A stretch of DNA of 64,000 bases from Candidatus Poribacteria bacterium (lineage in GTDB: Bacteria > Poribacteria > WGA-4E > WGA-3G). Of the stretch, positions 1 to 64,000 are shown in pieces (positions within the stretch are counted from its first letter, which is position 1; each line of letters opens with the position of its first letter). The position numbers and the translations under genes were made by a program. The notes beneath the pieces are model-generated. The model was not told the origin of the DNA and ran no database searches. It saw nothing but the letters and a program-made list of their open reading frames with translations. The stretch is from contig OZ241845.1 in assembly GCA_965202725.1 (NCBI GenBank), forward strand, positions 1,834,621 through 1,898,620. Reading direction: 5' to 3'.

Positions 1-516
1 TATAACATCCACTGATACCGACAAATAGTATTGTGAGTAGTATTGAGAGCGTTCTGGTAATTTTCGACAACATGGGTTTATATCCTCCTGAGTTTATATT
101 ACATAGGACTTACGCAAAAGTGTAGCATTCGGTTTATCAGTGTGCGATCGGTGCGGCTATGAAACCTCACCTACCAGCGGGGTGCGTAAGTTCTATTATA
201 TTTGAACGCTGTAACGGATACATCCCTAAAAACGTTGACAGACTTCCATTAAATAATATCACAAAAATGGGGGGGATGCAAGACAAAATGATTGGGTTCT
301 AAGTTGTTGGTTATAAGTTATAAGTTAAGCAGTGGTTTTGACTCATAATCAAAGCAAAGGTATTCATGCCGGGGTCTGTAATCAACGGTATAAAGCCTTT
401 ACCGGGGTATGAAGCCCGTATGGACTTCACCGACTCTCATCAATCAGGAGTTGACAGCTGGCCTCGATTGTGATAGAATTATGAAAAAGACTTAAGGAAT
501 CAGACAGGGAAGCACA

Positions 517-1014
517 ATGAAAACGTTGCTTATTCTGCGGCACGCAAAATCGAGTTGGAAGCATCCAGAGATCTCTGATTACAACCGACCCCTTAACAGG
601 CGCGGTAAACGGGACGCCCCCCGTATGGGGACACACGTGCGTCAAGAAGGATTGGTGCCAGATTGTATCCTTACGTCATCGGCGAAACGCGCTCGAAAAA
701 CAGCGAATAAAGTAGCGAAAGCGTCGGGATACACAGGAAAAGTAAAAAAACTGGAGGCGTTTTACGCCAGCGTACCTGGGATTTACTTTGAAATACTACA
801 AAGCCTCCCAGATACATATCAATGTGTTATGGTCGTCGGACATAATCCGACAATGGAACAACTCGTGAATCATCTCACAGGACATATTAAACGAATGCCG
901 ACAGCAGCACTCGCCTGCATTGAACTGCCTATCGACCGCTGGAACGCACTTGATTTGTATACGAAAGGAACTTTAGTCAACTTATGGACTCCCAAAACGC
1001 TTTTCACGGATTAA
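517..1014 (+). CDS. sixA: Phosphohistidine phosphatase SixA-like (histidine phosphatase superfamily)
   Basis: 165-aa ORF with N-terminal 'LILRHAKS' (RHG-type catalytic motif) and an internal 'VVGHNP' His motif, typical of SixA/PGAM-branch phosphatases. Plausible RBS-like 'AAGGAAT' about 17 nt upstream. Confidence 0.65.
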   Translation: MKTLLILRHAKSSWKHPEISDYNRPLNRRGKRDAPRMGTHVRQEGLVPDCILTSSAKRARKTANKVAKASGYTGKVKKLEAFYASVPGIYFEILQSLPDTYQCVMVVGHNPTMEQLVNHLTGHIKRMPTAALACIELPIDRWNALDLYTKGTLVNLWTPKTLFTD

Positions 1015-2378
1015 TCAGCCCCTTTGCAAGGCTAACATTTTTCTTGTGTGTAGGGGCTTGTATCCTCTGTAGCACGGCATCGGCTGAAGTTGCCGTCTCA
1101 ACCGCGGTAGATGGGCAATTCCTGCCGTGGGTTGTAGACGATGGTGAAGGTGGCGTTATTGTTATGTGGGAGGACTATCGGACCGGGAAGGACTGGGATG
1201 TCTATGCACAGCGTGTTGATAGTGCAGGAAAGGCGCGTTGGGAGTGCAACGGATTAGCGGTATGCACAGCGGATAGAAACCAGCGACGGTTGCGAATGAT
1301 CCGATACGACAAGCACGCAATTGTTGTTTGGAACGATAGACGCGACAGGAGCAGCTGGGATATTTACGCGCAAGCGGTGACCCTGGACGGCTATGTCCTC
1401 TGGCAAACCGATGGTATCCCCGTCTGTGTGGATACTGCCGACCAATCGACCCAAGCGATTATGGGCGACGGTGAAGGCGGCGCTATCTGCGTCTGGGAAG
1501 ATGAACGCCGGAGTTCCGAATTTCAGGATCTGTATATCCAGCGGATGAGTGCTACAGGTGAACCGATATGGAAGGTCGATGGGATTCCCGTTTTTCCTTC
1601 AGAATCGTTGCAGAGCAATCCTATCCCCATTAGAGATACCAGAGGCGGGTTTTATATCGTTTGGTGGGACGTTATCGGCTACGAAGCATGGCATCTCAAG
1701 GCATATCGATTGCGTCTGGATGCGGAGCCGCTGTGGGAGGCTCCAATTTTCGTTACACCGACGACGGGCATGCAGGGGGAACCCCGGGGGATTGCCGATG
1801 GCGAAGGCGGGGTTATCGTCTTGTGGCAGGTCTATGAAAACTTCATCAACGATCAACTCTATGCGCAACGGATCGCCCCTGATGGCAGCAAAATGTGGCA
1901 AACAGATGGTATCCCTATCTGCACCGCTGTTGGCATCCAAAAACACGCCTCGATTGTCAGTGACGGGAGTGGTGGCTTTATCGCAGTGTGGCGGGATGAA
2001 CGTGATGTCTATTCTGACCTATATGCGCAGCACGTCCGCGCAGATGGAACACTCGCCTGGGAAAAAGACGGTATCCCTATCTGCACGGCAGGCGGTCATC
2101 AGGACAAGCCGTTCATCGTCCGAACTGATAACGATCTATTTTTCGTGGCATGGGTAGATTACCGAGAGGACTTCGGCGAAGAAAGCAGAGATGCTATCTA
2201 TGGACAGCAAATTGATTTATCAGGTACGCTGCTGTGGGAAGAAACGGGTGTGCCTATCTCTACCCGCAGCGGCGAGCACCATCCACCGTTCGTGACATCT
2301 ACTGGCACCGGGAAATGGGTTGTTGTCTGGAGCAACATGCAGGAAGATAAAGGTGATATTTATCTTGAGCGGTTTTAG
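984..2378 (+). CDS. Secreted repeat protein with about eight ~50-aa tandem units (likely beta-propeller-like)
   Basis: 464-aa ORF with a hydrophobic signal-like N-terminus (FFLCVGACILCSTASA). Recurring unit 'DGEGGxIxxWxDxR...D(I/L)YAQR...G...W...DGIP(V/I)C'. The start overlaps the sixA 3' end, so the exact start is uncertain. Confidence 0.5.
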   Translation: MDSQNAFHGLISPFARLTFFLCVGACILCSTASAEVAVSTAVDGQFLPWVVDDGEGGVIVMWEDYRTGKDWDVYAQRVDSAGKARWECNGLAVCTADRNQRRLRMIRYDKHAIVVWNDRRDRSSWDIYAQAVTLDGYVLWQTDGIPVCVDTADQSTQAIMGDGEGGAICVWEDERRSSEFQDLYIQRMSATGEPIWKVDGIPVFPSESLQSNPIPIRDTRGGFYIVWWDVIGYEAWHLKAYRLRLDAEPLWEAPIFVTPTTGMQGEPRGIADGEGGVIVLWQVYENFINDQLYAQRIAPDGSKMWQTDGIPICTAVGIQKHASIVSDGSGGFIAVWRDERDVYSDLYAQHVRADGTLAWEKDGIPICTAGGHQDKPFIVRTDNDLFFVAWVDYREDFGEESRDAIYGQQIDLSGTLLWEETGVPISTRSGEHHPPFVTSTGTGKWVVVWSNMQEDKGDIYLERF

Positions 2379-2412
2379 GTAGTGGATCGTCTACAGTTTT
2401 CTTTCAACACCT

Positions 2413-4287
2413 CTATACGGCACGCTTCATCTCAATCAGATGCGCCCCTTTTAATCCGGCGCGCACATCTTCATCATAACTCGTCACAACGATCTGATGT
2501 TCTTCAGCGAGTTGATGGATAAAATCCACCATCAACGCCTTCCGTTCGCTATCCAAATGGAGGGTTGGGTCATCGAATACAAAGAAACCAGGGTTGCCGA
2601 GGACATTGGAGAGGGCGACTTTGAAGCAGAGGTAGAGGAACATTTTTTCACTACCGCTCAGCAGCAGCAAGCTTCGGTCCACACCGTCTATGGTCAGGGA
2701 CGGGAGTAAGTGTTGGCGTTGGAGGTCTATACGGGTTTCGCCCCGGCTCCCGCGGCCCGTAGAAAAAAGCTCCATCTTTTTAAGCCAAAGATGGAGTTCT
2801 GTCTCAGCAGGGTCGAGAATCTGTCTCTGGAGGGCCGCGATGGTTTTATCAACGCCGGCACAGGCGAGTTCTAAGCTGACGCGTGTTTTCTCGATATGTG
2901 AGGCGTCCCTGTTTACGCGTTGAAGTGAAGTAAGTCTATCTAAGCGAACAGCCTCTTCTTGCTTAAGCTTGTCAAGGTGTTTCCGTTCGTGATCAATCTG
3001 CGCCTTCAATTTGGATTTGTCAAGGGGTGTAGAGGTTTCAGCAGGTTGTGTCTCACTTTGTGGGATACCTCTTTGGCTCAACCGCGCTGTGAGGGTATCG
3101 AGTTCGTTCTGAACAGTTTTAATTTCTCTATCACACTGTTGAAATTGCGTCGCTCCGGCTTGCAGCATCTTAAGCCGCTGTTCGAGTTCACGTCGACTTT
3201 TCAAATTATCAGTTTCTGTTTCCAGTAACTGCTTGTGCGCCTCAAGCGCAGCGCAGAATTTCGATCTTTCCAGCCCCTTCTCGTCAATAATCCGTTGGAT
3301 GACCTCCTGTTCTACCTCTTGGTAACACGTTGGGCAGTGTTGATCTTCGCCTTCAATGAGGGCTTTGAGGGTATTACAGACGTTTGTCAAGGCTGTAATT
3401 TGGGATTCAAGTCGTCCGATTTGCTGTATGAGTTTCTCCCGGCTTTCTTCTAATCCCGAGGCTTTTTGAATAGCAGTCTCAATTGTAGCTTTCATTTTCT
3501 GAAGGTGCGCAACATCTGTGAAACCGCTTAAGGCTTCCTTTTGCAGGCGTGTGAGTGTTTTAAGCTGGGTGTTTAAACGATTCTGGTGTTGTATCCATTC
3601 AGCAATGCGTTCGGCATCCCCTGTATCCTCGCCGTAGGCTGCTTCCAGGCCTTTTAATTTTTCTTCGATTCGCGCGATCTCAGTTTTGTGGTCGTTTCGA
3701 GCATTGAAGCGGAGGCTGTTTTGATATGCACGGATCCTTCCTTGTTCACGTTTCGCGATCCGACGGGCATCAATGAATTGTTCCCGGACCTCTATTAGCC
3801 TATCAATACCGAGGAGCGTATGCAGGATGTCGCGGCGCGTGGTGGATGGGCGTGCGAGGAATTCAAAGATTTCGCCTTCACGGAGAAAGGTGGTGAGCGC
3901 GAGCTGCTCGTGCCTGATCCCAAATCGATCTTGCAGCAGTGTTTCTGTCGCTTTGATACGTTTATCATCAAAAAGGACATGCCACCCGTCGTTTTTTTCC
4001 GACCGAAGTTGGAGGCGTTTTGCGGTTGCCCGATAGAGTTGGTAACGTTCGCCGTCAGCGACGAATTGGAGTCCGGCTGTGCCGCTATAGGCTTTCGCGT
4101 GCTTTATGGCTGAGCTATCCACGCGTGGCACAATCGGTTTGCCGGTTAGCGTGAAAAAGATGGCGTTAACGAGCGTGCTTTTCCCACTGAAGTTGGGACC
4201 GAAGACGAGATTAATACCGCTATGAAGTTCAAAATCTTGCTGTTGGAAACATCCGAAAGTTTTAAGACGAACCCGCTCTAAGCGCAT
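2413..4287 (-). CDS. SMC/Rad50/SbcC-like ABC ATPase with coiled coil and CxxC zinc hook
   Basis: Walker A 'GPNFSGKSTLVNAI', a long heptad-rich central region containing 'CPTCYQEV', C-terminal ABC signature 'LSGSEKMFL' and Walker B 'FFVFDDPTLHLD'. Start chosen at the internal Met 'MRLERVRLKTFGCF', which directly follows the stop of the upstream small ORF. Confidence 0.65.
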   Translation of the reverse strand: MRLERVRLKTFGCFQQQDFELHSGINLVFGPNFSGKSTLVNAIFFTLTGKPIVPRVDSSAIKHAKAYSGTAGLQFVADGERYQLYRATAKRLQLRSEKNDGWHVLFDDKRIKATETLLQDRFGIRHEQLALTTFLREGEIFEFLARPSTTRRDILHTLLGIDRLIEVREQFIDARRIAKREQGRIRAYQNSLRFNARNDHKTEIARIEEKLKGLEAAYGEDTGDAERIAEWIQHQNRLNTQLKTLTRLQKEALSGFTDVAHLQKMKATIETAIQKASGLEESREKLIQQIGRLESQITALTNVCNTLKALIEGEDQHCPTCYQEVEQEVIQRIIDEKGLERSKFCAALEAHKQLLETETDNLKSRRELEQRLKMLQAGATQFQQCDREIKTVQNELDTLTARLSQRGIPQSETQPAETSTPLDKSKLKAQIDHERKHLDKLKQEEAVRLDRLTSLQRVNRDASHIEKTRVSLELACAGVDKTIAALQRQILDPAETELHLWLKKMELFSTGRGSRGETRIDLQRQHLLPSLTIDGVDRSLLLLSGSEKMFLYLCFKVALSNVLGNPGFFVFDDPTLHLDSERKALMVDFIHQLAEEHQIVVTSYDEDVRAGLKGAHLIEMKRAV

Positions 4288-4288
4288 A

Positions 4289-4495
4289 TCAGAGGTCCTT
4301 CTTCTTATGAATGAGGTCGTAAAGCATTTGGGATCGGACCTTCTCGCGCCCATGTGTCAACGTAAATTCAAATGCTTGCACAATCGCCTCAATCTCAGTG
4401 ATACCTAAGGTTCGATATTTTTCCTCGCGCCCAATAAGGGCATCAATTTCTTTTCTGTAGATATTCAACGTTTCATTTTCAAGGGAAATGTCCAT
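4289..4495 (-). CDS. Small hypothetical protein (68 aa), tightly coupled to the downstream ATPase gene
   Basis: Its stop codon abuts the start of the SMC-like ATPase gene. No recognisable motifs. Confidence 0.3.
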   Translation of the reverse strand: MDISLENETLNIYRKEIDALIGREEKYRTLGITEIEAIVQAFEFTLTHGREKVRSQMLYDLIHKKKDL

Positions 4496-4600
4496 ATTGG
4501 TGCCTTTCTGGTGAAGGTGGCAATTGTAAAAATTAAGGGCTATGGTATATGTTTACAGCCGATCTCATAAATAGTTAGCGTACTGCTAAACGGGAACTTT

Positions 4601-4948
4601 TTATGGAAGAAACCTCTTTTCCGCGATTGCCTCGCGAAATGCGGGTACTCCCCACCTGATGCTATATTGGTTATATCCTTCTTGGATTGCCTCAATCGCG
4701 GAGGCTTTGACTTCGGGAGGAGGTTGATATGCTGGCGCGTACTGGAACAAGTTAATAGCGTTGTGGCGTATGCAGAGCTGCGTCATACCACGGATGACGG
4801 ACTCGGTAAACTGGACCGAAAAGTCCTCAGTCTTATTACCAGCACCTTCATCAAGTGGCATGTATAGCACAAGCCCTTCGAGCAAATCAGCAGCCGCGAA
4901 AGGACTACACACTAAGACGAGGCCTAAGACAATAAAGAGTCGTTTCAT
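4601..4948 (-). pseudogene. Chimeric ORF: signal peptide plus LamG-like start fused in frame to a class-I aminotransferase N-terminal remnant
   Basis: N-terminal 'MKRLFIVLGLVLVCSPFAAADLLEGLVLYMPLDEGAGN' resembles a secreted LamG-type start. C-terminal 'EAIQEGYNQYSIRWGVPAFREAIAEK' resembles aminotransferase N-termini, but no downstream continuation exists. Confidence 0.25.
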
Positions 4949-5080
4949 AAGTTACCTCCGTATAGATAGCTATGCCTATAATAATACCACACATCGTGGT
5001 GAGTGTCAATATAGATGTGCATTTTTTTCGCACTTTTTTACCTGCCCAACCTTGCCAGCGGAGAGGGGGTGTTTTTGGGT

Positions 5081-5917
5081 TTATTGGAAGAGTTGCCAAC
5101 TTCTGCCGGGTAGGTCGGCGAGGAAGACCTCAACGTTCCCCCTATCTGCCAGTGTGACGTAGCAGGTACGTCCATCCTGACCGCCGAAAGCGATATTCGA
5201 GCAGAGCTTTCCTGTCAATTCTACTTCCAATAGGACCTCACCTGAGGGTGAGAGTTTCGCGACTGTCCCTTTGCCGTGTCGCGTGACATAGAGATTGCCT
5301 TCAACATCGCATCGCATTCCGTCCATATTGAAATCGGGAAACTGAATCAGCAAACGTTTGTTGCTGATCTCCCCTCCGGGCGAGAGGTCATAAGCCCAGA
5401 TGTTGCGTTGTGCAGATTCGTTGACATATAGCGTCTTTTCATCAGGACTTACTTCAATCCCGTTCGTAGTTCCCATGTCTGGTTCCAAGAGTGTCACCTT
5501 TCCATCGGTATCCACCCGCCAGATTTGTCCGGTTGACTCTGCCCAATTTGGGTCACTGGCATAGAGGATATCGTTTGCGCCGATAGCAAGGTCGTTAGGT
5601 TGATTCATCGTAGGTTCATGGGCATGCACGCTAATCTCCCGCGTATCCATATCAACTTTTAAGACATTATGATTGGTGTAATCAGCGATGAACATAAAAC
5701 CTTTGCTGTCAAAGCGGATGCCGTTACCGATGCTACCGGTCGGTAACTCCACGAAAACGCTGGCAGTGCCATCGGGTGTTACCTTACCGATAGTGTGTTG
5801 TCTGGCATAATTGACGGCATATAAGTTGCCATCTGCGTCACAGGCGGGGCCTTCGATGCCAGATGTGAACCCGTTGACGGGTGTAAACGCCTGAGCGACA
5901 AAAACTTCCTCGTTCAT
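5081..5917 (-). CDS. SMP-30/gluconolactonase/LRE-like six-bladed beta-propeller hydrolase
   Basis: 278 aa. Repeated 'DxxGNLY...D...G' blades ('DADGNLYAV', 'DSKGFMFIAD', 'NDLAIGANDILYASD', 'CDVEGNLYVT') typical of the SGL family. Confidence 0.65.
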   Translation of the reverse strand: MNEEVFVAQAFTPVNGFTSGIEGPACDADGNLYAVNYARQHTIGKVTPDGTASVFVELPTGSIGNGIRFDSKGFMFIADYTNHNVLKVDMDTREISVHAHEPTMNQPNDLAIGANDILYASDPNWAESTGQIWRVDTDGKVTLLEPDMGTTNGIEVSPDEKTLYVNESAQRNIWAYDLSPGGEISNKRLLIQFPDFNMDGMRCDVEGNLYVTRHGKGTVAKLSPSGEVLLEVELTGKLCSNIAFGGQDGRTCYVTLADRGNVEVFLADLPGRSWQLFQ

Positions 5918-6058
5918 TTTCTAGCTCCTTATACCATTTCTGAAACGGAACAAGATTGCACAAACCCACAGCTTGTGCCACAAGTTTAGAATTAATTGGA
6001 CGGTGTGATCGGCAGGATTAGGAAACCGCGAAGAAAACCTAAGCAAAACCTACCGGGT

Positions 6059-7237
6059 TTAGGGACCTTTTGTGGAACAGAGCACCAAAACACCGGTATA
6101 GGCGTGTGCAAAGTTCCGTCCACCAATCGGGGCAAACTCTGAGTTTCCAAAAAATCCGATAATGGGGAGTCCCGGAAATCTATCTTGGATAGCGCCGATG
6201 TCGTGATTCGCGGCTCCGTAGAGCCCTTTCCCGCGCCCGAGACAATTAAAATAGAGTCCGAATGCGGGGGGTTGCGTGTGCGTTTTCTCTTCTAACTGTG
6301 TAATGATCGCCCGGATTTCTTCAGCTGCTGCGGCTGAATTCCGAAGATGGAACTGCACCAACTGTCCCTCTGTGACCTCCTCGGATACGGCGATTGCGGC
6401 GTGTTCCTCATTAACCCCAACCAGATTACGGATCAGGAAATCACCCCGTGTCGGTTCTCTGTTCTCAGCGTCCATTGCAATACCGACGAAAACGGTACCA
6501 CCGGATCTACGAATATCATCTTGCGTTAGGAGTTGCAACGTTCGTTTAAAGTTTTCTAATGCCGGTTCACCGTCTAACTCAAAGATGACGCGCCCTTCGA
6601 CTTTTGTCACCTCTTTGGGTTTCCCAATGGGCTGGCACCCTTGTGCAACGCCAATCTCTGCAGTGAGATTCCCTGTCAGCAGAATCCCCGTGACACCGCG
6701 CTCCGTTGCCTGCTCGCCTTTCCAATGGTACATCTGTGCGCCGGTCGCATCGCCTGAAACAGCAGCACCGACGATAGGGAGTGCAGTACCATCGCTCCCA
6801 ATCTGACTGACGAGTTCTACGGGATTTATTGCGCGGATATCTGGAAAAATTACGAGCAGTGAGTCGCCCCGTATTTTAGGGTGGATCCGCTCCTGAATTT
6901 GGGCACCTATCTCTGATTCTGTACCTTGTGCAGCGAACGATATAGCAGAAAGTTCCGCAGCGCGGATGACCATGACAGCGATAGCCGGTTCACCTTCAAA
7001 CTCACCCGCTGAGGTTAAGACGCTCATCCCGCTACAGCCGATAAGTTCATCGCTGCTGGAGTTCGCTTGAACGGCCTCGTATAACTCGCGATATTCTGCT
7101 TGGTAATTAATGGTTGCGAACACAATGGCAAGATCGGCTTTGGCAATACCTGCATTTCCCATAGCCATGCGTGTCGCACGTTCCGCTGCTTCCATAGTGG
7201 AAAGGCTTTGTGAGTGGCCTACACCTACATGTATCAT
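6059..7237 (-). CDS. FIST N/C-domain sensory protein
   Basis: 392 aa. The N-terminus 'GVGHSQS...EAAERA...LAIVFAT' matches the FIST_N pattern, and the C-terminal half resembles FIST_C. Confidence 0.5.
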   Translation of the reverse strand: MIHVGVGHSQSLSTMEAAERATRMAMGNAGIAKADLAIVFATINYQAEYRELYEAVQANSSSDELIGCSGMSVLTSAGEFEGEPAIAVMVIRAAELSAISFAAQGTESEIGAQIQERIHPKIRGDSLLVIFPDIRAINPVELVSQIGSDGTALPIVGAAVSGDATGAQMYHWKGEQATERGVTGILLTGNLTAEIGVAQGCQPIGKPKEVTKVEGRVIFELDGEPALENFKRTLQLLTQDDIRRSGGTVFVGIAMDAENREPTRGDFLIRNLVGVNEEHAAIAVSEEVTEGQLVQFHLRNSAAAAEEIRAIITQLEEKTHTQPPAFGLYFNCLGRGKGLYGAANHDIGAIQDRFPGLPIIGFFGNSEFAPIGGRNFAHAYTGVLVLCSTKGP

Positions 7238-7530
7238 TTCTTCCCTCCCGCTTTTTATGACACATGATATAGTATCGACGAGAAAAAGTCAATATATAGG
7301 TTATAAAGTTATAAGTTAAGAACCCAGATTTGGAGATCTGTACTATAGGAGCCGCAAAGCCTGGGTGTATCCGAAAAAAAACAGATGCATGGAACACGCA
7401 TATATGGTATAATAGTTATTGTTATGAAATCCGACGGTTGAATTTACAAGAGTTGAATTTACAAGAATCGAATTGGCTTGTGTTAGTATTCAGTGAATAT
7501 AGAAGACCCGTAAACTGGAGGAAAACGGAT

Positions 7531-8397
7531 TTGTCAGCTGAACTCCTTAATGGCACTCGTCTTGCAAAGCAGATCCGGAGCCAGATCCGGCGGCAGCTTA
7601 AAAAACTCACATTCACCCCCGGGCTTGCAGTCGTCCAAGTAGGGGATGACCCGGCATCAACACTCTACATCAAACATAAACAACGTGATTGTGAGAAAGT
7701 TCATTTCCATTCCGAAGTTCATCGGCTATTAGCAGATGTCAGTCAAAGTGCGCTCATAGCACATATTCAAACGTTGAACGACCGCTCCGATATTCACGGA
7801 ATGTTGGTGCAAATGCCGCTGCCGGAAACGATAGATAAAGAGGCTGTTATTGATAACATCGACCCAGATAAAGATGCTGACGGTTTAACGCCTGTCAATT
7901 TAGGAAATTTGCTCATCAACCGCGAGGGGGTGACCCCGTGTACACCGACTGGAATTATCCGTCTCATTGAACTGACGGGTGAAGCGCTCGAAGGCAAACA
8001 TGCCGTATGCGTCGGCAGGAGCCCGCTTGTTGGCAAACCTGTTGGGTTAATGCTCCTCAACCGTAATGCGACCGTTACCTATTGCCACTCCCGAACCCCC
8101 GACCTTGCAGTGCAGACGCGAAAGGCGGACCTCCTCATTGTGGCTATGGGTAGCCCTGAATTTATCACCGCGGATATGGTGAAACCGGGGGCTACAGTTG
8201 TTGATGTCGGTATTAATCACAGAAATGGGCGCGCTATCGGGGATGTCAAATTTGAGGAAGTCAAAGATGTGGCTAAATTTATTACACCCGTTCCAGGGGG
8301 AGTCGGCCCGATGACGCGCGCAATGTTATTAGAAAACACTTTAAAATTAGCAATTGGAGGTCAGCATAGTGGCATTTCCAGTTACTCATCCTCCTGA
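7531..8397 (+). CDS. folD: Bifunctional methylenetetrahydrofolate dehydrogenase/cyclohydrolase FolD
   Basis: Conserved FolD blocks 'ILVGDDPASxxYV', 'DADGLTPVNLGNL', 'TPCTPxGI', 'GRSxLVGKPV' and 'PVPGGVGPMT'. Start assigned to TTG at 7531 with GGAGG 8 nt upstream. The ORF tool's longer N-terminal extension has no support. Confidence 0.85.
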   Translation: MSAELLNGTRLAKQIRSQIRRQLKKLTFTPGLAVVQVGDDPASTLYIKHKQRDCEKVHFHSEVHRLLADVSQSALIAHIQTLNDRSDIHGMLVQMPLPETIDKEAVIDNIDPDKDADGLTPVNLGNLLINREGVTPCTPTGIIRLIELTGEALEGKHAVCVGRSPLVGKPVGLMLLNRNATVTYCHSRTPDLAVQTRKADLLIVAMGSPEFITADMVKPGATVVDVGINHRNGRAIGDVKFEEVKDVAKFITPVPGGVGPMTRAMLLENTLKLAIGGQHSGISSYSSS

Positions 8398-8436
8398 AAA
8401 CGTTCGCCTGCCAGCAGGAAATTGGAGGTCAGCATA

Positions 8437-9201
8437 GTGGCATTTCCAGGATTTGCGTTGAAAGATAAAGTGATGTTAGTAACCGGTTCCGGAAAAGGTA
8501 TCGGTAGAGGGATAGCGATAGCGGCTGCAGAGATGGGAGCAAAAGTCATTTTGAACAGTCGCACGCCGGCGGATCTTGAGGAAGTTGCAAGCGAAATCCG
8601 ATCCACCGGTGGTGAAGCAGCGTCCGTCGTATTTGACGTTAGCGATATGGCACAAATCACTAAAGGCGCGCAAGAGGCGATGGATACATGGGGACGCGTG
8701 GACATCCTCGTCAACAATGCCGGTACCAACCGTCCAAAACCGGCACTTGAACTCACTGAGGAAGATTGGGATGCAATCTACGACCTCAATCTGAAAGGGT
8801 TGTTCTTCTTGACGCAGACGCTTGTCAAACCGATGATCGTGCGCGAGAGCGGTAAGGTTATCAACATCTCTTCGACGATGGGGTTGGTGGGTGGCCCGCT
8901 GCGGACAGCATATTCGGGGAGTAAAGGCGGTGTCGTTCTACTGACGAAAGGGCTTGCAGTTGAATGGGCACCTCATAATGTTACGGTAAATGCTGTAGCA
9001 CCGGCGTTTACCCGCACACCCCTTGCGGATGTCCTCTTGCAGCGCACAGAATTCTATGAAGACGTTGTTCGGCGCATCCCCATGGGACGTGTTGGGGAGG
9101 TAGACGAGGTAGTCGGTGCAGTGTTGTTCTTAGCCTCAGATGCAGCAAATTGGGTAACTGGCCAAACAATCGCCGTCGATGGCGGTTGGGTTGCATGGTA
9201 A
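8437..9201 (+). CDS. SDR-family oxidoreductase (FabG-like 3-oxoacyl reductase)
   Basis: 'KVMLVTGSGKGIGRGIA' Rossmann motif, 'NNAG', and the catalytic 'YSGSKGG' (YxxxK) motif. Start assigned to GTG with GGAGG 6 nt upstream. Confidence 0.8.
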   Translation: MAFPGFALKDKVMLVTGSGKGIGRGIAIAAAEMGAKVILNSRTPADLEEVASEIRSTGGEAASVVFDVSDMAQITKGAQEAMDTWGRVDILVNNAGTNRPKPALELTEEDWDAIYDLNLKGLFFLTQTLVKPMIVRESGKVINISSTMGLVGGPLRTAYSGSKGGVVLLTKGLAVEWAPHNVTVNAVAPAFTRTPLADVLLQRTEFYEDVVRRIPMGRVGEVDEVVGAVLFLASDAANWVTGQTIAVDGGWVAW

Positions 9202-9223
9202 CTCCGATTCCCCCGAAATGGTA

Positions 9224-9252
9224 GGCGCGGTCTCTGACCGCGCTATTTTTTT
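9224..9252 (+). terminator. Rho-independent terminator after the SDR gene
   Basis: GC hairpin 'gcgcggtc tct gaccgcgc' followed by T8. Confidence 0.5.
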
Positions 9253-9428
9253 TCGTAAACCTTTTAGGACTCAATAGCGTTTATTACACATCAATGGGTT
9301 CTTTGAAGAAAATTTGCTTCAAATTCACTAAAATAAAAGACACTTGACATATCATAGCAAGGTTTAGAATTAATTGGACACGCTGCATCGGCGAGGTTAG
9401 GGAATCTCGCCCACCGGAGGCATGAAAA

Positions 9429-11489
9429 ATGAAAAATTGCTTTGTACTGGTAGGTATCACCCTTGTGATACTTTTCCAATTGAATTGTTCTCCTGATGAG
9501 GAACAGACACACATTGAAAACCCCGTCACAGACGGACTCATAACTGGTTTAAACGCTGCTCCCCTCCTGGGTGATGTGGTTTTAGAAAATATGTATGAAG
9601 ATGAAGTCCGCACACTCACAGATAAAACCCCCCTTCAAATCGTTACAGTCCTTGAAGGCACAAGCAGAGTCGTGCTTCAGGCACGGTTCCGGGGCGTTCG
9701 GGATACCGGCCTCGGTTTTCCGCTCTATGAGTGCGAACTGATGGACGAAGCAGCTGAGGCAATGGGTGGCATCGCGCAAGGCATGTCCGGGAGTCCTGTT
9801 GGGCCGCCGGGACGTATTATGGGTGCGCTTGCCTATGGCGACAGTTTCGCGAAGACACCGATGCGGTTCTGGGTAACACCGATTGATGCAATGGAAGCCA
9901 CAATTGATCACCAAACCTTCGGTGAGGTACTTGCGCAAGCGGCTGTGCCTGCTGCCCCCGGTAGAGGCATTCATGCAACTCACACACCTCTTAAAATCCC
10001 TGTGATGCTTACAGGCATACAATCCCATAGGCTTCAGACGTTCTCCTCACATCTCAATGCTGACTCACGCTACAATTTTGTGGAATTCTTTGCAGGTATT
10101 GGGGCGGCACCCGCGGCGCCGCCTGCGGGTGCCGCACGGGGACTTGCAGCAGGGGATATGATTGGTGTGGCTTTAGTGACAGGCGATGTGTTTAACGCAT
10201 TTGGTTTCGGCACGGTGACCCAGGTTTATGACGATAAATTTGTAGCGTTTGGGCACGAGGCTTTGGGTGTTGGGCATTCTGCATTACCGGTATACAGAGC
10301 CATCACCAATGGTATTGTGCCGAGCTTCGCAAATTCCTACAAATCTGCCGCAGCTTATGGCAGTCCTATCGGAACAATCACAAAAGATCTCACACCGGGA
10401 ATTGTCGGTGAACTCGGTGCACCGCCGCCAATGATTCCAGTGGACATCTCCTACCATCCCGCGAACAGCAACACAGCGATAGAAAAACACCATCGCGTGG
10501 CTTATGGGCACGAGGCGTTAATTGCCACGGTTGCTGCGAGCACGATGGGAGCAATTCGAATGGAGAGTGGTCCCGGGACAGTAGAAGGCACTGTGACGCT
10601 CCACTTTCAAGAGACCGAAACTGTTTATACCGAGACGTTCCGGAGCGTATCCACATCTCCATCTGGAGATGTGTTAGGAAATGTTAGTTCAATTATTACG
10701 TCATTTACCGAAATGACTATAAACAACGCCGGTAAAGCGACACTGAAGGCAGTTTCTATCTCCATCACGGATAAACCGCAACTTGCGAGCGCAGACGTTG
10801 CAGAAGTTATCGCACCTGAGGAGATTATACCCGGCGAAAGTGTCACGGTCGGCATCACCTTATTGCCACATTGGAGTGCTGCTGGTGCTGAGCGGACAAT
10901 TCAGAGAAAAGTTACGCTTGAGATTCCCGAAGACTTCCCTGCCGGTGCAGCAACCATCAACGTCTCGGGCAGTGGACTCGATTTCTTTGGCGGTGGTCTC
11001 CCTAAAGACTCTAGCCTCCCGCCCAGTGGTATTCTCGATTTTAACTCATTCGGCGAGGAAGAAGAAAAACCAGTCCCCAAAACCCTCGATGAACTTATCA
11101 AACAACTAGAAAAGGCTCAGGTGGATCCAGGTTTAATTACGGTAACCCTGTCCCCCTCTGGCTTCGGTGATTTCCCCGGACTCCCGTTAGGTTTGGAACC
11201 GCCTGAAGGCTTGCTACCCCCAGAAGCGGGGGGAATGCAGGAAGGTGGTGAGGAAGATGGCACGGGGGATGACGACGGCGAAATGCCAGAAGATGGCAAT
11301 GCAGACTGGGATGGCGACATGGAACCGCCGGAACCTATTGAAGCGGAACTCATCATCGACGGCTTTGTTGTAACGGGTTCGAAAGATACAACCGTTATGA
11401 TAAAAGGCGAGGAAATGGTTGACGGTATGCTTCCGCCGATGCAAGATGAAGCCCCTATGGAACCTGCTGAACCCGTGGCAAAGGAGTAA
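9429..11489 (+). CDS. Putative lipoprotein / secreted protein with an acidic Gly/Pro/Glu/Asp-rich C-terminal tail
   Basis: 686 aa. N-terminal signal with 'LNCS' (possible lipobox), repeated 'YGHEAL' segments, and C-terminal low-complexity acidic tail 'EEDGTGDDDGEMPEDGNADWDGDMEPPEP'. Confidence 0.45.
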   Translation: MKNCFVLVGITLVILFQLNCSPDEEQTHIENPVTDGLITGLNAAPLLGDVVLENMYEDEVRTLTDKTPLQIVTVLEGTSRVVLQARFRGVRDTGLGFPLYECELMDEAAEAMGGIAQGMSGSPVGPPGRIMGALAYGDSFAKTPMRFWVTPIDAMEATIDHQTFGEVLAQAAVPAAPGRGIHATHTPLKIPVMLTGIQSHRLQTFSSHLNADSRYNFVEFFAGIGAAPAAPPAGAARGLAAGDMIGVALVTGDVFNAFGFGTVTQVYDDKFVAFGHEALGVGHSALPVYRAITNGIVPSFANSYKSAAAYGSPIGTITKDLTPGIVGELGAPPPMIPVDISYHPANSNTAIEKHHRVAYGHEALIATVAASTMGAIRMESGPGTVEGTVTLHFQETETVYTETFRSVSTSPSGDVLGNVSSIITSFTEMTINNAGKATLKAVSISITDKPQLASADVAEVIAPEEIIPGESVTVGITLLPHWSAAGAERTIQRKVTLEIPEDFPAGAATINVSGSGLDFFGGGLPKDSSLPPSGILDFNSFGEEEEKPVPKTLDELIKQLEKAQVDPGLITVTLSPSGFGDFPGLPLGLEPPEGLLPPEAGGMQEGGEEDGTGDDDGEMPEDGNADWDGDMEPPEPIEAELIIDGFVVTGSKDTTVMIKGEEMVDGMLPPMQDEAPMEPAEPVAKE

Positions 11490-11507
11490 TTTTGAATTCG
11501 GTTACAA

Positions 11508-11537
11508 GGGCAGGTCGTTGTACCTGCCCTTTTTTTA
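11508..11537 (+). terminator. Rho-independent terminator
   Basis: Hairpin 'gggcaggt cgtt gtacctgccc' followed by T7. Confidence 0.55.
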
Positions 11538-11559
11538 TGGAAGTTACCCGATGTGTCGT

Positions 11560-11665
11560 ATCATCAATTTTGCACAACCTAATAGGTTATGCTACATATC
11601 TCACAGGGCTATCCTTCACACAACCTAACAGGTTATGCTACACAGCTCACAGGGCTACTCTGAAT
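11560..11665. repeat. Copies of the dispersed hairpin repeat family (core CACAGCCTAACAGGCTATGCTAC)
   Basis: Two to three diverged copies ('cacaacctaataggttatgctac', 'cacaacctaacaggttatgctac'). Confidence 0.6.
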
Positions 11666-12757
11666 ATAGCACTTTACAATATCAATAATCAGGGCGATGT
11701 CGTTGCGAGCAGATTCCAGCGAAGTGTAGCACGTTTCAGCGCCTATGATACAGGCGTGGAAGTGCCGCAATTCCCGTACAAATGCGCTATCCCATTCAAC
11801 GGCTGGCGTTTTGCTATATGTTGTACCATCGGGGTCTATCCCGTGTATCGTTACCTCTGACAAAATACCGCGTGAAAAACCTGTCGGATAGGAGACAATC
11901 ACGCGTTTGTTATCCCCATAGATTTCCAATGTCTCTCTAAAGTCCCAGAGATCTGGTAGGTCTACCCATGTCGCGACACAGCGAGCACCGTTCGGATAGG
12001 CGAACACTATCGTCACCCCGCGTCCTTCGGCCCAGACCTCCACGCTAACGATCTCCCTCGGCGGCCCGAGCATCACCCTTAAGCTATAGATGTCGTGGAT
12101 CATACTGCCAGCGAGTAGATAGAACACTCGCTGCGCTTTGCTGTGGCGATCGCGATCAAGCCGGGTTTGGGATAACACGTCTCCAATGGCTTCCGCCTGT
12201 GCTTTTTCACGCGCCGCACCTGCAGGTTTTAACGCGTCAGGCGGTACGTCGTCAAACCGTTCAACATCAAATTGACTCAGGTGCAAACTATTATTCGGAT
12301 GAAGGTGATTAATCTGAACAAAGCGGTAGCTTTCCATTGTGTCTACCTCGCGCTTAGCAAGTTGGAAAGCAGGGTCATGCACCTTCATATAACCGGCTTG
12401 CGCGATCGTCCCGGCTTGACGTTGTGCGGTTAGCATAGCATCTATTTCCTGAAGCGAAAAACAGACAGGTTTTTCGATAAAGACATGCTTCCCGGCTTCA
12501 AACGCAGCGAGTGCGACCTCTGTTTTCGGATCGCCATGACAAAGTAAAACGGCATCTACATCGGTAGCGAGCAATTTGTTGAAATCTGTTACGTATTGCG
12601 GCACATGGAACCGTTTAGCAACTGCTCGCGCCGCACCGACAGAGAAGTCACAGACGATCTGAACCTCAAATTCCCGATGGAGTGTGTTGAGATTCGGGAG
12701 ATGATGTACCTGCGCAATCGCACCACACCCGATAACACCTATCCGTATACGACTCAT
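11633..12757 (-). CDS. Gfo/Idh/MocA-family NAD(P)-dependent oxidoreductase
   Basis: N-terminal Rossmann 'IRIGVIGCGAIAQVHHLP', and 'EKPV' at the end of the dinucleotide-binding domain. Start placed at 'MSRIRIG'. Confidence 0.8.
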   Translation of the reverse strand: MSRIRIGVIGCGAIAQVHHLPNLNTLHREFEVQIVCDFSVGAARAVAKRFHVPQYVTDFNKLLATDVDAVLLCHGDPKTEVALAAFEAGKHVFIEKPVCFSLQEIDAMLTAQRQAGTIAQAGYMKVHDPAFQLAKREVDTMESYRFVQINHLHPNNSLHLSQFDVERFDDVPPDALKPAGAAREKAQAEAIGDVLSQTRLDRDRHSKAQRVFYLLAGSMIHDIYSLRVMLGPPREIVSVEVWAEGRGVTIVFAYPNGARCVATWVDLPDLWDFRETLEIYGDNKRVIVSYPTGFSRGILSEVTIHGIDPDGTTYSKTPAVEWDSAFVRELRHFHACIIGAETCYTSLESARNDIALIIDIVKCYIQSSPVSCVA

Positions 12758-12872
12758 AGTTTTTACAGCCTCCAATTAATAACGCGTTTTAGTGCGTTTA
12801 TGGTATCACGGACAAGCAATAGAAGCAAATTATAGTTGTTAGTTGTTGGTAGATCGCCAGAATTCAGGTGCT

Positions 12873-13095
12873 TGTACCATAGCCTGTCAGGCTGTGTCTT
12901 TTTGTAGCCTGTTTTCCTGTTAGACTGTGGTATTGTAGCATAGCCTGTTAGGCTGTGTCTTTTCCCTATACCATAGCTTGTTAGGCTGTATGTTTTTGTA
13001 GCGTGGTTTCCTGTTAGGCTGTGGTATGTACCATAGCCTGTTAGGCTGTGTCTGTGTCTTTTCCCTGTAGCATAGTTTCCTGTTAGGCTGTCGGT
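12873..13095. repeat. Tandem cluster of the dispersed hairpin repeat (GTAGCATAGCCTGTTAGGCTGTG orientation)
   Basis: At least seven copies separated by short variable linkers. The overlapping ORFs are repeat translations. Confidence 0.7.
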
Positions 13096-13244
13096 CTGAT
13101 GAATTGCAGCGGTTGTCAACTCTAAAAAAAAGGCGCGCCCCATAGATCGCTCCTACAAGAAAATTTGGGGACGAGAATTTGACAAGAAATCCGAAAACCT
13201 GCATAATAGAACAGCAAAACCAGAAATAAGGTGGAACTATAGCT

Positions 13245-14849
13245 ATGGACATAGCAGTTATTCCGTGGGAAATGGTGCTTTTGTGCGGTTTGTCGCTGTG
13301 TGTCGGATGGGGCATACGCGGCAACTTCGGACATGAATACGGTGCGGCGCTTCCGGGGGCGATCGCCGCAATGGCAATCGTTTTGCTCTCAGGACGGGAG
13401 GATTGGTGGCGGCATATCCATTACTTTGCGCTGTTCGGTGCGATGGGTTGGTCTTTCGGTGGAAGTATGTCGTACATGATGGTCGTCGGGTATACCCACT
13501 CTTCACACGCACCGACTGTCTTATACGGCTTCGCGAACCTGTTCGCGATCGGCTTCTTATGGGGAGCCCTGGGTGGCGCGGGAACTGCGCTGCCAGCGTT
13601 TTTGACGCATACCCAGCTGTCCCTGTTTTTTGTGCCGATCGCCGCGGTGTTTATCGGCTGGTCGCTTCAGGCAGTAATTATCGATCGGGTTCTCACACCA
13701 AGACGCATGCAGCGGCACGAAAGTCCACTCTATTGGTATGACACGGATTGGGTGTCTGCCCTGGTAGCCATAGGCGCTGCACTTATTGTCGCGCTCTTCC
13801 GTGGCGGTTTGGACATGGGCACGCACCTCGTCTTGTATCTAAGTATCTGTTGGTTCGGGGGGTTTTTGTTGCTGGTAAACGTTTGTCGCCTCCGTATGAC
13901 CCCACCGCGTGGGGACAACTGGGCAGGTTGTGTCGGCATGGTCATCGGAATCCTGGGATACTGCTCGCGTTACGAACTCAGCGGGGTTGCTTTCGCCACA
14001 CTGATGACAGGTTTCGCAGGGGGCATTGCTTTCTCCTTCGGACAACTCCTAAAACTCATCTATCTCCGGACGGGGCTTCAAACCAACTGGCATAGCGTCA
14101 TGGAACAAACACAAGGCTTCCTCTTTGGCATCGGGATTGCCGTGACGTTCGGCTTGCTGCTGAACCGAGCCCCCACCTTAGCGGTTGACCCGAATTTCCC
14201 ACAATGGATGGAGATATTCACCGTATTTTGTGTTCTCGTCGCCTTGACATATCTCAATTATCGGAAAGCAGCAGGGACGTGGGTGGAACAGGTTAAAGAC
14301 TTACCCGAACGGTTGTTCGGATTGCCTGTCGTTGGCTGGTTTCGGTATTCACGAGGGTGGGTTGGGTGGTTTGAACTGTTCTATATCGGTCTCGGCATTG
14401 CCTGCGTCTGGCTTCTGACTGTCCATTTCCGAGAGCAACTCGCCTTTATCCCGACGAGTTGGTTGGGAAAAGGGCAGCTCCTCTATCTTGTCCTTCTATG
14501 GTGGATGGTTATCTTCAATTTTGAACGCGCTTTAGTTGGTTTCAGTCCACATCGCTTGGTAACAGAAGGGGTGATTACTCTCAACGCGATCATCTGTACC
14601 GTCCTGATAGCCCTCGGGCCACAGCTAGTGCCGGAGCAGACTGGAAGTGTCTTTTCGTTCACTGATTGGACGGTGAAGGTATCCCTCTGGGGGATGGTTG
14701 CATGGATAGGGACGACGGCTGTTTTCTGGGCTATCAAGCACGCGCTTTATGGGCACAGGCACGCGCCGGGTGCCTCGCTTCATATCCGTTTTGGCCAGGA
14801 TTCTAATGCCCCGAAAAAGAAACCGAAGGTGGGCGCGCCACATCCGTAA
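13245..14849 (+). CDS. Polytopic integral membrane protein, function unknown
   Basis: 534 aa with many hydrophobic helices. No catalytic motifs recognised. Confidence 0.45.
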   Translation: MDIAVIPWEMVLLCGLSLCVGWGIRGNFGHEYGAALPGAIAAMAIVLLSGREDWWRHIHYFALFGAMGWSFGGSMSYMMVVGYTHSSHAPTVLYGFANLFAIGFLWGALGGAGTALPAFLTHTQLSLFFVPIAAVFIGWSLQAVIIDRVLTPRRMQRHESPLYWYDTDWVSALVAIGAALIVALFRGGLDMGTHLVLYLSICWFGGFLLLVNVCRLRMTPPRGDNWAGCVGMVIGILGYCSRYELSGVAFATLMTGFAGGIAFSFGQLLKLIYLRTGLQTNWHSVMEQTQGFLFGIGIAVTFGLLLNRAPTLAVDPNFPQWMEIFTVFCVLVALTYLNYRKAAGTWVEQVKDLPERLFGLPVVGWFRYSRGWVGWFELFYIGLGIACVWLLTVHFREQLAFIPTSWLGKGQLLYLVLLWWMVIFNFERALVGFSPHRLVTEGVITLNAIICTVLIALGPQLVPEQTGSVFSFTDWTVKVSLWGMVAWIGTTAVFWAIKHALYGHRHAPGASLHIRFGQDSNAPKKKPKVGAPHP

Positions 14850-15133
14850 TTTTGACAAATAGAGGTTTTTCGTAGCAGTAATGCTATGCTGCTGGGCAAC
14901 TGAAAACTGAGACAAGTGTAGAGACCCCTTATGCGTGCCTCAAAAATCGGGTGAAAACACTATTTGACCGAACCCTCAACGAAATAGATTATACGACACA
15001 AGCCGCACAACCTAATAGGTTATCCTACGAAAAAACTTTTCATAGCACTAACGCTATGCTGCTATGCAACTGATAACTGAGGCAACGTCTTGAAAATTTA
15101 GCAGAAAGGTAAACTTTGAAACATAGAGGGCTG

Positions 15134-16642
15134 TTAGTGCGTGCTTTCACGATTTGTAATCGGACACCAGCGTGCCATGAGCAGGTAGTCAAAGAGTACC
15201 GATTCCGCTTCGGGTGTACCAATCCGTTTGAGCGCAAGAATGGCATTGTCTCGAACATAGCGATTTTCATCATTCAAGGCGTTTGCCAGTACAGGAATGG
15301 CATCGTATGCGGCGGGGCCGATCTGTGCCAATGCCACTGCGGCTTCAAACCGTGCTTGTCCGTCAGCATCCCTCGCCAGCATATCGCATAGGGCCGGGAC
15401 AACAGGTGCCGCAATCGCGCCTAATCCGCCGAAGGCTTCGGGGAGGTAGCGCCGGACTTCAACGGCACTGTCCTTCGTCCGTTCCATTAACACTGAAATA
15501 GCGGATTCTGCCGCGCTGCCTATCTGAGCAAACGCATAAGCGGCTTCAGTGCGGACAACATCTTCGGTGTGTTGTAACGCTTCACTCAAAGCAGGGACAG
15601 CAGGCGCGCCCACTGCAGCTAAGGCGTACGCTGCCATCCGGCGCGTAGGTCCGTTTTCGTCAGCAAGCGTCTCAATCAACTGCGGAACCGCGGATTCACC
15701 GATAGCTCCGAGGGCATACGCCGCATTTAAGCGGACAGGCTCATAAGCATCCCGCAAGGCTCGGATAAGGGCGGGGATCGCTTCCGCAGCCGATTCCCCT
15801 AACGTCCCCAATTCATCAGCAGCATAGGAACGAACAGATGCGTCAGCATCGGCTAACGTTTCAATAGACTGGGAAAGGTTTCCGTTGGTGGGCTGCGTCG
15901 AATTTCCGTCGGACGCGCCTGTCATCCAATGCCAGATGTGTCGCCATGTATTTTGATGTGCCGGGGTTGCTGGATCGATGTCCGCCAGTTTCCAATGTGG
16001 GTCCGTTACGTTCCACTCCGGCTCCTGCGGTGCGTCCATCCGAACGAACTGGAACTTCATCATATAGCGCGTTTTGTCAGTCAAGTTTGCCATTGCCCGA
16101 TGCCAGAGATCGAAGTGAATAATTGTCACCGTCCCGGCTGCACCACTGAGCGCCAATTCGCCATCGTTATCTTCGGTGATTCGGGTGCTATAGTACTGCG
16201 TTCCGGGTAAGACGGCTGAGGTGCCCATGTCGACTGGCGAATCTTGGGGATAGTAGAACGCCATTGCCCAGCAGGGGCAGTGGTGACGGACCTTCTGATA
16301 GCCCCAGTAACTATCCTTGTGAAATCCCTGTCCATCGCTATGTGGATTGTTGCGATGCGGATGTCGATGGGAATGCATGGCGTAATTCTCACCCAAAATA
16401 CTTGTGAATGCGCCGCGTACTGCTGGATCCTCAAAAACGGCTTGCAGCTCGGGGACGCGTGGTAAGATATTATTGCCTAAATTCCCCTCTTTTTCTGTGT
16501 ATTCCTGCGTTTTGCGATAGATAGTCTCATGAAAACTCCGCGGCAGATCGGTTTGGAGGGTGAGATGCCCATTCACGATAAATTCCCGCATCTGCGCATC
16601 GGTCAGTTTACTGTGCGCGTTCACAAGTGGATTGGCTTGCAT
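15134..16642 (-). CDS. PhyH-family Fe(II)/2-oxoglutarate dioxygenase-like domain fused to C-terminal HEAT (PBS-lyase-type) repeats
   Basis: The N-terminal half has His-rich segments 'HSHRHPH...HKDSYWG'. The C-terminal half has repeated 'VRxxAAxALGxIG' HEAT-like units. Confidence 0.5.
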   Translation of the reverse strand: MQANPLVNAHSKLTDAQMREFIVNGHLTLQTDLPRSFHETIYRKTQEYTEKEGNLGNNILPRVPELQAVFEDPAVRGAFTSILGENYAMHSHRHPHRNNPHSDGQGFHKDSYWGYQKVRHHCPCWAMAFYYPQDSPVDMGTSAVLPGTQYYSTRITEDNDGELALSGAAGTVTIIHFDLWHRAMANLTDKTRYMMKFQFVRMDAPQEPEWNVTDPHWKLADIDPATPAHQNTWRHIWHWMTGASDGNSTQPTNGNLSQSIETLADADASVRSYAADELGTLGESAAEAIPALIRALRDAYEPVRLNAAYALGAIGESAVPQLIETLADENGPTRRMAAYALAAVGAPAVPALSEALQHTEDVVRTEAAYAFAQIGSAAESAISVLMERTKDSAVEVRRYLPEAFGGLGAIAAPVVPALCDMLARDADGQARFEAAVALAQIGPAAYDAIPVLANALNDENRYVRDNAILALKRIGTPEAESVLFDYLLMARWCPITNRESTH

Positions 16643-16716
16643 GGTTAAAGCTCCGTTTGTTGTTAGCCCTGTGATTAGGGGTGCGTGTCTGTGTGAAAAC
16701 GGACCGGAATATGGTT

Positions 16717-18453
16717 TTAACTCTCGGAAACGGGCGGTGTACCCTCCGGCACCGTGCGGAACAGCTTATAACCGTTAGCCCGTACCTCGGCGACGAACTG
16801 TTCTATCTGATCATGAGGGATGAGATATTCTGTCAACACCCGTGTGAAAATTGCGACGGATGTTTCGAACTCCTCTGGAATCACTTCGTTCGCCCCCACA
16901 CGATATAGTGGTTCCACTTCAGTGAGATGGCGCGTTCGGGCGATAATGTGCGCTGTTGGATTCAAGGCATGCGCGGTTGCCACGATTCGACGCGAGGCAG
17001 CGTCCTCAGAAATTACGACCACCACAACTCGCGCCGCTCTGATGTTCGCATGGTGAAGGACGGCATCGTGCATAGCATCCCCGTAGAAAATCGGCTCACC
17101 CTTCGCGCGTTCCGTGCGGACAATTTCGGGATTCATTTCGACGATGACATACGGGATGTCTGCCGCCCGCGAGGCTTTCGCGACGTTTCGACCGTTGACC
17201 CCGAAACCAACGATGATGACATGGTTCGTCTGCGCGGCACTTTGCGTTGCAGCGATGGATTTTAATCCTGACACCAGGCGTCTTGGCAGCGGCAATCGTA
17301 GGATCCCACCGGCGACATGAGGTGCCGCCGAGATGATAAACGGCGTTACTGCCATCGTTACAACCGAAACCGCGAGAAACAGCTTGTAATTGGCATCACT
17401 GAGCAAGCCGTGTTCAATACCCGATTGCGCGAGGATCATCGCAAATTCCCCTACCTGACTGAGCGTGAGCCCCGCCAGAATCGCCGTGCGTAATGGGTAT
17501 CCGAGCAGCGAGGTCACCCCGCCTGCAATGATACTCTTTGCAACGAGAACCCCGATTGTCAGCCCTGCAATCAATAACGGCTTTTGAAAAAGGATGTGAA
17601 AATCGAGTAACATCCCGACCGACACAAAGAAGAAGCTGGTGAACACATCCCGAAACGGTGAGATGTGACCGAGTGCATCGTGGCTTGATTCCGATTCGGA
17701 GACGATTAGCCCCGCAAGGAAGGCACCCAGTGCCAAAGACACGCCGAAACGCGACATCAGCCAGACGACGGCGAGGCAGATTGTGAGAACACTCAACAAG
17801 AAAATCTCTCGGCTACGCGTCCGCAGCACTTGCGATAGAATGCGAGGCACGATGTATTTTGCACCAACAAACACCACGGCAATCATCGCAGCTCCTTTTA
17901 CCAAGAGTAAAAGGAGCGCCCTGCCCATGTCTCCGGCGTGTCCAGCGAGGATGGGCGTGATCAGGATCATCGGGACGATGGCAATATCCTGGAAAATCAG
18001 GATTGCCAATGCTGTGCCTCCATGCGGCGTTCGTGTTTCATCGCGCTCTTGTAGCAACTTCATCACGATCGCCGTGCTGCTGACGGCAGCCAGGCAACCG
18101 ATAAAAAGCGATTCGTTGATCGCCTGTCCGAAGCGCCAAGCCAGGGCAAACGCCGCGAGCAACGTCAATCCGAGCTGTAAGGATCCCCCTAGCAACACCG
18201 CGCGCTTAAGCTGAAGTAGGTTTTTCAGCGAAAATTCGATGCCGATGGTGAACAGCAGTAAAATGACACCAATCTCGGCTAGGATTTCGACTTCGTGGTC
18301 CGCCTGAATGAGTGCCAATCCGTGAGGCCCTGCAACCAAGCCTGTGACGAGGAAGCCAACAATAGAGGGAACCCGCAATCTATGACAGATGAGTAGAACG
18401 GCAATCGATAAACCGAATATGATGCAGATATCATAAAGTAAAGGAATTTCCAT
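16717..18453 (-). CDS. CPA2-family monovalent cation/H+ antiporter (Kef-type) with C-terminal RCK/TrkA-N domain
   Basis: Twelve-helix membrane domain, then 'HVIIVGFGVNGRNVAKA' Rossmann-type RCK motif. Confidence 0.85.
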   Translation of the reverse strand: MEIPLLYDICIIFGLSIAVLLICHRLRVPSIVGFLVTGLVAGPHGLALIQADHEVEILAEIGVILLLFTIGIEFSLKNLLQLKRAVLLGGSLQLGLTLLAAFALAWRFGQAINESLFIGCLAAVSSTAIVMKLLQERDETRTPHGGTALAILIFQDIAIVPMILITPILAGHAGDMGRALLLLLVKGAAMIAVVFVGAKYIVPRILSQVLRTRSREIFLLSVLTICLAVVWLMSRFGVSLALGAFLAGLIVSESESSHDALGHISPFRDVFTSFFFVSVGMLLDFHILFQKPLLIAGLTIGVLVAKSIIAGGVTSLLGYPLRTAILAGLTLSQVGEFAMILAQSGIEHGLLSDANYKLFLAVSVVTMAVTPFIISAAPHVAGGILRLPLPRRLVSGLKSIAATQSAAQTNHVIIVGFGVNGRNVAKASRAADIPYVIVEMNPEIVRTERAKGEPIFYGDAMHDAVLHHANIRAARVVVVVISEDAASRRIVATAHALNPTAHIIARTRHLTEVEPLYRVGANEVIPEEFETSVAIFTRVLTEYLIPHDQIEQFVAEVRANGYKLFRTVPEGTPPVSES

Positions 18454-18541
18454 GACTCATTCCAAATTGTGATGCGTTGGGAATCTTAAGCAAAGCCTAT
18501 CCTAAGCGACTGCGAGCTCCCCCACCGCCTCGCCAATCTGG

Positions 18542-18872
18542 GTTTCACTTCCCTTCGAGCGGGAAAAGTTATTCAAAGCAGAAAGTGAAAAAGTGTTCTA
18601 AAAGCTGTATAGTTGCAAGTTAGGAGCTCTCCTCCATACCCGCAACAACTTGCAAACTTTAGACACTTCCAAACTTTCCAAGTTTCACTTCCCTTCGAGC
18701 GGGAAAGCCTTTCAAAGACGCACGTATCGGGTGTATTGATGAGTGTCGCAACTTTAGTGTTTTAATTCCCTTCGAACGGGAACGTCTATCCAAAGTCAAA
18801 AGCGTGTCGTTTAGCCCGGATGGAATATCAGCTGTGTTTTAATTCCCTTCGAACGGGAACGTCTATCCAAAG
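18542..18872 (-). CRISPR. CRISPR array 2: short degenerate array, 4 repeat copies, variant repeat sequence
   Basis: Repeats at 18836-18872 and 18759-18795 (gttttaattcccttcgaacgggaacgtctatccaaag), 18682-18717 (gtttcacttcccttcgagcgggaaagcctttcaaag) and 18542-18578. A 105-bp insert between the last two repeats carries the same 70-bp trailer element found after array 1. Confidence 0.7.
18612..18680. repeat. 70-bp array-trailer element with internal inverted repeat (copy inside array 2)
   Basis: 'agttgcaagttaggag...caacaacttgcaaactttagacacttccaaactttcc', near-identical to 19421-19490. Confidence 0.6.
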
Positions 18873-19040
18873 TCAATTAATTATACATTTTTCTATATAC
18901 AATTTGCAAGCCTGAAGTACTCACAACGGCTAACCGCCTTTCCAAACAAACCAACAACGTCCGAGATGCCTGATGAACGGGCTGACACTTTATCACAGGT
19001 TGATAAAGACAGCATTGTCCCCCACTGTTTGGATACTTTA

Positions 19041-19069
19041 ATGATACGACAATTTTTTGCATAAGTCAA
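19041..19069 (-). promoter_or_regulatory. Leader promoter for array 2 (A-tract, TTGACT-N17-TATCAT, minus strand)
   Basis: The minus strand reads aaaaaaaCTTGACT tatgcaaaaaattgtcg TATCAT. The same module is present at three other sites in the island. Confidence 0.5.
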
Positions 19070-19124
19070 GTTTTTTTCACGCTAACCGCGAACCTTAGAA
19101 ATAGTTAGGGCTTACGCGGGCTGC

Positions 19125-19250
19125 TCTGTTGTAGCATAACCTGTTAGGTTGTGTGGATAGGCTGCTTGTGTTTTTTCACACATCACCACATCCTATTCAT
19201 AGTTAGCCTCATGCGGGCTGCTCTGTCGTAGCATAACTTGTTAGGGTGTG
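19125..19250. repeat. Two diverged copies of the dispersed hairpin repeat between the arrays
   Basis: 'gtagcataacctgttaggttgtg' and 'gtagcataacttgttagggtgtg', each preceded by 'ttagggcttacgcgggctgctctgtt'. Confidence 0.55.
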
Positions 19251-19420
19251 CCTACAGAATGCAGGTGCGCTTTCACAAGATTTTGACGAAAGCCAAGACA
19301 ATCAGCCCGCCGCTTAACGTTAGGTTTCCGGACTTCACTGTTTTTAAAATCCACGACGGGGGCATCTGGGGCAATTTCCTATATTTATACCCCCGAATCA
19401 CCATATAGATACCAAAGTTG

Positions 19421-19490
19421 CAAGTTGGGAGATATCCTACATACCCACAACAACTTGCAAACTTTAGACACTTCAAAACTTTCCACACGC
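19421..19490. repeat. 70-bp array-trailer element (copy directly after the last repeat of array 1)
   Basis: Near-identical to 18612-18680. Inverted repeat agttgcaagtt / aacttgcaaact. Confidence 0.6.
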
Positions 19491-22400
19491 GTTTCAATTC
19501 CCTTCGAGCGGGAAAGTCTATTCAAAGGTAGTGATTGGCTGTGGTGATGAAGATATGATGGACAAAAAAGTTTTAATTCCCTTCGAGCGGGAAAGTCTAT
19601 TCAAAGGGAGCAGTGACATGTTTCTCTTCGCAGAGTGAGGCAGAGTTCCAATTCCCTTCGAGCGGGAAAGTCTATTCAAAGTAATCATCGCCATGGTCGT
19701 AGTAATGGGAGCTGTGGTAGATGTTTCAATTCCCTTCGAGCGGGAAAGTCTATTCAAAGAAGTACCACTCGAGGTACTCAGAGTGGCAACTTTCTGTGTT
19801 TCAATTCCCTTCGAGCGGGAAAGTCTATTCAAAGATATTGGAAACAAGGTTGGTGGGACTCGAGTCTAAGGAAACCTGGTTTCAATTCCCTTCGAGCGGG
19901 AAAGTCTATTCAAAGACTGGTTGCGGTGATGAGGATATCGACGGACAAAAAAGTTTTAATTCCCTTCGAGCGGGAAAGTCTATTCAAAGGCACTTGCTCT
20001 TTCCGGAGCCTGTGGTGGTTGATGGCAAGATGTGTTTCAATTCCCTTCGAGCGGGAAAGTCTATTCAAAGAGGTTGTGGTGAAGGAATTGAAACCCCCGT
20101 CTCTGTGTTTCAATTCCCCTCGAGCGGGAAAGTCTATTCAAAGATATTGGAAACAAGGTTGGTGGGACTCGAGTCTAAGGAAACCTGGTTTCAATTCCCT
20201 TCGAGCGGGAAAGTCTATTCAAAGTGGTCGTAGTAGTTGGTTGCGGTGATGAGGATCTAAACTTGTTTTAATTCCCTTCGAGCGGGAAAGTCTATTCAAA
20301 GGTTGATATAAATTATACTACATCATCAGTAAAAAGTCAAGTGGTTTCAATTCCCTTCGAGCGGGAAAGTCTATTCAAAGACCTCGGTTACGTCTCCTAC
20401 AGCAAAAACTACCGCCTCGGTTCCGGAGTTTCAATTCCCTTCGAGCGGGAAAGTCTATTCAAAGACAAAACATACAGTTCAACGACAATCGGGGCGCTGA
20501 ATATGTGTTTCAATTCCCTTCGAGCGGGAAAGTCTATTCAAAGAGGTTCAACTGGAAGCAATAGCCAGGATTATTGTTTCAATTCCCTTCGAGCGGGAAA
20601 GTCTATTCAAAGGCGGGTTAAGCCTCGGTATAACGGCGGGTCTTGTTTCCATTCCCTTCGAGCGGGAAAGTCTATTCAAAGTAAAAAAGGCCCCGCTAGG
20701 AGAAAAGAATTGTTGAAAAAGGTTTCAATTCCCTTCGAGCGGGAAAGTCTATTCAAAGGCGTTGGGACCAGATCATGTCAAAGAGATTGGCATGATCGGT
20801 TTCAATTCCCTTCGAGCGGGAAAGTCTATTCAAAGTATCATCCACCAGGGGAACTCGAATACATCCCCTTTTAGTTTCAATTCCCTTCGAGCGGGAAAGT
20901 CTATTCAAAGTTGGGACCAGATCATGTCAAAGAGATTGGCATGATCGGGTTTCAATTCCCTTCGAGCGGGAAAGTCTATTCAAAGGTCGAGACCGATTGC
21001 CAAAACCTGATCTCCTCTTTAGTTTCAATTCCCTTCGAGCGGGAAAGTCTATTCAAAGAAGGCAAGGGGGACACGGCTGTTGCCGTGCGTTTCAATTCCC
21101 TTCGAGCGGGAAAGTCTATTCAAAGGAAAAATTGAAACAGACGACCTCTCGCGGCGCCAGATTCGTTTCAATTCCCTTCGAGCGGGAAAGTCTATTCAAA
21201 GCATTCTCCAATCCAAAGTTCCCTATTGCGGCACTGGCAGTGTTTCAATTCCCTTCGAGCGGGAAAGTCTATTCAAAGCGCAAGGAGAAAAATTGAAACA
21301 GACGACCTCTCACGTTTCAATTCCCTTCGAGCGGGAAAGTCTATTCAAAGTTGAGAAGGTTGGGTGGGTGAGTCCTTAGCGGTACGTGTAGCGTTTCAAT
21401 TCCCTTCGAGCGGGAAAGTCTATTCAAAGACACCTCACGAAAACGAATTCTGCCACTGCTTTGTAGGTTTCAATTCCCTTCGAGCGGGAAAGTCTATTCA
21501 AAGTTAAGAAATACCACTTAGGGTGCGAAAACGGGCTCTACTAGTTTCAATTCCCTTCGAGCGGGAAAGTCTATTCAAAGTTTCTGATGAAGGAGAGGCT
21601 CAAAGAGATCCCACTCTGATGTTTCAATTCCCTTCGAGCGGGAAAGTCTATTCAAAGGAGGTCCGCGAGGATGCGGCAACCTTAGATCATGAGGTTTTGT
21701 TTCAATTCCCTTCGAGCGGGAAAGTCTATTCAAAGGGGGGAAGAGGAAACGTGCTGGAGATAAGCACACGCTCGTTTCAATTCCCTTCGAGCGGGAAAGT
21801 CTATTCAAAGGGGGGAAGAGGAAACGTGCTGGAGATAAGCACACGCTCGTTTCAATTCCCTTCGAGCGGGAAAGTCTATTCAAAGTGGACTCGTAATCGC
21901 CAAGCATATAGGAATTACACGTTTCAATTCCCTTCGAGCGGGAAAGTCTATTCAAAGTAGAATGCTTGTGTTTTCTGTGGTAGGCGGGACAGTTTCAATT
22001 CCCTTCAAGCGGGAAAGTCTATTCAAAGTCTGCACTGCGAAAAGAACCTCATCCAGGGGATAACAACGTTTCAATTCCCTTCGAGCGGGAAAGTCTATTC
22101 AAAGCAGAGGTTTTTCCGATTATGTCGCACACCGAGTGGTGCGAGTTTCAATTCCCTTCGAGCGGGAAAGTCTATTCAAAGTCTCTTACACCGCAGCGGT
22201 GAAAGAGATACAAGAGCTGCTAGAGAAGTTTCAATTCCCTTCGAGCGGGAAAGTCTATTCAAAGGATTTTTCGCTGGTCTCAAAGATGGCGGGAAACGGC
22301 ATGCGTTTCAATTCCCTTCGAGCGGGAAAGTCTATTCAAAGTTGAGTGGGTGGGGGAGATGCCCACTGAGGTGGGGGAGTTTCAATTCCCTTCGAGCGGG

Positions 22401-23962
22401 AAAGTCTATTCAAAGAAGGTTCAAAAAAATAAAAAAAAAGAGACCTGAGTAAGTGTTTCAATTCCCTTCGAGCGGGAAAGTCTATTCAAAGGAAACCAAA
22501 AGTGTTATCAAAGCGCGGGGGACGCCGGGTTGTTTCAATTCCCTTCGAGCGGGAAAGTCTATTCAAAGATTCAGGTCCAGTCTCAGCGGATACCAGGGCG
22601 CAAGGTGTTTCAATTCCCTTCGAGCGGGAAAGTCTATTCATCCCCATTCCGGAAGACTGGAAATCCCCATTCCGGAGATATGACTGGGAGCGCGATATTC
22701 TCGTGTTTCAATTCCCTTCGAGCGGGAAAGTCTATTCAAAGAAAATCATGAGGATGAAAATAATCGATGGTACGTTGTACCAGTTTCAATTCCCTTCGAG
22801 CGGGAAAGTCTATTCAAAGTTGTACACGAAAATAGCACGAGATTGGATCAAGGCGAAACGTTTCAATTCCCTTCGAGCGGGAAAGTCTATTCAAAGCACT
22901 AGGAGGAGAATTGAAAAAGATCTCATGTGGTGGCGTGTTTCAATTCCCTTCGAGCGGGAAAGTCTATTCAAAGTTCCTTGAGAAGAAGGTTGGGCAGGTT
23001 TTTTGCAGGTTTCAATTCCCTTCGAGCGGGAAAGTCTATTCAAAGTACAGAATAAAAATGAAAACCATCGATGGTACCTTGTACCATCCGTTTCAATTCC
23101 CTTCGAGCGGGAAAGTCTATTCAAAGGAGTGGGTGGGAGAGATGCCCACTGAGGTGAGGAATACCGAGGGTTTCAATTCCCTTCGAGCGGGAAAGTCTAT
23201 TCAAAGTGTCGGCACAAGGAAACTGGGTGTGGATGCCGTTAGTTTCAATTCCCTTCGAGCGGGAAAGTCTATTCAAAGACTTCTGGGAGTGGGCGGAACG
23301 GGTATGCACAACCAAACCAGAGTTTCAATTCCCTTCGAGCGGGAAAGTCTATTCAAAGGAGGAGGTTGTAATGACCATCAAAGAGGATTACAGGTTTCAA
23401 TTCCCTTCGAGCGGGAAAGTCTATTCAAAGGTTAGGTCTTTCACAGTTTTCACAGCATGGGCTCCACTGTTTCAATTCCCTTCGAGCGGGAAAGTCTATT
23501 CAAAGTAGTTACACAACTCTCAACAAGGGAGACCTGGGCATGTCTCGTTTCAATTCCCTTCGAGCGGGAAAGTCTATTCAAAGAGGTTGCCTCTGAGGAG
23601 ACTGATGAGATTGCTCTCGAAAGTTTCAATTCCCTTCGAGCGGGAAAGTCTATTCAAAGTGTCAATGAGTTAACCTTCGAGGAATTCACCAGGAAGTTTC
23701 AATTCCCTTCGAGCGGGAAAGTCTATTCAAAGGAATTGGGAAAAGAGAAGTCCAAAACTATTGTCAACAGTTTCAATTCCCTTCGAGCGGGAAAGTCTAT
23801 TCAAAGGAGTAAGAAAAGAGAGAAAGGCTTGCCACCCATAAAATGTTTCAATTCCCTTCGAGCGGGAAAGTCTATTCAAAGGTCTGAGGAAAGAATTCGC
23901 AAAGAAGAAATCAGAGCGAAAAATCGTTTCAATTCCCTTCGAGCGGGAAAGTCTATTCAAAG
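19491..23962 (-). CRISPR. CRISPR array 1: 59 repeats (37 nt; GTTTCAATTCCCTTCGAGCGGGAAAGTCTATTCAAAG on the plus strand) and 58 spacers of 35-50 nt
   Basis: Repeat starts were counted by hand at a period of about 74-78 bp. A few variant repeats occur (20107 cccct, 20645 gtttcc, 21992 ttcaag, and 22607 3'-degenerate). The transcribed orientation is inferred to be the minus strand: the reverse complement ends in ATTGAAAC after a TTCCC/GGGAA hairpin, the leader promoter is at 24196-24224, and the degenerate array lies at the low-coordinate side. Confidence 0.95.
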
Positions 23963-24195
23963 AGTCCCCATTTTAAGCCCAGTGAGGCCGTGGCTCCATA
24001 CACCCCAAACCAAACGAGAACTGCGCGGGGCTTTTTTCTTCCTAAAATTTACCCCCTAAAATCCCACGAACCCTTGTAAACATTGACCCAAACGGGAATG
24101 TTTAACAAAAAAACGTTTGAAGCAAGACATCATATGGGTTCCCGGTGATTTAAAACGCATTTGCACCCGATTGGAGAATCACGTTTGTATTTATA

Positions 24196-24224
24196 AGTAT
24201 ACCCTAAATTGGCGCATAAGTCAA
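24196..24224 (-). promoter_or_regulatory. Leader promoter for array 1 (A8, TTGACT-N17-TATACT, minus strand); leader runs about 23963-24188
   Basis: The minus strand reads aaaaaaaatTTGACT tatgcgccaatttaggg TATACT. It lies about 225 nt upstream of the first repeat. Confidence 0.55.
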
Positions 24225-24289
24225 ATTTTTTTTAAAGTAGGGGCATTTATAGTAGATGTCGGAATTTAGGGCTTACGCAGGCTGATCTT

Positions 24290-24760
24290 TTGTAGCACAT
24301 CCCCTTGTTTGCGGGGAGCAGGGGGGTTATGCATGCAGAACCCCTCGCCTGCGAGGCGCTGGGGCTATAAAGGAGGCACAGCTTAACAGGAAACTATGCT
24401 ACAAAGGAAGAAGACACAGCCTAACAGGCTATGCTACGAATACTGCACAGCCTAACAAATCAATTTGCCCCTGAGCTATCCCCTGCGGACTAGCCTAACA
24501 GGTTATGCTACAACTTAAAACACAGCCTAACAGGCTATGCTACAACTTAAAACACAGCCTAACAGGCTATGCTACGAATACTGCACAGCCTAACAGGCTA
24601 TGCTACGAATACTGCACAGCCTAACAGGCTATGCTACAAAAGACACAGACACAGCCTAACAAGCTATGGTACAGATGCACAGCCTAACAGGAAACTATGG
24701 TACAAAGAAGAAGCCCCCCGCTTGCGGGGGGGCCTTCCCCTTGCTTGCGGAGGCGTGGAC
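24290..24760. repeat. Repeat cluster between the array 1 leader and cas1
   Basis: About nine copies of CACAGCCTAACAGGCTATGCTAC, spaced 30-40 bp apart. They are flanked by GC-rich hairpins ('ccccttgtttgcggggagcagggggg' and 'gccccccgcttgcgggggggc ... ccccttgcttgcgg'). Confidence 0.8.
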
Positions 24761-24763
24761 CTT

Positions 24764-25756
24764 TTAGGCACGAATGAGGAAGGATTTGTATGCTGGCTCT
24801 TCACCTGTCACCACGCGAGCCAGATGCCTGACCTGTAGCTCAATCGAGCGGAGATAGGTCGTTTTCTCGTTGCGCGTCGGGTGTTGGAACGTCTGCTGCA
24901 TCCGCCCATGGTACCCTTTAAGGAATCGATCCAAAGCTGCCTTGGTGAAACGGATACCTTTGTTCGTCTGCTCGAAATCTTCCGGTTGCACTCGCTTGTG
25001 ATTGACAAGCGATAACACGTATCCATCTACAATAATCTGACGGAACTCTTCCATCAGGTCCGAGGCGAGGGCTGCATGTCCGTGCTTGGGTTGATGAAAG
25101 TAGCCGCAGTATGGATCGAACCCGACGACATGGGTGAAAGTGTAAACGTGGTTGTGTAAGAGGGTATAGCCGAGTGAAAGCATCGCGTTAATTGGGTCAG
25201 GTGGTGGTCGGAATTGTCGCGTTGTGAAGCCCCACTCGTGGCGTAGCAATTGTCGGAATGCCCGATAATAGGCGGCTGCGCCGGCCCCTTCGTATCCGAG
25301 CAGGGATTCCAAATTCTTCGCGCGGTCAAGTTTTTGCACGGTTTGCCGCACAGAACTGATTGCTGACTTAACCTCGGCGGTTTGGGTGCGTTGGCGTTGG
25401 CAAAATCGGGCAGCGTTTGTGAGTTTACCGCGAATAAAACATTTCGCCAACCCCAGGCAATACTTTGAATCTGCAGCAAGGGTGTACTGTTGTCGTCGAA
25501 TGCGTGTATCTTTGGCATAAGCCGGTTGGAGTTTCCCCTTGTATGTCCCCCGTGAGGAGAGAAAGGAGACGGGTATGTTTTTATCGAGCAGGTATCCCAT
25601 CGTCGGTGTTGTGATGTGTCCGTTGCCGAAAATGACGACCTCATCGAGCTGGACGATTGGGATTTCTTGAAGGACTTCGCGTTCTTTTTTTACGATAACT
25701 TGGTTGCCGGATTTGTGGAGCATTGCGCCTTGTTGGGTGATGTAAAGGATTGCCAT
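24764..25756 (-). CDS. cas1: CRISPR-associated endonuclease Cas1
   Basis: 330 aa. Typical N-terminal 'LYITQQGAMLHKSGNQVIV' and the conserved 'GFDPYxGxxH' acidic/His block. The gene sits next to the array leader. Confidence 0.9.
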   Translation of the reverse strand: MAILYITQQGAMLHKSGNQVIVKKEREVLQEIPIVQLDEVVIFGNGHITTPTMGYLLDKNIPVSFLSSRGTYKGKLQPAYAKDTRIRRQQYTLAADSKYCLGLAKCFIRGKLTNAARFCQRQRTQTAEVKSAISSVRQTVQKLDRAKNLESLLGYEGAGAAAYYRAFRQLLRHEWGFTTRQFRPPPDPINAMLSLGYTLLHNHVYTFTHVVGFDPYCGYFHQPKHGHAALASDLMEEFRQIIVDGYVLSLVNHKRVQPEDFEQTNKGIRFTKAALDRFLKGYHGRMQQTFQHPTRNEKTTYLRSIELQVRHLARVVTGEEPAYKSFLIRA

Positions 25757-25799
25757 TTAATGCCTCCGATGTCATGTAAGTTTGATTTTTAAAGGTTGT

Positions 25800-25975
25800 T
25801 ACACAGGTTTTTAGCATCCCCCCTGCTTGCGGGGGGGCAGGGGGGGTCTCCCCTTGCTTGCGGGCTGCAGGTTTTTAGCATCCCCCCTGCTTGCGGGGGG
25901 CAGGGGGGGGGTATCCCCTTACTTGCGGGGAGGCGGTTGTGCCACAGCAGATGCACAGCCTAACAGGCTATGCTA
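25800..25975. repeat. GC-rich hairpin repeats and one dispersed-repeat copy between cas1 and the RT gene
   Basis: A direct duplication of about 65 bp. Each copy contains 'tttttagcatcccccctgcttgcgggggggcagggggg', an inverted repeat cccccctgc / gcagggggg. Then comes 'cacagcctaacaggctatgctac'. Confidence 0.7.
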
Positions 25976-27355
25976 CGAATGTTTTAAACGTTTGCTAAAT
26001 CGTGTGGCGATGTTTTTGCCTCGCTGTGTTACAAGTTTGCCTGAGCGTACGACGTGTGATGTGCCGTTTTTCAGGGCTTGCTGGATGTGGTTTTGTAAGC
26101 CCGCTGCCCGTGAGTCGGGAACGGGTCGGTAGCAGCCGTCGCTATCAAAGATGTGTCCGAGGAATTCAACCCCGGTGTCGAAGTGCGCGATTTGGGTCTT
26201 TTTGGGATTGACAGCTAACTTCAGCCGCCCGAGGTGTTTCTGGGCGTACTCACAGGCGTGCTGTGCTCTGCCTTCACTTCGGCAAAGGAGGAGCAGGTCG
26301 TCTGCGTATCGGACGAGCCGCATTCCTGATCGCGTCATCGCCTTATCGAACGGATGCAGATAGATATTCGCGAACAGGGGCGAGAGGGGCGAGCCTTGGA
26401 GAATTCCGATTTTCCGAGGACGGTTCATCCGCTCCTTCACGATGCTGCCTACAGTCGGTGCAGCCAGTGCAGCGACTACCAACGGGGCAGCGATGAGCAG
26501 GTGCTTCGCTGCAAGCGGTTTCCACAACCGTTTGGCGTTGGCAAGGAGTAGCAGCAGCCCATCTCTCCCTAAGTTCGTCAACAGCTCTTTTCCTGTTGGG
26601 GTTAAGTGACCATCCGTTGTGGCAATTTCGGATGCGTCAACATCCCAGTCGTCTTCTGTAAGTGCGTTCTCATATTCGCTATAATGCCCAGCATCTGGCG
26701 TGCGATGCAGTATTTGGTTAATCACGTTCTCAACACCTTCACCGATATGATGCACCGTGTTTTCGAGATGCGTGCCCCATGTCGGGAATTTGGGGGGTTG
26801 TAGAACGCCGCCCATATCCAGCCACATCTGGATGAGCCGAATAATCGCGGGTTCTTTCAGGGATGCCCGCAGAAACCGCATCAGGATGTGCGTATCCATT
26901 TCATCAAAGAAGTTCTCAATATCGGCATGAACGACCCATTCGTAGCCTTCTGATCGGATCGCGGCGACTTGCGCGATTGCATGCGGCACCCCACGGTTGG
27001 GGCGATACGCGAAACTACACGCCAGAAATTTTGCCTCGTAGATCGGTGAGATGAGATCACAAACGGCACGCTGCACAATCCGATCTTTTAAGGTTAGCAC
27101 TGAGAGTTCTCGCGTACTCCCGTTGGATTTCTGCAGTGTGAATTTTTGAACAGGGAGTGGGTAATACCGCTCTTCGGCAAGCTCACGTGAGAGTTGACGG
27201 AGATGTTTCGCGAGGTTTGCCTCGAACTGTTGAAGGGTGACACCATCGCTACCGGGACCGCTCTTGTTGCTGCGGACCTTCCGCCATGCGGCATGTAGGG
27301 TTTCGGGTTGACAGAGTTGTGTGGAGAGTGAAATACTTGGTGTACAATTAAGCAC
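25973..27355 (-). CDS. Stand-alone CRISPR-associated reverse transcriptase (group-II-intron-like RT)
   Basis: RT domain 0 'LHAAWRKVRSNKSGPGSDGVT', domain 2 'FAYRPNRGVPHA', and YADD box 'LVRYADDLLLLC'. A large insertion separates the fingers from the palm. Start assigned to GTG at 27355 with AGGAGG 6 nt upstream. The ORF tool's extra 11 N-terminal codons would be encoded by the RBS. Confidence 0.85.
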   Translation of the reverse strand: MLNCTPSISLSTQLCQPETLHAAWRKVRSNKSGPGSDGVTLQQFEANLAKHLRQLSRELAEERYYPLPVQKFTLQKSNGSTRELSVLTLKDRIVQRAVCDLISPIYEAKFLACSFAYRPNRGVPHAIAQVAAIRSEGYEWVVHADIENFFDEMDTHILMRFLRASLKEPAIIRLIQMWLDMGGVLQPPKFPTWGTHLENTVHHIGEGVENVINQILHRTPDAGHYSEYENALTEDDWDVDASEIATTDGHLTPTGKELLTNLGRDGLLLLLANAKRLWKPLAAKHLLIAAPLVVAALAAPTVGSIVKERMNRPRKIGILQGSPLSPLFANIYLHPFDKAMTRSGMRLVRYADDLLLLCRSEGRAQHACEYAQKHLGRLKLAVNPKKTQIAHFDTGVEFLGHIFDSDGCYRPVPDSRAAGLQNHIQQALKNGTSHVVRSGKLVTQRGKNIATRFSKRLKHS

Positions 27356-27394
27356 GAATGTCCTCCTGGTTATTACAGGCAACGGCACGGGCTC

Positions 27395-28690
27395 CTGATA
27401 GGAAACTATGCTATAGCAGATGCACAGCCTAACAGGAAAACACGCTACAAAAAGACACAGACACAGCCTAACAAGCTATGCTACAGAAGATGCACAGCCT
27501 AACAGGCTATGCTACGAAATAGGTTATGCTACGAAATAGGTTATGCTATAGAAGTGGCACAGCCTGACAGGCTATGCTACGAAATAGGCTATGGTACAGA
27601 AGAGTGACCTGTGTGAATTAAGTGGAACTGTTTTGGGATGATTGAAAAAGGTACATGACATTGATTAGACGTTTGTATAGAGTCTGCAAGGAATGAAAAG
27701 GATAGTAAAAAATTTAAAAGGATGGTAGCATAGCCTGTTAGGCTGTGCCTTAGGATGTCCTGGTAGCATAGCCTGTTAGGCTGTGCCTTAGTTGTAGCAT
27801 AGTTTGTTGTAGCATAGCCTGTTAGGCTGTGTCTTAGCCCGTCAGCTGAGTGTGTATTTTTTCGTAGCATAGCCTGTTAGGCTGTGTCTTAGGATGTCCT
27901 GGTAGCATAGCCTGTTAGGCTGTGTCTTAGCCCGTCAGCTGAGTGTGTATTTTTTCGTAGCATAGCCTGTTAGGCTGTGTCTTAGGATGTCCTGGTAGCA
28001 TAGCCTGTTAGGCTGTGCCTTAGCCCGTCAGCTGAGTGTGTATTTTTTCGTAGCATAGCCTGTTAGGCTGTGTCTTAGGATGTCCTGGTAGCATAGCCTG
28101 TTAGGCTGTGTCTTAGCCCGTCAGCTGAGTGTGTATTTTTTCGTAGCATAGCCTGTTAGGCTGTGTCTTAGGATGTCCTGGTAGCATAGCCTGTTAGGCT
28201 GTGCCTTAGGATGTCCTGGTAGCATAGCCTGTTAGGCTGTGTCTTAGGATGTCCTGGTAGCATAGCCTGTTAGGCTGTGTCTTAGGATGTCCTGGTAGCA
28301 TAGCCTGTTAGGCTGTGCCTTAGTTGTAGCATAGTTTGTTGTAGCCTGGTTTCCTGTTAGGCTGTGCCTTAGCTCGTCAGCTGAGTGTGTATTTTTTCGT
28401 AGCATAGCCTGTTAGGCTGTGTCTTAGGATGTCCTGGTAGCATAGCCTATTAGGCTGTGCCTTAGTTGTAGCATAGTTTGTTGTAGCATAGCCTGTTAGG
28501 CTGTGCCTTAGGATGTCCTGGTAGCATAGCCTGTTAGGCTGTGTCTTTTTGTAGCCTAGTTTCCTGTCAGGCTCTGCCTTAGCCCGACTGCTTTAACGGA
28601 TCACATCTCATTAAGACAAGTCTTGTGATTAAGACCGTGATGCACAGCCTGACAGGCTATGCTACGAAACAGGCCATGCTACAACAGAGG
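27395..28690. repeat. Large tandem cluster of the dispersed hairpin repeat (about 35 copies) between the RT and SWIM genes
   Basis: 27395-27610 is in CACAGCCTAACAGGCTATGCTAC orientation. 27720-28690 is in the opposite orientation, with perfect 38-bp periodic units 'ggtagcatagcctgttaggctgtgtcttaggatgtcct' and about 80-bp higher-order units. The linkers are themselves repeated, so this is not a CRISPR array. Confidence 0.85.
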
Positions 28691-28693
28691 GCA

Positions 28694-30163
28694 TTAAATG
28701 TCGGCGATGATTCGTAGCAGCAGTCTCTTGCGGGAATGTTGCTTGCGGAAATGCGTCAGATAAGCAACCCACTGATCTTCCTTATTAAGATGCTGATAGA
28801 GTTGCTTCAAGTCAATTAAGTACCGCTGAGCCCTCTCGTAACCCTCTTGCTTTCGAGAGAGGACGATCTGTTCAATGCATTTTTGATAGAGAACGATAGT
28901 CGTCCCTGACACATGATGTCTGAGGACGCTAAACAATTTTTCAGTGAATCCTGACATACGTTTTGCGATGGGACTCTGTAAGAGGTGCCAGTATTCGTCA
29001 ACAGCGAGGGGCAATTCTGCAACGGCTTTCCACGCGGCATCGTCGCGCTGCTGGGTAAAGAGGGCGTGTATGAACCGATAGTTTTCGCCCTCGGCTTGCG
29101 AAAAACGGAGATACTCTTCGGCCCTATTCGCCTGATCATATAAGGCAAGTAGCAGGCGAACATGCGCTTGGCGATCTGGGCTTCCATCGAGGTGTTGTTC
29201 AAGCGTTGTTTGTAAACTCCCTATTTCTTGCGTGGGGCAGAGCTGTTCAAGGAGACGAGTCAGGGGTAACGTAAAAATCGGCTCTCCATCGAAACTGAGC
29301 TGCAATAGCATTCGGCAGTGTTCAAGGGTCTCGGGGGGTTGCTGGACATTCATGGCGACTCGCGCGAACGTTTTTGTGCATTTATTGACGAATCTCGGTA
29401 ATTCACCCCTCTGGAGCGTGTCGGGGGAACGAACAACGGATTGACGGATGAGGGCGTGCAGAATTATCAGCGCGAACTCCGATTCACCCAGCTGCAGAAG
29501 GGACTCGGCATGATGCCGCAGTTTTTCCAGCTGAACGAGAACGTTACGCAGCTGGTGCTGTTCAAGAAAATCCCGTCCAAAAATACGGTCAACGCGTTCA
29601 CTATAGACCTCAACGGTAGCGGGAAGTGTTGCTTTGTGTGCGGTTGTTCTACTGTCTACATCCACCTGATCTAGCATATCTGCATAAGCAGATTGTGATC
29701 CGAAACGGCTTGCATGATCGCAGAAGTCTACATCCACCTGATCTGGCATATCTGCATAAGTCAACACGACTGGCACTAACCTTGGCGTTCGTTTCAACAA
29801 TTCTGAGATAATTTGTAGAAGGCTACGCTTCGGTTTCTCAGCAAGCCTGGTGAGTAAGGCATCCATGTCACAGATTCCCTCTGGTTCATGGGCGTAGGTT
29901 AGCAGGAGCGCGACGATGTGTTTACAATCTCCTCCCCAATCATAAGGGCAGGAACACTCAGCAGCGGCGATCCCTGTCGGCATCAACGCTACAGAAACCT
30001 GATATGGGGCTCGGGCTGTCCCCTGGCACGTTGCGGACAGCGTCCAGCCGTGACAGACCGGGTTACCGATCGCGCCGGCGTGAAAGTATGCTAAGCCTCG
30101 CCTGAAGCTCTGGTCTGTACAGCGAGATCGAACCTGATCGGAGGTTAGGTTTGGAAGTTGCAT
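28694..30163 (-). CDS. SWIM zinc-finger domain protein, translationally coupled to cas2
   Basis: About 490 aa. SWIM CxCxnCxH signature 'CSCPYDWGGDCKHIVALLL' at about residues 73-91. The rest is mostly helical. There is an internal 13-aa tandem duplication 'YADM(P/L)DQVDVD'. The minus-strand context TGA-t-ATG with the cas2 stop shows coupling. Confidence 0.6.
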   Translation of the reverse strand: MQLPNLTSDQVRSRCTDQSFRRGLAYFHAGAIGNPVCHGWTLSATCQGTARAPYQVSVALMPTGIAAAECSCPYDWGGDCKHIVALLLTYAHEPEGICDMDALLTRLAEKPKRSLLQIISELLKRTPRLVPVVLTYADMPDQVDVDFCDHASRFGSQSAYADMLDQVDVDSRTTAHKATLPATVEVYSERVDRIFGRDFLEQHQLRNVLVQLEKLRHHAESLLQLGESEFALIILHALIRQSVVRSPDTLQRGELPRFVNKCTKTFARVAMNVQQPPETLEHCRMLLQLSFDGEPIFTLPLTRLLEQLCPTQEIGSLQTTLEQHLDGSPDRQAHVRLLLALYDQANRAEEYLRFSQAEGENYRFIHALFTQQRDDAAWKAVAELPLAVDEYWHLLQSPIAKRMSGFTEKLFSVLRHHVSGTTIVLYQKCIEQIVLSRKQEGYERAQRYLIDLKQLYQHLNKEDQWVAYLTHFRKQHSRKRLLLRIIADI

Positions 30164-30164
30164 A

Positions 30165-30440
30165 TCAAACGACAATTGTTTGCGGAGCTGAGGTCACTTC
30201 ACCGACAGCAGGCACTTCCACGCGCCCGGCGCAATTACCACAGAACGTGTAGTAGCGAACTGAATCTTCAGCAAGATCAATAACACGCGCAACGGCATTC
30301 TTAAGTGCCTCATACTGTCTCCGGTTGAGATGTGCTTCAAATACGCTGTACTGGACACGCGTGCCGAACCCTTTAAGCACTTTTGCGAGTCGGTTGCGCC
30401 TGTGATCGTCAGGAATATCGTAAGTGATGACATAGAGCAT
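30165..30440 (-). CDS. cas2: CRISPR-associated endoribonuclease Cas2
   Basis: '[35 protein letters not shown]' is a canonical Cas2 N-terminus. Start placed at the second Met (ATG at 30440) with GGAGGT 7 nt upstream. The first Met of the ORF overlaps the promoter -10 element. Confidence 0.85.
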
Positions 30441-30465
30441 CAATTTACCTCCAGTTTGGTTTATA

Positions 30466-30494
30466 AGCATACCCTAAATTTGCACATAAGTCAA
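30466..30494 (-). promoter_or_regulatory. cas2-SWIM operon promoter (TTGACT-N17-TATGCT, minus strand)
   Basis: The minus strand reads aaaaTTGACT tatgtgcaaatttaggg TATGCT. About 20 nt further is GGAGGT, then the cas2 ATG. It shares about 40 nt with the array 1 leader promoter region. Confidence 0.55.
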
Positions 30495-30519
30495 TTTTCC
30501 CGACAGATTTAATTTGACT

Positions 30520-31045
30520 CCTAAGCGAGAAGGAAGGTATAATCTAAGATATGCTGTTTATTTCTGTCATCATTCACGTCAAGAGATGTGATACCCGTAG
30601 GGGCGAGGTTTCCTCGCCCGATAGAGGAGACGGGTTGGGAAACCCAACCCCTACGAGAAGTAAATATCGCTCCGCTGTTGTAGCATGGTTTCCTGTCAGG
30701 CTGTGCCATCTGTATTGCTCTTCCGTAGCATAGCCTGTTAGGCTGTGTTAGCTTGTAGCATATCCTGTTGTAGCATAGCCTGTTAGGCTGTGTTAGCTTG
30801 TAGCATGGTTTCCTGTCAGGCTGTGTTAGCTTGTAGCATATCCTGTTGTAGCATGGTCTCCTGTTAGGCTGTGCCATCTGTATTGCTCTTCCGTAGCATA
30901 GTTTCCTGTCAGGCCGTGTTAGCTTGTAGCATGGTTTCCTGTTAGGCTGTGTTAGCTTGTAGCATAGTTTCCTGTCAGGCTGTGCAATCTTACCCCCACA
31001 ACCCCACCCAAGCAAGGGCGGGGGAGAGTGGCTACAAAAAGGCAT
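30520..31045. repeat. Repeat cluster between cas2 and the decarboxylase gene
   Basis: About ten copies of GTAGCAT(A/G)G(CC/TTTCC)TGT(T/C)AGGC(T/C)GTG, then a GC-rich hairpin element at about 30994-31030. The 174-aa ORF here is a repeat translation. Confidence 0.8.
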
Positions 31046-31100
31046 CAGGTGTCCGGCCTACTAACATTAATGAAGTCCAACAATTGGAGATCGGAAGTAC

Positions 31101-32732
31101 GTGAACTATCGCGATATTTTAAAAGACATTCGCCAGGCTTTTCCGCAACCTGTAGCAGACCCTATCCATAATTCCTATTTCGTGCATTCTATCATGCGCG
31201 CCTTGGACCAGGTCGATGAACTCAAAACACATCTGCCAATGCTCGGCAGCGTCATCCCTGCTGATTTTGCAGCAGCGCGCCAGACAACCCTACCTGAAAC
31301 GATGTCCTCCGTTAAGGATGTCACAACCGACCTCGTGAGCTACCTCCGAGGTATGACGATCTTCGGACACCCGCGCACGCAACAGAACGTTGTTGCCCCA
31401 CCAACAATTCCAAGCCTGATCGGGGTGCTCCTCGCGTCTCTCTACAATCCAAACCTCGCCTGGGATGAATACAGTCGACTAGTGGCATTGGCTGAGGTTG
31501 AGGTCATCGGGATGACCTCAAAAATGGTGGGATACGATCCAGAGGCATCAGGCGGCGTATTTACTTTCGGCGGCACGGGAACAACCTTCTACGGGGTAAA
31601 ACTTGGCTTGGAAAAAGCTGACCCAGGCACGGTCGAAAACGGCACCTCTGAAGACGTAGTTGTGTTTGTGTCAGATACAGGCCACTATTGCGCCACGAAC
31701 ATCGTCGGTTGGCTCGGCATCGGAACAAAGAATCTCATCACGATCCCAACGACATTTGAAAACGAAATGGATCTCGAGGTACTGGCACAAGAAACCCGCA
31801 AGGCACTGGAAAACGGAAAAAAGATCGCCGCTATTATTGCTACATTAGGCACCACGGACGCCTTTGGATTGGACGACTTAGCGCGCATCGTGGCGTTACG
31901 GGATAAACTTGTCGAGGACTTCAAACTGGACTATCAACCACACGTTCACGCAGACGCGGTTATCGGATGGGCATGGTCGGTCTTTAACGCTTACGATATT
32001 GAGGAGAACCCCCTAGCGTTTCGCCCGCGCACCCTCCGGGCGTTAGCAGGCACACGCCGGCGGATACGGCATTTAGCCCTCGCCGATTCAATCGGCATTG
32101 ACTTTCACAAAACCGGGTTTGCACCCTACATCTCGAGTCTTCTCCTCGTCAAAAACCGAACGGATCTAGATTTGGTGAAACGGCACCCCGAACAGATGCC
32201 CTATCTTTATCACTTCGGAGATTACCGGCCCGGTATGTACACACTTGAGACTTCAAGGGCAGGAACGGGGGTTCTCGCTGCCCTTGCGAACCTCCGACTC
32301 TTTGGCGAGCAGGGATTGCAAACGATTCTTGGACATATCGTTGAAATGGCCCAGCTCCTGCGCGAACACCTTGGCGGACACGCAGCCACAACCGTGGTCA
32401 ACCGAGAGAACTTCGGAACCGTCACCCTGTTCCGCGCCTATCCAGACGGCGTGGATACTTTCCCAATTCAAAATCAGGAATTTAAAGACCCTGCATATCG
32501 CGACAGCTTGCGCAAACACAACGCGTATAACCAAAAGATTTTTGAATATGTCCAAGCGGAAGCCATGGAGGGCAGGGGGGTGGTTATCTCCACAACGGAC
32601 TGTTACCGATACACTGCTTACGGTGAACCGATTGTCGCGCTAAAGTCATATATCCTCTCCCCGTTCGTCGATGAAGTGGACGTGGAGACTGTGGTCACCA
32701 AGGTGCTGGAAGCGCGGGAGAAGGTTGATTAA
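31101..32732 (+). CDS. PLP-dependent group II amino-acid decarboxylase (tyrosine/glutamate/diaminobutyrate decarboxylase family)
   Basis: 543 aa. The 'DSIGIDFHKTGFAPY' block matches the S-x-HK PLP-lysine motif of group II decarboxylases. Substrate is unknown. Confidence 0.7.
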   Translation: MNYRDILKDIRQAFPQPVADPIHNSYFVHSIMRALDQVDELKTHLPMLGSVIPADFAAARQTTLPETMSSVKDVTTDLVSYLRGMTIFGHPRTQQNVVAPPTIPSLIGVLLASLYNPNLAWDEYSRLVALAEVEVIGMTSKMVGYDPEASGGVFTFGGTGTTFYGVKLGLEKADPGTVENGTSEDVVVFVSDTGHYCATNIVGWLGIGTKNLITIPTTFENEMDLEVLAQETRKALENGKKIAAIIATLGTTDAFGLDDLARIVALRDKLVEDFKLDYQPHVHADAVIGWAWSVFNAYDIEENPLAFRPRTLRALAGTRRRIRHLALADSIGIDFHKTGFAPYISSLLLVKNRTDLDLVKRHPEQMPYLYHFGDYRPGMYTLETSRAGTGVLAALANLRLFGEQGLQTILGHIVEMAQLLREHLGGHAATTVVNRENFGTVTLFRAYPDGVDTFPIQNQEFKDPAYRDSLRKHNAYNQKIFEYVQAEAMEGRGVVISTTDCYRYTAYGEPIVALKSYILSPFVDEVDVETVVTKVLEAREKVD

Positions 32733-32776
32733 CAGTTCATACCTAACAGATCACACGCCAAGACAGGAAATTTGTT

Positions 32777-32986
32777 ATGCCTGAATTACCTGAATTAATG
32801 AGCTCACCACCATTTTTACTAATTGCAGCCGTATTCGCCATATCTATTATCCTCGGGATCCTCAAGCACGCATGGCGTTTCTTGATCTGGATTGCTGGTA
32901 TTGTTGCTGTTCTCCTCTGGCTGGGTGTTACGAATGTACCCCAGATGAGAGACTGGTTTGAGAGACTTCTGAAAATAGTGGAGTGA
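32777..32986 (+). CDS. Possible small two-helix membrane protein (69 aa)
   Basis: Two hydrophobic segments. AGGAAA about 7 nt upstream of the ATG. It overlaps the 3' end of cas6 on the opposite strand, so it may be spurious. Confidence 0.2.
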   Translation: MPELPELMSSPPFLLIAAVFAISIILGILKHAWRFLIWIAGIVAVLLWLGVTNVPQMRDWFERLLKIVE

Positions 32987-33935
32987 TACGGTACTGCCCA
33001 TGTCCAAACGCTGTGTGGTGCCCGATGTGTAGATACTCGCCGAGATAGATAAAGGGTAGGAACGGTTCTAACGCACCGGTAAAGCGAACCTTCCCGATAA
33101 ACCCACCCATCGGAACGGATTTCTCAGCTCGATAGGAGTAGCGATCTGCCCGTATCCAATAAAAATTGGATACGTCCGTTACGGCCTTCGCGGTGTCAAT
33201 TAGGGCCCGGGCATCTACCGCTAAGTCTTCACCACAATGGAAATAGCTCAGGAATCGGATACGCCGGAGTAGGTTGCGGATGAGGTGTTCAAAGGTCAGC
33301 TTGCTTGTCCACTTTCCTTCCACTTTGATGCTGGTGGGTGTGAGAAACTCCAACGCAATCTCATCAATTCCGTTCGGCACGCTACGCATGACGTCGTCCC
33401 GCCCAAGAATCTGACCGTCGTCTGTGAGTAGTTCGGTTGCTGCTGTGTAAATTGTTCGGATGTCTTGGCTGCCCCGTGCGGGAAGGGTTTCTACCTTATC
33501 AAGACGGCACTGTCCGCGTTTCCCACGGATGCCGACCCGCCGCCTACCTATCTCGCGGAAGGTGAAGACCAGCCATGGTAATAGGGTGATTGTCTCGCCG
33601 ATGAGGGTCAGCGTGCAGGTGAAGGTATCGCCGGGGGCATAGTCCAGTTGCTGAGTGTGTGGCGGTTCAAGAATAAACGGGTGCGGCGCGAAGGGCTGTG
33701 CGCGTAGCATTGGACTGTCATCGGGGACAGGCGTTTCAAAGCATTTAGAGTAGACGCACCGGGCTGGGTGCTGGCACTGTGTGTGGCATCGCGTTTCGCC
33801 GCTGATGCATGTTATGTCGCGCAGCAGGTATCCCAACCGGCTGCGGAAGATGTTGCCTTTGTATGCCGGCATCTTTAGCGGTTCTCGGACGGTGTATGTG
33901 AATCGGTAGCGTGCGAATCTGAAGTTTTGGAGCAT
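32928..33935 (-). CDS. cas6: CRISPR repeat endoribonuclease Cas6
   Basis: C-terminal glycine-rich loop 'IGHHTAFGHGQYRI' matches the Cas6 G-x-x-T-x-x-G-x-G signature. The N-terminus 'MLQNFRFARYRFTY' is typical of Cas6. At 335 aa it is longer than most Cas6 proteins. Confidence 0.75.
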   Translation of the reverse strand: MLQNFRFARYRFTYTVREPLKMPAYKGNIFRSRLGYLLRDITCISGETRCHTQCQHPARCVYSKCFETPVPDDSPMLRAQPFAPHPFILEPPHTQQLDYAPGDTFTCTLTLIGETITLLPWLVFTFREIGRRRVGIRGKRGQCRLDKVETLPARGSQDIRTIYTAATELLTDDGQILGRDDVMRSVPNGIDEIALEFLTPTSIKVEGKWTSKLTFEHLIRNLLRRIRFLSYFHCGEDLAVDARALIDTAKAVTDVSNFYWIRADRYSYRAEKSVPMGGFIGKVRFTGALEPFLPFIYLGEYLHIGHHTAFGHGQYRITPLFSEVSQTSLSSGVHS

Positions 33936-33993
33936 GGTCAGTAAGATTTCATCGAACTATCAATTCCGTAGATTTCTATAAAACAGGGAAACG

Positions 33994-35148
33994 CTATGGG
34001 CTTTTGTACACAACGTTACGATTGCCGTAGTGCCTCAGTGTCAAACCGCCAGGAGCCCTTTCACAACTGACCCGAATACCCCGGGCAATACGGAAGGTGT
34101 AGATATTATCATGATTTGCAAGTTGTTGAAACTTGAGGCCAGAAACTCGGGCATTCAGTTGGGTTATATTCCCATTACTCTCTTCCAGCGCTACAGCTAT
34201 CTTCGCCAAGGTTTCCTGAAGGTCTTCCCATTGATCGTTGTTTAACTTCTGACAGTCGTTGGTGAAACTTTGCTGATACACTAACCGAGGGAATTTCAAC
34301 AGTTCTCCAGATAACAGATCTGATTTCGATCGCTGCCAGAGCAACTCCCCCCACGTCGATAATCCCGCATAAGTCTGGCCATTTTCTTCTACGAATTCCA
34401 GAAGCGTTTCTGAAATACCACTAAGCTCGTCAATCGGATATAACTTTCCTGCAGCCATCAATGCAAATTCCGTCAGATTTTCTTCAATAACAGCGGTATT
34501 AATCTGTATTGGCAGGCTCGGGATCTTGATTAACTCAGCATTTTCTGACTCAAAGATATATATCACTTCATCGGCGTAAAATGCCCCGAAGGTATTCATG
34601 TAACCTTGCAGACTCTTGAAGCCCCCGACAAGGTTGAAAATCACGCGATAGCCGCCCCCCTGTAGCGGCGGCACATTGTCCTGTCGCCGCGGCACAGTGT
34701 CCTCAAGCCACTCAATCAATTTCTTTGTCCCCGTGGTGAAGGACTCCGGATCTTGTGTTGAAAGCCGATCAGGAATGAAAACGTTCACGTTAAAGCCTTG
34801 TCCCTCGAGGAAATCCTTAATCAATTCACCAGTTTGTCGTCCTTGTGCGGTATCGGTGCAGATGAGATGGTGTTCGTCATTGCTATCCGTGGGCAGTTGG
34901 CCGCCATAGATGCCGTAAATGCCGTTCAATTCAGCACTGATCCGACGATTAGCCTGGGGATTGTTATCCATAAGCCGTTCGAGTGCTCGGGCCGCAAGTG
35001 TATTAATCACCTCTTTCGCATTGGGTGTTAATTCGTCTTGCGTGAGATTTGCCGAATCTCGCAGCGTTCCGAACCAAGTTCCCTCGTCTTCCCTATCAAT
35101 AAGATTTGTCAGGATACTGGTTCCAACAGTTGATAAAATAAAACGCAT
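33994..35148 (-). CDS. CARF-RelE fusion effector (Cami1-like cyclic-oligoadenylate-activated mRNA interferase, predicted)
   Basis: N-terminal CARF signature 'MRFILSTVGTSILTN'. The C-terminal roughly 90 aa, 'IYTFRIARGIRVSCERAPGGLTLRHYGNRNVVYK', aligns by eye with the RelE/ParE toxin core (YRIxYxxD...LxVLxxGHRxxxY). Confidence 0.65.
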   Translation of the reverse strand: MRFILSTVGTSILTNLIDREDEGTWFGTLRDSANLTQDELTPNAKEVINTLAARALERLMDNNPQANRRISAELNGIYGIYGGQLPTDSNDEHHLICTDTAQGRQTGELIKDFLEGQGFNVNVFIPDRLSTQDPESFTTGTKKLIEWLEDTVPRRQDNVPPLQGGGYRVIFNLVGGFKSLQGYMNTFGAFYADEVIYIFESENAELIKIPSLPIQINTAVIEENLTEFALMAAGKLYPIDELSGISETLLEFVEENGQTYAGLSTWGELLWQRSKSDLLSGELLKFPRLVYQQSFTNDCQKLNNDQWEDLQETLAKIAVALEESNGNITQLNARVSGLKFQQLANHDNIYTFRIARGIRVSCERAPGGLTLRHYGNRNVVYKSP

Positions 35149-35180
35149 TATATACCTCTGTTATCAATATTATAAGGTTA

Positions 35181-35285
35181 TCCGAACCGGCTGCGGAAGA
35201 TGTTGCCCTTGTATGCCGGCATCTTTAGCGGTTCTCGGACGGTGTATGTGAATCGGTAGCGTGCGAATCTAACGTTTTGGAGCAT
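35181..35285 (-). pseudogene. Duplicated cas6 5' fragment (35 codons then stop)
   Basis: Encodes 'MLQNVRFARYRFTYTVREPLKMPAYKGNIFRSRFG*'. About 100 nt are roughly 95% identical to 33833-33935. It starts 9 nt after the stop of the upstream CARF gene. Confidence 0.6.
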
Positions 35286-35293
35286 AGTGTTGT

Positions 35294-36391
35294 TCACGCC
35301 CAACCGAAGGCAGCGCGTATGTATCGATGAAATGTTTGCCGGAGGTCATACCACGTATTTTTCCCCCAGATTTCTAAAGACTGGCTTGAACGCCCTGTTT
35401 CTTCTCTCAATTCGGCTTGGATTAGCTGCTGCGCCTCTTGCGAAGCCCCACACAACACAATCGCACGTGCCTCAACACCGCCGAGTTGCCGCATCCGTAA
35501 AATAGCCTCCATCCCTTTTTCCTTCACCCGGTCATGTTTATAAGCAAGGGTACACGAAACGACAACGACTTGGTAACCCAGGACTGCAACTACGTCAAGT
35601 TCAAAAGGCTTCACACTTGCGTCTGATAGATCGGATCGTCGGACATATACCTTGTGGAAAAGTCTATAGTTGTTCCGATCCGGGCACTGTCGGGACACAT
35701 CTCCCAAGGCATCCTGAAAGGCAGCATACGCCCCGTATTCAAGAAGTTCCGGTGTAGAACACCTACCCCTATTGACTACTGCACGGCCTTTCGCCAATTG
35801 CTCTCGGCTGAGCGTGTTGGGGGCAGGACAACTTCTCGTTTGATTGTTCCCTAATTCATCCCGATATTCATAAAAAAATGGGCCGAGTTCAAAACCGTTG
35901 AGATCAGCAATTCGCAGCAAAGAAGGATCTACTCCCTTGCGAGTATCTGAGACTAAGACATTCCCATTCCGGTCTATGAGGGTCGCCCCCGCGTCGGCAC
36001 GTGGATCCAGATAAGAGGTCTCTACATCCATACCTTGTGATGGAAGGGAAACCTTAAGATTTTCTGCCGCAGCGACGGTTTCAACGCACATCACCTTCGT
36101 GCCACCAGTATAATGTACGTGAATGCAAGTCGTATTGTCTGGTAAATTGTGCACGAGGCTCCGGGTTATGTCGTTGCGTACAGTAGCCGGATTTCCTGAC
36201 ACTGTTTCGACCGTATCAATAACAGGGACATCGCCACTATATTTCAGCAGTCGATCCCGTTCGGGTCTTGTTTCTTTCGTATGCACGAGTCGGACATAGA
36301 TAGGGGCTGGCAGTTTATCTTTCAAATGATGGAGTGCCACCCACACAGGTAGGGGATTGGTGCCAACTGTTAGCATGAGCAGCGTTCCCAT
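35294..36391 (-). CDS. CARF-domain effector with uncharacterised C-terminal domain (possibly restriction-endonuclease-like / Can2-like)
   Basis: N-terminal CARF signature 'MLTVGTNPLPVWVAL'. The C-terminal roughly 170 aa contain 'FELDVVAVLGYQVVVVSCTLAYK', a candidate PD-(D/E)xK-like strand pair. The assignment is weak. Confidence 0.5.
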   Translation of the reverse strand: MGTLLMLTVGTNPLPVWVALHHLKDKLPAPIYVRLVHTKETRPERDRLLKYSGDVPVIDTVETVSGNPATVRNDITRSLVHNLPDNTTCIHVHYTGGTKVMCVETVAAAENLKVSLPSQGMDVETSYLDPRADAGATLIDRNGNVLVSDTRKGVDPSLLRIADLNGFELGPFFYEYRDELGNNQTRSCPAPNTLSREQLAKGRAVVNRGRCSTPELLEYGAYAAFQDALGDVSRQCPDRNNYRLFHKVYVRRSDLSDASVKPFELDVVAVLGYQVVVVSCTLAYKHDRVKEKGMEAILRMRQLGGVEARAIVLCGASQEAQQLIQAELREETGRSSQSLEIWGKNTWYDLRQTFHRYIRAAFGWA

Positions 36392-36469
36392 GGGGACAGT
36401 TTCCTCCGTTTTCCTACAAATTTTGCTGAACTCCGAAAAGGTCGTGCTTGTGCTGCGGTATTTCAGGGG

Positions 36470-36526
36470 CTCTTAGACGGTGTATGTAAATCGGTAGCGT
36501 GCGAATCTGAAGTTTTGAAGCATCAT
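36470..36526 (-). pseudogene. Second duplicated cas6 5' fragment (17 codons then stop)
   Basis: Encodes 'MMLQNFRFARYRFTYTV*'. It overlaps the csx1 stop in an ATGA context and matches the cas6 5' end for about 55 nt. Confidence 0.5.
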
Positions 36527-37974
36527 GGAAGTTGTGCGATAAATTTATGTTGCTCATTGAAAGAAACAGCATCAATACAAGCAAGCTCTTGCGCCATCTT
36601 GAAGCGTTTTTCAACAGTTGACTTAAAAGCGTTGAATTCTTTGCTACTGATTATGCGCATACCATGTGCGTAAATACTTTGATTCCTCGTTCCCACTTGG
36701 TTTTGAAACCTTCCCCAGTCCAAGTCTTGAACAATTTCATCTTCCAGGGCGTGTAATAAGAGATATCCGTCAATCAACCCAATGGGGGCAGGAAGAACAG
36801 ACCTATCTGTGCGTTGGAAAACTTCTTTCAATTTAGCCTTATACCGACTGAAAATTTCAGCCTTATCAATACCAGAGTAATCCGGGTTACGAGTGTCAAT
36901 CTTGTACCCTGCAAGACGGTGTTGTTCTATCCACTCAAGAAGCCGATAGAGAATCAGACAGGCAGTGTCGTGTTTTCCTTGTGCTTCTCGACGAAGTGCA
37001 TTGTGATAGAGCATAAACGCAAAGTGAAATCCATTAGGCGCATTAAGTGCTTCATGTTCGGTTTTGAGAAACGTCAATAAACGGTTCAATGCTTCCGTTT
37101 GTTTGTCAAGACGGGACCTTAAATCTTGGAGACGACTTAGCCCTTCTAACATCGAAAATTGACAAAGAAGTTCCACCAATCGAACTAAATAAGTTCTGGA
37201 CTTGCCAATATCAAGATTATCCCAAGCCTCATAGGCTGTGCAGAGGTATTCATAAGCTTCGTAAATTTTGACTTTATTGGTATCACCAACTTTTGATTTG
37301 AGTTGATCAAAAATACGCTGCGCTCCAGCGTAATCGTGCTCGTTGTATAGGTTTCTTGCCTTCTCAACCTCTAAATCACCAAACACGGTGTAAGGGTTAT
37401 CTAAGAGACTGAGATATTCAGAGCCCGGTTCAGGTTTCTGTAGTACAAATGAGGTGTTGTCCACATAATAAATATCGGCACCAAGTGCAGCACCTGCCAT
37501 CGCTGCGCCACCAACCATTGACTTTTTGCCTCCTGTGATATCTACGGCAATATTCGTTGGTTTGCCCCACTCAGTGTAAAGTTCCATGATTGTCTTGTAT
37601 ACTTCCACAGTGCTGCTTCCATCAATTCTGCGCACGGCAAGCTGGTCGAGCTGTAACTTCGTTTCGTCCTGAATTCTTTGCAGAAATCCGGCTGTTTCTT
37701 CTGTGTGAAGTAAAGCAACCCATTCAGGTCTTATCGCGAGGATAGAAAGAATTAGCGGTTCAGGGGAGAAACCAACAGTCAAAATGAGAACATCATACTC
37801 TTTATTGGGGCAATTTGCGGGTTTTTTGAGAAAGACCTCCTTGACAAGTGGGAAAATCTGTTCGTCATAGAAAGTGCCTGCGGTTCTTCTGGCCTCGTGA
37901 GAAGTACGGTCCATCTCCTGCCATTCTGAGAACAGTGCATTAAGTTTGGTTTCGAGGGTTTTGTTTTTCGACAT
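36523..37974 (-). CDS. csx1: Csx1-family CARF-HEPN ribonuclease
   Basis: CARF signature 'VLILTVGFSPEPLILSI', and C-terminal HEPN R-x4-6-H motif 'RNQSIYAHG' about 50 aa from the end. A length of 483 aa is typical of Csx1. Confidence 0.8.
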   Translation of the reverse strand: MSKNKTLETKLNALFSEWQEMDRTSHEARRTAGTFYDEQIFPLVKEVFLKKPANCPNKEYDVLILTVGFSPEPLILSILAIRPEWVALLHTEETAGFLQRIQDETKLQLDQLAVRRIDGSSTVEVYKTIMELYTEWGKPTNIAVDITGGKKSMVGGAAMAGAALGADIYYVDNTSFVLQKPEPGSEYLSLLDNPYTVFGDLEVEKARNLYNEHDYAGAQRIFDQLKSKVGDTNKVKIYEAYEYLCTAYEAWDNLDIGKSRTYLVRLVELLCQFSMLEGLSRLQDLRSRLDKQTEALNRLLTFLKTEHEALNAPNGFHFAFMLYHNALRREAQGKHDTACLILYRLLEWIEQHRLAGYKIDTRNPDYSGIDKAEIFSRYKAKLKEVFQRTDRSVLPAPIGLIDGYLLLHALEDEIVQDLDWGRFQNQVGTRNQSIYAHGMRIISSKEFNAFKSTVEKRFKMAQELACIDAVSFNEQHKFIAQLP

Positions 37975-38169
37975 ATTTATACTTCCTCTTAGATTTCTAT
38001 ATTCTTTTTTTATGGTGTCGCCTCATTTTCCAATTTCTCTGAGGTGAGTATTGTTGTAAACTACAAACTCTACAAGTTCGTCACGCGAGTATCTTCCTTT
38101 TGCCTTGGCACCTGCATTTATATAATAATTATCATGATTTATCAGGCGCCTCCAAGCTCGAGTTACTAC

Positions 38170-38802
38170 CTAAGGAATAACTTGGGTCACATGACCGTTT
38201 GCATTGACTCCTTGAACTCTCAATTTAACCTGTGCTTCAGCATTCCAAGGGTAATAAGAACGTTCAAAAACAAGTTCCTCATTATTTTTAGTTTGTAACT
38301 GCACCGTTACCTTAAACCCGTCGTTCTTCAGAATAGCCGCTTTGACCCTGTCCCCGACCTTGATTTTCGGTTTCTCTGGTTCTTTTGGCGGTTGTGGTGT
38401 TTGCGTGTGAGGCATTTCCAGTGTTTGCTGTGGTGCTTGTGGTACTAGTGGATGGTGTTGTTCCTTGACAGCCCGTTCTGGCTCAACGCAATAGTATCGC
38501 ATCAACCGTAGACTCCAACCGAGAATCGTCAGGATTTCACCCGTATCACTGATACTATGAAGGTGCGTTTCACAGGCTTCTTGGATGTTTTGGTAATATT
38601 CCTGCGTCTGGCTGCTCCGAATGAGGGCATTTTGCGTATTTGCCAATCGATGAACGAGGTCCATGAGCCTATCCTTAGCGTTGTCTTCCCCTTTGTAGCG
38701 TCTCATGAAAGCAACTACTTTACCAAATTCATTAGGGTCCGTGTCCCAGTCAACCAAATCAAATGCGATGTCGTGGGCGATAGACCAATGTTTTTTATCC
38801 AT
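38170..38802 (-). CDS. Uncharacterised type III-linked protein: helical N-domain, Pro-rich linker, small beta-barrel-like C-domain
   Basis: 210 aa. The N-terminal roughly 125 aa are helical. The linker is 'PQAPQQTLEMPHTQTPQPPKEPEKPK'. The C-terminus 'IKVGDRVKAAILKNDGFKVTVQL...' looks KOW/OB/SH3-like. It sits between the last Cas7 gene and csx1. Confidence 0.4.
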   Translation of the reverse strand: MDKKHWSIAHDIAFDLVDWDTDPNEFGKVVAFMRRYKGEDNAKDRLMDLVHRLANTQNALIRSSQTQEYYQNIQEACETHLHSISDTGEILTILGWSLRLMRYYCVEPERAVKEQHHPLVPQAPQQTLEMPHTQTPQPPKEPEKPKIKVGDRVKAAILKNDGFKVTVQLQTKNNEELVFERSYYPWNAEAQVKLRVQGVNANGHVTQVIP

Positions 38803-38814
38803 GGGATACCTCCA

Positions 38815-39732
38815 TCAATAAAGTCCAGATGGGCAGTTTCTATCATTCGGGTAGCGGAGAATTTCAGCAAGCTTTTTCAATAGATCTATTTTGATGAGAG
38901 ATCCCATTGCTGCTTCTATGCATTTGCTTTTCCATTTCCTCAATTGTGCACCTGTCTTTGCCGATTTCGGCTGAACGTTCCAGTCTAAATACTTTTGCTG
39001 GTTTTGTTTTTCAACCTGAACCTCATCAATATCAATATCGATTGAACCGAAGCATACAGGCTTCGCACCGCCAATTTTGAGTTTAAATGGATAATCAGAA
39101 TTGTGTCCCAACGCCGTTAAAAACAAACCCCACTCTGCTTGGGTTAGGTTGTCAACCTGCACGACAAACTGAAATTTTGAATCTTCCTCCCATGCTTCAA
39201 CGGGGGTTTTACCCGTAGCCACCTCCCCGTGCTTGTAAAATTTTCGTCCTTGCTGTCGACGCGGCTTATAAAGCTCAGGGACATATTTCGTTACAATTTG
39301 TCCTTTAATTAGTGGAGCATCCTGTATTGCAATATTGGATTGAAAACCCATAGCCCCAAACATACGGCAGGAAACACACAGTTTACCTCCTGGACGACAT
39401 TCCGATGAACGGGTATTACAGATGCAGCTTTCCGAAATTGCCTCAACAACGCTCCGAATAGCACCTTTAAGTGAGCTACCGGGGATAAGGGCATTTCTAT
39501 CCGTTCGGACTGCTGTTTTGATAAGTTCTTCATTCTGATCGATATCAATAACGCCGCTGCCAATATAGATGGGGGATAATGCCTTTATTCTTCCAATGAC
39601 CTTACCTGTTGTATATGTATTTGTCTGGCGGTAGCTATCATGTCCGATTGGAGATTCTCTATTAACCCCCTGTGGAAGCGGAACAAAGTCGAAAGGTTTT
39701 AGTGCAGCCTGTTTGGGTTGAGATTGACCCAT
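38815..39732 (-). CDS. RAMP (Cas7 group, Csm5/Cmr6-like) subunit
   Basis: 'ALIPGSSLKGAIRSVVEAIS' G-rich RAMP loop, a C4 zinc-finger-like 'CICN...C...CVSC', and C-terminal 'GGAKPVCFGSIDI'. Confidence 0.7.
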   Translation of the reverse strand: MGQSQPKQAALKPFDFVPLPQGVNRESPIGHDSYRQTNTYTTGKVIGRIKALSPIYIGSGVIDIDQNEELIKTAVRTDRNALIPGSSLKGAIRSVVEAISESCICNTRSSECRPGGKLCVSCRMFGAMGFQSNIAIQDAPLIKGQIVTKYVPELYKPRRQQGRKFYKHGEVATGKTPVEAWEEDSKFQFVVQVDNLTQAEWGLFLTALGHNSDYPFKLKIGGAKPVCFGSIDIDIDEVQVEKQNQQKYLDWNVQPKSAKTGAQLRKWKSKCIEAAMGSLIKIDLLKKLAEILRYPNDRNCPSGLY

Positions 39733-39744
39733 GATTCTTGCTCC

Positions 39745-40230
39745 TTACTTTCTTACAAAAGCCATGTATCGCGTAAAACGAATAGTATGAGAAATGCTTT
39801 CTTTATACTGAATTATATTGATTTTTGGAGATTGGCACCATTTCATTGGATATTTAAGTTTTCGCGGGATTCGCGTATCTCGCCATGGTTTAGTTTCACC
39901 ACCACCGAGTAAGGATACTGCCTGTGGTTCGCTTGTTGCCCATTCACCCAATGTGGTAAATTCTGCTGGCAAATCTCCCTCAGACAACCAGAGTAGTGCG
40001 TAACCGATTGACTGCTTTCGCCAGCGGAGTTCCCCGTTTTTGTCAAATATTCTGCCCCATGTATACTCTTCTATTTCTTTTGCGTCTGGTGTTCCTTTTT
40101 TCCAATCGGTGATTTTATCCGGACTTTGGAGTAAGTAATAGGAAGGATCACCGAATTCTAGATCTTTAATTCGTTGTGTAAATTCCAAAATATTAGACGC
40201 TTGTGCGGTTGCAACAATCGCTTTTCCCAC
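39745..40230 (-). CDS. Small uncharacterised protein (161 aa) at the position occupied by Csx19 in III-D loci
   Basis: No motifs recognised. Trp-rich. Embedded between two Cas7 genes with 1-nt and 13-nt gaps. Confidence 0.35.
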   Translation of the reverse strand: MGKAIVATAQASNILEFTQRIKDLEFGDPSYYLLQSPDKITDWKKGTPDAKEIEEYTWGRIFDKNGELRWRKQSIGYALLWLSEGDLPAEFTTLGEWATSEPQAVSLLGGGETKPWRDTRIPRKLKYPMKWCQSPKINIIQYKESISHTIRFTRYMAFVRK

Positions 40231-41151
40231 TTACTCACCCCCTTCGACCATTTCGCGCCATGAACAGACACAGCCTTGCCATAGTGCGATGATTTCGTCC
40301 GGTGATTTAAGGTTTAGTGTAGCACCTAGTCCGTAATCATCTTGTTGTGCTTGTACACTTACATCGACGGAATCAGGATTAGGAAATCCATAATTGCATG
40401 CGTTATCCACAAGTTGTCCTGCGCCCACAACGATCTTGTCTTTAAATGATGTAGTTTGTCCTACAAATTTCAATTGCTTATTTTCAACAATCGCTGTTGG
40501 GTATCGAATTTCAACGCTGCTGACTTTCATGTTTACCTGTCCTAAGCCGCGTGATTTTGCGTAACCGAGACCTACCCGTTGTTCGTCAAAGTCACGGACG
40601 GCAAGTGCAATAAGTCCAAGCTGAGCTGTTGTAAAGTTCTTCAGAGTGATTTTCGTTCTAAACTCGCCTGAAATGATAACTTCAAAGTTGAACGGACCAA
40701 AGGCAACAGAACCAAAGAGCCTGTTGATCGCAACACCATTACGTTCTTCTCGACGAATTCCTTTCGGATCGATAGGATATGCATCGGCAATACGCGCATG
40801 CGCTGAAATTTTTGTACTGCCAAAGATTTGGCAAACCGTGCAGGTATTTTGGTAAAGGGCGGCACTGTCTTCTGCTTTTAAATTTCTACATAGCGAGTCA
40901 TCTTTCAACGGATCACATGTGGTGACATTCCCTCCGAGTGTCCGCACAATCCGCTCACAATGTGCACGAATCGCCCCTTTCAGTGAGGAGCCCGGAAGAT
41001 AAACGCTTCTATCCCCAGCATGATAGGTTTCAACGAACTCCATATCTGGTTTGGTCGGGTCTGCCCCTTGGTCGCTCGCTTTGATGAGCAGCGGTCCGAC
41101 AGGAGAGATCACTAATTCAATGATGGCTTGGTTGACAATCCGTTTGTGCAT
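40231..41151 (-). CDS. RAMP Cas7 (Csm3/Cmr4-like) subunit
   Basis: 'VYLPGSSLKGAIRAH', a zinc-finger-like 'C...C...CTVCQIFGS', and a G-rich loop 'GYAKSRGLGQV'. Confidence 0.75.
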   Translation of the reverse strand: MHKRIVNQAIIELVISPVGPLLIKASDQGADPTKPDMEFVETYHAGDRSVYLPGSSLKGAIRAHCERIVRTLGGNVTTCDPLKDDSLCRNLKAEDSAALYQNTCTVCQIFGSTKISAHARIADAYPIDPKGIRREERNGVAINRLFGSVAFGPFNFEVIISGEFRTKITLKNFTTAQLGLIALAVRDFDEQRVGLGYAKSRGLGQVNMKVSSVEIRYPTAIVENKQLKFVGQTTSFKDKIVVGAGQLVDNACNYGFPNPDSVDVSVQAQQDDYGLGATLNLKSPDEIIALWQGCVCSWREMVEGGE

Positions 41152-41987
41152 TAACTCCCCTCCGATTGCTGTTTAACTTTGTCGTGGAACGCATCTACCC
41201 ACGATTCCCAATTAGCATTGACTCCCATACAGTCTTTGGTCAGATAGTCTATGATATTAGAACCATCAATATAGGCTGTGGTATTAAGTGATAATTCGAT
41301 TTGTCCCAACCCGCGGCTACTTCCGCCGCCAATGGTCAATTCACCCTTCTCAAAAGCAGAAAGACCGAGGTAAAGCATACCGAGCTGCCAATCTGCAGCG
41401 TTGTCAACAATTGCATGAAAATTGAATACAACTTCTGCCGGAACGACTTCAAAATCGTAGAGTTTGCCATCTGAGGCTGTTTCTGTGTCCCGATCAATTG
41501 CAACACCGTCGCGTTGCTGATATTGATCGAACCAGAGATCCTGTTGCACATGCAAATCACGAATTTGCAACTTAGAAGCATACCACAACGATCCGAAGAG
41601 TTGACATACCCAACAAGTATACCCAAGAATTTTTTTGCTAAATTCTTGGTCTGTCCATTTATGCCGTTCCCGAGGATTTTTAAGGCCTCCCTCTCGTGAC
41701 TTTCGCAAACTTTGCATATCACTGCGGTTGATACACTGTCCGCCCTCATCAATAGGGTTACAAACCATGTGCTTGTCGTCTTTAAAGCTTCTCATTATAC
41801 TTTCAATGTAAGACCGGAGAACACCTTTGAAACTTGAGCCAGGTATGTAAGGGCGGTTTGCTGCGTCCCGCACGACAGGAAGATCGGAACTAATAGGTGA
41901 TGTGGAACGCCCCGCACCGATGCGAATTGCAGTTAACGTTTCAACCTCGCCCTCCAAAATGAGCCGGGATTGGAATTTATCAAACAT
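41151..41987 (-). CDS. csm3: RAMP Cas7 (Csm3-like backbone subunit)
   Basis: 'PYIPGSSFKGVLRSYIE', 'CWVCQLFGS', and 'GGGSSRGLGQIEL'. A conserved Asp ('SSDLPV') lies in the loop where the Csm3/Cmr4 catalytic Asp is found. Confidence 0.8.
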   Translation of the reverse strand: MFDKFQSRLILEGEVETLTAIRIGAGRSTSPISSDLPVVRDAANRPYIPGSSFKGVLRSYIESIMRSFKDDKHMVCNPIDEGGQCINRSDMQSLRKSREGGLKNPRERHKWTDQEFSKKILGYTCWVCQLFGSLWYASKLQIRDLHVQQDLWFDQYQQRDGVAIDRDTETASDGKLYDFEVVPAEVVFNFHAIVDNAADWQLGMLYLGLSAFEKGELTIGGGSSRGLGQIELSLNTTAYIDGSNIIDYLTKDCMGVNANWESWVDAFHDKVKQQSEGS

Positions 41988-42469
41988 TAGTTGTTACTCC
42001 CTTTGTATGCCAGAAAAGCTTGATACCGAGCAAGATTGCCTAAGTAAAGCTGCATCAAACGAACGTGAACGCTTTGAATATCTTCTGTCGTTGGATCTTC
42101 ACAGATAGATTGGACAAGATATTCAGCATTTTGAGCTAAGGCCTCAATCTCTTGAACTAATGCCACAGCGAAACTTTCTTTTTTACTTGCCTTGTCACCT
42201 TTACTTCCCTTGTACTTCCACATCGGATTTGAACCCTTCCGACCGAGTTGATAACGGATGTAATTCTTGGTTATTTCGATACCACTTCCAGATTCTGTGG
42301 CAACATTTAGCACATTGCGAAGTGGCGATTTCTGTGGAACATTGCCAAGATTATACCTATCCGCGAATTTCCGCATCTCCGGTATAAGTGTTTCCATCTG
42401 TTTACCTATTTTCTGCTCAACCTTTAAATTTTTCTGTTTTTCAGTGATAGCTCGTTCTGTTTGACTCAT
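41987..42469 (-). CDS. Type III small subunit (Cas11; Csm2/Cmr5-like)
   Basis: 160-aa helical protein, basic, located directly after the Cas7-Cas5 gene with overlapping stop and start. Assigned by size, position and composition only. Confidence 0.5.
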   Translation of the reverse strand: MSQTERAITEKQKNLKVEQKIGKQMETLIPEMRKFADRYNLGNVPQKSPLRNVLNVATESGSGIEITKNYIRYQLGRKGSNPMWKYKGSKGDKASKKESFAVALVQEIEALAQNAEYLVQSICEDPTTEDIQSVHVRLMQLYLGNLARYQAFLAYKGSNN

Positions 42470-44328
42470 CGTGTTTCCTCCTCATTTTGCAGCCAAGCGC
42501 CTTCTGATTTAACCTGCCCTCGTGACCGAAGATGGAACGCGTCGCAAATCGTTATCTGCCCGAAACCTTCTTCACGCCGATCGCCGATGCCGTTATTTTC
42601 GAGTGTCTGCAAGGCAGAAATCCACGCCTTAATATCAGGTGTATGAAAAACAAAGACGCTTCCCATTTTCGTGACAAGGTCCGTCTCTTTCGGTACCCCC
42701 CATGCCGCATTCCACCCACCAACATAATCGTAACTCGCAAAACTTCGGATGAAGGTCACTTCAGTCCCACAACCTGTCATCTGCTTAAGCATCGGAGCGG
42801 TGATAACCATGCTCCGCTGCCACCCATCTTCTGCTGTGAGAATCGCGTCGGATTGCAAGTTCACACTAAAATAAATGCCATCAAACGCACCTATTCCAAC
42901 GTTTGATAGCTGGAAATAGTTATTCCAAGTTTCTTGTAAAGCACAGTTAAATTTATCGATGCGTTGTTTCAATGTATCCTGCACTTCATATTTTTCCACT
43001 TTCAAACTAACTTTCCCAAGTCCGCGTGAACTTCCGCCTCCCAATCGTTTAACCTTTTTCTGTAACGTGTCGGCTACTTTATTCGTTAGGGCTGATGGAA
43101 CTTTCATTGTACCTTGCAAGTATACCTCTTTTCCATCAGTAGACAACGGGTCAACTGCTGTCAAATGGTAGAGTAACTCATCTTCAGCAACTTTACGCTG
43201 CCGGTTGATGGCAACGCGTGTGAGCAATCGCGTGTTAAGAGTATTTTTCGTATAAACACCGTTGGATTCTGTATAGAATCCGCTTTGTGATTCAACACGT
43301 TCCAAACAATGTGGGCAGTTTGGTTGATACATCTGATCTGCCTTTTCAGAAACGATTTTTTCAAAAAGTGTGTCGAAAATTCCGTGTTTATCTTTATCTT
43401 TTCCTCTCAGGAACCCAGAGAAATCCTTGCATCCCACAGCGGTTGCAGGTAACACATTAGCCCCCGGGGTGCAGTTCCGAAAGATACAAGCCTCGTCATT
43501 AAGGAACAGTTGGGTGAATTCATCATCAGGTTTACGATTTTCTAAATTAGATAATAACACATTTGCTAAAGCCCCACGTATTAACCCACCGCGAATATAA
43601 TTGACTGCCTCAACTGCCTGTCCTGCTGGTTTACGTCCACCTGTAATGATGGGTGATTCCAACGTAACATGAATTAATAACTCGGTGGATTCCTCTGAAT
43701 TGATTTCTATTGACTGAAGCTCTTGTGTAGTGGGTGTAATTTCTTTATGTTCAATTTTTAACCACCCGATTCCACGGGTTTTGCCTGAGCCGATGGCGTG
43801 AATGTATTTAAGTCCAGCGGATAGTAGTTTAATGTGATTATCTGTAATACTATTACTGATTGTTACATCCCCGGAAAATTCAAATCCAGCGTTAGAGAGG
43901 CTTGTCTCAGTGAAATAGAGACGTTGATCTTCTCCGACTCGCCTGCTGCGATTGATGGTGACTCCGCTTCGGATTTCCGTTGATTCTATTCCCAAATCGC
44001 TTTCCGGTGTGAGATCGCTAATAAATATCCTTGATTCCAATGTCGGTGAACCGAAAATTTGGCAAATAATGCAGTGATTGTCAACACACATATTCTCGGC
44101 ACGCGGACTATTACAAACGGAGTGATTTTCCATCCTGGGTGCAAGGACCTCACACGCGTGCCTCCAGATACCTTTAAGCGTTGAGGCAGGGATATATAGT
44201 TTGCCATCACGGGTCTTGACCGTTGACTTGTCTGCACCTATTTCACTACCACCGCTGTCACCGATGCACAGTGCTGTATCAACTGTTGTTGTAATCCGCC
44301 ACTGTTTTTCAGTCGTTGAATTCGTCAC
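42466..44328 (-). CDS. Large two-RAMP protein, probable Cas7-Cas5 (Csx10/Csm4-like) fusion
   Basis: 620 aa. The first RAMP has 'LYIPASTLKGIWRH', a C-rich thumb and 'CQIFGS'. The second RAMP starts around residue 215 ('YIRGGLIRGALANV'). C-terminal G-rich loop 'GGGSSRGLGKVSL'. Confidence 0.6.
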   Translation of the reverse strand: MTNSTTEKQWRITTTVDTALCIGDSGGSEIGADKSTVKTRDGKLYIPASTLKGIWRHACEVLAPRMENHSVCNSPRAENMCVDNHCIICQIFGSPTLESRIFISDLTPESDLGIESTEIRSGVTINRSRRVGEDQRLYFTETSLSNAGFEFSGDVTISNSITDNHIKLLSAGLKYIHAIGSGKTRGIGWLKIEHKEITPTTQELQSIEINSEESTELLIHVTLESPIITGGRKPAGQAVEAVNYIRGGLIRGALANVLLSNLENRKPDDEFTQLFLNDEACIFRNCTPGANVLPATAVGCKDFSGFLRGKDKDKHGIFDTLFEKIVSEKADQMYQPNCPHCLERVESQSGFYTESNGVYTKNTLNTRLLTRVAINRQRKVAEDELLYHLTAVDPLSTDGKEVYLQGTMKVPSALTNKVADTLQKKVKRLGGGSSRGLGKVSLKVEKYEVQDTLKQRIDKFNCALQETWNNYFQLSNVGIGAFDGIYFSVNLQSDAILTAEDGWQRSMVITAPMLKQMTGCGTEVTFIRSFASYDYVGGWNAAWGVPKETDLVTKMGSVFVFHTPDIKAWISALQTLENNGIGDRREEGFGQITICDAFHLRSRGQVKSEGAWLQNEEETR

Positions 44329-46888
44329 TTATATCTTCCTCGTTTTGGTCTTCAGGTTCAGGGATAAAATCATAAGCCTCAATTATATCGAAAATTAATG
44401 TTTCATACTCGGCTTCACCGGTTCGGTGTTCCACCGGTATCGTGTACCAAGGTCCCTGACCGTTCACGCTATGGGAAACACTTTGCCAATTATGTTCAAT
44501 TTGCTCCTGAAGCAGTTCGCCTTTTCCGTCTCCAAGACGACTTCGGAAGTAGAGGTAATCGAGCGTTGATGTTGATCTACCAAGTTCAATCGACTGCCGA
44601 AGTTGGTAGAGTTGTGAACGTGGGAACTCATCTTTTTTGAACGCTTGAATGGTGTGAATGAACCTCGAAAGTTCGTGCAATGTGAAAGGACGCATGGTTA
44701 ACACATTCTGTTCATCTGTTTTGTAAAATTTTTTGCGGAAATCGCCAAGTTCACTTGAAATCATTGAAAGCGACTTTAGCACGAGGAAATCAACCGTTCC
44801 ACCGAGATAAGCGACATCTGGCTTCTTTAACGTCTTTGCTCTGGCTTTTGCTGTTCTGAGTAAGCTACCGGCGAGATGCTCTAAAAATCCAACCGGTGTA
44901 TGTCCTTCAGCAATGACGAAACCCAATGAGAGACTAAATACTGGTTGCATATTCTGCTCATCTATCCATTCGCTTCGCGCGTAACGCTGAGATTTACGTA
45001 GTTTATCTTTTTCTGTAAATTTTGAGTAACTGTTAAATTCCTGATCGAAGTTTTTCCCAATAGCATGAACGACATCAAACGCCGCGCTACCCGGCACGAT
45101 GAGCAACAAATCATCTCCACCAATACTGATGATTTCAAATGGCAGGACTCCGTCATCGTTAGGTTTAAGATAGACAGCAAGTGCATCAAACGCTGCTTTT
45201 TGAAGTGCAATAAAAACACGTTCAGAAAACTGTCTATACTGCGCGGGAGTTTCAATGTTTTCCAAATATCCCCCCATGTTGTTACCATCAGCATAGATGA
45301 ACGTGATAAAACCTTTAGGATTACTTGTGTCAGCGATGTCTTCAAGGTCTTGAGGACCTCCCACATCTTCAAAAGGCTGGTCTTTGGTAAAATATTGATT
45401 CGCCTTAGCAGTTGCCTTCAAATAACTTTTGAATAGCGAACTCCAATCATTAAGATACCATCCTCCGTTTTCCTTTTGGGTCGCAGGTTGCCAACCGGAA
45501 AGTTGATCCAAATAGTGACTAATACTGCCCTGTTCCTTTGATTTATCATTTTCCTTTTTTGTGATACGCCCAACAACATATTTCCGTATGCATGCTTCAC
45601 AAATGTTTCGTGGATTGTTGATGATTGCGGGTCGCCGTTCGCAACTTTCACATCGGAGTTGATACGGACCGATTTCTACGTGTGTTGGTAGGTCGCGCCG
45701 TGATGTCCTGTTTGGTGCTGGATTCCCTTCTCGGCGACGCATCTGTTCTTGTGCCAACTTTGTTGTTAGCTCGCCGAAACATTTTCTATTGAAAAAATCG
45801 GCCTCAGTATCGCCATAATAGTTTGTCATCAGTTCTTTATTTTTTCCGTGCGCACACGTTTTACGGAAATCTTCCACCCAAAAATGTGTAGGATTGAGTC
45901 CATACTGTAACTCTAGTAGATCGAATGTATCGCCTACTGCTACACTGTTTGCGACAAGTGTTTCTTTGGTGTAAATCCGTTCAATTTCGTCTGCGATGTG
46001 GTAAACAATAGAAGCCGGTGTGAATGCCAGCGTATTGCCACCTGCAGCGTAGATGATGCATTCTGGCGAGTTGATCGTATGTCCTATCCGATCGCTAAAT
46101 TCTTTTCGGATGCGATCCGATTGCTTTTTATCATAGGGTTTCCGGCCGAATAGGGCAGGGACATATTCAAGATTAATGCGGTCAAGTAAGGCACTTGCGC
46201 CGCGAATCTCTGGAAGCTTGGAAGATTCAAGGAAGTAACCTTTGATCTTCGTCGCTCCACCTAACACAAGTCCGATCTGTTGTTTCTGATTCGGATCGTT
46301 CGGGTTGAGAGAATGCGTGCCGAATTGTCCTTTCTCGCCAATTGTTTCTCGATCAGAAGCGGCCGTTTTTGCCAGATATACGATGCGTTCAAGGTTGTTT
46401 CCATCTGCTTTAGGTTCAATCGGTGTGTTTCCAATCCACAATGCCTTGTAAACCTCGCCCATACCATCGCCTTGCCAAGTTGCGGTCATAGCAGAAAGAC
46501 GGAGTTTATCCAATGTTTCATCATTAGGGCGGGTATCTTCATCGTAACCAAGACAGTATGCTATTGCTGATGCGGTTAGGGAATGATCAGCAATGGTTGC
46601 TCCTGGGAGTGAAGGACAAGGCAGCCATCGAAACAGATGTTTGCCGTTTTTCCCTTGCCAGAGTTCTTGGATCTGTGGAAGCAGTAAGTCAAGAATACAA
46701 GAGACACGATCCGCTATGGGGAGATCCGCGCAGTCACCGATGTGTTCGACAGTCTGTTGAATTGTAGCATCCCAATCCTCCTCTGTGATACCAAACTCAT
46801 CTTCAAGAATCGGATCTTTCCAACTCGGATCTTTCCAACAGTGATGCCGGTCTTCAATCTGTTTACCTATTTTCCAGTCTCGTGTCAT
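44309..46888 (-). CDS. cas10: Cas10 (Csm1/Cmr2-type large subunit) with GGDD cyclase palm; no recognisable HD motif
   Basis: 859 aa. 'EIISIGGDDLLLIVPGS' is the GGDD palm. Treble-clef zinc finger 'CESCERRPAIINNPRNICEACIRK'. Degenerate first palm 'IIYAAGGNTLAFTP'. The N-terminal 200 aa lack an HD dyad. Confidence 0.85.
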   Translation of the reverse strand: MTRDWKIGKQIEDRHHCWKDPSWKDPILEDEFGITEEDWDATIQQTVEHIGDCADLPIADRVSCILDLLLPQIQELWQGKNGKHLFRWLPCPSLPGATIADHSLTASAIAYCLGYDEDTRPNDETLDKLRLSAMTATWQGDGMGEVYKALWIGNTPIEPKADGNNLERIVYLAKTAASDRETIGEKGQFGTHSLNPNDPNQKQQIGLVLGGATKIKGYFLESSKLPEIRGASALLDRINLEYVPALFGRKPYDKKQSDRIRKEFSDRIGHTINSPECIIYAAGGNTLAFTPASIVYHIADEIERIYTKETLVANSVAVGDTFDLLELQYGLNPTHFWVEDFRKTCAHGKNKELMTNYYGDTEADFFNRKCFGELTTKLAQEQMRRREGNPAPNRTSRRDLPTHVEIGPYQLRCESCERRPAIINNPRNICEACIRKYVVGRITKKENDKSKEQGSISHYLDQLSGWQPATQKENGGWYLNDWSSLFKSYLKATAKANQYFTKDQPFEDVGGPQDLEDIADTSNPKGFITFIYADGNNMGGYLENIETPAQYRQFSERVFIALQKAAFDALAVYLKPNDDGVLPFEIISIGGDDLLLIVPGSAAFDVVHAIGKNFDQEFNSYSKFTEKDKLRKSQRYARSEWIDEQNMQPVFSLSLGFVIAEGHTPVGFLEHLAGSLLRTAKARAKTLKKPDVAYLGGTVDFLVLKSLSMISSELGDFRKKFYKTDEQNVLTMRPFTLHELSRFIHTIQAFKKDEFPRSQLYQLRQSIELGRSTSTLDYLYFRSRLGDGKGELLQEQIEHNWQSVSHSVNGQGPWYTIPVEHRTGEAEYETLIFDIIEAYDFIPEPEDQNEEDISDEFND

Positions 46889-47362
46889 ACGCTTCCCCCT
46901 CAGATAGTTTGGTAACAGGAAACCAATGGTCTCCTATGTGACAGAAGATGTTTACTTATTTCTCGCGTTTACTGTAGTTATTATAGGTTGGATTTATTTA
47001 TTTTTCAACAAAAAAATGAGCAAAATCTATAGCTAATTACAGAATTATACAATATTTAAAAAAAAAAAAGCAAATTGTACTGGAAATTAATCAATCAAAT
47101 CGCCAACTGCATAGTTGGGACCATGACAGATTGTGACAACGTACTTGTTCAGTTTCGGGTCGAAGCATGCAACTGCCTCAAATAGGTGCGACACTTTGTG
47201 TGCCACAATAATCCGAAAATATCTCCGCCGCGACAATCAGTTCAAGTTTGTGTGCGAATTTTCTCCACAGTTGCATCCGAACATTCGAGTCCTCTTTGCT
47301 TTCTGGCCGGTAACGAAAGTAGCCAAACGCGATTTGAGAACATATCGGTCTTGTCTCCGAAA

Positions 47363-47391
47363 AGTATAGCTGAAATTGAAAAGAAAGTCAA
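47363..47391 (-). promoter_or_regulatory. cas10 operon promoter (A8, TTGACT-N17-TATACT, minus strand)
   Basis: The minus strand reads aaaaaaaaCTTGACT ttcttttcaatttcagc TATACT. It lies about 470 nt upstream of the cas10 ATG. It is preceded on the transcript side by a GC hairpin element (47425-47455) that separates it from the Rieske gene. Confidence 0.5.
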
Positions 47392-47524
47392 GTTTTTTTT
47401 ACTTGAGTACATGCAAAATACGCTTTTGTAGCCTACCCTCTTGCTTGCGGGGAGGGCGGCTGCCAACGTAAAGTAGTCAAACGCGATTTTTTCATGAAAC
47501 TAGCTCGGAAGTACGTAACGGTAG

Positions 47525-47962
47525 TTAGTCGATTTCGAGGACGACGTACTTCTGTTCAACAGTGACAGGGAAGGTGTCGGCGACATAGGGACCTTTTTGA
47601 GGTGCAGAACTGGATGCCTCGATGTGCTCACCACTCTCGACGTGGACTTCGTATTTTTTGACGCGCCGGTGCGCCGGATTCCACCAAGACTGACCAGTTT
47701 TGATGTCGAACTCCCAACTGTGCCACGGGCATCGGAGAATCTCGCCTTTACGGGTGTAGCGATAGTTGCCTGGCCCCGAAGAATCTAAAAAGCCGGTGAC
47801 AAGGCCGCTACATAAAGGGCCGCCTTGGTGTGGGCAGCTATTACGGATGGCGAAGTATTCTCCGTCAATATTAAAGATGCCGATGGAACGTCCGCCGATT
47901 TCAACGACTTTGCGTTCACCAGGTCCAATTGCGTCTGTTGTTGCTACTACGTATTTGGGCAT
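47525..47962 (-). CDS. Rieske [2Fe-2S] domain protein
   Basis: 'CPHQGGPL' (CxH) and 'CPWHSWEF' (CxxH) boxes with the expected spacing. Start placed at the internal 'MPKYVV', which is uncertain. Confidence 0.75.
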   Translation of the reverse strand: MPKYVVATTDAIGPGERKVVEIGGRSIGIFNIDGEYFAIRNSCPHQGGPLCSGLVTGFLDSSGPGNYRYTRKGEILRCPWHSWEFDIKTGQSWWNPAHRRVKKYEVHVESGEHIEASSSAPQKGPYVADTFPVTVEQKYVVLEID

Positions 47963-48083
47963 TTGGGTGTTAGTGTGAGTTGGAACTTCGTTATGGATGT
48001 CCCAGTGGATAGCCTTGATGCTAGCCTGGACAAAATGCGGAGCATCCCTACTTTCCATGTACGGATCCTTGATTTAACAACGA

Positions 48084-48155
48084 TGGGGCGTACTGGATTT
48101 GAACCAGTGACTTCTACCGTGTGAAGGTAGCGCTCGTACCCCTGAGCTAACGCCC
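48084..48155 (-). tRNA. tRNA-Val (anticodon CAC)
   Basis: Hand-folded cloverleaf on the minus strand: GGGGCGT acceptor, GCTC/GAGC D-stem, anticodon stem CTACC/GGTAG with loop TTCACAC, and T-loop TTCAAAT. Confidence 0.7.
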
Positions 48156-48166
48156 CACGGACGGAT

Positions 48167-48239
48167 ATGGGCCCACTAGGACTCGAACCTAGGACCAGTC
48201 GGTTATGAGCCGACGGCTCTGACCACTGAGCTATGGGCC
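48167..48239 (-). tRNA. tRNA-Met (anticodon CAT; elongator Met or Ile2-lysidine type)
   Basis: Hand-folded: GGGCCCA acceptor, anticodon stem GTCGG/CCGAC with loop CTCATAA, and T-arm CTAGG TTCGAGT CCTAG. The anticodon stem lacks the three consecutive G-C pairs of initiator tRNA. Confidence 0.7.
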
Positions 48240-48329
48240 CGCTTTAATGTTGATATACGAATTATACGATATTTTAGTTTTAAAAGCAAATTATTTAGCG
48301 ATTGTTGGCTATTGGCTTCGGTTCTATGC

Positions 48330-48480
48330 GGTGCTTGATACATAGATTAACGGTTTCCTATGCTACAAGTGCTTGATACACAGGCTAACAGTGTCCTATG
48401 CTACAAGGGCTTAATACACAGGCTAACAGCCTATGCTACAAGGGCCTGATACACACGGCTAACGGTTTCCTATGCTACAA
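48330..48480. repeat. Variant copies of the dispersed hairpin repeat
   Basis: Four units 'gcttgatacacaggctaacagNNNcctatgctacaa'. In one copy the hairpin arms are swapped (aggctaacagcct versus the usual agcctaacaggct), which keeps it palindromic. Confidence 0.65.
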
Positions 48481-48509
48481 ACTCACAGTTGATGCGCTAC
48501 ATATCCGTG

Positions 48510-50030
48510 TTAGTTAACAAAATCGCGGAGTTTTCGGCTTCGGCGTGGATGCCGTAATTTACGGAGCGCCTTCGCCTCGATCTGTCGAATCCGTTCCCGT
48601 GTCACCTTGAAGATACTCCCGACCTCTTCAAGCGTTCTTGGATAACCGTCATCAATCCCGAAACGGAGCGAAATCACCCGTCTCTCGCGATCGCTGAGGT
48701 CAGAAAGCACGTCTTGTATCTGTTCCTTGAGAATGTTCAATTCAGCTTCCTGCACGGGGGACGGCGCGTCAGCATCTACAATGAAAGAACCGAGTGGATT
48801 ATCGTCTTCTTCACCGATGGGCATGTCTAAGGACGATGTCTCTGGTGCGACAGCCAACGCCTCGGCGACCTTGCTGGTTGAAATTTTCAAATCTTGTGCG
48901 ATCTGTTCGGCAGTCGGTTCGTTCCCTAATTCTTGGAGCAGGGCGCGTTGGACACGGCGTATCTTGTTAATCCGTTCGTGCATATGAACAGGGATACGAA
49001 TCGTGCGTCCCTGATCAGCAATCGCCCGGGTGATGCCCTGTCGGATCCACCATGTCGCATAGGTGCTAAATTTATAGCCGCGCTGGTAATCGAATTTATC
49101 GACGGCTCGCATTAACCCGATGTTTCCTTCTTGGATTAAATCGAGAAATTCCAGCCCTGATGAACGGTGCCTGTGTTTCTTTGCGATACTGACGACGAGC
49201 CGGAGGTTGGCTTCAACAATCGCCATTTTCGCAGCTTGCGCCTCAGATTCGCCTTCATCAATTTGCTGCGTAAGGGATTTGAGATGCTCCCGTGAGACCC
49301 CAATTTCATGCATCTGCTGTCGGATACTACGTTTGTAGCGGACGATTGCAACGTAGGCATCAGCCATTGCGGGTGTCTCAAACTTCCGTTCGGTGTCGCC
49401 ACCTCCATCGAACCATTCGTGCGGCATATCGTGAGTTTGTTGGAGACGTTGTATTTCATCCTCCCATACACTAACCTGATATTCCGCCTGCTTGACGAGG
49501 TCAGAGATTTTACTAATCTCTTCGCGGTCAATTTTCAGTTTTTCGATGGTTTTCATCAATTTCTTGTGCGTTTTCGATGTGCCCGAGGCTGCGTCTTGAT
49601 TTTCGGCAGCAGTGAAACGTTCCATCTCCAATGTCTCCAGTACGTCTAAGGCCTTGTTCACCTGTACCCGAAGTTTCCGTTCGTTATCTTGGGTTGATGT
49701 GCTCTTAACGGACATATCAACCATATCGGAGGCGCGTTTTTTGGCGGTGACGACTTTATAGAGCATCTTGCGAATTTCTGTAATTGCCAGGGTGGTTTCG
49801 AAGGTCGCCTCAAGGGCGGCGCGATGTCCCGCTTCAATCCGTTTTGCGAGTTCGACCTCTTGTGCCCGATCAAGCAACTGAAATCTTCCCATCTCACGCA
49901 TATAGACTTTAACCGAATCATCTGTGTAAGCGCCGGCAAAGGCGGAGAGGTCAGTGATTTCATCGTATTCAAAATCATCACTGCTTTCAGAATCCAGATA
50001 ATCGGCGGTAGAATAGTCTTTAAAATCCAT
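48510..50030 (-). CDS. rpoD: RNA polymerase sigma-70 factor RpoD
   Basis: Region 2 '[35 protein letters not shown]' and region 4 '[29 protein letters not shown]'. Confidence 0.95.
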
Positions 50031-50049
50031 GATTAACTTAACTCCTTTT

Positions 50050-51939
50050 CTATGGTTGTCCGGTTAAGGCGCGTCTCTGGTTTGAAAGTTTCACTAATTC
50101 CTTGAGAATCTCTACCTCATCTGTGCCTTCAGCGAGGGCCTGGGAACGGATGCGCTGTTCGAGATCTTGTAAGAGGAAATCCTTGAGTTTATTAAGGCAG
50201 CCGTCAACCCGCGCTTGCAATATATTCGGAGGCGGCACTCTACGGAGCAGCGCATTCGAGACGAACCCGCTCACTTCCTCATCAGGGCACTCATTGATGA
50301 GTGTTTGGATGTCAACGGCTTCATCGTCGCTACACGCCTTCCAGAGCAATTGCGCGATTTTGGAGAACCGCGGTTCTGTGAAATTCTGGTAAGGGAATTC
50401 CGATTTAACACTTGAAATTAACGCTGGACTTTGAATTAATGCTTCAATAAGTTGATTTTCGATGTGGGCGCGAGCAGACAATTTTTGAGGTACACGCTTT
50501 GCTTGTCTCACACGCTGAGGGGTCTGTTCTGCTTGAAGCCCCGCGTCTCGCAATTCCTGCCAAAGTAAACGTTCATCAACATGAAGTTCACGCGCGGCGT
50601 ATTTAACGTATTCACTGCGCTCCATCCGATTTTTGAGGTTTAGGAGCATCTCTACAATTTCCTTAGCAATCTGGGCTTTCACATCCACGCGGTGGATGTC
50701 TTGTCGTTGAATAGCTGCTTGAATCTGAAATTCGATGAGGTTTATAGCTCTGTCAGTCAGTTCTGTGAAAGCAGCCGCGCCGTGTTGTCGTGTAAATGAA
50801 TCTGGATCCTTTCCATCTGGAAGGAGGGCTATGCGGACCCGCAATCCCTCTGCGAGCATACGGTGCAACCCGCGCTGTGCTGCTCGAAACCCCGAAGCAT
50901 CTCCGTCATAGACGATAACCACTTCGGGAGCAAACCGTTTTAACAAACTCGCGTGATTCTCACTCAGGGCGGTTCCAGAGGAGGCCACGACATTCTCAAT
51001 CCCGGACTGATGAAGCATTAAAACATCCATATAACCTTCGACGAGCAGCGCTCGCTGCTGCCTGTAAATGGATTGCCGGGCTTTATCGAGGTTGTAAAGG
51101 AGGTTGCTTTTATCGTATAGAACAGTCGCTGGCGAATTCAGATACTTGGGTTGATGTTCCTCAGAAAGGGTGCGACCGCCGAAAGCCACAGGCACACCGC
51201 GTTCATTATAAATCGGAAAAAGGATCCGGTTCCAAAACCGGTCTTGGGGCCCCCGATCCTCGTCCTTGATTAATCCGGCCTCAATCAACTGTTGGGTTGT
51301 AAACCCTTTGTCCATTGCAGCCTTCACGAGATTCCGCCGTCCCGACTGGGCGTACCCTAATTGAAATAGCCGCAGCATCTTCGGTTCGACCCCACGATGT
51401 TTCAGATACCGCATAGCTGATGTACCGATCCTATCAGTGAACAGTTGTCGGTGGTAATATTCCACTGCAAAACGGTTGAGATCCGCCAAAGATGTGAGCC
51501 GTTTTCGAATCGCAGTTTCCCGAACGTCTTGGGTTGGGAGCGTAATATTCAAACGATCCGCCAACCATTCCACCGTCTCTCTAAAGGACTTACCCTCATG
51601 CTTTTGGACAAAAGAGATAACATTGCCGCCGGTTTGACAACCGAAACAGTAGAACATCTGTTTTTCCACGGAGACGAGGAAAGAGGGCGTTTTCTCATCG
51701 TGAAACGGACAAATCCCTTTGTAATCACGTCCCGCAGGGCGAAGGGCAACGCCGCACTCGGAGACGACTTCAACGATGTTGGTACGCGTCCGAATTTCAT
51801 CAATCGTTTCCCTGGGTATAAGATAGTTTCTTGATCGAGCAACGTCCACAATGCTTATGCCTCGCAGATTGTTGGGTGGTAGTGATGGGTTGTCGGTTAA
51901 AAGAAAGTTCGCAGCTTTCCCTACGTTCGCAACCGCCAC
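50050..51939 (-). CDS. dnaG: DNA primase DnaG
   Basis: Zinc ribbon '[29 protein letters not shown]', and Toprim '[13 protein letters not shown]...[10 protein letters not shown]'. It lies immediately upstream of rpoD. Confidence 0.95.
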
Positions 51940-51968
51940 AAGGCTTAACTTATAATCTACACCTCGTG

Positions 51969-54383
51969 TTACGCCTTGAACGTGACAACGGTTATACCTT
52001 CCCCACCTTGATCGTAGGGTGCGAATTGGTATTTAGCGACATGTGGATTCCGACGCAATTCCGCGTGTACAGCGTTCCGCAATGCCCCCGTTCCTTTGCC
52101 GTGCAGGATTCGCACTGTCAGGAGCCCCGCAAGATACGCATCGTCAAGGTATTTATCGGTAATAGCCAAAGCCTCCTTTACAAGCATTCCGTGAATATTC
52201 AACTCACTGCTGATTGCGTTGGCTTTGCTGTATTGGATCTCGAGGACAGAAGTTGATAAACGGGATACCTCCTGCTTGGGGTGAACGGAGTCTATATCCT
52301 GGTATGCGGCTTGCATTTGCATAGTTCCTACCAAAATCTGTAAAGGCATTTTCCCACGCCGTTTTATAGCCGTAACCTCGCCGAACTTGCCGAGTTTCTT
52401 GACCCTGACCTTATCACCAACAGAGACTTTAATTTTCGGTTGTTTCGGGTGTTGTGTCTTGGGCTGTTTGGGTTGTAGCGATTTTTTGGCTGTTTCTATT
52501 TTTGAGAAAGCATCTTGGATGCTAACTTTAGAGGCTTGTTCTTTCCGAATATCGGCGACCAGGTTTTCAACAGTCCGTCGCGCACCAGCAACGATAGTGC
52601 GCGCTTCATCTTCGGCTGCCTGTTTCAATTGATGGCGTTCCGATTTAAGGGCCTGAAGCAGCGCGTTGTGTTTTTGACGCGCCGATTCAACATCGCGAAG
52701 CTCGCGCTGCAGGCGGTTTCGCTCTACGTCCATCTCATTCTGCGTTTCCTGTAAACGGACCAGTAAATCTTCAACCGCAACAGTATTACTCCCTAAATGG
52801 CCCTCTGCCTTCTCAAGAATGGCAGAGGGAATCCCCAGACGTTCTGCGATTTTTATAGCGTTGCTACTCCCCGGAACACCGACCTGCAACCGATATGAAG
52901 GACGGAGCGTCTGCCAATCAAACGCCATTGAAGCATTTTCCATGTGTTCTTGTGAATGCGCGTAAGCCTTAAGTGCGCCATAGTGCGTCGTTACAATAGT
53001 ATTCACCCGTCTTTTTCCAAGCCAATCCAGAAGTGCCATACCGAGGGCAGTTCCTTCACTGGGGTCTGTACCCGCCCCGATTTCATCCAACAACACAAGC
53101 GAGCGTTCAGCGTGATCGATTTTTTTCAGCATCTCAGCGATTTTCGTAATATGCGAGGAGAAAGTGCTGAGACTTTGTTCTATCCCTTGATCGTCGCCGA
53201 TGTCAGCGAAGACCATGTCAAAGATAGCGATTTTGCTCCCGTGTTCTGCGGGGATATGTAGCCCAGATTGCGCCATAAGCGTCAATAAGCCGACAGTTTT
53301 GAGCACAACCGTTTTGCCACCAGTATTCGGACCGGTAATAATCAAGGTGTTAAATGTGTCACCAATATGGACATTCGTCGGCACAACGCGCGCTGGAAGA
53401 TCTCCATGCTTGTCAGCATCAGCGGCTTTAACATTGTGGAGATGAGCTTCTAGCAACGGGTGCCGCGCCGCAATTAATTTGACATAGCCTTGGGTGTTGA
53501 TTTTCGGCTCGACGGCGTTCAATGCGAGACTAAAACGTGCCTTTGCGTTTAAAAAATCGAGTTCTGCTAAGAGATCTAGGGATAATTCCAATGCGTGTAG
53601 GTCGTCGCGCACCCGGTCTGTGAGGTCAAGAAGGATACGTCGAATTTCGCGGTGTTCTGCTTCAGCGGCTTCGTGGAGCGCATTATTCATCTGGACGATG
53701 TCCAGAGGTTCGATAAAAAAGGTTGCGCCGCTCGTGGATTGTCCCTGGACGACCCCCCTGAAAGAGGATCGTGCCTCCTGTTTTATTGGAATAACGTATC
53801 TATTATTTCGAGAGGTGATAACAGGTTCTTGAATTGCTTTTTGATGCTCAGGTGAGCGGAGCGTGGCTTCGAGTTTTTGATGGACATTGTCACGGAGGCG
53901 CGATAACTTGCGACGAATCGCACGTAATTTGGTGCTTGCGCGATCCAATATGATACCGTCAGGGTTAATGCAGTAGGCGATCACCTCAACTAACTCAGGA
54001 AACACCGGCAAAGCATCAACGATAGAAAATAAATTCGGAAATTTGTCAGGATCGCGTTTTTCAAAAGCCCTATGGATGTCTGCAGGAATTTGTGCAACTT
54101 TTCGGACGTTCAGGAGTTGTTCAGTGTCTAAGATTGCACCGACTTTCGCAGCGTGGTTCAGCGATGCGCGAATATCCGTTAAGCCCCCTAAAGGGATTCC
54201 ACCGTAGCGTTCGTGAAAAAATTTAACTTCACTGCATAAGCTTTGTAGATAGCGAATTTTGTCGATAGCGTAGGACGGTGTGAGCCCGTCCACACGCGCC
54301 ATCCCCAGTCGAGAAGTGGTGTATTTTTTCAAAAGTTCACGAATTTTATCGTATTCTAAAGCCTTTTCAACACTGAGTAACAC
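51969..54383 (-). CDS. mutS2: Endonuclease MutS2 (MutS domains plus C-terminal Smr domain)
   Basis: Walker A 'ITGPNTGGKTVVLKTVG', 'DEIGAGTDPSEG', and a C-terminal Smr-like tail 'LRILHGKGTGALRNAVH'. Confidence 0.9.
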   Translation of the reverse strand: MLLSVEKALEYDKIRELLKKYTTSRLGMARVDGLTPSYAIDKIRYLQSLCSEVKFFHERYGGIPLGGLTDIRASLNHAAKVGAILDTEQLLNVRKVAQIPADIHRAFEKRDPDKFPNLFSIVDALPVFPELVEVIAYCINPDGIILDRASTKLRAIRRKLSRLRDNVHQKLEATLRSPEHQKAIQEPVITSRNNRYVIPIKQEARSSFRGVVQGQSTSGATFFIEPLDIVQMNNALHEAAEAEHREIRRILLDLTDRVRDDLHALELSLDLLAELDFLNAKARFSLALNAVEPKINTQGYVKLIAARHPLLEAHLHNVKAADADKHGDLPARVVPTNVHIGDTFNTLIITGPNTGGKTVVLKTVGLLTLMAQSGLHIPAEHGSKIAIFDMVFADIGDDQGIEQSLSTFSSHITKIAEMLKKIDHAERSLVLLDEIGAGTDPSEGTALGMALLDWLGKRRVNTIVTTHYGALKAYAHSQEHMENASMAFDWQTLRPSYRLQVGVPGSSNAIKIAERLGIPSAILEKAEGHLGSNTVAVEDLLVRLQETQNEMDVERNRLQRELRDVESARQKHNALLQALKSERHQLKQAAEDEARTIVAGARRTVENLVADIRKEQASKVSIQDAFSKIETAKKSLQPKQPKTQHPKQPKIKVSVGDKVRVKKLGKFGEVTAIKRRGKMPLQILVGTMQMQAAYQDIDSVHPKQEVSRLSTSVLEIQYSKANAISSELNIHGMLVKEALAITDKYLDDAYLAGLLTVRILHGKGTGALRNAVHAELRRNPHVAKYQFAPYDQGGEGITVVTFKA

Positions 54384-54483
54384 CGATGTGTCCTCTTTGG
54401 ATAAACTGAGATATCTGAGCGATAATAAGATAGACAGGCGAGGTTAAAAACCTCGCCTACATAATTTAGGGCTGGCTCTAATG

Positions 54484-55512
54484 CTATTCCTGAGCAGCTT
54501 CGCGTTTAATGGCACTCCACGTAGTGACCAGTTTTTGCTGCGGTTCAACAGGTAATATCCTGATATCTCGCAACCAGGAGATAACGAAGATACTGCCATC
54601 AACCTCGACGATCTCTTGTGTCTCATCGGTAGCGAAGTCATAAAGATAAACCGATCCCCACCGAGAATAGGCGATGTAGTCCCCTTCAGGCGACCAGTCG
54701 GCCCAATAACCTGTCGCTTTATCAACATCAAACAAGGGTACAATCTCTTTCGTTTCAATGTCGATTGTGCAAAAGGTATCAAACTCCCAATTCCATCTGA
54801 AGAACAGGATGCGGTCACCTTGAGGTGCCCAGACGGGGTAAAAATCTTTATTGAGTTCAGTTAGGAGTTCAATTTCTTTGGTTTCAACGTCTAAAAGATA
54901 GAGGTGTTCCAACCACCCCGGTCTGGAAAGCGAAAAGGCGAGCCGTTTCCCATTAGGGGACCAAGAGATTCCCGAAAATCGATAGGGCCATCCGGCATGC
55001 GGTACCGCTGTCATGACTTCCATTTCCCCGGTGTCGAGATCCAGCAGCCAAATCTGATTCTCTTGGGGCAATTGGTCTCTGGTATAACCGCTGAAAGCGA
55101 GTTGCCTACCGTTGGGAGAGACAGAAAGGAAGCGATATATACCAGAAATAGGGGTAATAAGTCTCTTATTCTTCGGGTTGTCAGGATTAATGGAATAGAC
55201 ATCAGAGTGTCCTTTATCGCGTTGGATGAAATAGAGCGAATCCCCGTTAGGTCCCCAAGAAGGATACATGCCTTTGTGGTTCAAAGGGATCGCAGTAGAA
55301 TCTTTAGCGCCTCTAAGCGCGGTGGCATAGAGATTCCAATCGAAACGTCCTAAATTCTCATCAAATCCGTTGACTGCATAGGCCAATTGTCCGGAAGGTT
55401 CAGCATTCACTCGTGACGGAAAGAAAATAAGGCATACGCAGCACACGCTCAAAAGTGTGAACTTAATGGTCTTAGCAGGATAAAAAGGGATGAGTCTCTG
55501 TTTATGTGTCAT
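54484..55512 (-). CDS. TolB-like / PD40 WD40-type beta-propeller periplasmic protein
   Basis: Signal peptide, then repeated 'PxWSPDG..LAF' style blades ('PSWGPNGDSLYF', 'LSVSPNGRQLAF', 'ISWSPNGKRLAF', 'ADWSPEGDYIAY'). Confidence 0.6.
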   Translation of the reverse strand: MTHKQRLIPFYPAKTIKFTLLSVCCVCLIFFPSRVNAEPSGQLAYAVNGFDENLGRFDWNLYATALRGAKDSTAIPLNHKGMYPSWGPNGDSLYFIQRDKGHSDVYSINPDNPKNKRLITPISGIYRFLSVSPNGRQLAFSGYTRDQLPQENQIWLLDLDTGEMEVMTAVPHAGWPYRFSGISWSPNGKRLAFSLSRPGWLEHLYLLDVETKEIELLTELNKDFYPVWAPQGDRILFFRWNWEFDTFCTIDIETKEIVPLFDVDKATGYWADWSPEGDYIAYSRWGSVYLYDFATDETQEIVEVDGSIFVISWLRDIRILPVEPQQKLVTTWSAIKREAAQE

Positions 55513-55545
55513 TATCGCTCCTTACCGATCCTTAAGAGATAAAAA

Positions 55546-56667
55546 TCATTGGTTAGATCCAAGCCGTTTGTAATGGAGAAGTGCGTTTTCATAGAGCCGG
55601 CGGCTTAATCCGAGTTTCTCCAATTCAACAATGAGATCATAACTATACAGTGCCGAGCTTTCTCTGCCTTCTTCATCGGCGCGCCGGGCGTTTTGGAGGT
55701 TACTTATAACTTCCAGTGCCTGTTTTTCAAAGTTGCTAATCTGCTTTCGGCGTTCAGAGGTGAGCCCACCTGCAATGTCTTTGTTCACTTTATAGGCGCG
55801 AATTGCGTCCGTATACGCGACGTAAGCCTCAGAGTACCGTTTTTCGTTTTCGAGGGTTTGTGCCCGCGAGAGATCTAACGGTTCGCCAATCCCTGCGATA
55901 ACAACTTTTGCGTCCTCGAGGAGCTCGCGGCTTTTCTGGGCAATTCCGACCTCTAGCGTGGTTCGAAATTCGTCTATAATCTCCTTATATGCGGCACCCG
56001 CAGCATCTGGATCTCCAGATTTTTCATAAGCGAGGGCTTGGTTAAATTTGGCATTGGCGAGCACGAATTGCCGAATTTCCGGTGAGAGTTGCGGGGTTGG
56101 CGGAAATGCCTTCGCTTGATAGGCATCGATGGCGGCCTCGTAATTACCTTCTTGTTCGTAGGTATTGCCTATCGCCTTTTGGGCATATAGGCTATAGATT
56201 TGATTTTCGGGTTGGTGTTGGTCAATGACTTGTTGGAATTGCGCGCGCGCTTCTGGGTAATTTTTTTGATAATAGAGGGTCTTTGCATATTTGTAGCGCG
56301 CCTTGTCACTAAAAGTTGAATTCGGATATTTATCATAAATCTCTTGCAGCTGCGCCTGTGCTGCCTTAAGTAATTCTTCACTTTCAGCCAATTTCTCGGT
56401 GTCAAACAGGCTTTCTTCCGCGCTCTGATAGGCTTCAGTAGCCTGACGGAGTGCAAAGGTTGCCTCGGCGCGGCGGTTCTCCTGATTCTGAGAATATGCT
56501 GCATACCCCGCGACGGCAACAACGATAACACCTACTATAATAGCAATCGTCCGCAGATTGCGGCGCAGGAAAGCATAGACTTCTAAGACACCTTCAACAA
56601 ATTTATCTTCCTGGATTTCTGCTTTCGTGAGTCGTCGATCTTGTGCCATAATTTTCCTCAGTTCCAC
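55546..56667 (-). CDS. Membrane-anchored TPR-repeat protein (YbgF/Tol-Pal-associated-like)
   Basis: One N-terminal TM helix 'IAIIVGVIVVAVAGYAAY', then several TPR-like 34-aa units rich in A/Y/G. Confidence 0.55.
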   Translation of the reverse strand: MELRKIMAQDRRLTKAEIQEDKFVEGVLEVYAFLRRNLRTIAIIVGVIVVAVAGYAAYSQNQENRRAEATFALRQATEAYQSAEESLFDTEKLAESEELLKAAQAQLQEIYDKYPNSTFSDKARYKYAKTLYYQKNYPEARAQFQQVIDQHQPENQIYSLYAQKAIGNTYEQEGNYEAAIDAYQAKAFPPTPQLSPEIRQFVLANAKFNQALAYEKSGDPDAAGAAYKEIIDEFRTTLEVGIAQKSRELLEDAKVVIAGIGEPLDLSRAQTLENEKRYSEAYVAYTDAIRAYKVNKDIAGGLTSERRKQISNFEKQALEVISNLQNARRADEEGRESSALYSYDLIVELEKLGLSRRLYENALLHYKRLGSNQ

Positions 56668-56687
56668 ACAATTTTAAAAGAGAGTCA

Positions 56688-56759
56688 AGCGGGTGACGGG
56701 AATTGAACCCGCGACCCTCAGCTTGGGAAGCTGACGCTCTACCGCTGAGCTACACCCGC
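56688..56759 (-). tRNA. tRNA-Gly (anticodon CCC)
   Basis: Hand-folded: GCGGGTG acceptor, anticodon stem TCAGC/GCTGA with loop TTCCCAA, T-arm GCGGG TTCAATT CCCGT, and discriminator U. Confidence 0.7.
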
Positions 56760-56970
56760 ATTTATAGGATGGCTGTAGAAAACCATCAGTAGCGTCGATG
56801 GTTCTATGAATCGCTTCCACCCTTAATTAGAATAACACATCCCTCTGAAGTTTTCAACAATATAAAACAAAAGCGAGTGTTGGCAGAATGTAAACAATAG
56901 TTTGTAAGTTTTACCAGATACCCGCTTTTTCGCTTAGACCAGAGGGACCTCGCCTGCGATCCTGGCGTAT

Positions 56971-57438
56971 CTATTGCAGTTTGTCTAACTCGCCCAGAAC
57001 CTGTTCGGCGGTCAACGTATTGTCCGGCGGCGCGGCTTCGACGTGTTTGAAGGCGATGTTTCCTGACGTATCAATAATAAACACACCGCGCGTGGTAATG
57101 CCGACCTCTTCAAGCGCCATACCGAACGCTTTAGATACCTCAAGGTTCATATCAGCAAGGAGTGGAAAATCGACACCGCCGAGTACTTCGCTCCACGCCT
57201 TATGCGCGAAGGTTGAATCCCGATTAATAGCGATGACCTCAGCCCCCTTCGCCTGAATTGCGCGCAACTTTTCGTTGAAATCCGGCACCTGTTCAGCACA
57301 GACCGGGGAAAAAGCGAGGGGGTAGAAAAGCACGACTAAATTTTTCCCCGCATAGTCGCCCAATGAAACCTCAACATCTTCTTGGTTGACTGCACCTTGT
57401 AGTGTGAAATCTGGTGCAGCACTTCCTATATTTGCCAT
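56971..57438 (-). CDS. Peroxiredoxin (Bcp/PrxQ-like thiol peroxidase)
   Basis: 'VVLFYPLAFSPVCAEQ' peroxidatic Cys motif. 155 aa. Confidence 0.8.
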   Translation of the reverse strand: MANIGSAAPDFTLQGAVNQEDVEVSLGDYAGKNLVVLFYPLAFSPVCAEQVPDFNEKLRAIQAKGAEVIAINRDSTFAHKAWSEVLGGVDFPLLADMNLEVSKAFGMALEEVGITTRGVFIIDTSGNIAFKHVEAAPPDNTLTAEQVLGELDKLQ

Positions 57439-57485
57439 TAAAATTCTCCTATATTTGCTAATCGCTGTTTGCGGTTTGCTAACTG

Positions 57486-57911
57486 CTATTTGCTAACTGT
57501 TCTTCGCTTTAGTGCCGCCCACGACGTTGCAAGTTTACCGTGCGGTTCCACGGCTGTGAGAGGCGTTGTGGTAACACCGGTGACACTAACGTTATCAAAG
57601 CTGGCTTGCGTATCCCATGTCCAAACCCCGACTTTACCGCGAGGATACGCGTCATCAAAAAACACACCTTGCTCTATGCCATTAATAGCTAGTGCGATTC
57701 GGTCGCCTTCAAGAGTTGCCTCGAGCGTGAACCATTCCTTTCGGGTAAGCGTCAGTCCGTATAGACTCAATATTGTGTTCAATCTCGTCGAGGCCTTCAA
57801 ATCCATCTTTAAAAGCGGTACTGCGACGATGTCGCCACAACTCGAATTTATTTTCTTTCGGGCAGATGAGGTAGACGTAGTACTCAAATGCGTTTCGTGC
57901 GCGGAAAACAT
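57486..57911 (-). pseudogene. Probable truncated remnant of a DUF1080/LamG-like (3-keto-disaccharide hydrolase-like) gene
   Basis: Only the C-terminal half of this ORF is family-like ('GKVGVWTWDTQASFDNVSVTG'). The N-terminal half is low-complexity and lacks a signal peptide. Confidence 0.3.
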
Positions 57912-58102
57912 ATTATTTTACCGACATATATTAGGTAAATTTGGAAATATTATACCATATATTAAACGCGAAAGTCAAATTTATGAAGAAATACTGACAA
58001 ATTATTTATTCCCTCTGGAATCTCTATTTGCAAATTATCGCTGCACGTGTTAATATTATTTAAGTTATAGAAAAGAAAAAACACCAGCACAAAGGAACAA
58101 AA

Positions 58103-60835
58103 ATGAAACCGTTGGCACTTTTGTTAGTTATCATCGGTATTGGGGTGGTAGATGAAGCTTTTTGTCAGACGCAGGAAGACACTACGGCAAAGCGGATGAC
58201 AGCAACCCTGACCGGAAGAGTCGTCTGGCGCGGGCAAGATTTGTCACACACAAGTGTGTCTGTCTATCGGGACGAAGCACTCCAACAAGTTTATATCAGC
58301 GGAATCCCTCAACTCGGCGATGGACAATTCACACTCCGTGTGGAACCTGGACGCTATTATCTCGTTGCTTATGTAGATGTTGATAAATCCGGGAGTTTTG
58401 ATACCGGAGACGGCTTGGGTATGTTCGGAATTACCGACTGTGGAAATAAAGATGAGACTAAACAGATAATCGAGATACAAGAGGGTGAGAAGATTCGAGG
58501 TTTAGAGATTCCGATAACCGCACGGGCTACTGACATCGAGGGTAGCCCGACAGTTGTGCCACTCTCCGAATACGAGCCGAGTCAGCTGCAGCAATTTCAG
58601 ACGGAGTTGCGCAAAGCGACATCAGGGTGTAGCGGCACAATCACTTCCCTACGCCAGACACCAGAAGACCCGAATCCGCTTCGAGCCGGTTCCAAAGCCT
58701 TAATCCTGGCGTATACAGATTTATCTTGGCGATATCGCGCCGGTATTACCAGGGCAACAGACACTGGTAACTGGGCGCTTAACCTTCCGCCCGGTAAGTA
58801 TTACCTGATGGCGATTGTCGATAACAATCATACAAATAAATTGGATGCGGGGGACGACTTTGGCTTCTACGGTGTTGAGGATATGCGGAAACGTGGGAAC
58901 TTCCCGCAGCCTGTTTTGGTTTCTGCAAACAAATTTACCAAAAATATAGAAGTCGCTATCACTGCTACCTACCAGATGCGCGAAAAAACACAAAAAGCAG
59001 CGACCTGCACGCTCACGGGCATCCTGTCTCCGGTTCCCGGAGATGTAACCGCGCGGATTGAAGTGTACGCAGACCCCACTTTCGTTGCTCCGGTTGCCAG
59101 TACGGAAACCGCCCCGGGGGGCGCGTTCCGTTTAGCACTCCCCCCAGATGAATACTATGTTCTCGCGAATCTGGATGTGGATAAGGATGGTAGATATAGT
59201 AAGGGGGATGGTTTAGGTGGCTACGGTACAATAGACATCACGAAGCAGCCTCCAACTGCACTCACCTTAGCAGAAGGCGAAACTCAGGAAATTGAAGTCG
59301 TGATAAGTGCACGCTACGATGACGATGGGAGGCTTCATGCCACGCCCCCAAGTATTGAAGCACACATTGAACAAGGCAGCATCGCCGGACGTATCGTATG
59401 GGACGGACACACTTTCCAGAGAGGGATACTGACCCTCTCTTACGCACCTGACTTCAGTTCACCGATTGCGATGCCGATGACTGTGTCAGGCGACGGCAGC
59501 TACCAGGTCAATGTGCTACCGGGCAGCTATTACGTCATGGCAGTAGTGGACGCAAACAACGACCAAAAAACAGGGATCGCCGATGGCGTTGGGATATACG
59601 GCACACGGCACCCCGTCCGCGGGGAACCTACGGCGGTTCATGTATTCCCGGGAGAAACGACAACACATATTGACATTGCAGTTCTCGCAATTTATATCGA
59701 TGCAGACGGAAATATGGCGGAAATTGACGACGGGGGACGCTGGGAAATCCGGAAACTTTATGGAGAACCAGAAGACATTTTTCGGATCACTCGCCGTGGG
59801 CGTTTAAACGAGGAGTGGAACTACTGGACAAAAGGGATCCGTTTTGCATGGAAAGCAAACGGGGCAGGGTGGGAATTAAGTAACACGGAATCGTTCACAC
59901 TCAAAGAGGGCGTTGATCCGAAACGCATAGCGAAAAACATCAGAAATGAAAATGTGGAAGAACCTGATGCGCCTACAGCAACAGCAGGACAGTTGCCTGC
60001 CTTTATCTATTTCGCTTACGATGGCATCATTTGGGGGATCGCGCCTGATAGCAATAGCACCCCCTTAGGCATCGGGCACAATCCCACTGTTGCAAATGAT
60101 GGGACACTCATTTATCAAGATAGGGATGGAAACGTTATTATTCGGAACCGTGAAATGCCGGATGGGGGTCTGCTGCTTGATAATCGAAAAATGGCAGACG
60201 ATGTCGCGATCTCACCGGATGCACAATACCTCGCCTATACACGTCCGGAGTTCGGATACCGAAGTCGTCTGATGATACAGCATATTTCGAGTGGTTCTGA
60301 GTTCCCTGTGCCATCAACGGCACTGCATAGTTTCACACCCGCCTGGAATAGTGACGGCACGATGCTGGCTTATGTTACCGCAGGGAGCATAGAAAATCCG
60401 GACACAGCGACTCCTCTGGATGGGCAACAGCGACGCAACATCTACGCCTTCGATCAAATTGCACAAAGTATCGAGCCAATTGTAATATCGCCAGACACAG
60501 ATGATAGCGAACCGACGTGGTCGCCTGCGAATCCGAATCAACTCGCATTCACACGAAAGGTAGGCAATTACCAACAGATCTGGCTCGTTACCTATTCAAG
60601 TGAAGGTACGCCTACAGAACAGCAGCTAACGCGAAGGGGCGGCTCGCATCCCACCTGGGTGCCACCAGAAGGGCGGTGGCTTCTCTACGAAAACAACGGA
60701 CAACTTTGGAAAATTGACACAACTAACCCTGAACCTACCGAGACGGCACTGATACACAATGGACACGTTGTATTTGGGCGTGAACCAGCGGCTGTCGCGG
60801 GTAATCCACAAGTAAACACGCCATACAAAAACTGA
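58103..60835 (+). CDS. Large secreted protein: four or five ~110-aa beta-sandwich-like repeats plus a C-terminal TolB-like beta-propeller
   Basis: Signal peptide 'MKPLALLLVIIGIGVVDEAFCQ'. Repeats each end in 'YY(L/V)(V/M)A(Y/I/V)VD...D..G..G.(F/Y)G'. C-terminal 'IS(P/S)D..YLA(Y/F)' blades. Confidence 0.55.
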   Translation: MKPLALLLVIIGIGVVDEAFCQTQEDTTAKRMTATLTGRVVWRGQDLSHTSVSVYRDEALQQVYISGIPQLGDGQFTLRVEPGRYYLVAYVDVDKSGSFDTGDGLGMFGITDCGNKDETKQIIEIQEGEKIRGLEIPITARATDIEGSPTVVPLSEYEPSQLQQFQTELRKATSGCSGTITSLRQTPEDPNPLRAGSKALILAYTDLSWRYRAGITRATDTGNWALNLPPGKYYLMAIVDNNHTNKLDAGDDFGFYGVEDMRKRGNFPQPVLVSANKFTKNIEVAITATYQMREKTQKAATCTLTGILSPVPGDVTARIEVYADPTFVAPVASTETAPGGAFRLALPPDEYYVLANLDVDKDGRYSKGDGLGGYGTIDITKQPPTALTLAEGETQEIEVVISARYDDDGRLHATPPSIEAHIEQGSIAGRIVWDGHTFQRGILTLSYAPDFSSPIAMPMTVSGDGSYQVNVLPGSYYVMAVVDANNDQKTGIADGVGIYGTRHPVRGEPTAVHVFPGETTTHIDIAVLAIYIDADGNMAEIDDGGRWEIRKLYGEPEDIFRITRRGRLNEEWNYWTKGIRFAWKANGAGWELSNTESFTLKEGVDPKRIAKNIRNENVEEPDAPTATAGQLPAFIYFAYDGIIWGIAPDSNSTPLGIGHNPTVANDGTLIYQDRDGNVIIRNREMPDGGLLLDNRKMADDVAISPDAQYLAYTRPEFGYRSRLMIQHISSGSEFPVPSTALHSFTPAWNSDGTMLAYVTAGSIENPDTATPLDGQQRRNIYAFDQIAQSIEPIVISPDTDDSEPTWSPANPNQLAFTRKVGNYQQIWLVTYSSEGTPTEQQLTRRGGSHPTWVPPEGRWLLYENNGQLWKIDTTNPEPTETALIHNGHVVFGREPAAVAGNPQVNTPYKN

Positions 60836-62178
60836 TGAATATACGACCCACGAAACATCTCCATATCCCAAACGGGATGAGCTGCCCCTTCGGCCTTGTC
60901 CTTTTATTGTTCCTTATTGGCACAAACATCGCTGCCGCGCAGTGGCTCCTGATACCGATGGATCTCGGCGCACAGACGAACCATCTGAAGGCTTACGGCT
61001 TGACATACTGGGCATTAGAAGTGCCGCGTGAGTATCGATGTTATTGGTGGCTGAATTACCGTGGTGGCGCATTTGTGCTGCCGGACGCTTCAGATGTCCG
61101 AATGCGCGCTGCGCTCCTGGGGGTCAGCTTTGAACCCATGGACAACGCGACCTACAGTACCATTAAAGAATCTGTTCTCCACGGCAGCAACATGGACGAG
61201 ATTCTCTTGGAAAAGGCACCGAAGATTGCAGTATACGCCCCCTCAGAGGCATCGCCTTATCGAGATCCATGGGACGATGCTGTTAAAATTGCACTGGACT
61301 ATGCCCAGATTCCCTACGATGTCATCTGGGATCAAGAGGTACAAAGCGGCGTTTTAGAGACAGATGACTACGACTGGCTACATCTGCACCACGAGGATTT
61401 TACGGGGCAACACGGCAAATTTCACGCCTCATTTTCGACGCAGGTCTGGTATCAACAACGGATGTTAATGTTTGAACAAGCTGCTACAGCAGCAGGATTC
61501 CGACGCGTCCCACAGCATAAGGGGCAGACGGCACAGATGATCGCAGACTATATCGCCAACGGAGGGTTTATCTTTGCGATGTGTTCCGCCCCTGAAACCT
61601 TGGATATCGCATTGGCAACACGCGGTGGCGCAATTGACATTGTCGCGCCTGAATTAGATGGAACGCCTATTGAAGCAGATGCGGAAGCGCACCTTGATTT
61701 TCAACGGACCTTGGCGTTTGAAAACTTCAAACTCTACACGAATCCCTATAGATACGAATTCTCGGATATAGACAACCCAAATCCTGATAGGGATGCACAG
61801 AGCGGAGTTGAGGATTTCCAACTTTTCGAGTTCGCAGCAAAACACGACCCCATTCCGACGATGCTCACACAAAATCATGTAAACGTTGTACACGGCTACC
61901 TCGGGCAGACGACATCGTTTCACATGGATAGGATCCGCGGCTCTGTCACGATTCTCGGAGCAGTGGAAGGCACAAACTACGCAAAATATATCCACGGTAA
62001 ATTAGGAAAAGGCACTTTTACATTTCTCGGTGGACACGATCCAGAAGATTATAGCCATTTCGTAGGTGAAGGAAAAATTCCGACGAACCTCGATTTGCAC
62101 AAGCATTCGCCGGGGTATCGGTTAATCCTGAACAACATCTTGTTTCCAGCGGCGCGGAAGAAACCACAGAAAACGTGA
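60835..62178 (+). CDS. Hypothetical secreted protein
   Basis: 447 aa. N-terminal hydrophobic signal 'CPFGLVLLLFLIGTNIAAAQ'. No motifs recognised. The start overlaps the previous stop (ATGA). Confidence 0.45.
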   Translation: MNIRPTKHLHIPNGMSCPFGLVLLLFLIGTNIAAAQWLLIPMDLGAQTNHLKAYGLTYWALEVPREYRCYWWLNYRGGAFVLPDASDVRMRAALLGVSFEPMDNATYSTIKESVLHGSNMDEILLEKAPKIAVYAPSEASPYRDPWDDAVKIALDYAQIPYDVIWDQEVQSGVLETDDYDWLHLHHEDFTGQHGKFHASFSTQVWYQQRMLMFEQAATAAGFRRVPQHKGQTAQMIADYIANGGFIFAMCSAPETLDIALATRGGAIDIVAPELDGTPIEADAEAHLDFQRTLAFENFKLYTNPYRYEFSDIDNPNPDRDAQSGVEDFQLFEFAAKHDPIPTMLTQNHVNVVHGYLGQTTSFHMDRIRGSVTILGAVEGTNYAKYIHGKLGKGTFTFLGGHDPEDYSHFVGEGKIPTNLDLHKHSPGYRLILNNILFPAARKKPQKT

Positions 62179-62237
62179 AACGGTTGTTGGCTCATGCTTA
62201 TTGCCGGCTAGTGAAGAGATGTTTTTGCGCAGGGAGC

Positions 62238-64000
62238 AATTAAAAAATGAAAGCTGTGCTCGCAACGTGCAATCTGAATCAGTGGAGCCTCGATTTTGAA
62301 GGGAATACAGCGCGTATCATCGAATCCATCGAGATCGCTAAAACGCGCGGGGCTCGGTATCGGCTGGGACCGGAACTGGAGATCCCTGGCTACTCTTGTG
62401 AAGACCATTTCTTAGAGCTAGACACACTGCAACACAGTTGGGAATCTTTGGCGCATATCCTCAAAGGGAGACATACAGACGGTATTCTCTGCGACATCGG
62501 TATGCCGGTCATGCACAGAAATGTCAGATATAACTGTCGAGTCTTCGTCTTAGATGGTCAGGTGTTATTGATTCGCCCGAAAATGGTCTTGGCAAGCGAT
62601 GGTAACTATCGGGAACATCGGTGGTTTGCAGCCTGGGAACACGGATGGACGACTGAACCCTATACACTGCCTCGCGAGATCCGCGAACTCACAGGAGAAC
62701 GGAAAGTACCTATCGGTATCGCAGCGATTGCCATCGGTGAGACCCTCTTAGCATCTGAGACGTGTGAGGAATTGTTTGTACCGATGAGCCCGCATATCCA
62801 CTTCGGTAATGCCGGGGTTGAGATTATCACCAACGGATCGGGGTCTCACCATGAATTGCGGAAATTGGATACGCGCATCGCGCTTATCCGAAATGCGAGC
62901 GAAAAGAACGGTGGTGTATATGTCTACGCGAATCAACAGGGATGCGATGGGGGGAGGCTCTATTTTGATGGTTGCGCACTCATCGCCCAGAACGGCGAGA
63001 TATTGGCACAAGGCACGCAATTTTCACTCAAAGATGTAGAGGTCATCACGGCAACGGTGAACCTTGATGCTGTACGCGCGTACCGGGGGACGAAAGCGAG
63101 CCGCGCTGTTCAAGCAAGCAAAATACCTGCACTGCCACAAATTGATGTCGATTTTGAATTCGATCCTGCGGGTTCAGAAATTGCACGGCGCGCAAGTCCG
63201 AAAATCGTTCCACATTACCACAAACCCGAAGAAGAGATCGCTCTCGGGCCAGCGTGTTGGCTTTGGGACTATCTACGTAGATCAGGGGCGGCAGGATACT
63301 TCATTCCGCTTTCCGGCGGGGCGGATAGTGGTGCGGTTGCGACGCTTGTCGGCTCTATGTGTCAGCTCGTCGCGGCAGCGATTCGTGAAAATGATGAAAC
63401 CGTCATCAGAGACGTTGAACGATGGTTGGAAAAAGGGGAAACATCAGATGTTTTTACGGATCCATGTGTGCTCGCGAATCGCCTACTGTATACGTGTTAC
63501 ATTGGAACCGAGAACAGTTCCCGTGACACACAGAAACGTGCAAAGCAGCTCGCTGAACAGATAGGCGCGTATCACCTGAACATTAACATGGATGGACTCG
63601 TTAACGCCTTACAATCGCTCTTCACCCATATCACGCAGAAGACACCGCGATTCAAGGTCGAAGGCGGAACATATACAGAAAACCAAGCCCTCCAAAATAT
63701 ACAAGCGAGATTGCGGATGGTGATTAGCTATCTCTTTGCACAGATGATGCCATGGACGCGAAACCGCCAAGGGACACTTCTTGTTTTAGGGACTGGAAAC
63801 GTCGATGAGGCACTGCGCGGCTACTTGACAAAATACGATTGCAGCAGCGGTGACATCAACCCAATCGGCGGTATTAGCAAACACGATTTGCGTCGATTCC
63901 TGAATTGGGCGAAAGACGCACTCGGTTATTCCATTCTCGCTGAAATTGTAGAGGCACCCCCGACAGCGGAACTCGAACCGATAACTGAAACCTACACGCA
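62238..64000 (+). CDS. nadE: Glutamine-dependent NAD+ synthetase NadE (N-terminal nitrilase domain plus synthetase domain), 3'-truncated by the window end
   Basis: CN-hydrolase start 'MKAVLATCNLNQWSLDFEGN', and the catalytic Cys region 'CEELFVP'. Synthetase P-loop 'FIPLSGGADSGAVATLV'. No stop codon before position 64000. Confidence 0.85.

Follow-up and report, generated by a model that had tools for sequence, protein, structure and literature searches.

Near-consensus promoters at two CRISPR leaders of a Candidatus Poribacteria locus and their probable leader-derived copies upstream of cas2 and cas10

We analyzed a 64-kb stretch of DNA (hereafter, the window) from Candidatus Poribacteria, a sponge symbiont, which contains a type III-D effector, an adaptation module of RT, Cas1 and Cas2-SWIM, and two CRISPR arrays. 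All Cas1, Cas2 and Cas10 homologs came from Candidatus Poribacteria, which rules out the cyanobacterial source that the repeat type and the hairpin repeats would suggest. On the minus strand, cas10 (44309-46888) opens the type III-D effector operon, whose far end is at about 38170, and cas2 (30440-30165, 91 aa) forms one apparent operon with the adjoining SWIM-domain gene (28694-30440 for the pair). Array 1 (19491-23962, minus strand) consists of about 60 repeats of 37 nt, reading CTTTGAATAGACTTTCCCGCTCGAAGGGAATTGAAAC on the minus strand, and adjoins a leader with a predicted transcribed part of about 227 nt (23963-24195, minus strand). Array 2 (18542-18872, minus strand; repeat family D6) has four degenerate repeats and contains a copy of the array-1 trailer (18611-18680). 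Array orientation was assigned from the minus-strand repeat ending, ATTGAAAC, together with the degenerate repeats at the array's far end. An Rfam scan of the window returned three tRNAs only, with no match in the leaders or in the region upstream of cas10.

The earlier note described four minus-strand sites of the form TTGACT-N17-TATNNT in this locus, and their sequences and positions were confirmed. Site 1, in the array-2 leader (19041-19077; repeat family D9), comprises A7 (19077-19071) and TTGACT-17-TATCAT at 19069-19041, and is a paralog of the array-1 promoter. Site 2, in the array-1 leader (24196-24233), comprises A8 (24233-24226), TTGACT (24224-24219), a 17-nt spacer and TATACT (24201-24196). 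At both, the first repeat is adjacent and lies on the side that fits the repeat orientation. Site 3, before cas2 (30453-30498), comprises A4 (30498-30495), TTGACT (30494-30489), the spacer TATGTGCAAATTTAGGG, TATGCT (30471-30466) and the segment from +1 to about +13. Site 4, upstream of cas10 (47363-47400), comprises A8 (47400-47393) and TTGACT-17-TATACT at 47391-47363; it is leader-like, and its promoter consensus is intact. The reported run of seven or eight A residues before each site was thus found at sites 1, 2 and 4, but not at site 3. Six matches to TTGACT-N17-TATNNT occur in the window, against 0.10 expected, and none of 100 shuffles reached six; the fifth match (7292-7264) lies ahead of a FIST-domain gene and the sixth (20340-20312) within a spacer of array 1.

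Ten related loci were fetched via Cas1 homologs of 70-86% amino-acid identity. Leader identity among these loci was 70-79% over about 270 nt, with the homology starting at the A-tract and running to repeat 1; the array-1 leader is conserved over its whole length in relatives. The A-rich tract, TTGACW, a spacing of exactly 17 nt and TA[TC]A[CT]T were kept in all ten, including the most distant locus (L066). Across eight non-redundant leaders, mean pairwise identity was 0.90 in the -35 element, 0.96 in the -10 element and 0.71 in the 17-nt spacer, with a baseline of 0.61-0.78 in the remaining leader; in the leader alignment it was 0.27 upstream of the A-tract and 0.75 within it, where five A columns were invariant. 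The array-1 leader also contains a covarying, long-range inverted repeat of 9 bp, formed by CAAACGTGA (24187-24179) and TCTCGTTTG (24019-24011) and starting about 9 nt after the -10 element. Pairing of the leader 5' end with a nearer box was considered instead and had no covariation support. Because a GC-rich hairpin follows cas1, the leader looks like its own transcription unit.

The assignment of these sites to sigma70-type promoters agrees with the comparative data, which make a strong case for the two leaders and a good one for cas2. The -35 hexamer of all four sites, TTGACT, matches TTGACA at five of six positions, and the -10 hexamers (TATCAT, TATACT, TATGCT and TATACT) match TATAAT at four to five of six. 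Each of the four sites has a spacing of exactly 17 nt between the two, and all ten related leaders keep this distance, even with a spacer of unrelated sequence. By reading the sequence, we found no extended -10 (TGn) at the four sites, nor at the alternative sites 18880-18909 and about 47040-47071. At sites 1, 2 and 4 the A/T-rich tract lies directly upstream of the -35 element, as in an UP element, and the A4 of site 3 in the window compares with A5-A7 in its orthologs. In promoters of the rrnB P1 type, the proximal UP-element subsite has the consensus AAAAAARNR at -46 to -38. Similarly, the A-run of the Poribacteria leaders, at about -44 to -37, abuts a near-consensus -35 element and is kept in all related leaders; unlike in rrnB P1-type promoters, only a proximal A-tract is evident, and its UP role is putative. 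From sequence, transcription is predicted to start at about 24189 for array 1, 19034 for array 2 and 30459 for cas2.

CRISPR leaders with promoters are known, such as Pcrispr1 in the type I-E leader of Escherichia coli. As in leaders of this type, the AT-rich Poribacteria leader adjoins the first repeat, would drive pre-crRNA synthesis from an internal sigma70-type promoter, and is kept by arrays that belong to one repeat and Cas1 family. Unlike in those leaders, the promoter forms the outermost 5' part of a long conserved leader (about 270 nt), has a near-consensus -35 element with an A-tract, and part of the cassette was copied before cas2 and probably also upstream of cas10. The leader of array 2 retains the 5' part only, without the conserved repeat-proximal half. 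Array 2 additionally has a second promoter-like site beside its first repeat (18880-18909, minus strand; TTGCAA-18-TATAAT), ending 7 nt before repeat 1, which speaks against the explanation favored below.

The copy before cas2 resembles the array-1 leader closely. The shared flank of about 40 nt reported for these two copies was recovered by BLAST with 35 of 39 nt identical, and a leader profile aligned to site 3 over 46 nt (E = 7e-8), extending past the -10 element. The first in-frame ATG of cas2 (30470-30468) does lie inside the -10 hexamer, and the downstream Met at 30440 is supported as the real start by the GGAGG before it (30452-30448, 7-nt gap) and by the Cas2 homologs listed, nearly all of which are 91 aa. 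Site 3 is located about 19 nt upstream of this conserved Shine-Dalgarno (SD) sequence and start codon. It was kept, at a fixed distance to both, in five genomes only (the window, L058, L025, L011 and L014) and was present in one of the ten loci fetched via Cas1 homologs; the copy is absent from loci in which cas2 comes after cas6 or is served by a different promoter. Back to back with the cas2 promoter, a divergent promoter-like site (30514-30543, plus strand; TTGACT-18-TATAAT) faces a PLP-dependent decarboxylase gene (31101-32732) and is conserved in L058, L025 and L014.

The relationship of site 4 to cas10 is looser. The site is on the same strand and upstream, as the earlier note stated, but its -10 hexamer ends 475 nt before the cas10 ATG (46888), and no convincing ORF was found for a small gene in between. 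The 635-nt region upstream of cas10 showed no conservation in four loci fetched via Cas10 homologs, where site 4 is absent, and an alternative promoter-like site (46980-47008, minus strand; TTGAAA-17-TATAAT, 11/12) lies 92 nt before the ATG. The assignment of site 4 to cas10 is therefore weak, and site 4 is probably not the main cas10 promoter. Site 4 itself is probably a decayed leader copy: it matches the leader profile (E = 4e-5), a second leader fragment (47478-47511, minus strand) is found 70 nt upstream and matches profile positions 176-209, the AAAAATCGCGTTTG box, and another copy of this box occurs at 47333-47305. However, the A-tract, the hexamers and AATTT contribute most of the profile score of site 4, so the site may reflect convergence on a strong-promoter consensus.

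Taken together, these observations are best explained by duplication. We consider it likely, with a probability of roughly 0.7, that all four sites descend from the 5' end of a CRISPR leader and thus reflect the duplication of an ordinary strong promoter; they do not point to a dedicated regulator. The similarity between sites runs about 15 nt past the -10 element into transcribed sequence, which argues for duplication of the leader 5' end, and since sites 3 and 4 have no adjacent repeats, they would be leader-derived fragments rather than leaders. The cassette combines an UP-element-like A-tract with TTGACW and TATACT, the two hexamers standing 17 nt apart, and at sites 1-3 it also includes the first 15 nt or so of the transcribed leader. 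Sites 1 and 2 are the putative promoters of the two paralogous arrays. Their near-consensus hexamers would be recognized by the housekeeping sigma70 holoenzyme, whose alpha-CTD would contact the A-tract; the transcript would begin about 7 nt past the -10 element and run through the leader of about 227 nt into the array. Site 3 is a duplicate of about 46 nt that would serve as a separate promoter for cas2-SWIM in a sublineage in which cas2 stands beside the divergent decarboxylase gene and not directly downstream of cas6. Site 4, ahead of the effector operon, is probably what remains of a rearranged leader that kept its promoter, and it may add read-through transcription into cas10. Any co-expression would then result from sharing one strong, probably constitutive promoter, with no dedicated regulator involved.

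Duplication of a leader 5' end would be a simple way for cas genes to gain array-like expression. While this reveals no new regulatory mechanism and amounts to ordinary biology with a small evolutionary twist, it provides, for an uncultivated phylum of sponge symbionts, a promoter with good support and predicted starts of the pre-crRNA and cas2 transcripts. Both can guide annotation, the interpretation of sponge metatranscriptomes and heterologous expression.

The earlier note had instead proposed a coordinated CRISPR-Cas regulon, possibly with one regulator site common to the copies inside the 17-nt spacer. In such a regulon, a transcription factor would recognize the conserved spacer (TATGYGCMAATTTAGGG) and co-regulate the arrays and cas2-SWIM, perhaps also cas10, in a manner resembling coupling by Csa3a. 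There is a precedent in Sulfolobus islandicus, where Csa3a couples activation of adaptation cas genes with that of CRISPR leaders, as established by EMSA and in vivo assays (PMC5587795). Similarly, a leader and an adaptation-gene promoter have a common sequence here, which would couple crRNA and adaptation-gene expression; in contrast, the Sulfolobus regulator binds defined sites (PMC5587795), whereas the search for a regulator gene in the Poribacteria locus found none, and what the copies have in common is the core promoter itself, as duplication would leave it. Within the subclade of the window, leader and cas2 copies of different genomes agree at 14-17 of 17 spacer positions, and the subclade spacer TATGTGCRAATTTAGGG is nearly invariant while its flanks are 73-81% identical (20-27% divergence), leaving some room for an extra constraint. 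The spacer motif occurs in the window at sites 2 and 3 only, and copies with the same spacer also lie ahead of non-CRISPR genes in L003, L014 and L018; a metagenome scan with the subclade module found one contig, with the same arrangement as L018. However, this subclade sample is biased, because the pattern that retrieved part of it fixed 9 of the 17 spacer positions.

Family-wide, the spacer shows no operator-like conservation. Its mean identity of 0.71 falls inside the leader baseline and below that of both hexamers, and L066 has an unrelated spacer but retains the A-tract, TTGACA, the -10 element and the distance of 17 nt. Sites 1 and 4 have just AATT-like bases in common with sites 2 and 3, and the spacer has no dyad symmetry beyond the trivial AAATTT and GTATAC. 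The locus yielded no HTH, WYL or Csa3-like gene; when its proteins were scanned against Pfam and NCBIfam, no DNA-binding regulator family was identified, with three proteins (210, 365 and 160 aa) remaining unannotated. A coordinated regulon would moreover leave out the RT-cas1 and cas6/CARF genes, upstream of which no such module was found. Common descent therefore accounts for the sharing better than an operator does, and we consider recognition of the spacer by a factor unlikely. A broader version of this idea appears just as doubtful: the leader segment from the A-tract to about +15 would be a mobile regulatory module of Poribacteria, repeatedly copied to cas2-SWIM, possibly to the III-D operon and to some non-CRISPR genes (L003, L014 and L018), which would come under the control that governs crRNA synthesis, and in the subclade of the window TATGTGCRAATTTAGGG would be the operator of a putative factor.

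We next consider whether the sites are independent generic promoters, alike only through the sigma70 consensus, with neither common descent nor a special link to CRISPR. Other sites in the window that score at least 10/12 lie ahead of ordinary genes (451, 5009, 7292 and 13179), much of the likeness of site 4 falls in consensus elements, and the pattern TTGACTTATG...GTATAAT is also present at 39 loci of other phyla, mostly Clostridia. On the other hand, the leaders holding sites 1 and 2 align over about 270 nt, and sites 2 and 3 have in common a spacer and post -10 sequence that no consensus needs. The A-tract version of the module (score of at least 10/12, 17-nt spacer and at least six A in the 10 nt upstream) occurs three times in the window, at sites 1, 2 and 4, against 0.04 expected, so it is restricted there to the CRISPR-Cas locus; it is nearly so in 289 kb of Poribacteria DNA, where 16 of 18 such modules lie at leaders, cas2 or cas10. 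The extended homology refutes an independent origin for sites 1-3, and as an account of all four sites this explanation seems slightly less probable still than a spacer-binding factor.

Finally, it is very improbable that the conserved block is a different DNA or RNA element, such as a docking site for integration host factors or part of a leader RNA structure. Conservation does extend throughout the leader and the covarying inverted repeat begins close to the -10 element, but conservation peaks at the two hexamers with their exact 17-nt spacing and not in the spacer. Leader homology has its 5' limit at this block, some 230 nt away from the integration site, and the distance of the cas2 copy to the SD sequence and start codon is typical of a promoter.

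Four minus-strand sites in the window share a TTGACT-N17-TATNNT architecture, with the sequences and coordinates that the earlier note had described: site 1 in the array-2 leader (19069-19041, TTGACT-17-TATCAT), site 2 in the array-1 leader (24224-24196, TTGACT-17-TATACT), site 3 at cas2 (30494-30466, TTGACT-17-TATGCT) and site 4 in the cas10 upstream region (47391-47363, TTGACT-17-TATACT). The pattern matches six times in the window against 0.10 expected, the remaining two matches lying upstream of a FIST-domain gene (7292-7264) and within an array-1 spacer (20340-20312). A run of A7-8, reported ahead of all four sites, is present at sites 1, 2 and 4 (A7, A8 and A8), but the cas2 site has only A4. 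In a scan of the window, 10 sites with a 17-nt spacer reached a score of 10/12 or more (3.0 +/- 1.7 expected), and three of these, namely sites 1, 2 and 4, also had at least six A in the 10 nt upstream (0.04 expected). The observation is real and statistically solid, and its explanation is ordinary: a predicted strong sigma70-type leader promoter is conserved across Poribacteria, and the 5' cassette of the leader has been copied to cas2 and, probably, upstream of cas10 as well.

To examine the leader promoter in relatives, we ran a pattern scan of GTDB representative genomes, which yielded 12 Poribacteria loci. Because such a scan biases its own sample, loci were also retrieved via Cas1 homologs of 70-86% identity (comparison loci L053-L060, L066 and L067). 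In all ten, the A-tract marks the start of leader homology, which continues for about 270 nt up to the first repeat. An A-rich tract, TTGACW, a spacing of exactly 17 nt and TA[TC]A[CT]T are likewise retained in all ten. Mean pairwise identity over eight non-redundant leaders was 0.27 (random) upstream of the A-tract, 0.75 in the A-tract (five invariant A), 0.90 in the -35 hexamer, 0.71 in the 17-nt spacer, 0.96 in the -10 hexamer and 0.61-0.78 in the rest of the leader. The promoter architecture is intact even in L066, which has an unrelated, GC-rich spacer. This footprint fits a predicted sigma70 promoter with a UP-like A-tract, not an operator in the spacer. Of 18 A-rich modules in 289 kb of DNA from Poribacteria, 16 are in a CRISPR-Cas context, 12 of them at leaders, three at cas2 and one at cas10; within this sample, therefore, the motif is not similarly dense in ordinary intergenic DNA.

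Within the leader, CAAACGYGA at the 5' end of the predicted transcript (24187-24179, minus strand; columns 3-11 of alignment A1) is complementary to TCGCGTTTG (24019-24011; columns 172-180), which lies some 50 nt before repeat 1. Over eight Poribacteria leaders the nine pairs are 95.8% paired, two pairs (3 cells) being changed on both sides, and this statistic was equalled in 4 of 500 shuffles. The complementarity could represent a helix that closes the leader RNA, or else an inverted repeat at the level of DNA.

The leader profile aligns upstream of cas2 at 30498-30453 (E = 7e-8), spanning the A-tract, both hexamers, the spacer and about 13 nt beyond the -10. The likeness thus reaches sequence outside any promoter consensus, which points to duplication. 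BLAST recovered the block common to array 1 and cas2 (35/39 nt identical), and the first in-frame Met of cas2 does fall within the -10, leaving the downstream Met as the real start. In the window, L058, L025, L011 and L014, the same distance separates the copy from a conserved SD and start codon. In all of these except L011, whose upstream flank is not conserved, the copy lies back to back with a divergent promoter toward a decarboxylase gene. The copy is not universal among these loci. It is absent from L053, L054, L056 and L057, where cas2 is downstream of cas6; L066 and L067 have no module at cas2, which is also close downstream of cas6; and in L055 and L059 cas2 has a different promoter (TTGACA-18-TATCCT) in its place. 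With cas2 placed elsewhere or driven otherwise in those loci, the copy looks like promoter capture following rearrangement.

The similarity of site 4 to the leader profile (E = 4e-5) lies chiefly in the A-tract, TTGACTT, AATTT and TATACTT. A further fragment, at 47511-47478, corresponds to profile positions 176-209 (E = 0.036), and copies of the leader box AAATCGCGTTTG occur on both sides of the site. We read site 4 as a rearranged leader remnant with a predicted intact promoter; convergence on the promoter consensus is a possible alternative. A distance of 475 nt separates its -10 from the cas10 ATG, and this interval holds no convincing ORF and no Rfam family. Nothing corresponding to the 635-nt upstream region is present in four loci fetched via Cas10 homologs, where cas10 is preceded by transposases, a CARF gene or a different promoter. 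A more conventional candidate cas10 promoter is TTGAAA-17-TATAAT (11/12) at 47008-46980, 92 nt ahead of the ATG.

Shared regulation through a factor-bound operator in the 17-nt spacer, which the earlier note raised as a possibility, is unlikely: across the family the spacer shows no special conservation, the locus yielded no regulator-like gene, and the module is missing at RT-cas1 and the cas6/CARF genes. In its favour, the spacer sequence TATGTGCRAATTTAGGG is near-invariant in leader and cas2 copies alike within the window's subclade, and the same module precedes three non-CRISPR genes in other genomes. Csa3a of Sulfolobus is a known precedent for coupling leaders with adaptation genes (PMC5587795).

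The locus itself comprises, on the minus strand, cas10 (44309-46888), type III-D RAMP genes including Csx10 and Csx19 (38815-44328), Csm6 (36523-37974), further CARF proteins (33994-36391), cas6 (32928-33935), cas2 (30165-30440), a SWIM-domain gene (28694-30163), a reverse transcriptase (25973-27388) and cas1 (24764-25756). Homologs of Cas1, Cas2 and Cas10 all come from Candidatus Poribacteria MAGs, and a cyanobacterial origin of the window is rejected; its source contig is ENA ERZ26693861 ctg138209. A PLP-dependent decarboxylase gene (31101-32732, plus strand), opposite in orientation to the cas genes and faced by a near-consensus promoter-like site at 30514-30543, is consistently embedded in the adaptation module next to cas2, RT and cas1 in the window, L053-L058, L066 and L067, and is absent in L059, a locus fetched via its Cas1 homolog; CRISPR adaptation genes are not usually linked to a gene of this kind. 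Type III-B (Cmr) effectors in L053, L054 and L057 and type III-D in the window accompany almost the same adaptation module and leader, which suggests module shuffling. MITE-like short hairpin repeats with the core GTAGCATAGCCTGTTAGGCTGTG form dense families that occupy most intergenic spaces (19100-19280, 24300-24700, 27400-28600, 30600-31000 and 48330-48480) and create spurious ORFs such as 30521-31045.

Array 1 (19491-23962, minus strand) has about 60 repeats, and some of its spacer-repeat units are duplicated within the array at 99-100% identity (19793-19915 / 20102-20224; 21699-21885). The pattern match in one of its spacers (20312-20340, minus strand) is a complete near-consensus promoter, TTGACT-17-TATAAT (11/12), oriented along array transcription; it could be chance, or the spacer could have been acquired from a promoter region. 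Array 2 (18542-18872, minus strand; four degenerate repeats), together with its leader and a trailer copy, duplicates part of array 1 (repeat families D6 and D9). In the array-2 region (18542-18909), the conserved half of the leader that adjoins the repeats is missing, the array-1 trailer recurs at 18611-18680 (91% match to 19416-19485), and a second promoter-like site ends 7 nt ahead of the first repeat. Array 2 is probably a decaying duplicate in which spacer acquisition has ceased.

Cassette copies ahead of non-CRISPR genes occur in other Poribacteria: in L018 (1017-1148) and L065 a secreted-protein gene is preceded by an orphan remnant of the leader, about 125 nt long; in L014 (5602-5638) the copy, whose spacer measures 16 nt, precedes an ORF of 553 aa that appears ATPase-like by eye; and L003 (7327-7355) is the third case.

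Follow-up and report, generated by a model that had tools for sequence, protein, structure and literature searches.

The adaptation end of a CRISPR-Cas locus of type III in Candidatus Poribacteria, a sponge symbiont, probably consists of two conserved units, one running from the reverse transcriptase (RT) gene through cas1 and the leader to the array and the other a mobile cas2-SWIM pair, with a free-standing RT of the G2L2 type and with REP-like repeats that have colonised the gaps. Within the window, by which we mean the whole 64,000-nt stretch of DNA analysed, the minus-strand order is cas2, SWIM, repeats, RT, hairpin block, cas1, repeats, leader and array, and Cas10 and RAMP genes upstream of RT and cas1 mark the locus as type III. 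An earlier reading of the same DNA, made from the letters alone (the sequence-only reading), was partly supported as a whole: its unfused, CRISPR-linked RT and its invading repeats held up, whereas the unusual layout and the three repeat-defined units that it had described did not.

Profile matches and translations located every gene where that reading had put it, all on the minus strand: cas1 at 24764-25756 (PF01867, 5.8e-94), the RT at 25973-27355 (PF00078, 3.9e-31, matched in two stretches), the SWIM protein at 28694-30163 (PF04434, 2.4e-05), in which an N-terminal SWIM domain is followed by a C-terminal alpha-helical repeat, and cas2 at 30165-30440 (PF09827, 1.7e-24). The cas2 ORF extends to 30470, and its match to relatives begins at residue 11. 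cas2 and SWIM are two ORFs, the cas2 stop codon being separated by 1 nt from the SWIM ATG, and the divergent neighbour of cas2 is a PLP decarboxylase gene; a 174-aa ORF called within the spacer between these two genes, in the region of 30660-31000, is spurious. The RT begins, as had been proposed, with its own GTG, located 6 nt past an AGGAGG and in register with the start in relatives. The SWIM-RT gap measures 1,338-1,341 nt and the RT-cas1 gap 216-219 nt, and repeats make up approximately 480 nt to 0.5 kb of the 804 nt between cas1 and the array. Contigs from four DNA runs, compared with 24050-31100, were 100% identical over the genes and broke off where the repeats cluster.

Sequence comparison places the RT as a free-standing member of the CRISPR-associated lineage derived from group II introns, and not as an intron maturase. 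The 460-aa protein is group-II-intron-like, with YADD intact in the translation, and it matches the GsI-IIC RT in the PDB (6ar1, 1.8e-40), whose fold agrees with the predicted one; the two share fingers and palm and motifs 0-7, but the Poribacteria RT is without a ribozyme or an X/maturase, DNA-binding or endonuclease domain and carries a large insertion before motif 4. No thumb domain was detected, and the model has a single low-confidence C-terminal helix at the thumb position. PDB 7kft, of the RT-Cas1 and Cas6-RT-Cas1 fusion integrase group (Marinomonas MMB-1, Vibrio vulnificus, Thiomicrospira), matches the RT at 6.3e-34. In a scan of the RT family (142 representatives at 50% identity), the fusions were RT-Cas1 (35), RT-AEP (10), RT-Cas4 (3) and Cas2-RT (3), and GIIM was the sole extra domain in only 3 of the 142. 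The Poribacteria RT thus shares its lineage, as well as its type III context, with the RT-Cas1 and Cas6-RT-Cas1 fusions, from which it differs in not being covalently joined to Cas1 or Cas6, and the earlier description of it as unfused and CRISPR-linked was borne out. Identity as a group II intron RT was rejected: a search of 19000-40000 on both strands for an intron RNA, which the sequence-only reading had named as part of what would refute it, returned no Rfam intron family at E values up to 1, a profile search gave no match of the RT to GIIM (PF08388), and the TIGR04416 score of 261.8 bits falls below the cut-off of 300.

The large insertion reported earlier between fingers and palm is real, comprising 134 residues between G182 and G317 (about 183-316), between motifs 3a and 4, a region that is shorter than 20 residues in 86 of 143 aligned relatives. 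Its helices include an amphipathic one ('LGRDGLLL') and, approximately 10 residues before motif 4, a hydrophobic one rich in Gly and Ala. The insertion is under purifying selection, with dN/dS values of 0.04-0.14 over core and insertion that are rough because dS is saturated. In the RT clade the insertion spans 79-226 aa and ends in a hydrophobic helix, and this clade of free-standing RTs looks new. When an alignment of distant insertion-bearing RTs was used to scan metagenomes, it recovered 79 loci, all with RTs lacking the insertion and only 3 with cas1; none of 2165 matching plasmid records covered at least 80% of the RT (tblastn), so that plasmids did not yield the insertion form, and the insertion alone, used as a query against a protein atlas, gave no usable match. 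Roughly 50 insertion-bearing RTs come from outside Poribacteria, on contigs of up to 47 kb, and one of 10 distant RTs looked up was from Blastocatellia. It is conceivable, although we consider it doubtful, that the RT is part of a separate clade of CRISPR RTs, so far undescribed and spanning several phyla (Poribacteria, Acidobacteria and metagenome lineages), whose members are never fused to a Cas domain and in which the conserved insertion would replace the covalent link by docking the RT onto Cas1-Cas2 or onto an accessory protein such as SWIM, or would tether it to the membrane. If this were true, it would represent a new coupling of reverse transcription to spacer integration through a docking insertion.

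The unit structure of the locus was apparent from 26 related genome loci, 24 of which come from species-level genomes of Candidatus Poribacteria. In 22 of the 24, cas1 follows a separate RT gene on the same strand; the remaining two end 0-588 nt past the RT, where the presence of cas1 cannot be judged. Identity across these loci was 76-90% for cas1 (22 loci) and 65-87% for the RT (24 species-level genomes), and the RT-cas1 gap ranged from 22 to 701 nt with a median of about 210. RT and cas1 therefore form one conserved unit (22 of 22 judgeable loci), and the claim that repeats delimit three units fails at this gap, which in L002 is only 22 nt long and holds a ribosome-binding site without any hairpin. 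cas2 and SWIM lie together on one strand in 14 relatives, no more than 10 nt apart in 11 of them, and the placement of the pair varies (upstream of the RT, behind the array on the opposite strand, or with the PLP decarboxylase gene between pair and RT); cas2-SWIM forms a unit of its own, which moves between genomes. SWIM is also found where an intact RT is missing, and 8 of 30 other RT-bearing genomes gave no SWIM match; it is therefore not an obligate partner of the RT. The SWIM-RT gap is 1341 nt in the window compared with 243-718 nt in 8 loci, and the cas1-array gap is 804 nt compared with 322-507 nt in 16 of 17 loci, so that the gaps of the window exceed those of its relatives by the size of its repeat clusters; the repeats did not create the separation of the genes. 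The two hits outside Poribacteria were a Cas6-RT-Cas1 fusion and an RT-TPR-AEP protein beside cas1-cas2.

The repeats filling these gaps are a GTAG-tagged, REP-like, extragenic family that is found genome-wide and is not specific to CRISPR. The 23-nt hairpin unit, GTAGCATAGCCTGTTAGGCTGTG, consists of an unpaired GTAG followed by an 8-bp stem with a 3-nt loop (RNA fold, -18.4 kcal/mol); among 18 distinct copies, drawn from the window and from 11 related loci (12 sources), 98.6% of cells are paired, and one stem pair covaries across genomes (G:C, C:G, A:U). We counted 427 copies with up to 3 mismatches in 165 clusters across the genome, 392 of them (92%) outside crude ORFs, which themselves take up 86% of the genome. 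The enrichment at the locus is beyond chance: 24000-31100, which is 0.15% of the genome, holds 31 of the 427 copies where about 2 would be expected, and the SWIM-RT cluster, with 22 copies, is the largest of the 165. Much of this local excess is explained by tandem amplification of 93-nt and 38-nt units. A REP density well above the intergenic average means that simple neutral colonisation may be an incomplete explanation. Clusters are mostly head-to-tail direct tandem arrays and not the alternating inverted dimers typical of BIMEs. The suggestion that the repeats are MITE-like invaders was correct in so far as they are invading elements of a mobile type, but not as to MITEs, a class that we rejected because the unit is a 23-nt hairpin in 38-nt and 93-nt head-to-tail units, where a MITE would span 100-500 bp, and no element bounded by terminal inverted repeats was seen. 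GTAG REPs have been described as 20-40 bp extragenic palindromes with an unpaired GTAG at one end, hundreds of copies and several families per genome, often just downstream of coding regions and probably transcribed (Di Nocera et al. 2013, PMC3733652; Nunvar et al. 2010, PMC2817692). The window family resembles them in its unpaired GTAG and palindrome, high copy number and extragenic position, and departs from them in its head-to-tail arrays and in the lack of a RAYT flanked by it among the 6 PF01797 matches in the genome. Of these, 5 are copies of IS200/IS605 that have no REP closer than 1.6 kb, and the sixth is broken and lies beside a different GTAG hairpin.

Along the locus, a cluster 3' of cas1 (24285-24760, minus strand) lies in cas-gene orientation; one of its hairpins, at 24735-24711, is GC-rich, has a T-rich tail and resembles a terminator. 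The RT-cas1 spacer (25757-25972, minus strand) holds a REP copy, G-rich hairpins of a second genome-wide family and then the cas1 ribosome-binding site; in the REP copy, at 25950-25972, the TAG within the GTAG head serves as the stop codon of the RT. Further copies, inserted at 27400-27600 (minus strand), separate the ribosome-binding site of the RT from a conserved block that lies upstream of the gene. In the largest cluster (27724-28690), the majority of copies run opposite to the cas genes and are organised in higher-order 93-nt and 38-nt tandem units, and two copies in cas-gene orientation sit just past the SWIM stop codon. The gap described earlier as a 1.3-kb repeat cluster does contain repeats, but it is not uniform, with the conserved non-repeat block inside it at about 27600-27720. 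A cluster of the REP variant GTAGCATGGTTTCCTGT[CT]AGGCTGTG lies at 30660-31000, in the spacer from which cas2 and the PLP decarboxylase gene diverge. In relatives, the same spacers contain the window's REP family plus other GTAG-hairpin families. As a separate observation, REPs overlap a stop codon and are swapped at a fixed GTAG.

Three other explanations were weighed against this one. That the hairpin clusters are dedicated processing or termination sites of the CRISPR module, dividing it into three separately regulated units, appears unlikely. The presence of the genome's largest cluster and of 31 of 427 copies at the locus would fit such a role, as would a REP at a fixed place approximately 29 nt after the end of the RT alignment, with homologous flanks, in L003, L004, L011, L013, L014 and L015, a stem that stays paired through double changes, an RT stop codon that falls inside a REP (window, L018, L023), and 30 terminator-like sites, mostly REP copies and some with T-rich tails, against 7.4 ± 2.8 in shuffled sequences. 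However, the same GTAG unit recurs in 165 clusters across the genome, relatives retain the genes without large clusters and, in L002, without an RT-cas1 hairpin, and unrelated GTAG-hairpin families fill the same spacers in other genomes, which fits repeated insertion better than a conserved device.

The other two explanations concern the RT. It is very unlikely to be another defence RT of the DRT, Abi or retron type that is merely co-located, with the conserved upstream block as its RNA partner: a strongly conserved non-coding block does lie 110-170 nt upstream in most relatives, the RT appears from its model to have no thumb and has an unexplained insertion, and NCBIfam returned weak matches to Drt2 and retron RTs, but these DRT and retron scores are far under their cut-offs (Drt2, 77 versus 390 bits), the upstream region gave 0 pairs, and so no consensus structure, when 18 sequences were folded with RNAalifold, and the linkage to cas1 and leader is constant. 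Least credible of all is an intron remnant or decaying retroelement that lies beside cas1 by accident and has no role in adaptation. Its best PDB and NCBIfam matches are indeed group II intron RTs, and three Poribacteria genomes (G162, G164, G175) carry broken or partial copies; against this, 19000-40000 contains no intron RNA, the protein has no GIIM domain, cas1 adjoins it at every judgeable locus, its sequence neighbours are mostly Cas-fused RTs, and it is preserved at 65-87% identity over 24 species-level genomes with YADD intact and a low, if rough, dN/dS.

The split layout, which the sequence-only reading took to be unusual, is a published one. The G2L2 group of Simon and Zimmerly (2008, PMC2602772) already comprised stand-alone CRISPR RTs whose cas1 lies 31-501 bp downstream; its later counterparts are clades 9 (Chloroflexi) and 13 (gamma- and delta-proteobacteria) of Toro et al. 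2018 (PMC6013744), in which the RT is unfused to Cas1. The headline layout has thus been known since 2008, and the repeats are an ordinary genome-wide REP-like family. The Poribacteria RT is likened to G2L2 and clades 9 and 13 by layout and domains: it is a group-II-like RT encoded by a separate gene in a type III locus, without intron RNA or a maturase domain and with cas1 shortly downstream (22-701 nt in the Poribacteria set, against the published 31-501 bp). It differs in its host, a phylum absent from the 137-sequence Table S1 of PMC6013744, in the pairing of cas2 with a SWIM protein, and in the 134-aa insertion between RT3a and RT4, of which the available text of PMC2602772 and PMC6013744 makes no mention. 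At title and abstract level, the papers found on Poribacteria with CRISPR, type III or RT, and on SWIM with Cas2 and RT, gave no description of this module.

In the explanation that we prefer, the RT would cooperate in trans with Cas1-Cas2, the integrase, and RNA would thereby become a further source of spacers; we infer this function by analogy with RT-Cas1 fusions, which capture RNA spacers. GTAG REP-like elements would repeatedly have landed in non-coding gaps and then expanded in tandem, and wherever they are transcribed they would most likely, like REPs elsewhere, form RNA stem-loops, either stabilising the message upstream of them or attenuating read-through. To our knowledge, the biochemistry of RNA-spacer acquisition so far is all on RT-Cas1 fusions. 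The value of the present locus lies in the large set of unfused CRISPR RTs that occur in nature, which come from 31 Poribacteria species genomes and from dozens of distant clusters at 50% identity and have in common a conserved insertion under selection and the lack of a thumb domain. A trans-acting RT raises the question of how an unfused enzyme finds the integrase, and it could provide a modular RT for RNA-recording tools.

The CRISPR array (18542-23962, minus strand) has 62 copies of a 37-nt repeat and is the only array of its repeat in the genome; its transcript is assigned to the minus strand, since ATTGAAAC stands at the end of the repeat's reverse complement. A 618-nt stretch (18873-19490) and a 180-nt stretch interrupt the array, leaving a short distal array behind the main one. 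When the spacers were compared with their own genome, spacer 26 (21202-21241) had one exact self-match, at 4531913-4531952 inside a 186-aa ORF; its crRNA is in the same sense as the ORF and would therefore not pair with its mRNA, and the match is compatible with an RNA and a DNA origin alike. Strand bias of type III spacers reflects selection for targeting as much as the route of acquisition.

The conserved non-coding block upstream of the RT (27600-27720, minus strand; core 27674-27715) is probably, from its conservation and position, the control region of the RT-cas1 unit, although on the RT strand it showed no fit to the sigma-70 consensus. A retron-like RNA or intron remnant upstream of the RT was dropped as a candidate after RNAalifold found no structure. 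The leader (23963-24230, minus strand) is conserved across Poribacteria and contains a sigma-70-like promoter at 24224-24196 (TTGACT, 17 nt, TATACT), and a promoter-like element (TTGACT, 17 nt, TATGCT) lies before cas2 at 30460-30498 on the minus strand. Going by these motifs, transcription would probably start at three places, namely the promoter before cas2, a putative paralogue of the leader promoter, the conserved block upstream of the RT, serving RT and cas1 together, and the leader promoter, and would probably end at the GC hairpin and T tract after cas1. Genome-wide there are just two copies of the 35-nt promoter-like element, one ahead of cas2 and the other in the leader, and they are 90% identical; this putative element common to cas2 and the leader looks new, and it is directly testable, as are the REPs that carry a stop codon and are swapped at GTAG.

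Every element and coordinate listed for this locus by the sequence-only reading was confirmed in the window, which sits in a 4.6-Mb genome made of one contig. Read along the minus strand, type III effector genes (Cas10, RAMPs, Csm6 and further CARF proteins, Cas6) come before the adaptation genes, and a PLP-dependent decarboxylase gene lies opposite to the cas genes (plus strand, 31101-32732). A cluster of a REP variant (30660-31000) and a promoter-like element (minus, 30494-30466) stand ahead of cas2 (minus, 30165-30440), and the gene for a 489-aa SWIM zinc-finger protein (minus, 28694-30163) begins 1 nt past the cas2 stop codon. Non-coding DNA of ~1,338-1,341 nt separates SWIM from the RT gene (minus, 25973-27355), whose GTG start is preceded by AGGAGG, and a hairpin-filled spacer of ~216-219 nt separates the RT from cas1 (minus, 24764-25756). 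Past cas1 lie ~480 nt of repeats that close with a GC hairpin and its T tract (24735-24711), then the leader promoter TTGACT-17-TATACT (minus, 24224-24196) and, beyond the leader, a CRISPR array of 62 repeat copies.

A scan for related loci, restricted to one genome per species, returned 26 loci, 24 of them from Poribacteria, with RT identities of 65-86% across the related Poribacteria loci; named relatives of the window RT were without exception Candidatus Poribacteria. In 22 of the 24 Poribacteria loci the RT has a gene of its own with a co-stranded cas1 behind it, and the remaining two stop 0-588 nt past the RT. The RT-cas1 gap in relatives spans 22-701 nt (median ~210), making the window (~219 nt) typical; the 22-nt gap of L002 holds a ribosome-binding site alone and resembles a tight operon. 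The cas2 and SWIM genes are co-stranded in 14 relatives, with a spacing of at most 10 nt in 11 of these, and in one database protein (P0221, 552 aa, on one 2.9-kb contig) Cas2 and SWIM are fused in frame. This pair is mobile in position among loci, lying directly 5' of the RT in 8, having an opposite-strand decarboxylase gene between itself and the RT in 4, and also occurring past the array on the opposite strand. The adaptation genes had been read as three units; the conserved RT-cas1 pairing and the relocating cas2-SWIM pair instead define two conserved units, and the split between adaptation genes is an ancestral state that has already been described.

The decarboxylase was also kept near the CRISPR adaptation genes in 10 of the 24 related loci besides the window (L002, L003, L004, L006, L011, L012, L018, L019, L020 and L023), with 75-92% identity between genomes. 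Its place and strand vary (SWIM/RT interval, cas6/cas2 interval, or past cas1 or the array), and it is retained either through a functional link or because the insertion site is conserved.

The hairpins that fill the intergenic spaces are ordinary REP-like colonists, though unusually dense at the window locus. The unit GTAGCATAGCCTGTTAGGCTGTG has 189 exact copies genome-wide and 427 at ≤3 mismatches, which group into 165 clusters and occupy both strands, and 392 of the 427 fall outside crude ORFs, which make up 86% of the genome. Its GTAG head leads into an 8-bp stem with a 3-nt loop, an architecture that agrees with the published GTAG-tagged REP superfamily (PMC3733652). When 18 distinct copies, drawn from the window and 11 related loci, were compared, 98.6% of cells paired, and one stem pair varied among G:C (8), C:G (5) and A:U (4). 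In related loci, the window's family and other GTAG-hairpin families occupy the same spacers; in the window, L018 and L023 the RT gene stops at the TAG of a GTAG head, and each of the three has its own hairpin beyond that head. In several other relatives the RT ORF terminates within the hairpin loop. What sets the window apart is cluster size, with a SWIM-RT distance of ~1,341 nt versus 243-718 nt in relatives and a cas1-array distance of 804 nt versus 322-507 nt; its large cluster consists of 93-nt and 38-nt units amplified in tandem. A second, G-rich hairpin family (106 strict matches genome-wide) occupies the RT-cas1 spacer. L005 shows an independent tandem expansion in the same spacer (11400-12060), where another GTAG hairpin unit (GTAGTAGCATAAACTTCCAGTTTGTGCGTCTTT) is repeated ~12 times head to tail. 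A search of the genome for a cognate REP-linked Y1 transposase (RAYT) of the window's family found none. Elsewhere on the contig, a GTAG hairpin belonging to another family (GTAGGTGCGGTTTCCTAACCGCAC) has a broken RAYT-like Y1-transposase gene with internal stops ~100 nt away (L032, G000:C1:1253155-1253439); this gene is possibly a defunct RAYT.

The 35-nt leader-promoter element has exactly one further copy in the genome (≤8 mismatches), directly 5' of cas2, where it is also found in the two closest relatives; more distant relatives carry a different, TTGACA-type promoter there. No promoter-like site was found ahead of cas1 on the minus strand of the window. A near-invariant block, TTACTATCCTTTT...GACTCTATA, lies 110-170 nt 5' of the RT in most relatives and accompanies the RT regardless of the upstream gene; in the window (27674-27715) inserted REP copies part it from the RT. 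A search for a consensus RNA fold of this block found none. Leader conservation spans ~240 nt. In the leaders of the window (23963-24195) and L001-L024, CGCGTTTGG-like motifs are conserved at three places, once in inverted orientation, and a further conserved block, GGAGCCACGGCC..CTGGGCTTAAAATGGGG, adjoins the first repeat; all are candidate integration-host or Cas1-Cas2 docking sites. The array itself is broken by a 618-nt stretch (18873-19490) in which REP copies occur together with a promoter-like site of the TTGACTTATGC type, the third such site; the short array left distal to it (18542-18872) has a putative leader of its own. Spacer 26 (21202-21241) matches the chromosome exactly (40/40 nt, G000:C1:4531913-4531952) inside a 186-aa ORF of secreted appearance; since crRNA and ORF have the same sense, the crRNA would not pair with the mRNA.

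The free-standing, Cas1-unfused layout of the window RT is shared with clades 9 and 13 of Toro et al. (PMC6013744), whose Table S1 lacks Poribacteria, and with the G2L2 RTs reported in 2008 by Simon and Zimmerly (PMC2602772). Searching 1.84 billion representatives gave 1,571 matches (E 1e-30 or better), and the top 150, less 8 fragments no longer than 254 aa, were scanned with Pfam (142 proteins). Fusions among these 142 comprised 35 RT-Cas1, 10 RT-AEP primase, 3 RT-Cas4 (P0281, P0302, P0370; 520-628 aa) and 3 Cas2-RT (P0347, P0364, P0392; 403-414 aa); the last two architectures were not described in the parts of the RT-CRISPR literature consulted. Of the two loci from outside Poribacteria, one has a Cas6-RT-Cas1 fusion and the other an RT-TPR-AEP protein adjoining cas1-cas2. 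A maturase (GIIM) domain alone occurred in just 3 of the 142, and Rfam, run on both strands of 19000-40000, returned no intron RNA, only two chance-level matches to animal lncRNA families. These results therefore speak against the alternative that the RT groups with intron RTs beside an intron RNA. By analogy with the fused relatives, we infer that spacers may be captured from RNA.

In the window RT, an insertion of 134 residues separates G182, where motif 3a ends, from G317 in motif 4. This interval is shorter than 20 residues in 86 of the 143 sequences aligned; in 55, window included, it spans 79 to 226, and no Cas, AEP or GIIM domain is fused to any of these 55. In a FastTree tree of the RT core with the insertion excised (265 columns, 142 sequences), 54 insertion-bearing tips fell under one ancestor spanning 58 tips, with modest local support (0.66); the distant members with names were Blastocatellia and Acidobacteria only. 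Within Poribacteria the insertion shows 73% identity and a dN/dS of ~0.14, compared with 0.04 and 0.08 for the cores and 0.28 for the C-terminal tail, all rough figures because dS exceeds 1. AlphaFold2 predicted a core (pLDDT >90) whose fold matches the GsI-IIC RT, low-confidence helices for the insertion (pLDDT 30-60) and a single long helix for the final 45 residues; no thumb domain was seen in the model. A Gly/Ala-rich hydrophobic stretch of 19 residues (Kyte-Doolittle mean ≥1.6), 8-17 residues ahead of motif 4, was found in 38 of the 55 insertion-bearing sequences versus 7 of 143 RT cores. This never-fused, insertion-bearing clade and the promoter common to leader and cas2 merit follow-up.

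RT matches (E 1e-40 or better) occurred in 36 of 176 Poribacteria genomes (31 near full length, 3 broken or partial, 2 of another, fused form). SWIM matches were found in 54 of the 176; many of these genomes have no intact RT, and several SWIM copies are interrupted by internal stop codons. Of the 30 other RT-bearing genomes, 22 have a SWIM match. In one Poribacteria genus (G045, G047-G052, G054, G056, G057), from which the RT is mostly missing, most SWIM copies share a similar internal TAG at residue ~180-370; these genes are pseudogenes or, alternatively, exist in recoded or split form.

Follow-up and report, generated by a model that had tools for sequence, protein, structure and literature searches.

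The window, by which we mean the whole 64,000-nt stretch of DNA analyzed here, carries a type III-D-like CRISPR system from a Poribacteria-type genome of a sponge symbiont, and the gene that follows cas2 in this system encodes a 489-residue SWIM-solenoid protein. We consider that this protein is a non-enzymatic accessory subunit of the adaptation module, with a probability of roughly 55%. Comparison with related loci gives good support to the view that the gene is a real, conserved cas2 partner in an RT-Cas1-Cas2 adaptation module and no chance neighbour. On the same grounds, the protein is a well-supported candidate helper of CRISPR memory formation.

A two-gene unit of cas2 and the SWIM gene

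The cas2 gene (30165..30440, minus strand; 91 aa) was recognized by Pfam CRISPR_Cas2 (E 1.7e-24) and TIGR01573 (E 3.6e-18), and the public gene call is also 91 aa. Its true start is the ATG at 30440; an alternative ATG at 30470 falls within the -10 hexamer of the promoter-like block described below. A Shine-Dalgarno sequence, GGAGG (30448..30452, minus strand), was read 7 nt before the ATG of cas2. One base lies between the cas2 stop codon TGA (30167-30165) and the ATG of the SWIM gene at 30163, and the SWIM gene has no Shine-Dalgarno sequence of its own. The listed ORF spans 28694..30175, whereas translation from the gene's own ATG (28694..30163, minus strand) gives 489 aa. This confirmed the length of about 490 aa and the distance of 1 nt between the cas2 stop and the start codon, both given in the sequence-only reading. 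The SWIM gene would be translated by re-initiation of ribosomes finishing cas2, and Cas2 and the SWIM protein would in this way be made together. A programmed frameshift at the cas2 stop was considered and dropped, because the loci do not share a conserved slippery site at this junction.

Upstream of cas2, a promoter-like block, TTGACT-N17-TATGCT, was found as an exact match at 30466..30494 (minus strand). Pattern matching and block comparison detected a similar block, TTGACT-N17-TATACT, in the leader of the CRISPR array (24196..24224, minus strand). The two belong to a common 39-nt block, which is 90% identical between the cas2 upstream region (30460-30498) and the leader (24190-24228). With a third, weaker match upstream of cas10 (47391..47363), the pattern occurs three times in the window, against 0.28 expected by chance. 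A generic sigma-70 scan of the region showed no enrichment (7 found, 7.0 expected). The case for a promoter therefore rests on a 36-nt block that is conserved at the same two kinds of site elsewhere, upstream of cas2 or after cas1 (L002, L010, L012, L023, L025, L027, L083 and L085). Such a promoter-like block stands both before the array and before the single unit that cas2 and the SWIM gene make up. The block had been described in front of two leaders; a search across the window found no second CRISPR array, and that description holds for one leader, where the second hexamer reads TATACT.

Organization of the surrounding CRISPR locus

The array (19491..23962, minus strand) consists of 59 repeats of 37 nt, with its leader at the high-coordinate end and variant repeats clustered at the far end. 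Toward higher coordinates stand cas1 (24764..25756, minus strand; 330 aa; Pfam Cas_Cas1 E 5.8e-94; TIGR00287) and a stand-alone CRISPR-associated RT (25973..27388, minus strand). The RT was identified by Pfam RVT_1 (E 3.9e-31) and by the PADLOC RT model (323 bits), and it matches the RT part of the RT-Cas1 model; its public gene call (460 aa) starts later than the ORF. A group II intron origin of the RT was rejected, since the RT fits CRISPR-associated RT models and is conserved beside cas1. A 1.3-kb repeat-filled spacer separates the SWIM gene from the RT, and cas2 adjoins the SWIM gene on the other side. In line with this rejection, an Rfam scan of positions 23900-33000 gave no group II intron RNA: no family reached its gathering score, and the sole hit at E <= 0.1 was a spurious lncRNA.

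Beyond cas2, a 174-aa ORF (30521-31045) is probably spurious as a gene, with no family match and an overlap with palindromic repeats. The divergent gene for a PLP-dependent decarboxylase (31101..32732, plus strand; Pfam Pyridoxal_deC) is conserved beside cas2 and the SWIM gene in many related loci, at 79-92% identity and in two alternative positions. The decarboxylase is probably unrelated, and the fact that it too is conserved at the locus was counted against an adaptation role of the SWIM protein. On the effector and processing side, the gene nearest to the adaptation module is cas6 (32928..33935, minus strand; Pfam CRISPR_Cas6 E 2.5e-19), and the locus encodes three CARF effectors, Csx1, CARF-PDDEXK and Csm6. 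A scan of 20 neighbouring ORFs of the locus (24.7-50 kb) detected no helicase domain. The partnership with SNF2 helicases that had been mentioned for SWIM domains is thus not seen here, as no SNF2 helicase was identified in the CRISPR locus and no SNF2/SF2 domain is fused or adjacent to the SWIM protein.

The protein is predicted to combine a SWIM zinc finger with an alpha-solenoid

Three regions were predicted in the 489-aa protein: a SWIM domain (residues 1-137), a disordered linker (142-177) and an alpha-solenoid (182-488). The SWIM motif, CSCPYDWGGDCKH, follows the pattern CxCx7CxH with the predicted zinc ligands C70, C72, C80 and H82, whose codons (C70-S-C72-x7-C80-K-H82) were placed by translation at 29918..29956 on the minus strand. 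In an alignment of 53 homologues, all four ligands are invariant. The Pfam SWIM model PF04434 scored 24.2 bits over residues 56-90, compared with a cut-off of 19.6. The CxCxnCxH motif noticed earlier near the N-terminus was borne out by these ligands and this score.

The predicted fold has beta-strands followed by a helix with the CxH ligands and resembles a solved SWIM domain. The mean pLDDT of the AF2 model was 85.6, and the closest structures were ZSWIM8 and, after it, HEAT/ARM/TPR solenoids. Such a fold would be the expected look of a protein-binding adaptor. No catalytic or effector domain was detectable by Pfam, NCBIfam or structure comparison, and the NCBIfam search assigned the protein to no family.

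The linker is variable, disordered and acidic, and has low confidence in the AF2 model. It contains the motif YADM[P/L]DQVDVD twice, with about 13 residues between the copies. At the DNA level, this is a 35-nt direct repeat with one mismatch and a start-to-start distance of 72 nt. On the plus strand, the first copy (29654..29688) encodes the second motif, YADMLDQVDVD, and the second copy (29726..29760) encodes the first motif, YADMPDQVDVD, of the minus-strand gene. The repeat had been reported as a tandem one of 33 nt; the repeat and its two motifs are real, but the copies are not head-to-tail and measure 35 nt. At this position, the linker is shorter by about 24 residues in the closest homologues (465 aa).

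The cas2-SWIM pair is retained in related loci

We compared 37 Poribacteria-type loci, and the core count was based on the copies with upstream sequence that show no truncation or frameshift (n=28). cas2 was found upstream of the SWIM gene in 28/28 of these copies. The gap is 1 nt in 19 of the 28 (the window and 18 other loci), while the stop codon varies among TGA, TAA and TAG. RT and cas1 follow downstream in all loci with more than 4 kb of downstream sequence, except L021. When homologues of the RT were searched, all four loci retrieved contained Cas2-SWIM with the 1-nt gap; the matches of this search were dominated by close Poribacteria-type sequences. The recurrence of homologues beside cas2 or RT-cas1, which the sequence-only reading had proposed to check, is thus seen in both sets, and it extends to other CRISPR lineages as described in the next section. 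The pair is intact despite the decarboxylase switching sides, inversion of RT-cas1, and effector modules that differ or are absent. In L165, Cas2-SWIM-RT-Cas1 is kept with no effector or CARF genes nearby. In most members of the clade, the SWIM gene lies within the cas operon beside core cas genes. Insertion of the gene as a chance neighbour through the flanking repeats, the outcome set beforehand as refuting, was rejected, as the arrangement is conserved across the 37 loci.

The dN/dS of the SWIM gene was 0.21 (about 0.2), compared with 0.08-0.14 for Cas1, RT, Cas2 and Cas6, and this value indicates purifying selection. Among the 36 pairs of SWIM genes, dS already reached about 0.2-1.4 for the closest ones and exceeded 2.5 for 6. 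Two in-frame Cas2-SWIM fusions were detected; they are independent, occur in different subclades and arose each via its own 1-nt deletion. In L001/P0099, the deletion is accompanied by loss of the stop codon and of the ATG (ATG to AAG), and this combination makes a sequencing artefact unlikely. In L085, the letters of the stop codon and the ATG are still present, and the fusion may be an assembly indel. As Rosetta-stone evidence, the two fusions support a partnership with Cas2.

In many genomes, the same PhyH/HEAT gene flanks the cas locus, which marks one syntenic chromosomal site. Since the conservation lies largely within one phylum and at this one site, part of it reflects shared descent. 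In addition, a 329-aa copy of the SWIM gene, cut by a common nonsense codon and with no neighbouring cas genes, occurs in 6-7 genomes; the dN/dS of these truncated copies was 0.25-0.35.

Homologues in other lineages

Homologues at 27-35% identity were found in 12 CRISPR loci of other lineages (L088, L089, L095, L096, L100, L102, L117, L119, L139, L148, L153 and L168). These loci show at least four gene orders and are mostly type III, with one of type I (L148), so that the gene recurs across lineages and CRISPR types. A stand-alone RT is encoded in L089, L102, L139, L153 and L168, and 4/5 of these loci also encode Cas1 and Cas2. In the type I locus L148, a SWIM-only gene adjoins cas2 and no RT is present, which argues against a strictly RT-specific role. 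The SWIM gene of L088 stands directly before cas1. In the distant type III loci, it adjoins the CARF gene Cas_NE0113, not cas2.

Judged by profile comparison, the protein belongs to the large bacterial SWIM-DUF6880 superfamily (PF04434 + PF21810; 6134 representatives at E <= 1e-3). The homology is full-length and includes the solenoid (hhalign probability 100%, E 7.4e-53, 450 columns). With Pfam PF21810 (DUF6880), the window protein gave no hit at E <= 0.01. This domain is present in the close homologue P0075 and in many proteins of an Acidobacteriota-type clade, so called after few named hits, and it is weak in L088. Most superfamily members are not cas-linked in the loci sampled, and the family is common away from CRISPR-cas loci. 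cas genes are absent from about 50 Chloroflexota-type loci (Anaerolineae and relatives) and from L166, L167, L098 and L142. These contexts, together with the selection on truncated cas-free copies, argue that this is not intrinsically a Cas family.

Discussion

A SWIM protein in adaptation modules has been catalogued once before. Altae-Tran et al. (2023, Science, PMC10910872, Fig. 6B and supplement) list "UAS-14 (SWIM)" among novel adaptation-module associations, with a score of 3 of 6.5 effective loci; the earlier statement that SWIM proteins had not been described in such modules is therefore not entirely right. UAS-14 is a catalogue entry with no text, mechanism or experiment (PMC10910872). 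Its representative (IMG 3300027532, Ga0209544_1004784, 1334-3008) has 558 aa, near the 575-600 aa typical of SWIM-DUF6880, and members of this family adjoin RT-Cas1-Cas2 in metagenome loci. UAS-14 and the window protein are both SWIM proteins beside acquisition genes, a likeness of description. The entry mentions no tight coupling to cas2, no fusion with Cas2, no Poribacteria clade and no link to a stand-alone RT. The flagging of a SWIM protein beside adaptation genes by an independent survey (PMC10910872) was counted in favour of an adaptation role. Literature searches on SWIM with CRISPR type III, or on Poribacteria with RT and Cas1, found nothing, and SWIM is unmentioned in a type III accessory survey (PMC6546367), the CRISPRicity preprint and a network study.

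Other known proteins share single features with the window protein. SWIM-DUF6880 proteins ('SWIM zinc finger family protein'), among them the PADLOC candidate PDC-S62, have the same architecture of an N-terminal SWIM domain and an alpha-solenoid, and the window protein falls about 100 residues short of their length; most of them are encoded by stand-alone genes in varied non-CRISPR contexts, whereas the window gene lies in a cas operon. Genes associated with type XIII retrons encode SWIM zinc-finger and HEAT/ARM-repeat proteins (Mestre et al., 2020, PMC7736814), and like modules form one polypeptide beside the RT in the window. However, in the type XIII protein a DEDE motif and a winged helix precede a C-terminal SWIM domain (PMC7736814), whereas the SWIM domain of the window protein is N-terminal, and retrons have neither Cas1 nor Cas2, both of which are present in the window system. 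The SWIM_XIII model did not match the window protein and matched only L139, weakly (E 0.001). The likeness to ZSWIM8, a eukaryotic cullin-RING ligase substrate receptor (PDB 9rwz), goes no further than the domain and the broad outline of the architecture, with an overall TM-score of about 0.2 and an identity of 13-17%, and there is no bacterial cullin system at the window.

The SWIM gene might instead serve independently in defence or sensing, as a SWIM-DUF6880 gene that rides in cas operons and defence islands and acts alone or regulates CRISPR expression, with no part in spacer integration. The first 130 residues are similar to PADLOC PDC-S62, a phage-defence candidate model of 566 positions, and this match (E 1.6e-13) is confined to model positions 10-142, the SWIM domain. 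Relatives stand beside Wadjet JetABC (L029 group), toxin-antitoxin genes (L166) and cyclase-STAND-TPR giants (L098), and the truncated copies survive with no neighbouring cas genes. The faster evolution of the SWIM gene relative to the core cas genes is common for conflict genes. However, an island effect leaves unexplained the 1-nt coupling to cas2, the position in the adaptation unit, the two Cas2 fusions and the promoter block shared with the array, and no effector or enzymatic domain is detectable. We regard this explanation as rather unlikely.

Still less probable is an accessory of type III interference or signalling, such as a partner or regulator of CARF proteins like Cas_NE0113, that would act outside adaptation. 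In 8 distant loci, the CARF-type gene Cas_NE0113 directly follows the SWIM gene or lies past one small ORF. NE0113 also occurs in some Poribacteria-type loci, and the window locus has the three CARF effectors named above. In the Poribacteria clade, however, the SWIM gene is coupled to cas2 and not to a CARF gene, and L165 keeps the adaptation unit with no effector or CARF genes nearby. Moreover, L148 is type I, a type without cyclic-oligoadenylate signalling, and the SWIM gene of L088 directly precedes cas1. Equally doubtful is a hitchhiker with a CRISPR-unrelated function, kept beside cas2 by the shared ancestry of one syntenic Poribacteria locus: the same chromosomal site in many genomes, the conservation there of a decarboxylase with no obvious CRISPR role and the housekeeping-like contexts of most relatives agree with it, but the pair is never split in intact loci despite large synonymous divergence and several rearrangements, Cas2 has been fused twice, and other lineages, whose CRISPR loci differ in gene order, recruited distant homologues to these loci.

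The reading that we prefer is an accessory subunit of adaptation. Spacer capture is shaped by non-core factors that are encoded with or recruited to Cas1-Cas2, namely Cas4, Csn2, IHF and RT fused to Cas1; the SWIM protein showed no relation to these factors in sequence or fold. Fusion to Cas1 joins an RT covalently to the integrase. In contrast, the window RT stands alone, and a scaffold could take the place of the covalent link. From the fusions and the gene order, we infer that the SWIM protein would bind Cas2 and thereby the Cas1-Cas2 integrase. It may act as a scaffold or adaptor, which most plausibly would hold either the free RT or the nucleic acid on which the RT acts close to the integrase. 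As an alternative, it may gate the activity of the integrase. The part in spacer capture or Cas1-Cas2 regulation that the sequence-only reading had suggested is likewise putative. More tentatively, SWIM-DUF6880 proteins of CRISPR loci could possibly constitute a new class of Cas2-binding adaptation cofactor. Where the type III RT is unfused to Cas1, they might physically link Cas1-Cas2 with the RT (or with the RNA/cDNA on which the RT acts) and be needed for, or direct, RNA-derived spacer acquisition.

The choice and delivery of RNA-derived spacers in RT-bearing type III systems are still poorly understood, and RT-Cas1 modules serve as molecular recorders. Were the SWIM gene a passenger, it would still illustrate clearly how a cas operon can capture a gene, which here became fused to Cas2 on two occasions. 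If the proposed role is true, a conserved non-enzymatic Cas2 partner of free-standing RTs would be a new component of the RNA-derived spacer step. It would also give the first functional foothold for SWIM-DUF6880, a family of unknown function with more than 6000 cluster representatives.

Gene order at the locus

The SWIM gene (489 aa; 30163..28694, minus strand) lies directly 3' of cas2 (30440..30165, minus strand; 91 aa; Pfam Cas2, E 1.7e-24). The sequence GGAGG is found 7 nt 5' of the cas2 ATG. The cas2 stop codon TGA occupies 30167-30165 and the ATG of the SWIM gene is placed one base past it, as the sequence-only reading had described for an ORF of approximately 490 aa. Between the SWIM gene and a stand-alone reverse transcriptase (RT) gene on its 3' side (25973-27388, minus strand) lies a 1.3-kb spacer dense with palindromic repeats (27400-28690). 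The RT gene is followed by cas1 (24764-25756, minus strand) and a CRISPR array with its leader (19491-23962, minus strand; 59 repeats). On the 5' side, a gene for a PLP-dependent decarboxylase (543 aa; 31101-32732, plus strand) is divergent from cas2, and cas6, Csx1, a CARF-PDDEXK protein, and Csm6 are encoded. The effector set includes Cas10, RAMPs, Csm2, Csx19, and Csx21; the system is type III-D-like. The housekeeping genes flanking the locus show 76-86% identity to genes of Candidatus Poribacteria MAGs. The window thus very likely derives from this phylum of sponge symbionts.

Three different CARF-family effectors are encoded consecutively at 33994-37974 (minus strand): Csx1 of the APE2256 type, a CARF-PDDEXK nuclease (35294-36391, minus strand) with strong PADLOC matches and no Pfam match, and a HEPN Csm6. 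A 174-aa ORF (30521-31045, minus strand), a gene in the public record, overlaps the palindromic repeats. No family match was found for it, and it is probably not a gene.

An exact TTGACT-N17-TATGCT match was detected 5' of cas2 (30494..30466). The array leader carries a 39-nt block with 90% identity to the block 5' of cas2, and a weaker third copy precedes cas10. Since a 36-nt block recurs in other genomes, approximately 55 nt 5' of cas2 or just 3' of cas1 at the leader, the comparison supports a shared and conserved putative promoter element. A generic promoter scan showed no enrichment in the region. The sequence-only reading had also placed this element before a second CRISPR leader; that part did not hold, as the window contains one array only. 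Within the array, two successive spacers are identical (21699-21885; three repeat-spacer units, 100% identity, period 75), and at 22607-22705 one repeat with an altered 3' end (…TTCATCC) precedes a unit of unusual length (98 nt).

The SWIM protein

The SWIM motif noticed earlier is present as CxCx7CxH, and the Pfam SWIM model scored 24.2 bits over residues 56-90 (cut-off, 19.6). In an alignment of 53 sequences, C70, C72, C80, and H82 were invariant, and conservation spanned the full length of the protein except the linker. In the AlphaFold model (mean pLDDT 85.6), the SWIM domain covers residues 1-137; residues 142-177 are disordered, and residues 182-488 form an all-helical solenoid. No catalytic domain was detected by Pfam or NCBIfam. 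PADLOC matched the SWIM domain alone, to the candidate defence gene PDC-S62.

The peptide YADM[P/L]DQVDVD, previously described as a 13-aa tandem repeat encoded by a 33-nt direct repeat, is indeed encoded twice. The underlying direct repeat is 35 nt long; its two copies differ at one position and begin 72 nt apart. This repeat falls in the linker disordered in the AlphaFold model, and the closest homologues (465 aa) have approximately 24 residues fewer at that position. The simplest reading is that part of this variable acidic linker was recently duplicated in frame and that the peptide is no functional motif.

Profile-profile comparison showed full-length homology to SWIM and DUF6880 proteins of Acidobacteriota of approximately 578 aa (probability 100%, E 7e-53). 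Searching 1.8 billion representatives with a profile gave 6134 relatives at E ≤ 1e-3, typically of 575-600 aa.

Linkage of cas2 and the SWIM gene

Homologues do recur next to cas2 or RT-cas1 elsewhere, both in Poribacteria-type loci and in other lineages. We collected 37 distinct loci whose SWIM protein is at least 45% identical to that of the window, drawing on genomes of species representatives, metagenomes, and protein look-ups. Cas2 is encoded directly 5' of the SWIM gene in 28 of the 37; of the remaining nine, one lies at a contig edge, two are decayed, and six hold truncated copies. The gap is 1 nt in 19 of the 28 loci, with a variable stop codon, 6 nt in two, and 186-604 nt in five. In the other two, Cas2 and the SWIM protein are fused in frame; these fusions belong to separate subclades and arose through distinct 1-nt deletions. 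In one fusion (locus L001), the stop codon is also gone and the ATG has become AAG, changes not expected from a read error. When loci were searched for by RT, all four carried the Cas2-SWIM pair with a 1-nt gap.

The median dN/dS and amino-acid identity were 0.21 and 57% for the SWIM protein, 0.14 and 76% for Cas6, 0.13 and 75% for Cas2, 0.10 and 80% for RT, and 0.08 and 85% for Cas1. Thus, the SWIM gene is constrained, yet the fastest-evolving of the module.

Decarboxylase and intergenic repeats

The decarboxylase gene is kept in the adaptation region of other Poribacteria-type loci (L002, L003, L006, L008, L010, L011, L013, L023, L025, L026, L083, L085, L165, and L169-L171), with 68-92% identity between loci (at least 79% except in L085). 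In every case it lies on the opposite strand, either in the cas6-cas2 interval or in the one separating the SWIM gene from RT; in L165, it adjoins cas2-SWIM without effector genes. It could belong to the system or be a housekeeping gene trapped there.

Copies of a short palindromic hairpin element, GCATAGCCTGTTAGGCTGTGC, fill the intergenic spacers of the cas locus (11573-11644, 24370-24700, 25930-25990, 27400-28690, 30660-30990, and 48333-48480), in tandem arrays with periods of 31, 38, and 93 nt. The spacer between the SWIM gene and RT consists almost wholly of its copies. Terminator-like hairpins numbered 30 against 6.9 expected, and no Rfam family matches the element. A second, G/C-rich family, CCCCCCTGCTTGCGGGGGGGCAGGGGGGG, lies between cas1 and RT and below cas1 (24285-24327, 24711-24750, and 25804-25929, including a 64-nt tandem duplication).

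Homologues in other lineages

Distant homologues, 27-35% identical across much of their length, are found in CRISPR loci of other metagenomes; in L117, L119, and L148, the SWIM domain alone shows approximately 45-50% identity. In L089, L102, L119, L153, and L168, the SWIM gene follows type III effector or ancillary genes and is itself followed by Cas_NE0113. After Cas_NE0113, L089, L153, and L168 encode RT, Cas1, and Cas2, L102 encodes RT alone within the sequence covered, and the L119 contig stops at NE0113. L153 and L168 are closest to A2, the Acidobacteriota-type clade. The order in L139 is RAMP fusion, nuclease, SWIM, Cas1, Cas2, RT, and in L088 the SWIM gene is immediately 5' of cas1. L148 belongs to type I (Cas3, a SWIM-only protein, Cas2, Cas4).

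In the stretch L148:7980-8714, the SWIM-only gene (154 aa) ends 6 nt 5' of cas2, and its product also hits the N-terminal end of the DpdE helicase model. In L102, a DUF4407 protein is encoded between the CARF genes and RT (L102:10781-12331); "DUF4407 + other protein" is the adaptation-associated entry UAS-9 of Altae-Tran et al. 2023 (PMC10910872). The SWIM-DUF6880 protein of L168 (P0249, 669 aa; L168:9001-11010) carries an added N-terminal STIV B116-like domain.

Copies away from cas genes

The strongest rival explanation is an autonomous defence or regulatory gene, and the homologues outside cas loci bear on it and limit the case for an adaptation role. No cas neighbours were found for approximately 50 Chloroflexota-type homologues (Anaerolineae and relatives), some of which adjoin Wadjet and others metabolic genes. 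In Anaerolineales MAGs (L029-L032, L035, L036, and L045), homologues of approximately 575-605 aa are adjacent to, and divergent from, genes of JetA-JetB-JetC size, the identities of which were confirmed by Pfam in L029 and judged by gene size in the others. Common ancestry could account for this adjacency, as could another link to a defence system. Acidobacteriota-type proteins 53-54% identical to a cas-linked one adjoin toxin-antitoxin or hydrogenase genes.

Truncated copies (312-334 aa, 329 in most) occur in six or seven Poribacteria genomes (L014, L015, L016, L018, L019, L020, and L022), among housekeeping genes of the TsaD/Sua5/TGT type. In six of the seven, a nonsense codon takes the place of Y362; the one in L020 ends earlier. 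The L018 copy adjoins cas6 and cas1 fragments. In these genomes the cas-linked gene is absent from that site, and no genome of the sample holds both forms. Because the truncated copies keep a low dN/dS (0.25-0.35 at dS 0.6-1.0), indicating purifying selection, the N-terminal two-thirds may be useful without adjacent cas genes. A rough neighbour-joining tree built on the N-terminal domain places the cas-linked members in one half, interleaved with unlinked ones. As judged from this tree, recruitment into CRISPR loci is recurrent but does not characterize the family as a whole.

Proposed role

We consider that the SWIM protein probably (roughly 55%) serves as an adaptation accessory acting with Cas2. 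The observed basis is the common operon, the Cas2 fusions, a scaffold-type fold without an enzyme domain, and the repeated occurrence of the gene next to those for Cas1, Cas2, and stand-alone RT. The start-stop arrangement of the operon would suit translational re-initiation, and the protein would bind Cas2, hence the Cas1-Cas2 integrase, as an accessory adaptation subunit. Another rival is a partner of CARF signalling; three CARF-family effectors are encoded in the window, and the cas2-SWIM pair is kept where the effector module differs and without nearby effector genes (e.g., L165). As for a mere passenger, the agreement among Poribacteria loci is partly inherited because they occupy a common chromosomal site, and the pair is kept where RT-cas1 is inverted and with the decarboxylase either 5' of cas2 or 3' of the SWIM gene.

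Within the accessory role, the most plausible specific function is bridging, which we put forward tentatively: the Cas2-bound solenoid and zinc finger might hold the free RT or its substrate at the integrase. In well-studied type III systems with RNA-derived spacers, RT is fused to Cas1, whereas it is free here.

Retron type XIII (PMC7736814) combines RT with SWIM and HEAT/ARM proteins, a parallel to the window with a different architecture; its SWIM model did not match the window protein. Shah et al., surveying type III accessories (PMC6546367), make no mention of SWIM, and neither do the CRISPRicity preprint and a network study. However, the candidate new adaptation component of the sequence-only reading is not wholly without precedent: among the new associations of adaptation modules that Altae-Tran et al. 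2023 (PMC10910872) show in a figure is "SWIM: zinc finger domain", and the supplement lists "UAS-14 (SWIM), acquisition, 3/6.5" with no further comment, an entry to which the window protein may belong, as judged by catalogue description. The kind of association is thus on record in one catalogue line and barely described. The SWIM gene is real and conserved, and its link to cas2 is much stronger than that single line suggests.

Follow-up and report, generated by a model that had tools for sequence, protein, structure and literature searches.

Exchange of variable cargo beside a conserved gene, with the earlier cargo retained next to a fragment of that gene, is a feature of the orphan (displaced) toxin-immunity modules of rhs and cdiA loci, which form arrays of alternatives with gene-fragment scars. 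In Salmonella rhs loci, copies can recombine homologously through the fragment that they have in common (95% over 522 bp; PMC3967940). Integron arrays consist of promoterless single-gene cassettes in one orientation at one site, beside a fixed anchor. Homology-facilitated illegitimate recombination, reportedly described in naturally transformable bacteria by de Vries and Wackernagel and by Prudhomme et al., both in 2002, anchors one side of the incoming DNA by homology and joins the other illegitimately, and foreign genes thereby land beside a conserved anchor.

Type III CRISPR-Cas loci carry varied CARF effectors, and co-occurrence of cA4-type effectors is common (e.g., Csx1 with Cami1 in 54 loci); three effectors per locus are rare, with 3 examples, none of which has the combination described here (PMC11229360). 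The accessory genes that flank CRISPR-Cas loci are also known to be shuffled (PMC6546367). Surveys of multi-effector type III loci list the genes that co-occur rather than the route by which they were gained; the words 'recombination' and 'exchange' are absent from PMC11229360, and the literature that we searched yielded no description of sequence scars that reveal the order and mechanism of effector gain. Here we analyze a stretch of 64,000 nucleotides (the window) from Candidatus Poribacteria, a sponge symbiont, in which two of three consecutive CARF effector genes are followed by a partial copy of the 5' end of cas6.

Gene content of the type III-D locus

The CRISPR-Cas locus in the window is of type III-D with predicted cyclic-oligoadenylate signalling. 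It encodes a Cas10 with a palm2 domain (a predicted cyclase), Csx7 (211 bits), a TIGR03986 RAMP protein and Csx21, together with a Csx19 that is a sub-cutoff match only (27.6 bits vs a curated cutoff of 35). The three CARF-domain effectors encoded within the locus (Table 1) matched the PADLOC profiles CARF1-HEPN, CARF4-PDDEXK and CARF7-RelE with E values from 1e-39 to 1e-133. The 483-aa protein, labelled csx1 in the original prediction, is instead a CARF-HEPN protein of the TIGR02710 family (NCBIfam, E 2.9e-50) with Csm6 HEPN and Csm6_6H domains (Pfam) and a match to CARF1-HEPN at E 3.5e-133 (PADLOC). The 365-aa CARF-PD-(D/E)xK protein, for which there was no match in Pfam, matched Csx1 (E 3.1e-46) and CARF4-PDDEXK (E 1.4e-39) in PADLOC and a 'DUF1887 family protein' in the PDB (8q3y, E 5.9e-20), and the 384-aa protein matched Cas_APE2256 in Pfam, CARF7-RelE in PADLOC (E 2.5e-123) and APE2256-family entries in the PDB. 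Across Pfam, NCBIfam, PDB and PADLOC, the CARF class differs among all three effectors. Each is a complete open reading frame with its own ribosome-binding site, the three lie in a single operon, and no internal terminators were found in the effector operon.

Table 1. Features of the type III-D locus in the window, in order of transcription.
Feature	Position	Strand	Remarks
Type III-D interference genes: cas10, large RAMP protein, 160-aa gene, two csx7, csx19, RAMP gene, csx21	38170..46888	(-)	Same operon, upstream
CARF-HEPN effector, 483 aa, TIGR02710 family, Csx1/Csm6-like	36523..37974	(-)	Effector no. 1 of 3
Scar 1, ~98 nt	36426..36523	(-)	From cas6 nt 1-99; TAA at codon 17; mosaic of nt 1-48 (36476-36523) and nt 49-99 (36426-36475)
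Junction spacer J (CAAAATTTGTAGGAAAACGGAGGAAACTG...)	36392..36425	(-)	Native upstream region of the CARF-PD-(D/E)xK gene; contains its GGAGG ribosome-binding site
CARF-PD-(D/E)xK effector, 365 aa, Can2/Card1-like	35294..36391	(-)	Effector no. 2; cargo of the widespread cassette
Scar 2	35173..35285	(-)	cas6 nt 1 to about 113; 97% to resident cas6 over 100 nt
Junction spacer J', about 17-28 nt	35149..35172	(-)	Natively before CARF-RelE in cmr6-CARF-RelE-cas6 loci (alignment with L002, L021, L041, L056)
CARF-RelE effector, 384 aa, Cami1-like	33994..35148	(-)	Effector no. 3
Native CARF-RelE-to-cas6 spacer, 58 nt	33936..33993	(-)	Single copy
Intact cas6, 335 aa	32928..33935	(-)	Pfam PF10040; PADLOC Cas6, E 1.5e-90; scar source copy = nt 1 to about 117 (33819-33935)

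Partial copies of cas6 in the window

As originally predicted, the 5' end of cas6 recurs in the window. The first 48 nt of the gene have three matches in the 64 kb (0, 2 and 2 mismatches) and none in 100 dinucleotide-preserving shuffles, and a profile built from 58 cas6 5' ends recovered three copies in the window and none besides (nhmmer E of 1.6e-30 and 5e-15 for the two scars). A repeat search returned a 110-nt repeat at 95% identity (33829-33938 vs 35179-35288) and a 62-nt family with three members (33874-33935, with 35224-35285 at 97% and 36462-36523 at 89%). The predicted extent and identity of scar 2, roughly 100 nt at about 95%, were confirmed at about 110 nt and 95-97%; scar 1, which had been put at about 55 nt, covers ~98 nt, of which only the first 48 nt are still like the resident cas6. 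The fragments had also been said to begin at the preceding stop codon, and this holds for scar 1, whose ATG shares one base with the TGA of the CARF-HEPN gene, but not for scar 2, whose ATG lies 8 nt past the TGA of the 365-aa gene. The region upstream of the intact cas6, correctly described as unduplicated, is the native spacer between CARF-RelE and cas6; elsewhere these two genes are separated by 37-62 nt (L002, L008, L015, L036 and L047).

Scar 1 combines sequence of two types, resident and cassette, in a mosaic. Its first 48 nt are of the resident cas6 type (46/48), whereas nt 49-99 agree with the resident cas6 at 27/51 positions and with the equivalent scar of nine other loci at 39/51, and are of an old, cassette-borne type. 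Informative sites carry the cas6 type in 5/5 cases within nt 1-48 vs 2/16 within nt 49-99 (Fisher p=0.001, for a split picked post hoc). Scar 2 codes for MLQNVRFARYRFTYTVREPLKMPAYKGNIFRSRFG followed by a stop (codon 35), and its best match is its own cas6 (0.97), the runner-up being that of L005 (0.89). This 97% identity could reflect gene conversion between direct repeats as an alternative to recency, and it requires either near-identical cas6 5' blocks in donor and recipient or an intragenomic event.

The same junctions in related loci

The window was compared with 60 related Poribacteria loci. Over these loci, the gene directly upstream of cas6 belongs to at least 10 families, each with a characteristic spacing and with a scatter that was judged on a neighbour-joining cas6 tree without branch support. 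The three effectors of the window are among these families. Each can be found elsewhere on its own, right before an intact cas6, and its junction there is the one that in the window links it to its scar or to the intact cas6; the CARF-HEPN gene, for example, directly precedes an intact cas6 with the same overlap in L005, L006, L017, L022 and L032. Sixteen scars, all beginning at the cas6 ATG, were found in 15 loci (14 besides the window). Each of the 14 scars tested could be aligned without interruption, together with the gene before it and the spacer between them, to a locus in which the same gene stands before an intact cas6.

Besides single-effector loci, the comparison recovered the predicted two-effector intermediate, L007, in which the order is CARF-HEPN, scar, CARF-PD-(D/E)xK, cas6; it is colinear with the window over 2.2 kb, reaching cas6 nt 107. 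From the 365-aa gene through scar 2, the window runs colinear at 86% with the 365-aa gene and cas6 nt 1-107 of L003, and from 14 nt upstream of CARF-RelE through cas6 it is colinear with L002 at 79%. Two-effector loci in the reverse order also occur (L021 and L041); searches for close population variants of the window locus, with or without CARF-RelE, found none.

The junction at spacer J is the same in 10 loci, and in L014 the same roughly 35 nt precede the CARF-PD-(D/E)xK gene without a scar. Spacer J' contains the ribosome-binding site of CARF-RelE (AGAGG) and probably includes the final bases of cmr6. Since the CARF-RelE junction retains sequence that follows cmr6, the donor unit appears to derive from a full cmr6-CARF-RelE-cas6 locus.

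Age of the Can2-like cassette and decay of the scars

Ten loci, which span different type III module types, share a cassette made up of a scar, the identical junction and the Can2-like gene, and in these loci it lies behind at least seven different upstream genes. Between these loci, scar and gene are 0.84-0.93 identical and the upstream region is unrelated (0.35). Synonymous codon identity is 0.79 for the cassette gene vs 0.58 for the adjacent cas6 body and is higher for the cassette in 45/45 pairs, indicating a lower age for the cassette than for the neighbouring cas6 body; the pairwise comparisons are non-independent, and codon-usage constraint is assumed to be similar for the two genes.

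The cassette-borne half of the scar decays neutrally: the pairwise identity of nt 49-99 (0.78) equals the third-codon-position identity of the cassette gene (0.78). Scars have suffered deletions of 11-42 nt in L003, L007 and L019, a 1-nt deletion in L041 and loss of the ATG in L044, and they bear premature stops at differing places. They combine homology to cas6 beyond chance with an unconserved frame and neutral divergence, as pseudogene remnants do, and the distinction drawn beforehand between scars and a conserved small open reading frame falls on the side of scars.

The most probable reading, to which we assign a probability of roughly 0.78, is that the scars are non-functional cas6 remnants from serial accretion, each fragment marking a point at which one 'effector gene plus cas6' unit was joined behind another that was already in place. 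The 60 related loci support what had been proposed from the window, that effectors are added serially through recombination anchored in the cas6 5' end, each leaving a cas6 fragment.

Proposed history of the effector array

From these comparisons, we infer the order and direction of the events, and the recombination pathways, as follows. The starting locus would have ended with CARF-HEPN and then cas6. It would have gained a ready-made cassette (old cas6 scar, fixed junction and Can2-like gene) by a crossover that fell, on the left, within the scar at a distance of about 48-54 nt from its ATG, yielding CARF-HEPN, scar, Can2-like gene and cas6, as in L007. In a recent third step, a CARF-RelE-plus-cas6 unit from a cmr6-CARF-RelE-cas6 (type III-B-like) locus would have been joined at nt ~113 of the resident cas6; CARF-RelE is presumably the latest effector to be added.

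An illegitimate join, at a point 71-143 nt into cas6, probably gave rise to each junction type. The breakpoints of the seven junction types (71, 78, 89, ~100, ~113, ~116 and 143 nt) all fall within the first 143 nt of the 1-kb gene, a clustering for which a simple random-break model does not account. Homology-facilitated illegitimate recombination is a candidate for this founding step only, although its usual products replace recipient DNA and here part of the anchor is duplicated. A gene flanked on the left by a cas6 5' scar and on the right by cas6 would then possess two homology arms, through which ordinary RecA-type homologous recombination could insert it into any related locus or loop it out of one. 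Nucleotides 1-90 are the most conserved DNA block of cas6 across loci (mean pairwise identity of 0.84 vs about 0.72 for the remainder) and contain the longest exact match in 553/1485 pairs; as the best-conserved DNA of the gene, they would provide the best homology arm. The mosaic in scar 1, the recurrence of one cassette in at least seven contexts and its lower age relative to the cas6 body fit a spread of effectors by homologous recombination through this block.

Among cas6 codons 1-30, the proportion of identical codons given identical residues is 0.68-0.80 vs about 0.5 elsewhere, which hints at some DNA-level constraint or homogenisation. We tentatively raise, as a rather doubtful extension, that selection maintains the first ~90 nt of cas6 for docking, as a counterpart of the integron attachment site that works without a recombinase, and that the effectors form a shared pool of cassettes able to leave one locus as circles and enter any other.

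Alternative explanations

The same junctions might have arisen by fusion, if two complete type III loci, both ending in effector plus cas6, were once adjacent and a deletion that began ~100 nt inside the cas6 of the first and stopped shortly before the effector of the second took out the redundant cas6 and the second interference module, with no cassette inserted. Consistent with this, the junction before CARF-RelE retains sequence natively found after cmr6 in type III-B-like loci, several genomes have more than one locus with homologous cas6 genes (L001 and L056, L042 and L043, L029 and L039, L050 and L055), and partial deletions of effector genes or cas6 do occur (L001, L055, L056 and L059). 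However, fusion by deletion covers the founding of junctions only; the recurrence of one identical junction behind at least seven upstream genes that are unrelated, and the lower age of the cassette compared with the cas6 to its right, are beyond its reach. Nor would it lead one to expect all deletions to start in the first 143 nt of cas6, and it needs two paralogous cas6 genes that are 97% identical at the 5' end. We consider it improbable.

There is a still smaller chance that the scars were kept by selection, as a conserved small open reading frame, as an element for translational coupling or re-initiation, or as a regulatory site, in RNA or DNA, that is needed after each effector. Such a function would agree with the raised synonymous conservation of cas6 codons 1-30 and with the position of each scar's ATG at or near the preceding stop codon, but not with reading frames that end at codon 17 in scar 1 and codon 35 in scar 2, the deletions and lost ATG in relatives, divergence of nt 49-99 at the synonymous rate of the neighbouring gene, downstream ribosome-binding sites that sit in the native spacers outside the scars, or the many loci that have the same effectors and no scar. 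No promoter-like or terminator-like sites were found on the coding strand inside the scars, nor any RNA structure that was stable or showed covariation (the repeat unit folded no better than shuffles, z +0.87), and the scars showed no similarity to the CRISPR repeat.

It is very unlikely that a site-specific, integron-like system operates here, with a recombinase that would act on a site in the 5' region of cas6 and place effector cassettes without promoters there. Cassettes do pile up at one position, all oriented alike and immediately before a single anchor gene, and appear to be read from the operon promoter; nevertheless, the cas6 breakpoints vary by junction type from 71 to 143 nt, and the left edges of the cargos are differing native upstream sequences. 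Cassette ends lack inverted repeats or hairpins, including an imperfect inverted repeat of the attC kind. Among the open reading frames from 24764 to 50030, searches of Pfam and NCBIfam found no tyrosine or serine recombinase, the matches being to Cas proteins, a reverse transcriptase, Cas1, a PLP decarboxylase, a SWIM protein, a Rieske protein and a sigma-70 factor. There is nothing in support of a site-specific mechanism of the integron type, and of the integron-like accretion suggested originally, the accretion stands and the likeness to integrons is formal only. Target-site duplication by a transposon does not fit, as the duplications are variable in length (71-143 nt) and the cargo is a single effector without inverted repeats or a transposase. 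Finally, the window does derive from a metagenome assembly, but it is hardly credible that the cas6 repeats reflect mis-joined reads of different strains in a metagenome-assembled genome, given that structures of the same type occur in 14 genomes whose assemblies are independent (and in many cases complete long-read chromosomes, 5-7 Mb in size), that the contig is present in two samples and that a 100-nt repeat is much shorter than long reads.

Relation to known systems and implications

Effector accretion through cas6 5' scars may best be viewed as a variant of the anchor-fragment cargo exchange already known from rhs and cdiA loci; here too, the earlier module remains beside a fragment of the anchor, the tested scars (14/14) continuing the native cas6 junction. 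In this case, however, the anchor lies downstream of the cargo and 5' fragments accumulate, whereas in rhs and cdiA loci fragments of the conserved rhs region are attached to each toxin tip. Furthermore, the cargos of the window are complete and separately translated from their own ribosome-binding sites, all within the operon, while older rhs and cdiA modules are silenced, and they serve CRISPR signalling rather than interbacterial toxicity. Integron arrays differ in having an integrase, attC sites and a fixed crossover point, in place of which the cas6 loci have homology arms of ~100 nt.

If the cas6 5' block were a docking sequence, its synonymous conservation would keep it recombination-competent across diverged III-B-like, III-D-like and other loci in sponge-symbiont populations, and the site just upstream of cas6 would be a general and predictable spot for new cyclic-nucleotide effectors. 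The same scars in 14 related loci point to a route of effector-gene gain in these bacteria, one in which the effectors gained stay in the operon and the arsenal grows.

Three copies of the cas6 5' end in a type III-D operon

The predicted recurrence of the cas6 5' end within the window is well founded. A repeat search paired the start of cas6 with a second copy and also returned a 62-nt repeat family with three copies (see table). Nucleotides 1-48 of cas6 have three matches in the 64-kb window (0, 2 and 2 mismatches), whereas none of 100 dinucleotide-preserving shuffles contained any match, and a profile of 58 cas6 5' ends located exactly three copies and no more. In both fragments, hereafter called scars, homology begins precisely at the cas6 ATG. 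The claim that each fragment starts directly at the preceding stop codon holds for the 483-aa gene, where the ATG of the third copy (scar 1) overlaps the TGA by one base, but not for the 365-aa gene, where the second copy (scar 2) starts 8 nt past the TGA.

Transcription runs from the 483-aa gene through the 365-aa and 384-aa genes to cas6. The operon is of type III-D: its interference genes encode a palm-domain Cas10, a large RAMP protein, paralogues of Csx7, a second RAMP protein and Csx21, together with a Csx19-like protein that matched only under the curated cutoff. Three different CARF effector classes were identified, bearing out the description of a three-CARF arsenal; Pfam gave no hit for the 365-aa Can2-like protein. 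Among 1113 type III loci surveyed previously, two effectors together were common and three were rare (three cases, in another combination) (PMC11229360).

Features of the CRISPR locus and its surroundings (positions in the window)
Feature	Position	Strand	Assignment or remark
483-aa CARF-HEPN	36523-37974	minus	TIGR02710 family; PADLOC CARF1-HEPN, E 3.5e-133
cas6 5' copy, third (repeat match within scar 1)	36462-36523		89%, member of 62-nt repeat family
365-aa CARF + PD-(D/E)xK nuclease, Can2/Card1-like	35294-36391	minus	PADLOC CARF4-PDDEXK, E 1.4e-39; PDB 8q3y, E 5.9e-20
cas6 5' copy, second (repeat match at scar 2)	35179-35288		110 nt, 95% identity to 33829-33938
384-aa CARF-RelE, Cami1-like	33994-35148	minus	PADLOC CARF7-RelE, E 2.5e-123
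cas6	32928-33935	minus	last in transcription order
543-aa PLP-dependent decarboxylase	31101-32732	plus	
174-aa ORF	30521-31045		
cas2	~30165-30470		
Reverse transcriptase	25973-27388		RVT_1
cas1	24764-25756		
CRISPR array	19491-23962		59 copies of a 37-nt repeat
Duplicated spacer	21699-21885		2.5 perfectly identical repeat-spacer units
Degenerate repeat	22607		
GTAGCATAGCCTGTTAGGCTGTG sites	24415-28665, 30725-30792; also 11573-13050, 19131-19250, 48417		23-nt palindromic element

Each scar is a former cas6 start

A scan with the Cas6 protein, limited to one genome per species, yielded 60 loci, all except one from Candidatus Poribacteria, which are sponge symbionts. A metagenome scan with Cas6 gave only seven loci, none of them close and none scarred, and a scan of viral contigs gave no matches. 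Exact-protein look-ups returned the window's own contig alone (L068, identical to the window) and no population variants with or without CARF-RelE. The public cas6 call in L068 (7277-8221, equal to window 32928-33872) begins at Met22 and encodes 314 aa; it drops 21 N-terminal codons, which all related loci conserve and which belong to the duplicated segment, so that the repeat relationship would be missed in automatic annotation.

The gene immediately upstream of cas6 varies among the 60 loci. CARF-HEPN stands straight before cas6 in L005, L006, L017, L022 and L032, with the same one-base stop/start overlap, the Can2-like gene lies ~10 nt before it in 12 loci, and CARF-RelE 37-62 nt before it in L002, L008, L015, L036, L047 and others; further genes in this position are a double-CARF gene, two CARF2-HEPN families, CARF5, Cmr6, III-D Cas7, Csx19 and a RAMP gene. 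The interference modules to which these cas6 genes belong are of several kinds. Every effector of the window retains the junction typical of it, which leads into a cas6 fragment for the first two and into the intact cas6 for CARF-RelE.

With tblastn and nhmmer, 16 cas6 5' fragments were found in 15 loci including the window, which holds two (the others are in L003, L007, L011, L015, L019, L020, L021, L023, L035, L038, L041, L044, L051 and L060). For all 14 scars tested, an unbroken alignment runs from the upstream gene across the intergenic spacer into the scar and matches a locus with the same gene ahead of an intact cas6 (for example, L041 and L047 align from -300 to +97 at 90%), indicating that each scar is the former cas6 start of such a locus. 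The window is colinear with L007 over 2.2 kb (CARF-HEPN, scar, Can2-like gene and cas6 nt 1-107), and L007 is the two-effector intermediate that the note proposed to look for in related genomes. From 14 nt upstream of CARF-RelE through cas6, the window is colinear with L002. The reverse order (CARF-RelE, scar, Can2-like gene, cas6) occurs in L021 and L041. L021 (VXYV01000028.1, with Cmr genes ahead of these four elements) is labelled a Gammaproteobacteria MAG; its locus is typical of the Poribacteria set, making a binning error or horizontal transfer likely.

A Can2-like cassette shared between loci

The scar-to-Can2-like junction is the same in ten loci: cas6 nt 1 to ~99-103, then CAAAATTTGTAGGAAAACGGAGGAAACTGCCCTCATG, the native upstream region of the Can2-like gene carrying its ribosome-binding site. 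In L014 this native region is present and the scar is absent. The cassette, comprising scar, fixed junction and Can2-like gene, lies behind at least seven different genes (CARF-HEPN, CARF-RelE, a double-CARF gene, CARF2-HEPN, CARF5, csx21 and a small ORF) in loci of different interference modules. Between loci, sequence upstream of the cassette scar is unrelated (0.35 identity), and the scar and gene are 0.84-0.93 identical. Given an identical residue, codons are identical at a frequency of 0.79 in the cassette gene versus 0.58 in the adjacent cas6 body, the cassette gene being higher in 45 of 45 pairs, so the cassette is younger than the adjoining cas6 genes. These comparisons argue that it was exchanged among loci that had already diverged.

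The anticipated serial gain of effectors anchored in the cas6 5' end is thus borne out by the native junctions, the L007 intermediate and the shared cassette, and serial accretion is the best explanation of the locus, with a probability of roughly 0.78. In the founding step, a unit consisting of an effector gene and the cas6 behind it would be joined illegitimately to a resident cas6 within its 5' part, after which the junction types would spread, or be lost, through ordinary homologous recombination between scar and cas6 repeats. In the window, CARF-HEPN would have come first, followed by the Can2-like cassette and, recently, by CARF-RelE. Fusion of two neighbouring loci by deletion is a possible route for a founding join, but it cannot account for the shared cassette.

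Traces of recombination in the scars

Scar 1 is a mosaic. Over nt 1-48 it agrees with the resident cas6 at 46 of 48 positions, among them the lineage-specific A33 and A39, whereas over nt 49-99 it agrees with the cassette consensus at 39 of 51 positions and with the resident cas6 at only 27 of 51; informative sites are cas6-type at 5 of 5 versus 2 of 16 positions (Fisher p=0.001, for a break point picked post hoc). Such a mosaic could arise by a left-hand crossover inside the scar as the cassette entered a CARF-HEPN-then-cas6 locus. Because scar 1 is mosaic, the original prediction, correct as to its similarity to the cas6 start, put its length at ~55 nt instead of the actual ~98 nt. Two derived bases common to the scar in L007 and that in the window suggest one insertion event.

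Over 100 nt, scar 2 shares 97% identity with the cas6 of the window; with any other cas6 it shares at most 89%. Alignment inspection places about three of the differences on the scar and one on cas6, and they look like point changes after duplication; the gain of CARF-RelE was therefore recent, or the copies were homogenised via gene conversion. At the scar 2 junction, ~17-28 nt are retained of the sequence found natively behind cmr6 in type III-B-like loci, and L015 has an independent scar-to-CARF-RelE junction with another cargo edge.

Breakpoints and the conserved cas6 5' block

The seven junction types have cas6 breakpoints at nt 71, 78, 89, ~100, ~113, ~116 and 143, all within the first 15% of the gene. 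This spread is too variable for a site-specific mechanism, and no recombinase gene (among the ORFs from 24764 to 50030), attC-like site or fixed crossover point was found, so the suggested likeness to integron-type accretion does not extend to mechanism. At the DNA level, cas6 is best conserved over nt 1-90 (mean pairwise identity 0.84 versus ~0.72 for the rest and 0.66-0.69 at nt 91-180); in 553 of 1485 pairs the longest exact match falls here, and this block is therefore the best homology arm between diverged loci. As such an arm, it would help cassettes bearing it to spread. Founding joins cluster just past the block, possibly through selection against longer Cas6 N-terminal fragments or through homology-anchored illegitimate recombination.

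Within codons 1-30 (window 33846-33935, compared across L001-L060), identical residues have identical codons at 0.68-0.80 versus ~0.5 elsewhere; frequent short-patch gene conversion and a DNA- or RNA-level constraint are candidate causes. The block is an island between L005 and L006 (0.95 identity versus ~0.8 on both sides), a pattern that rules out its having travelled with the upstream effector, whereas for L001 and L002, where it may have done so, identity is 0.97 in the block, against 0.81-0.91 on its upstream side and 0.87-0.89 on its downstream side. An RNA structure in the block was rejected (z-score +0.87; consensus fold -5.8 kcal/mol with almost no covariation).

The scars are decaying

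The reading of the scars as a functional small ORF or regulatory element is contradicted by their decay and is rejected. Scar reading frames stop at differing positions, deletions are present in the scars of L003, L007 and L019, the L041 scar is frameshifted and that of L044 has lost its start codon. The cassette-borne half (nt 49-99) and the third codon positions of the gene next to it have equal pairwise identities (0.78 each). A promoter or ribosome-binding role for the downstream gene, also raised at the outset, found no support: no promoter-like or terminator-like site lies inside the scars on the coding strand, counts for the region are at or below shuffle expectation, and the ribosome-binding sites of downstream genes are in native spacers, outside the scars. 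That the scar resembles the CRISPR repeat, and could thus be bound by Cas6 in the operon mRNA, was likewise dismissed (best local alignment just 8/9 nt). As judged from sequence, the scars are probably not functional elements. An assembly artefact is excluded by the same structure in 14 independent assemblies.

Other features of the loci

Loss of effectors and of cas6 through deletion is frequent in the clade. L001, the closest cas6 relative, has CARF-RelE reduced to its last 70 codons before cas6 (9730-9939), cas6 of L055 (9990-10606) has an internal deletion joining nt ~50 to codon ~116, and cas6 is cut off after 70-136 codons in L056, L059 and L060 (from 10001). The long Cmr6 encoded before CARF-RelE (cluster c3, ~450 aa) has ~115 C-terminal residues resembling CARF-RelE residues 213-331 (30-41% identity by tblastn; L002 8364-8711, likewise L021, L041, L056 and L059), which points to a domain common to a complex subunit and the adjoining effector.

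Variant repeats of the CRISPR array are gathered at its 19491 end. A separate reverse transcriptase gene adjoins cas1, suggesting spacer acquisition from RNA, and cas2 is 3 kb away, beyond palindromic repeat arrays. The palindromic element GTAGCATAGCCTGTTAGGCTGTG has 39 copies (at most 3 mismatches) versus 0 expected, most of them within tandem arrays (unit length 31-38 nt or 93 nt) that lie between the cas1, reverse transcriptase, cas2 and SWIM genes; it is almost missing from related loci (one exact copy, in L001). Most of the 174-aa ORF falls inside one of these arrays, and it may be no real gene. Just downstream of cas6, on the opposite strand and before the adaptation genes, the PLP-dependent decarboxylase gene is conserved, which is unexpected next to a CRISPR locus: it is found near cas6 in many Poribacteria loci at 76-92% identity, with two copies in L043.

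Implications for effector gain

Type III CRISPR systems carry very varied, mix-and-match signal-activated effectors, and to our knowledge accounts of how a locus comes by a second or third effector have so far gone no further than 'module shuffling'. Published surveys of the accessory genes of type III loci report which genes co-occur and that they are shuffled, not a cas6 footprint or a mechanism (PMC6546367, PMC11229360), and cas6 remnants beside effectors were not described in the literature that we searched. The nearest parallel is found in arrays of 'orphan' toxin modules beside rhs and cdiA genes, in which displaced modules retain a fragment of the conserved gene that mediates homologous recombination (PMC3967940). 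Here, in contrast, the anchor (cas6) is downstream, so that 5' fragments build up, the cargos are predicted to be whole, expressed genes, and the arsenal grows instead of storing silent spares.

The finding is solid, holds across a clade and provides a concrete and testable route of effector gain; the processes behind it, illegitimate and homologous recombination, are ordinary ones. The sequence records the steps, since each gain left a dated remnant of a cas6 start from which the order of events and the parental locus types can be read. From it one can also delimit a distinct cassette, widely shared and equipped with homology arms, and derive a testable mechanism of effector accretion that requires no mobile-element enzymes. 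As a search signature, 5' fragments of anchor genes in cas operons may reveal recently acquired, possibly new effector genes, and the combination of CARF-HEPN, Can2-like and Cami1-like effectors makes this locus a rare natural case in which to study cooperation of three effectors. Because direct repeats of 48-110 nt flank the stacked effectors, they are predicted to be unstable, so symbiont populations should be polymorphic in effector content.
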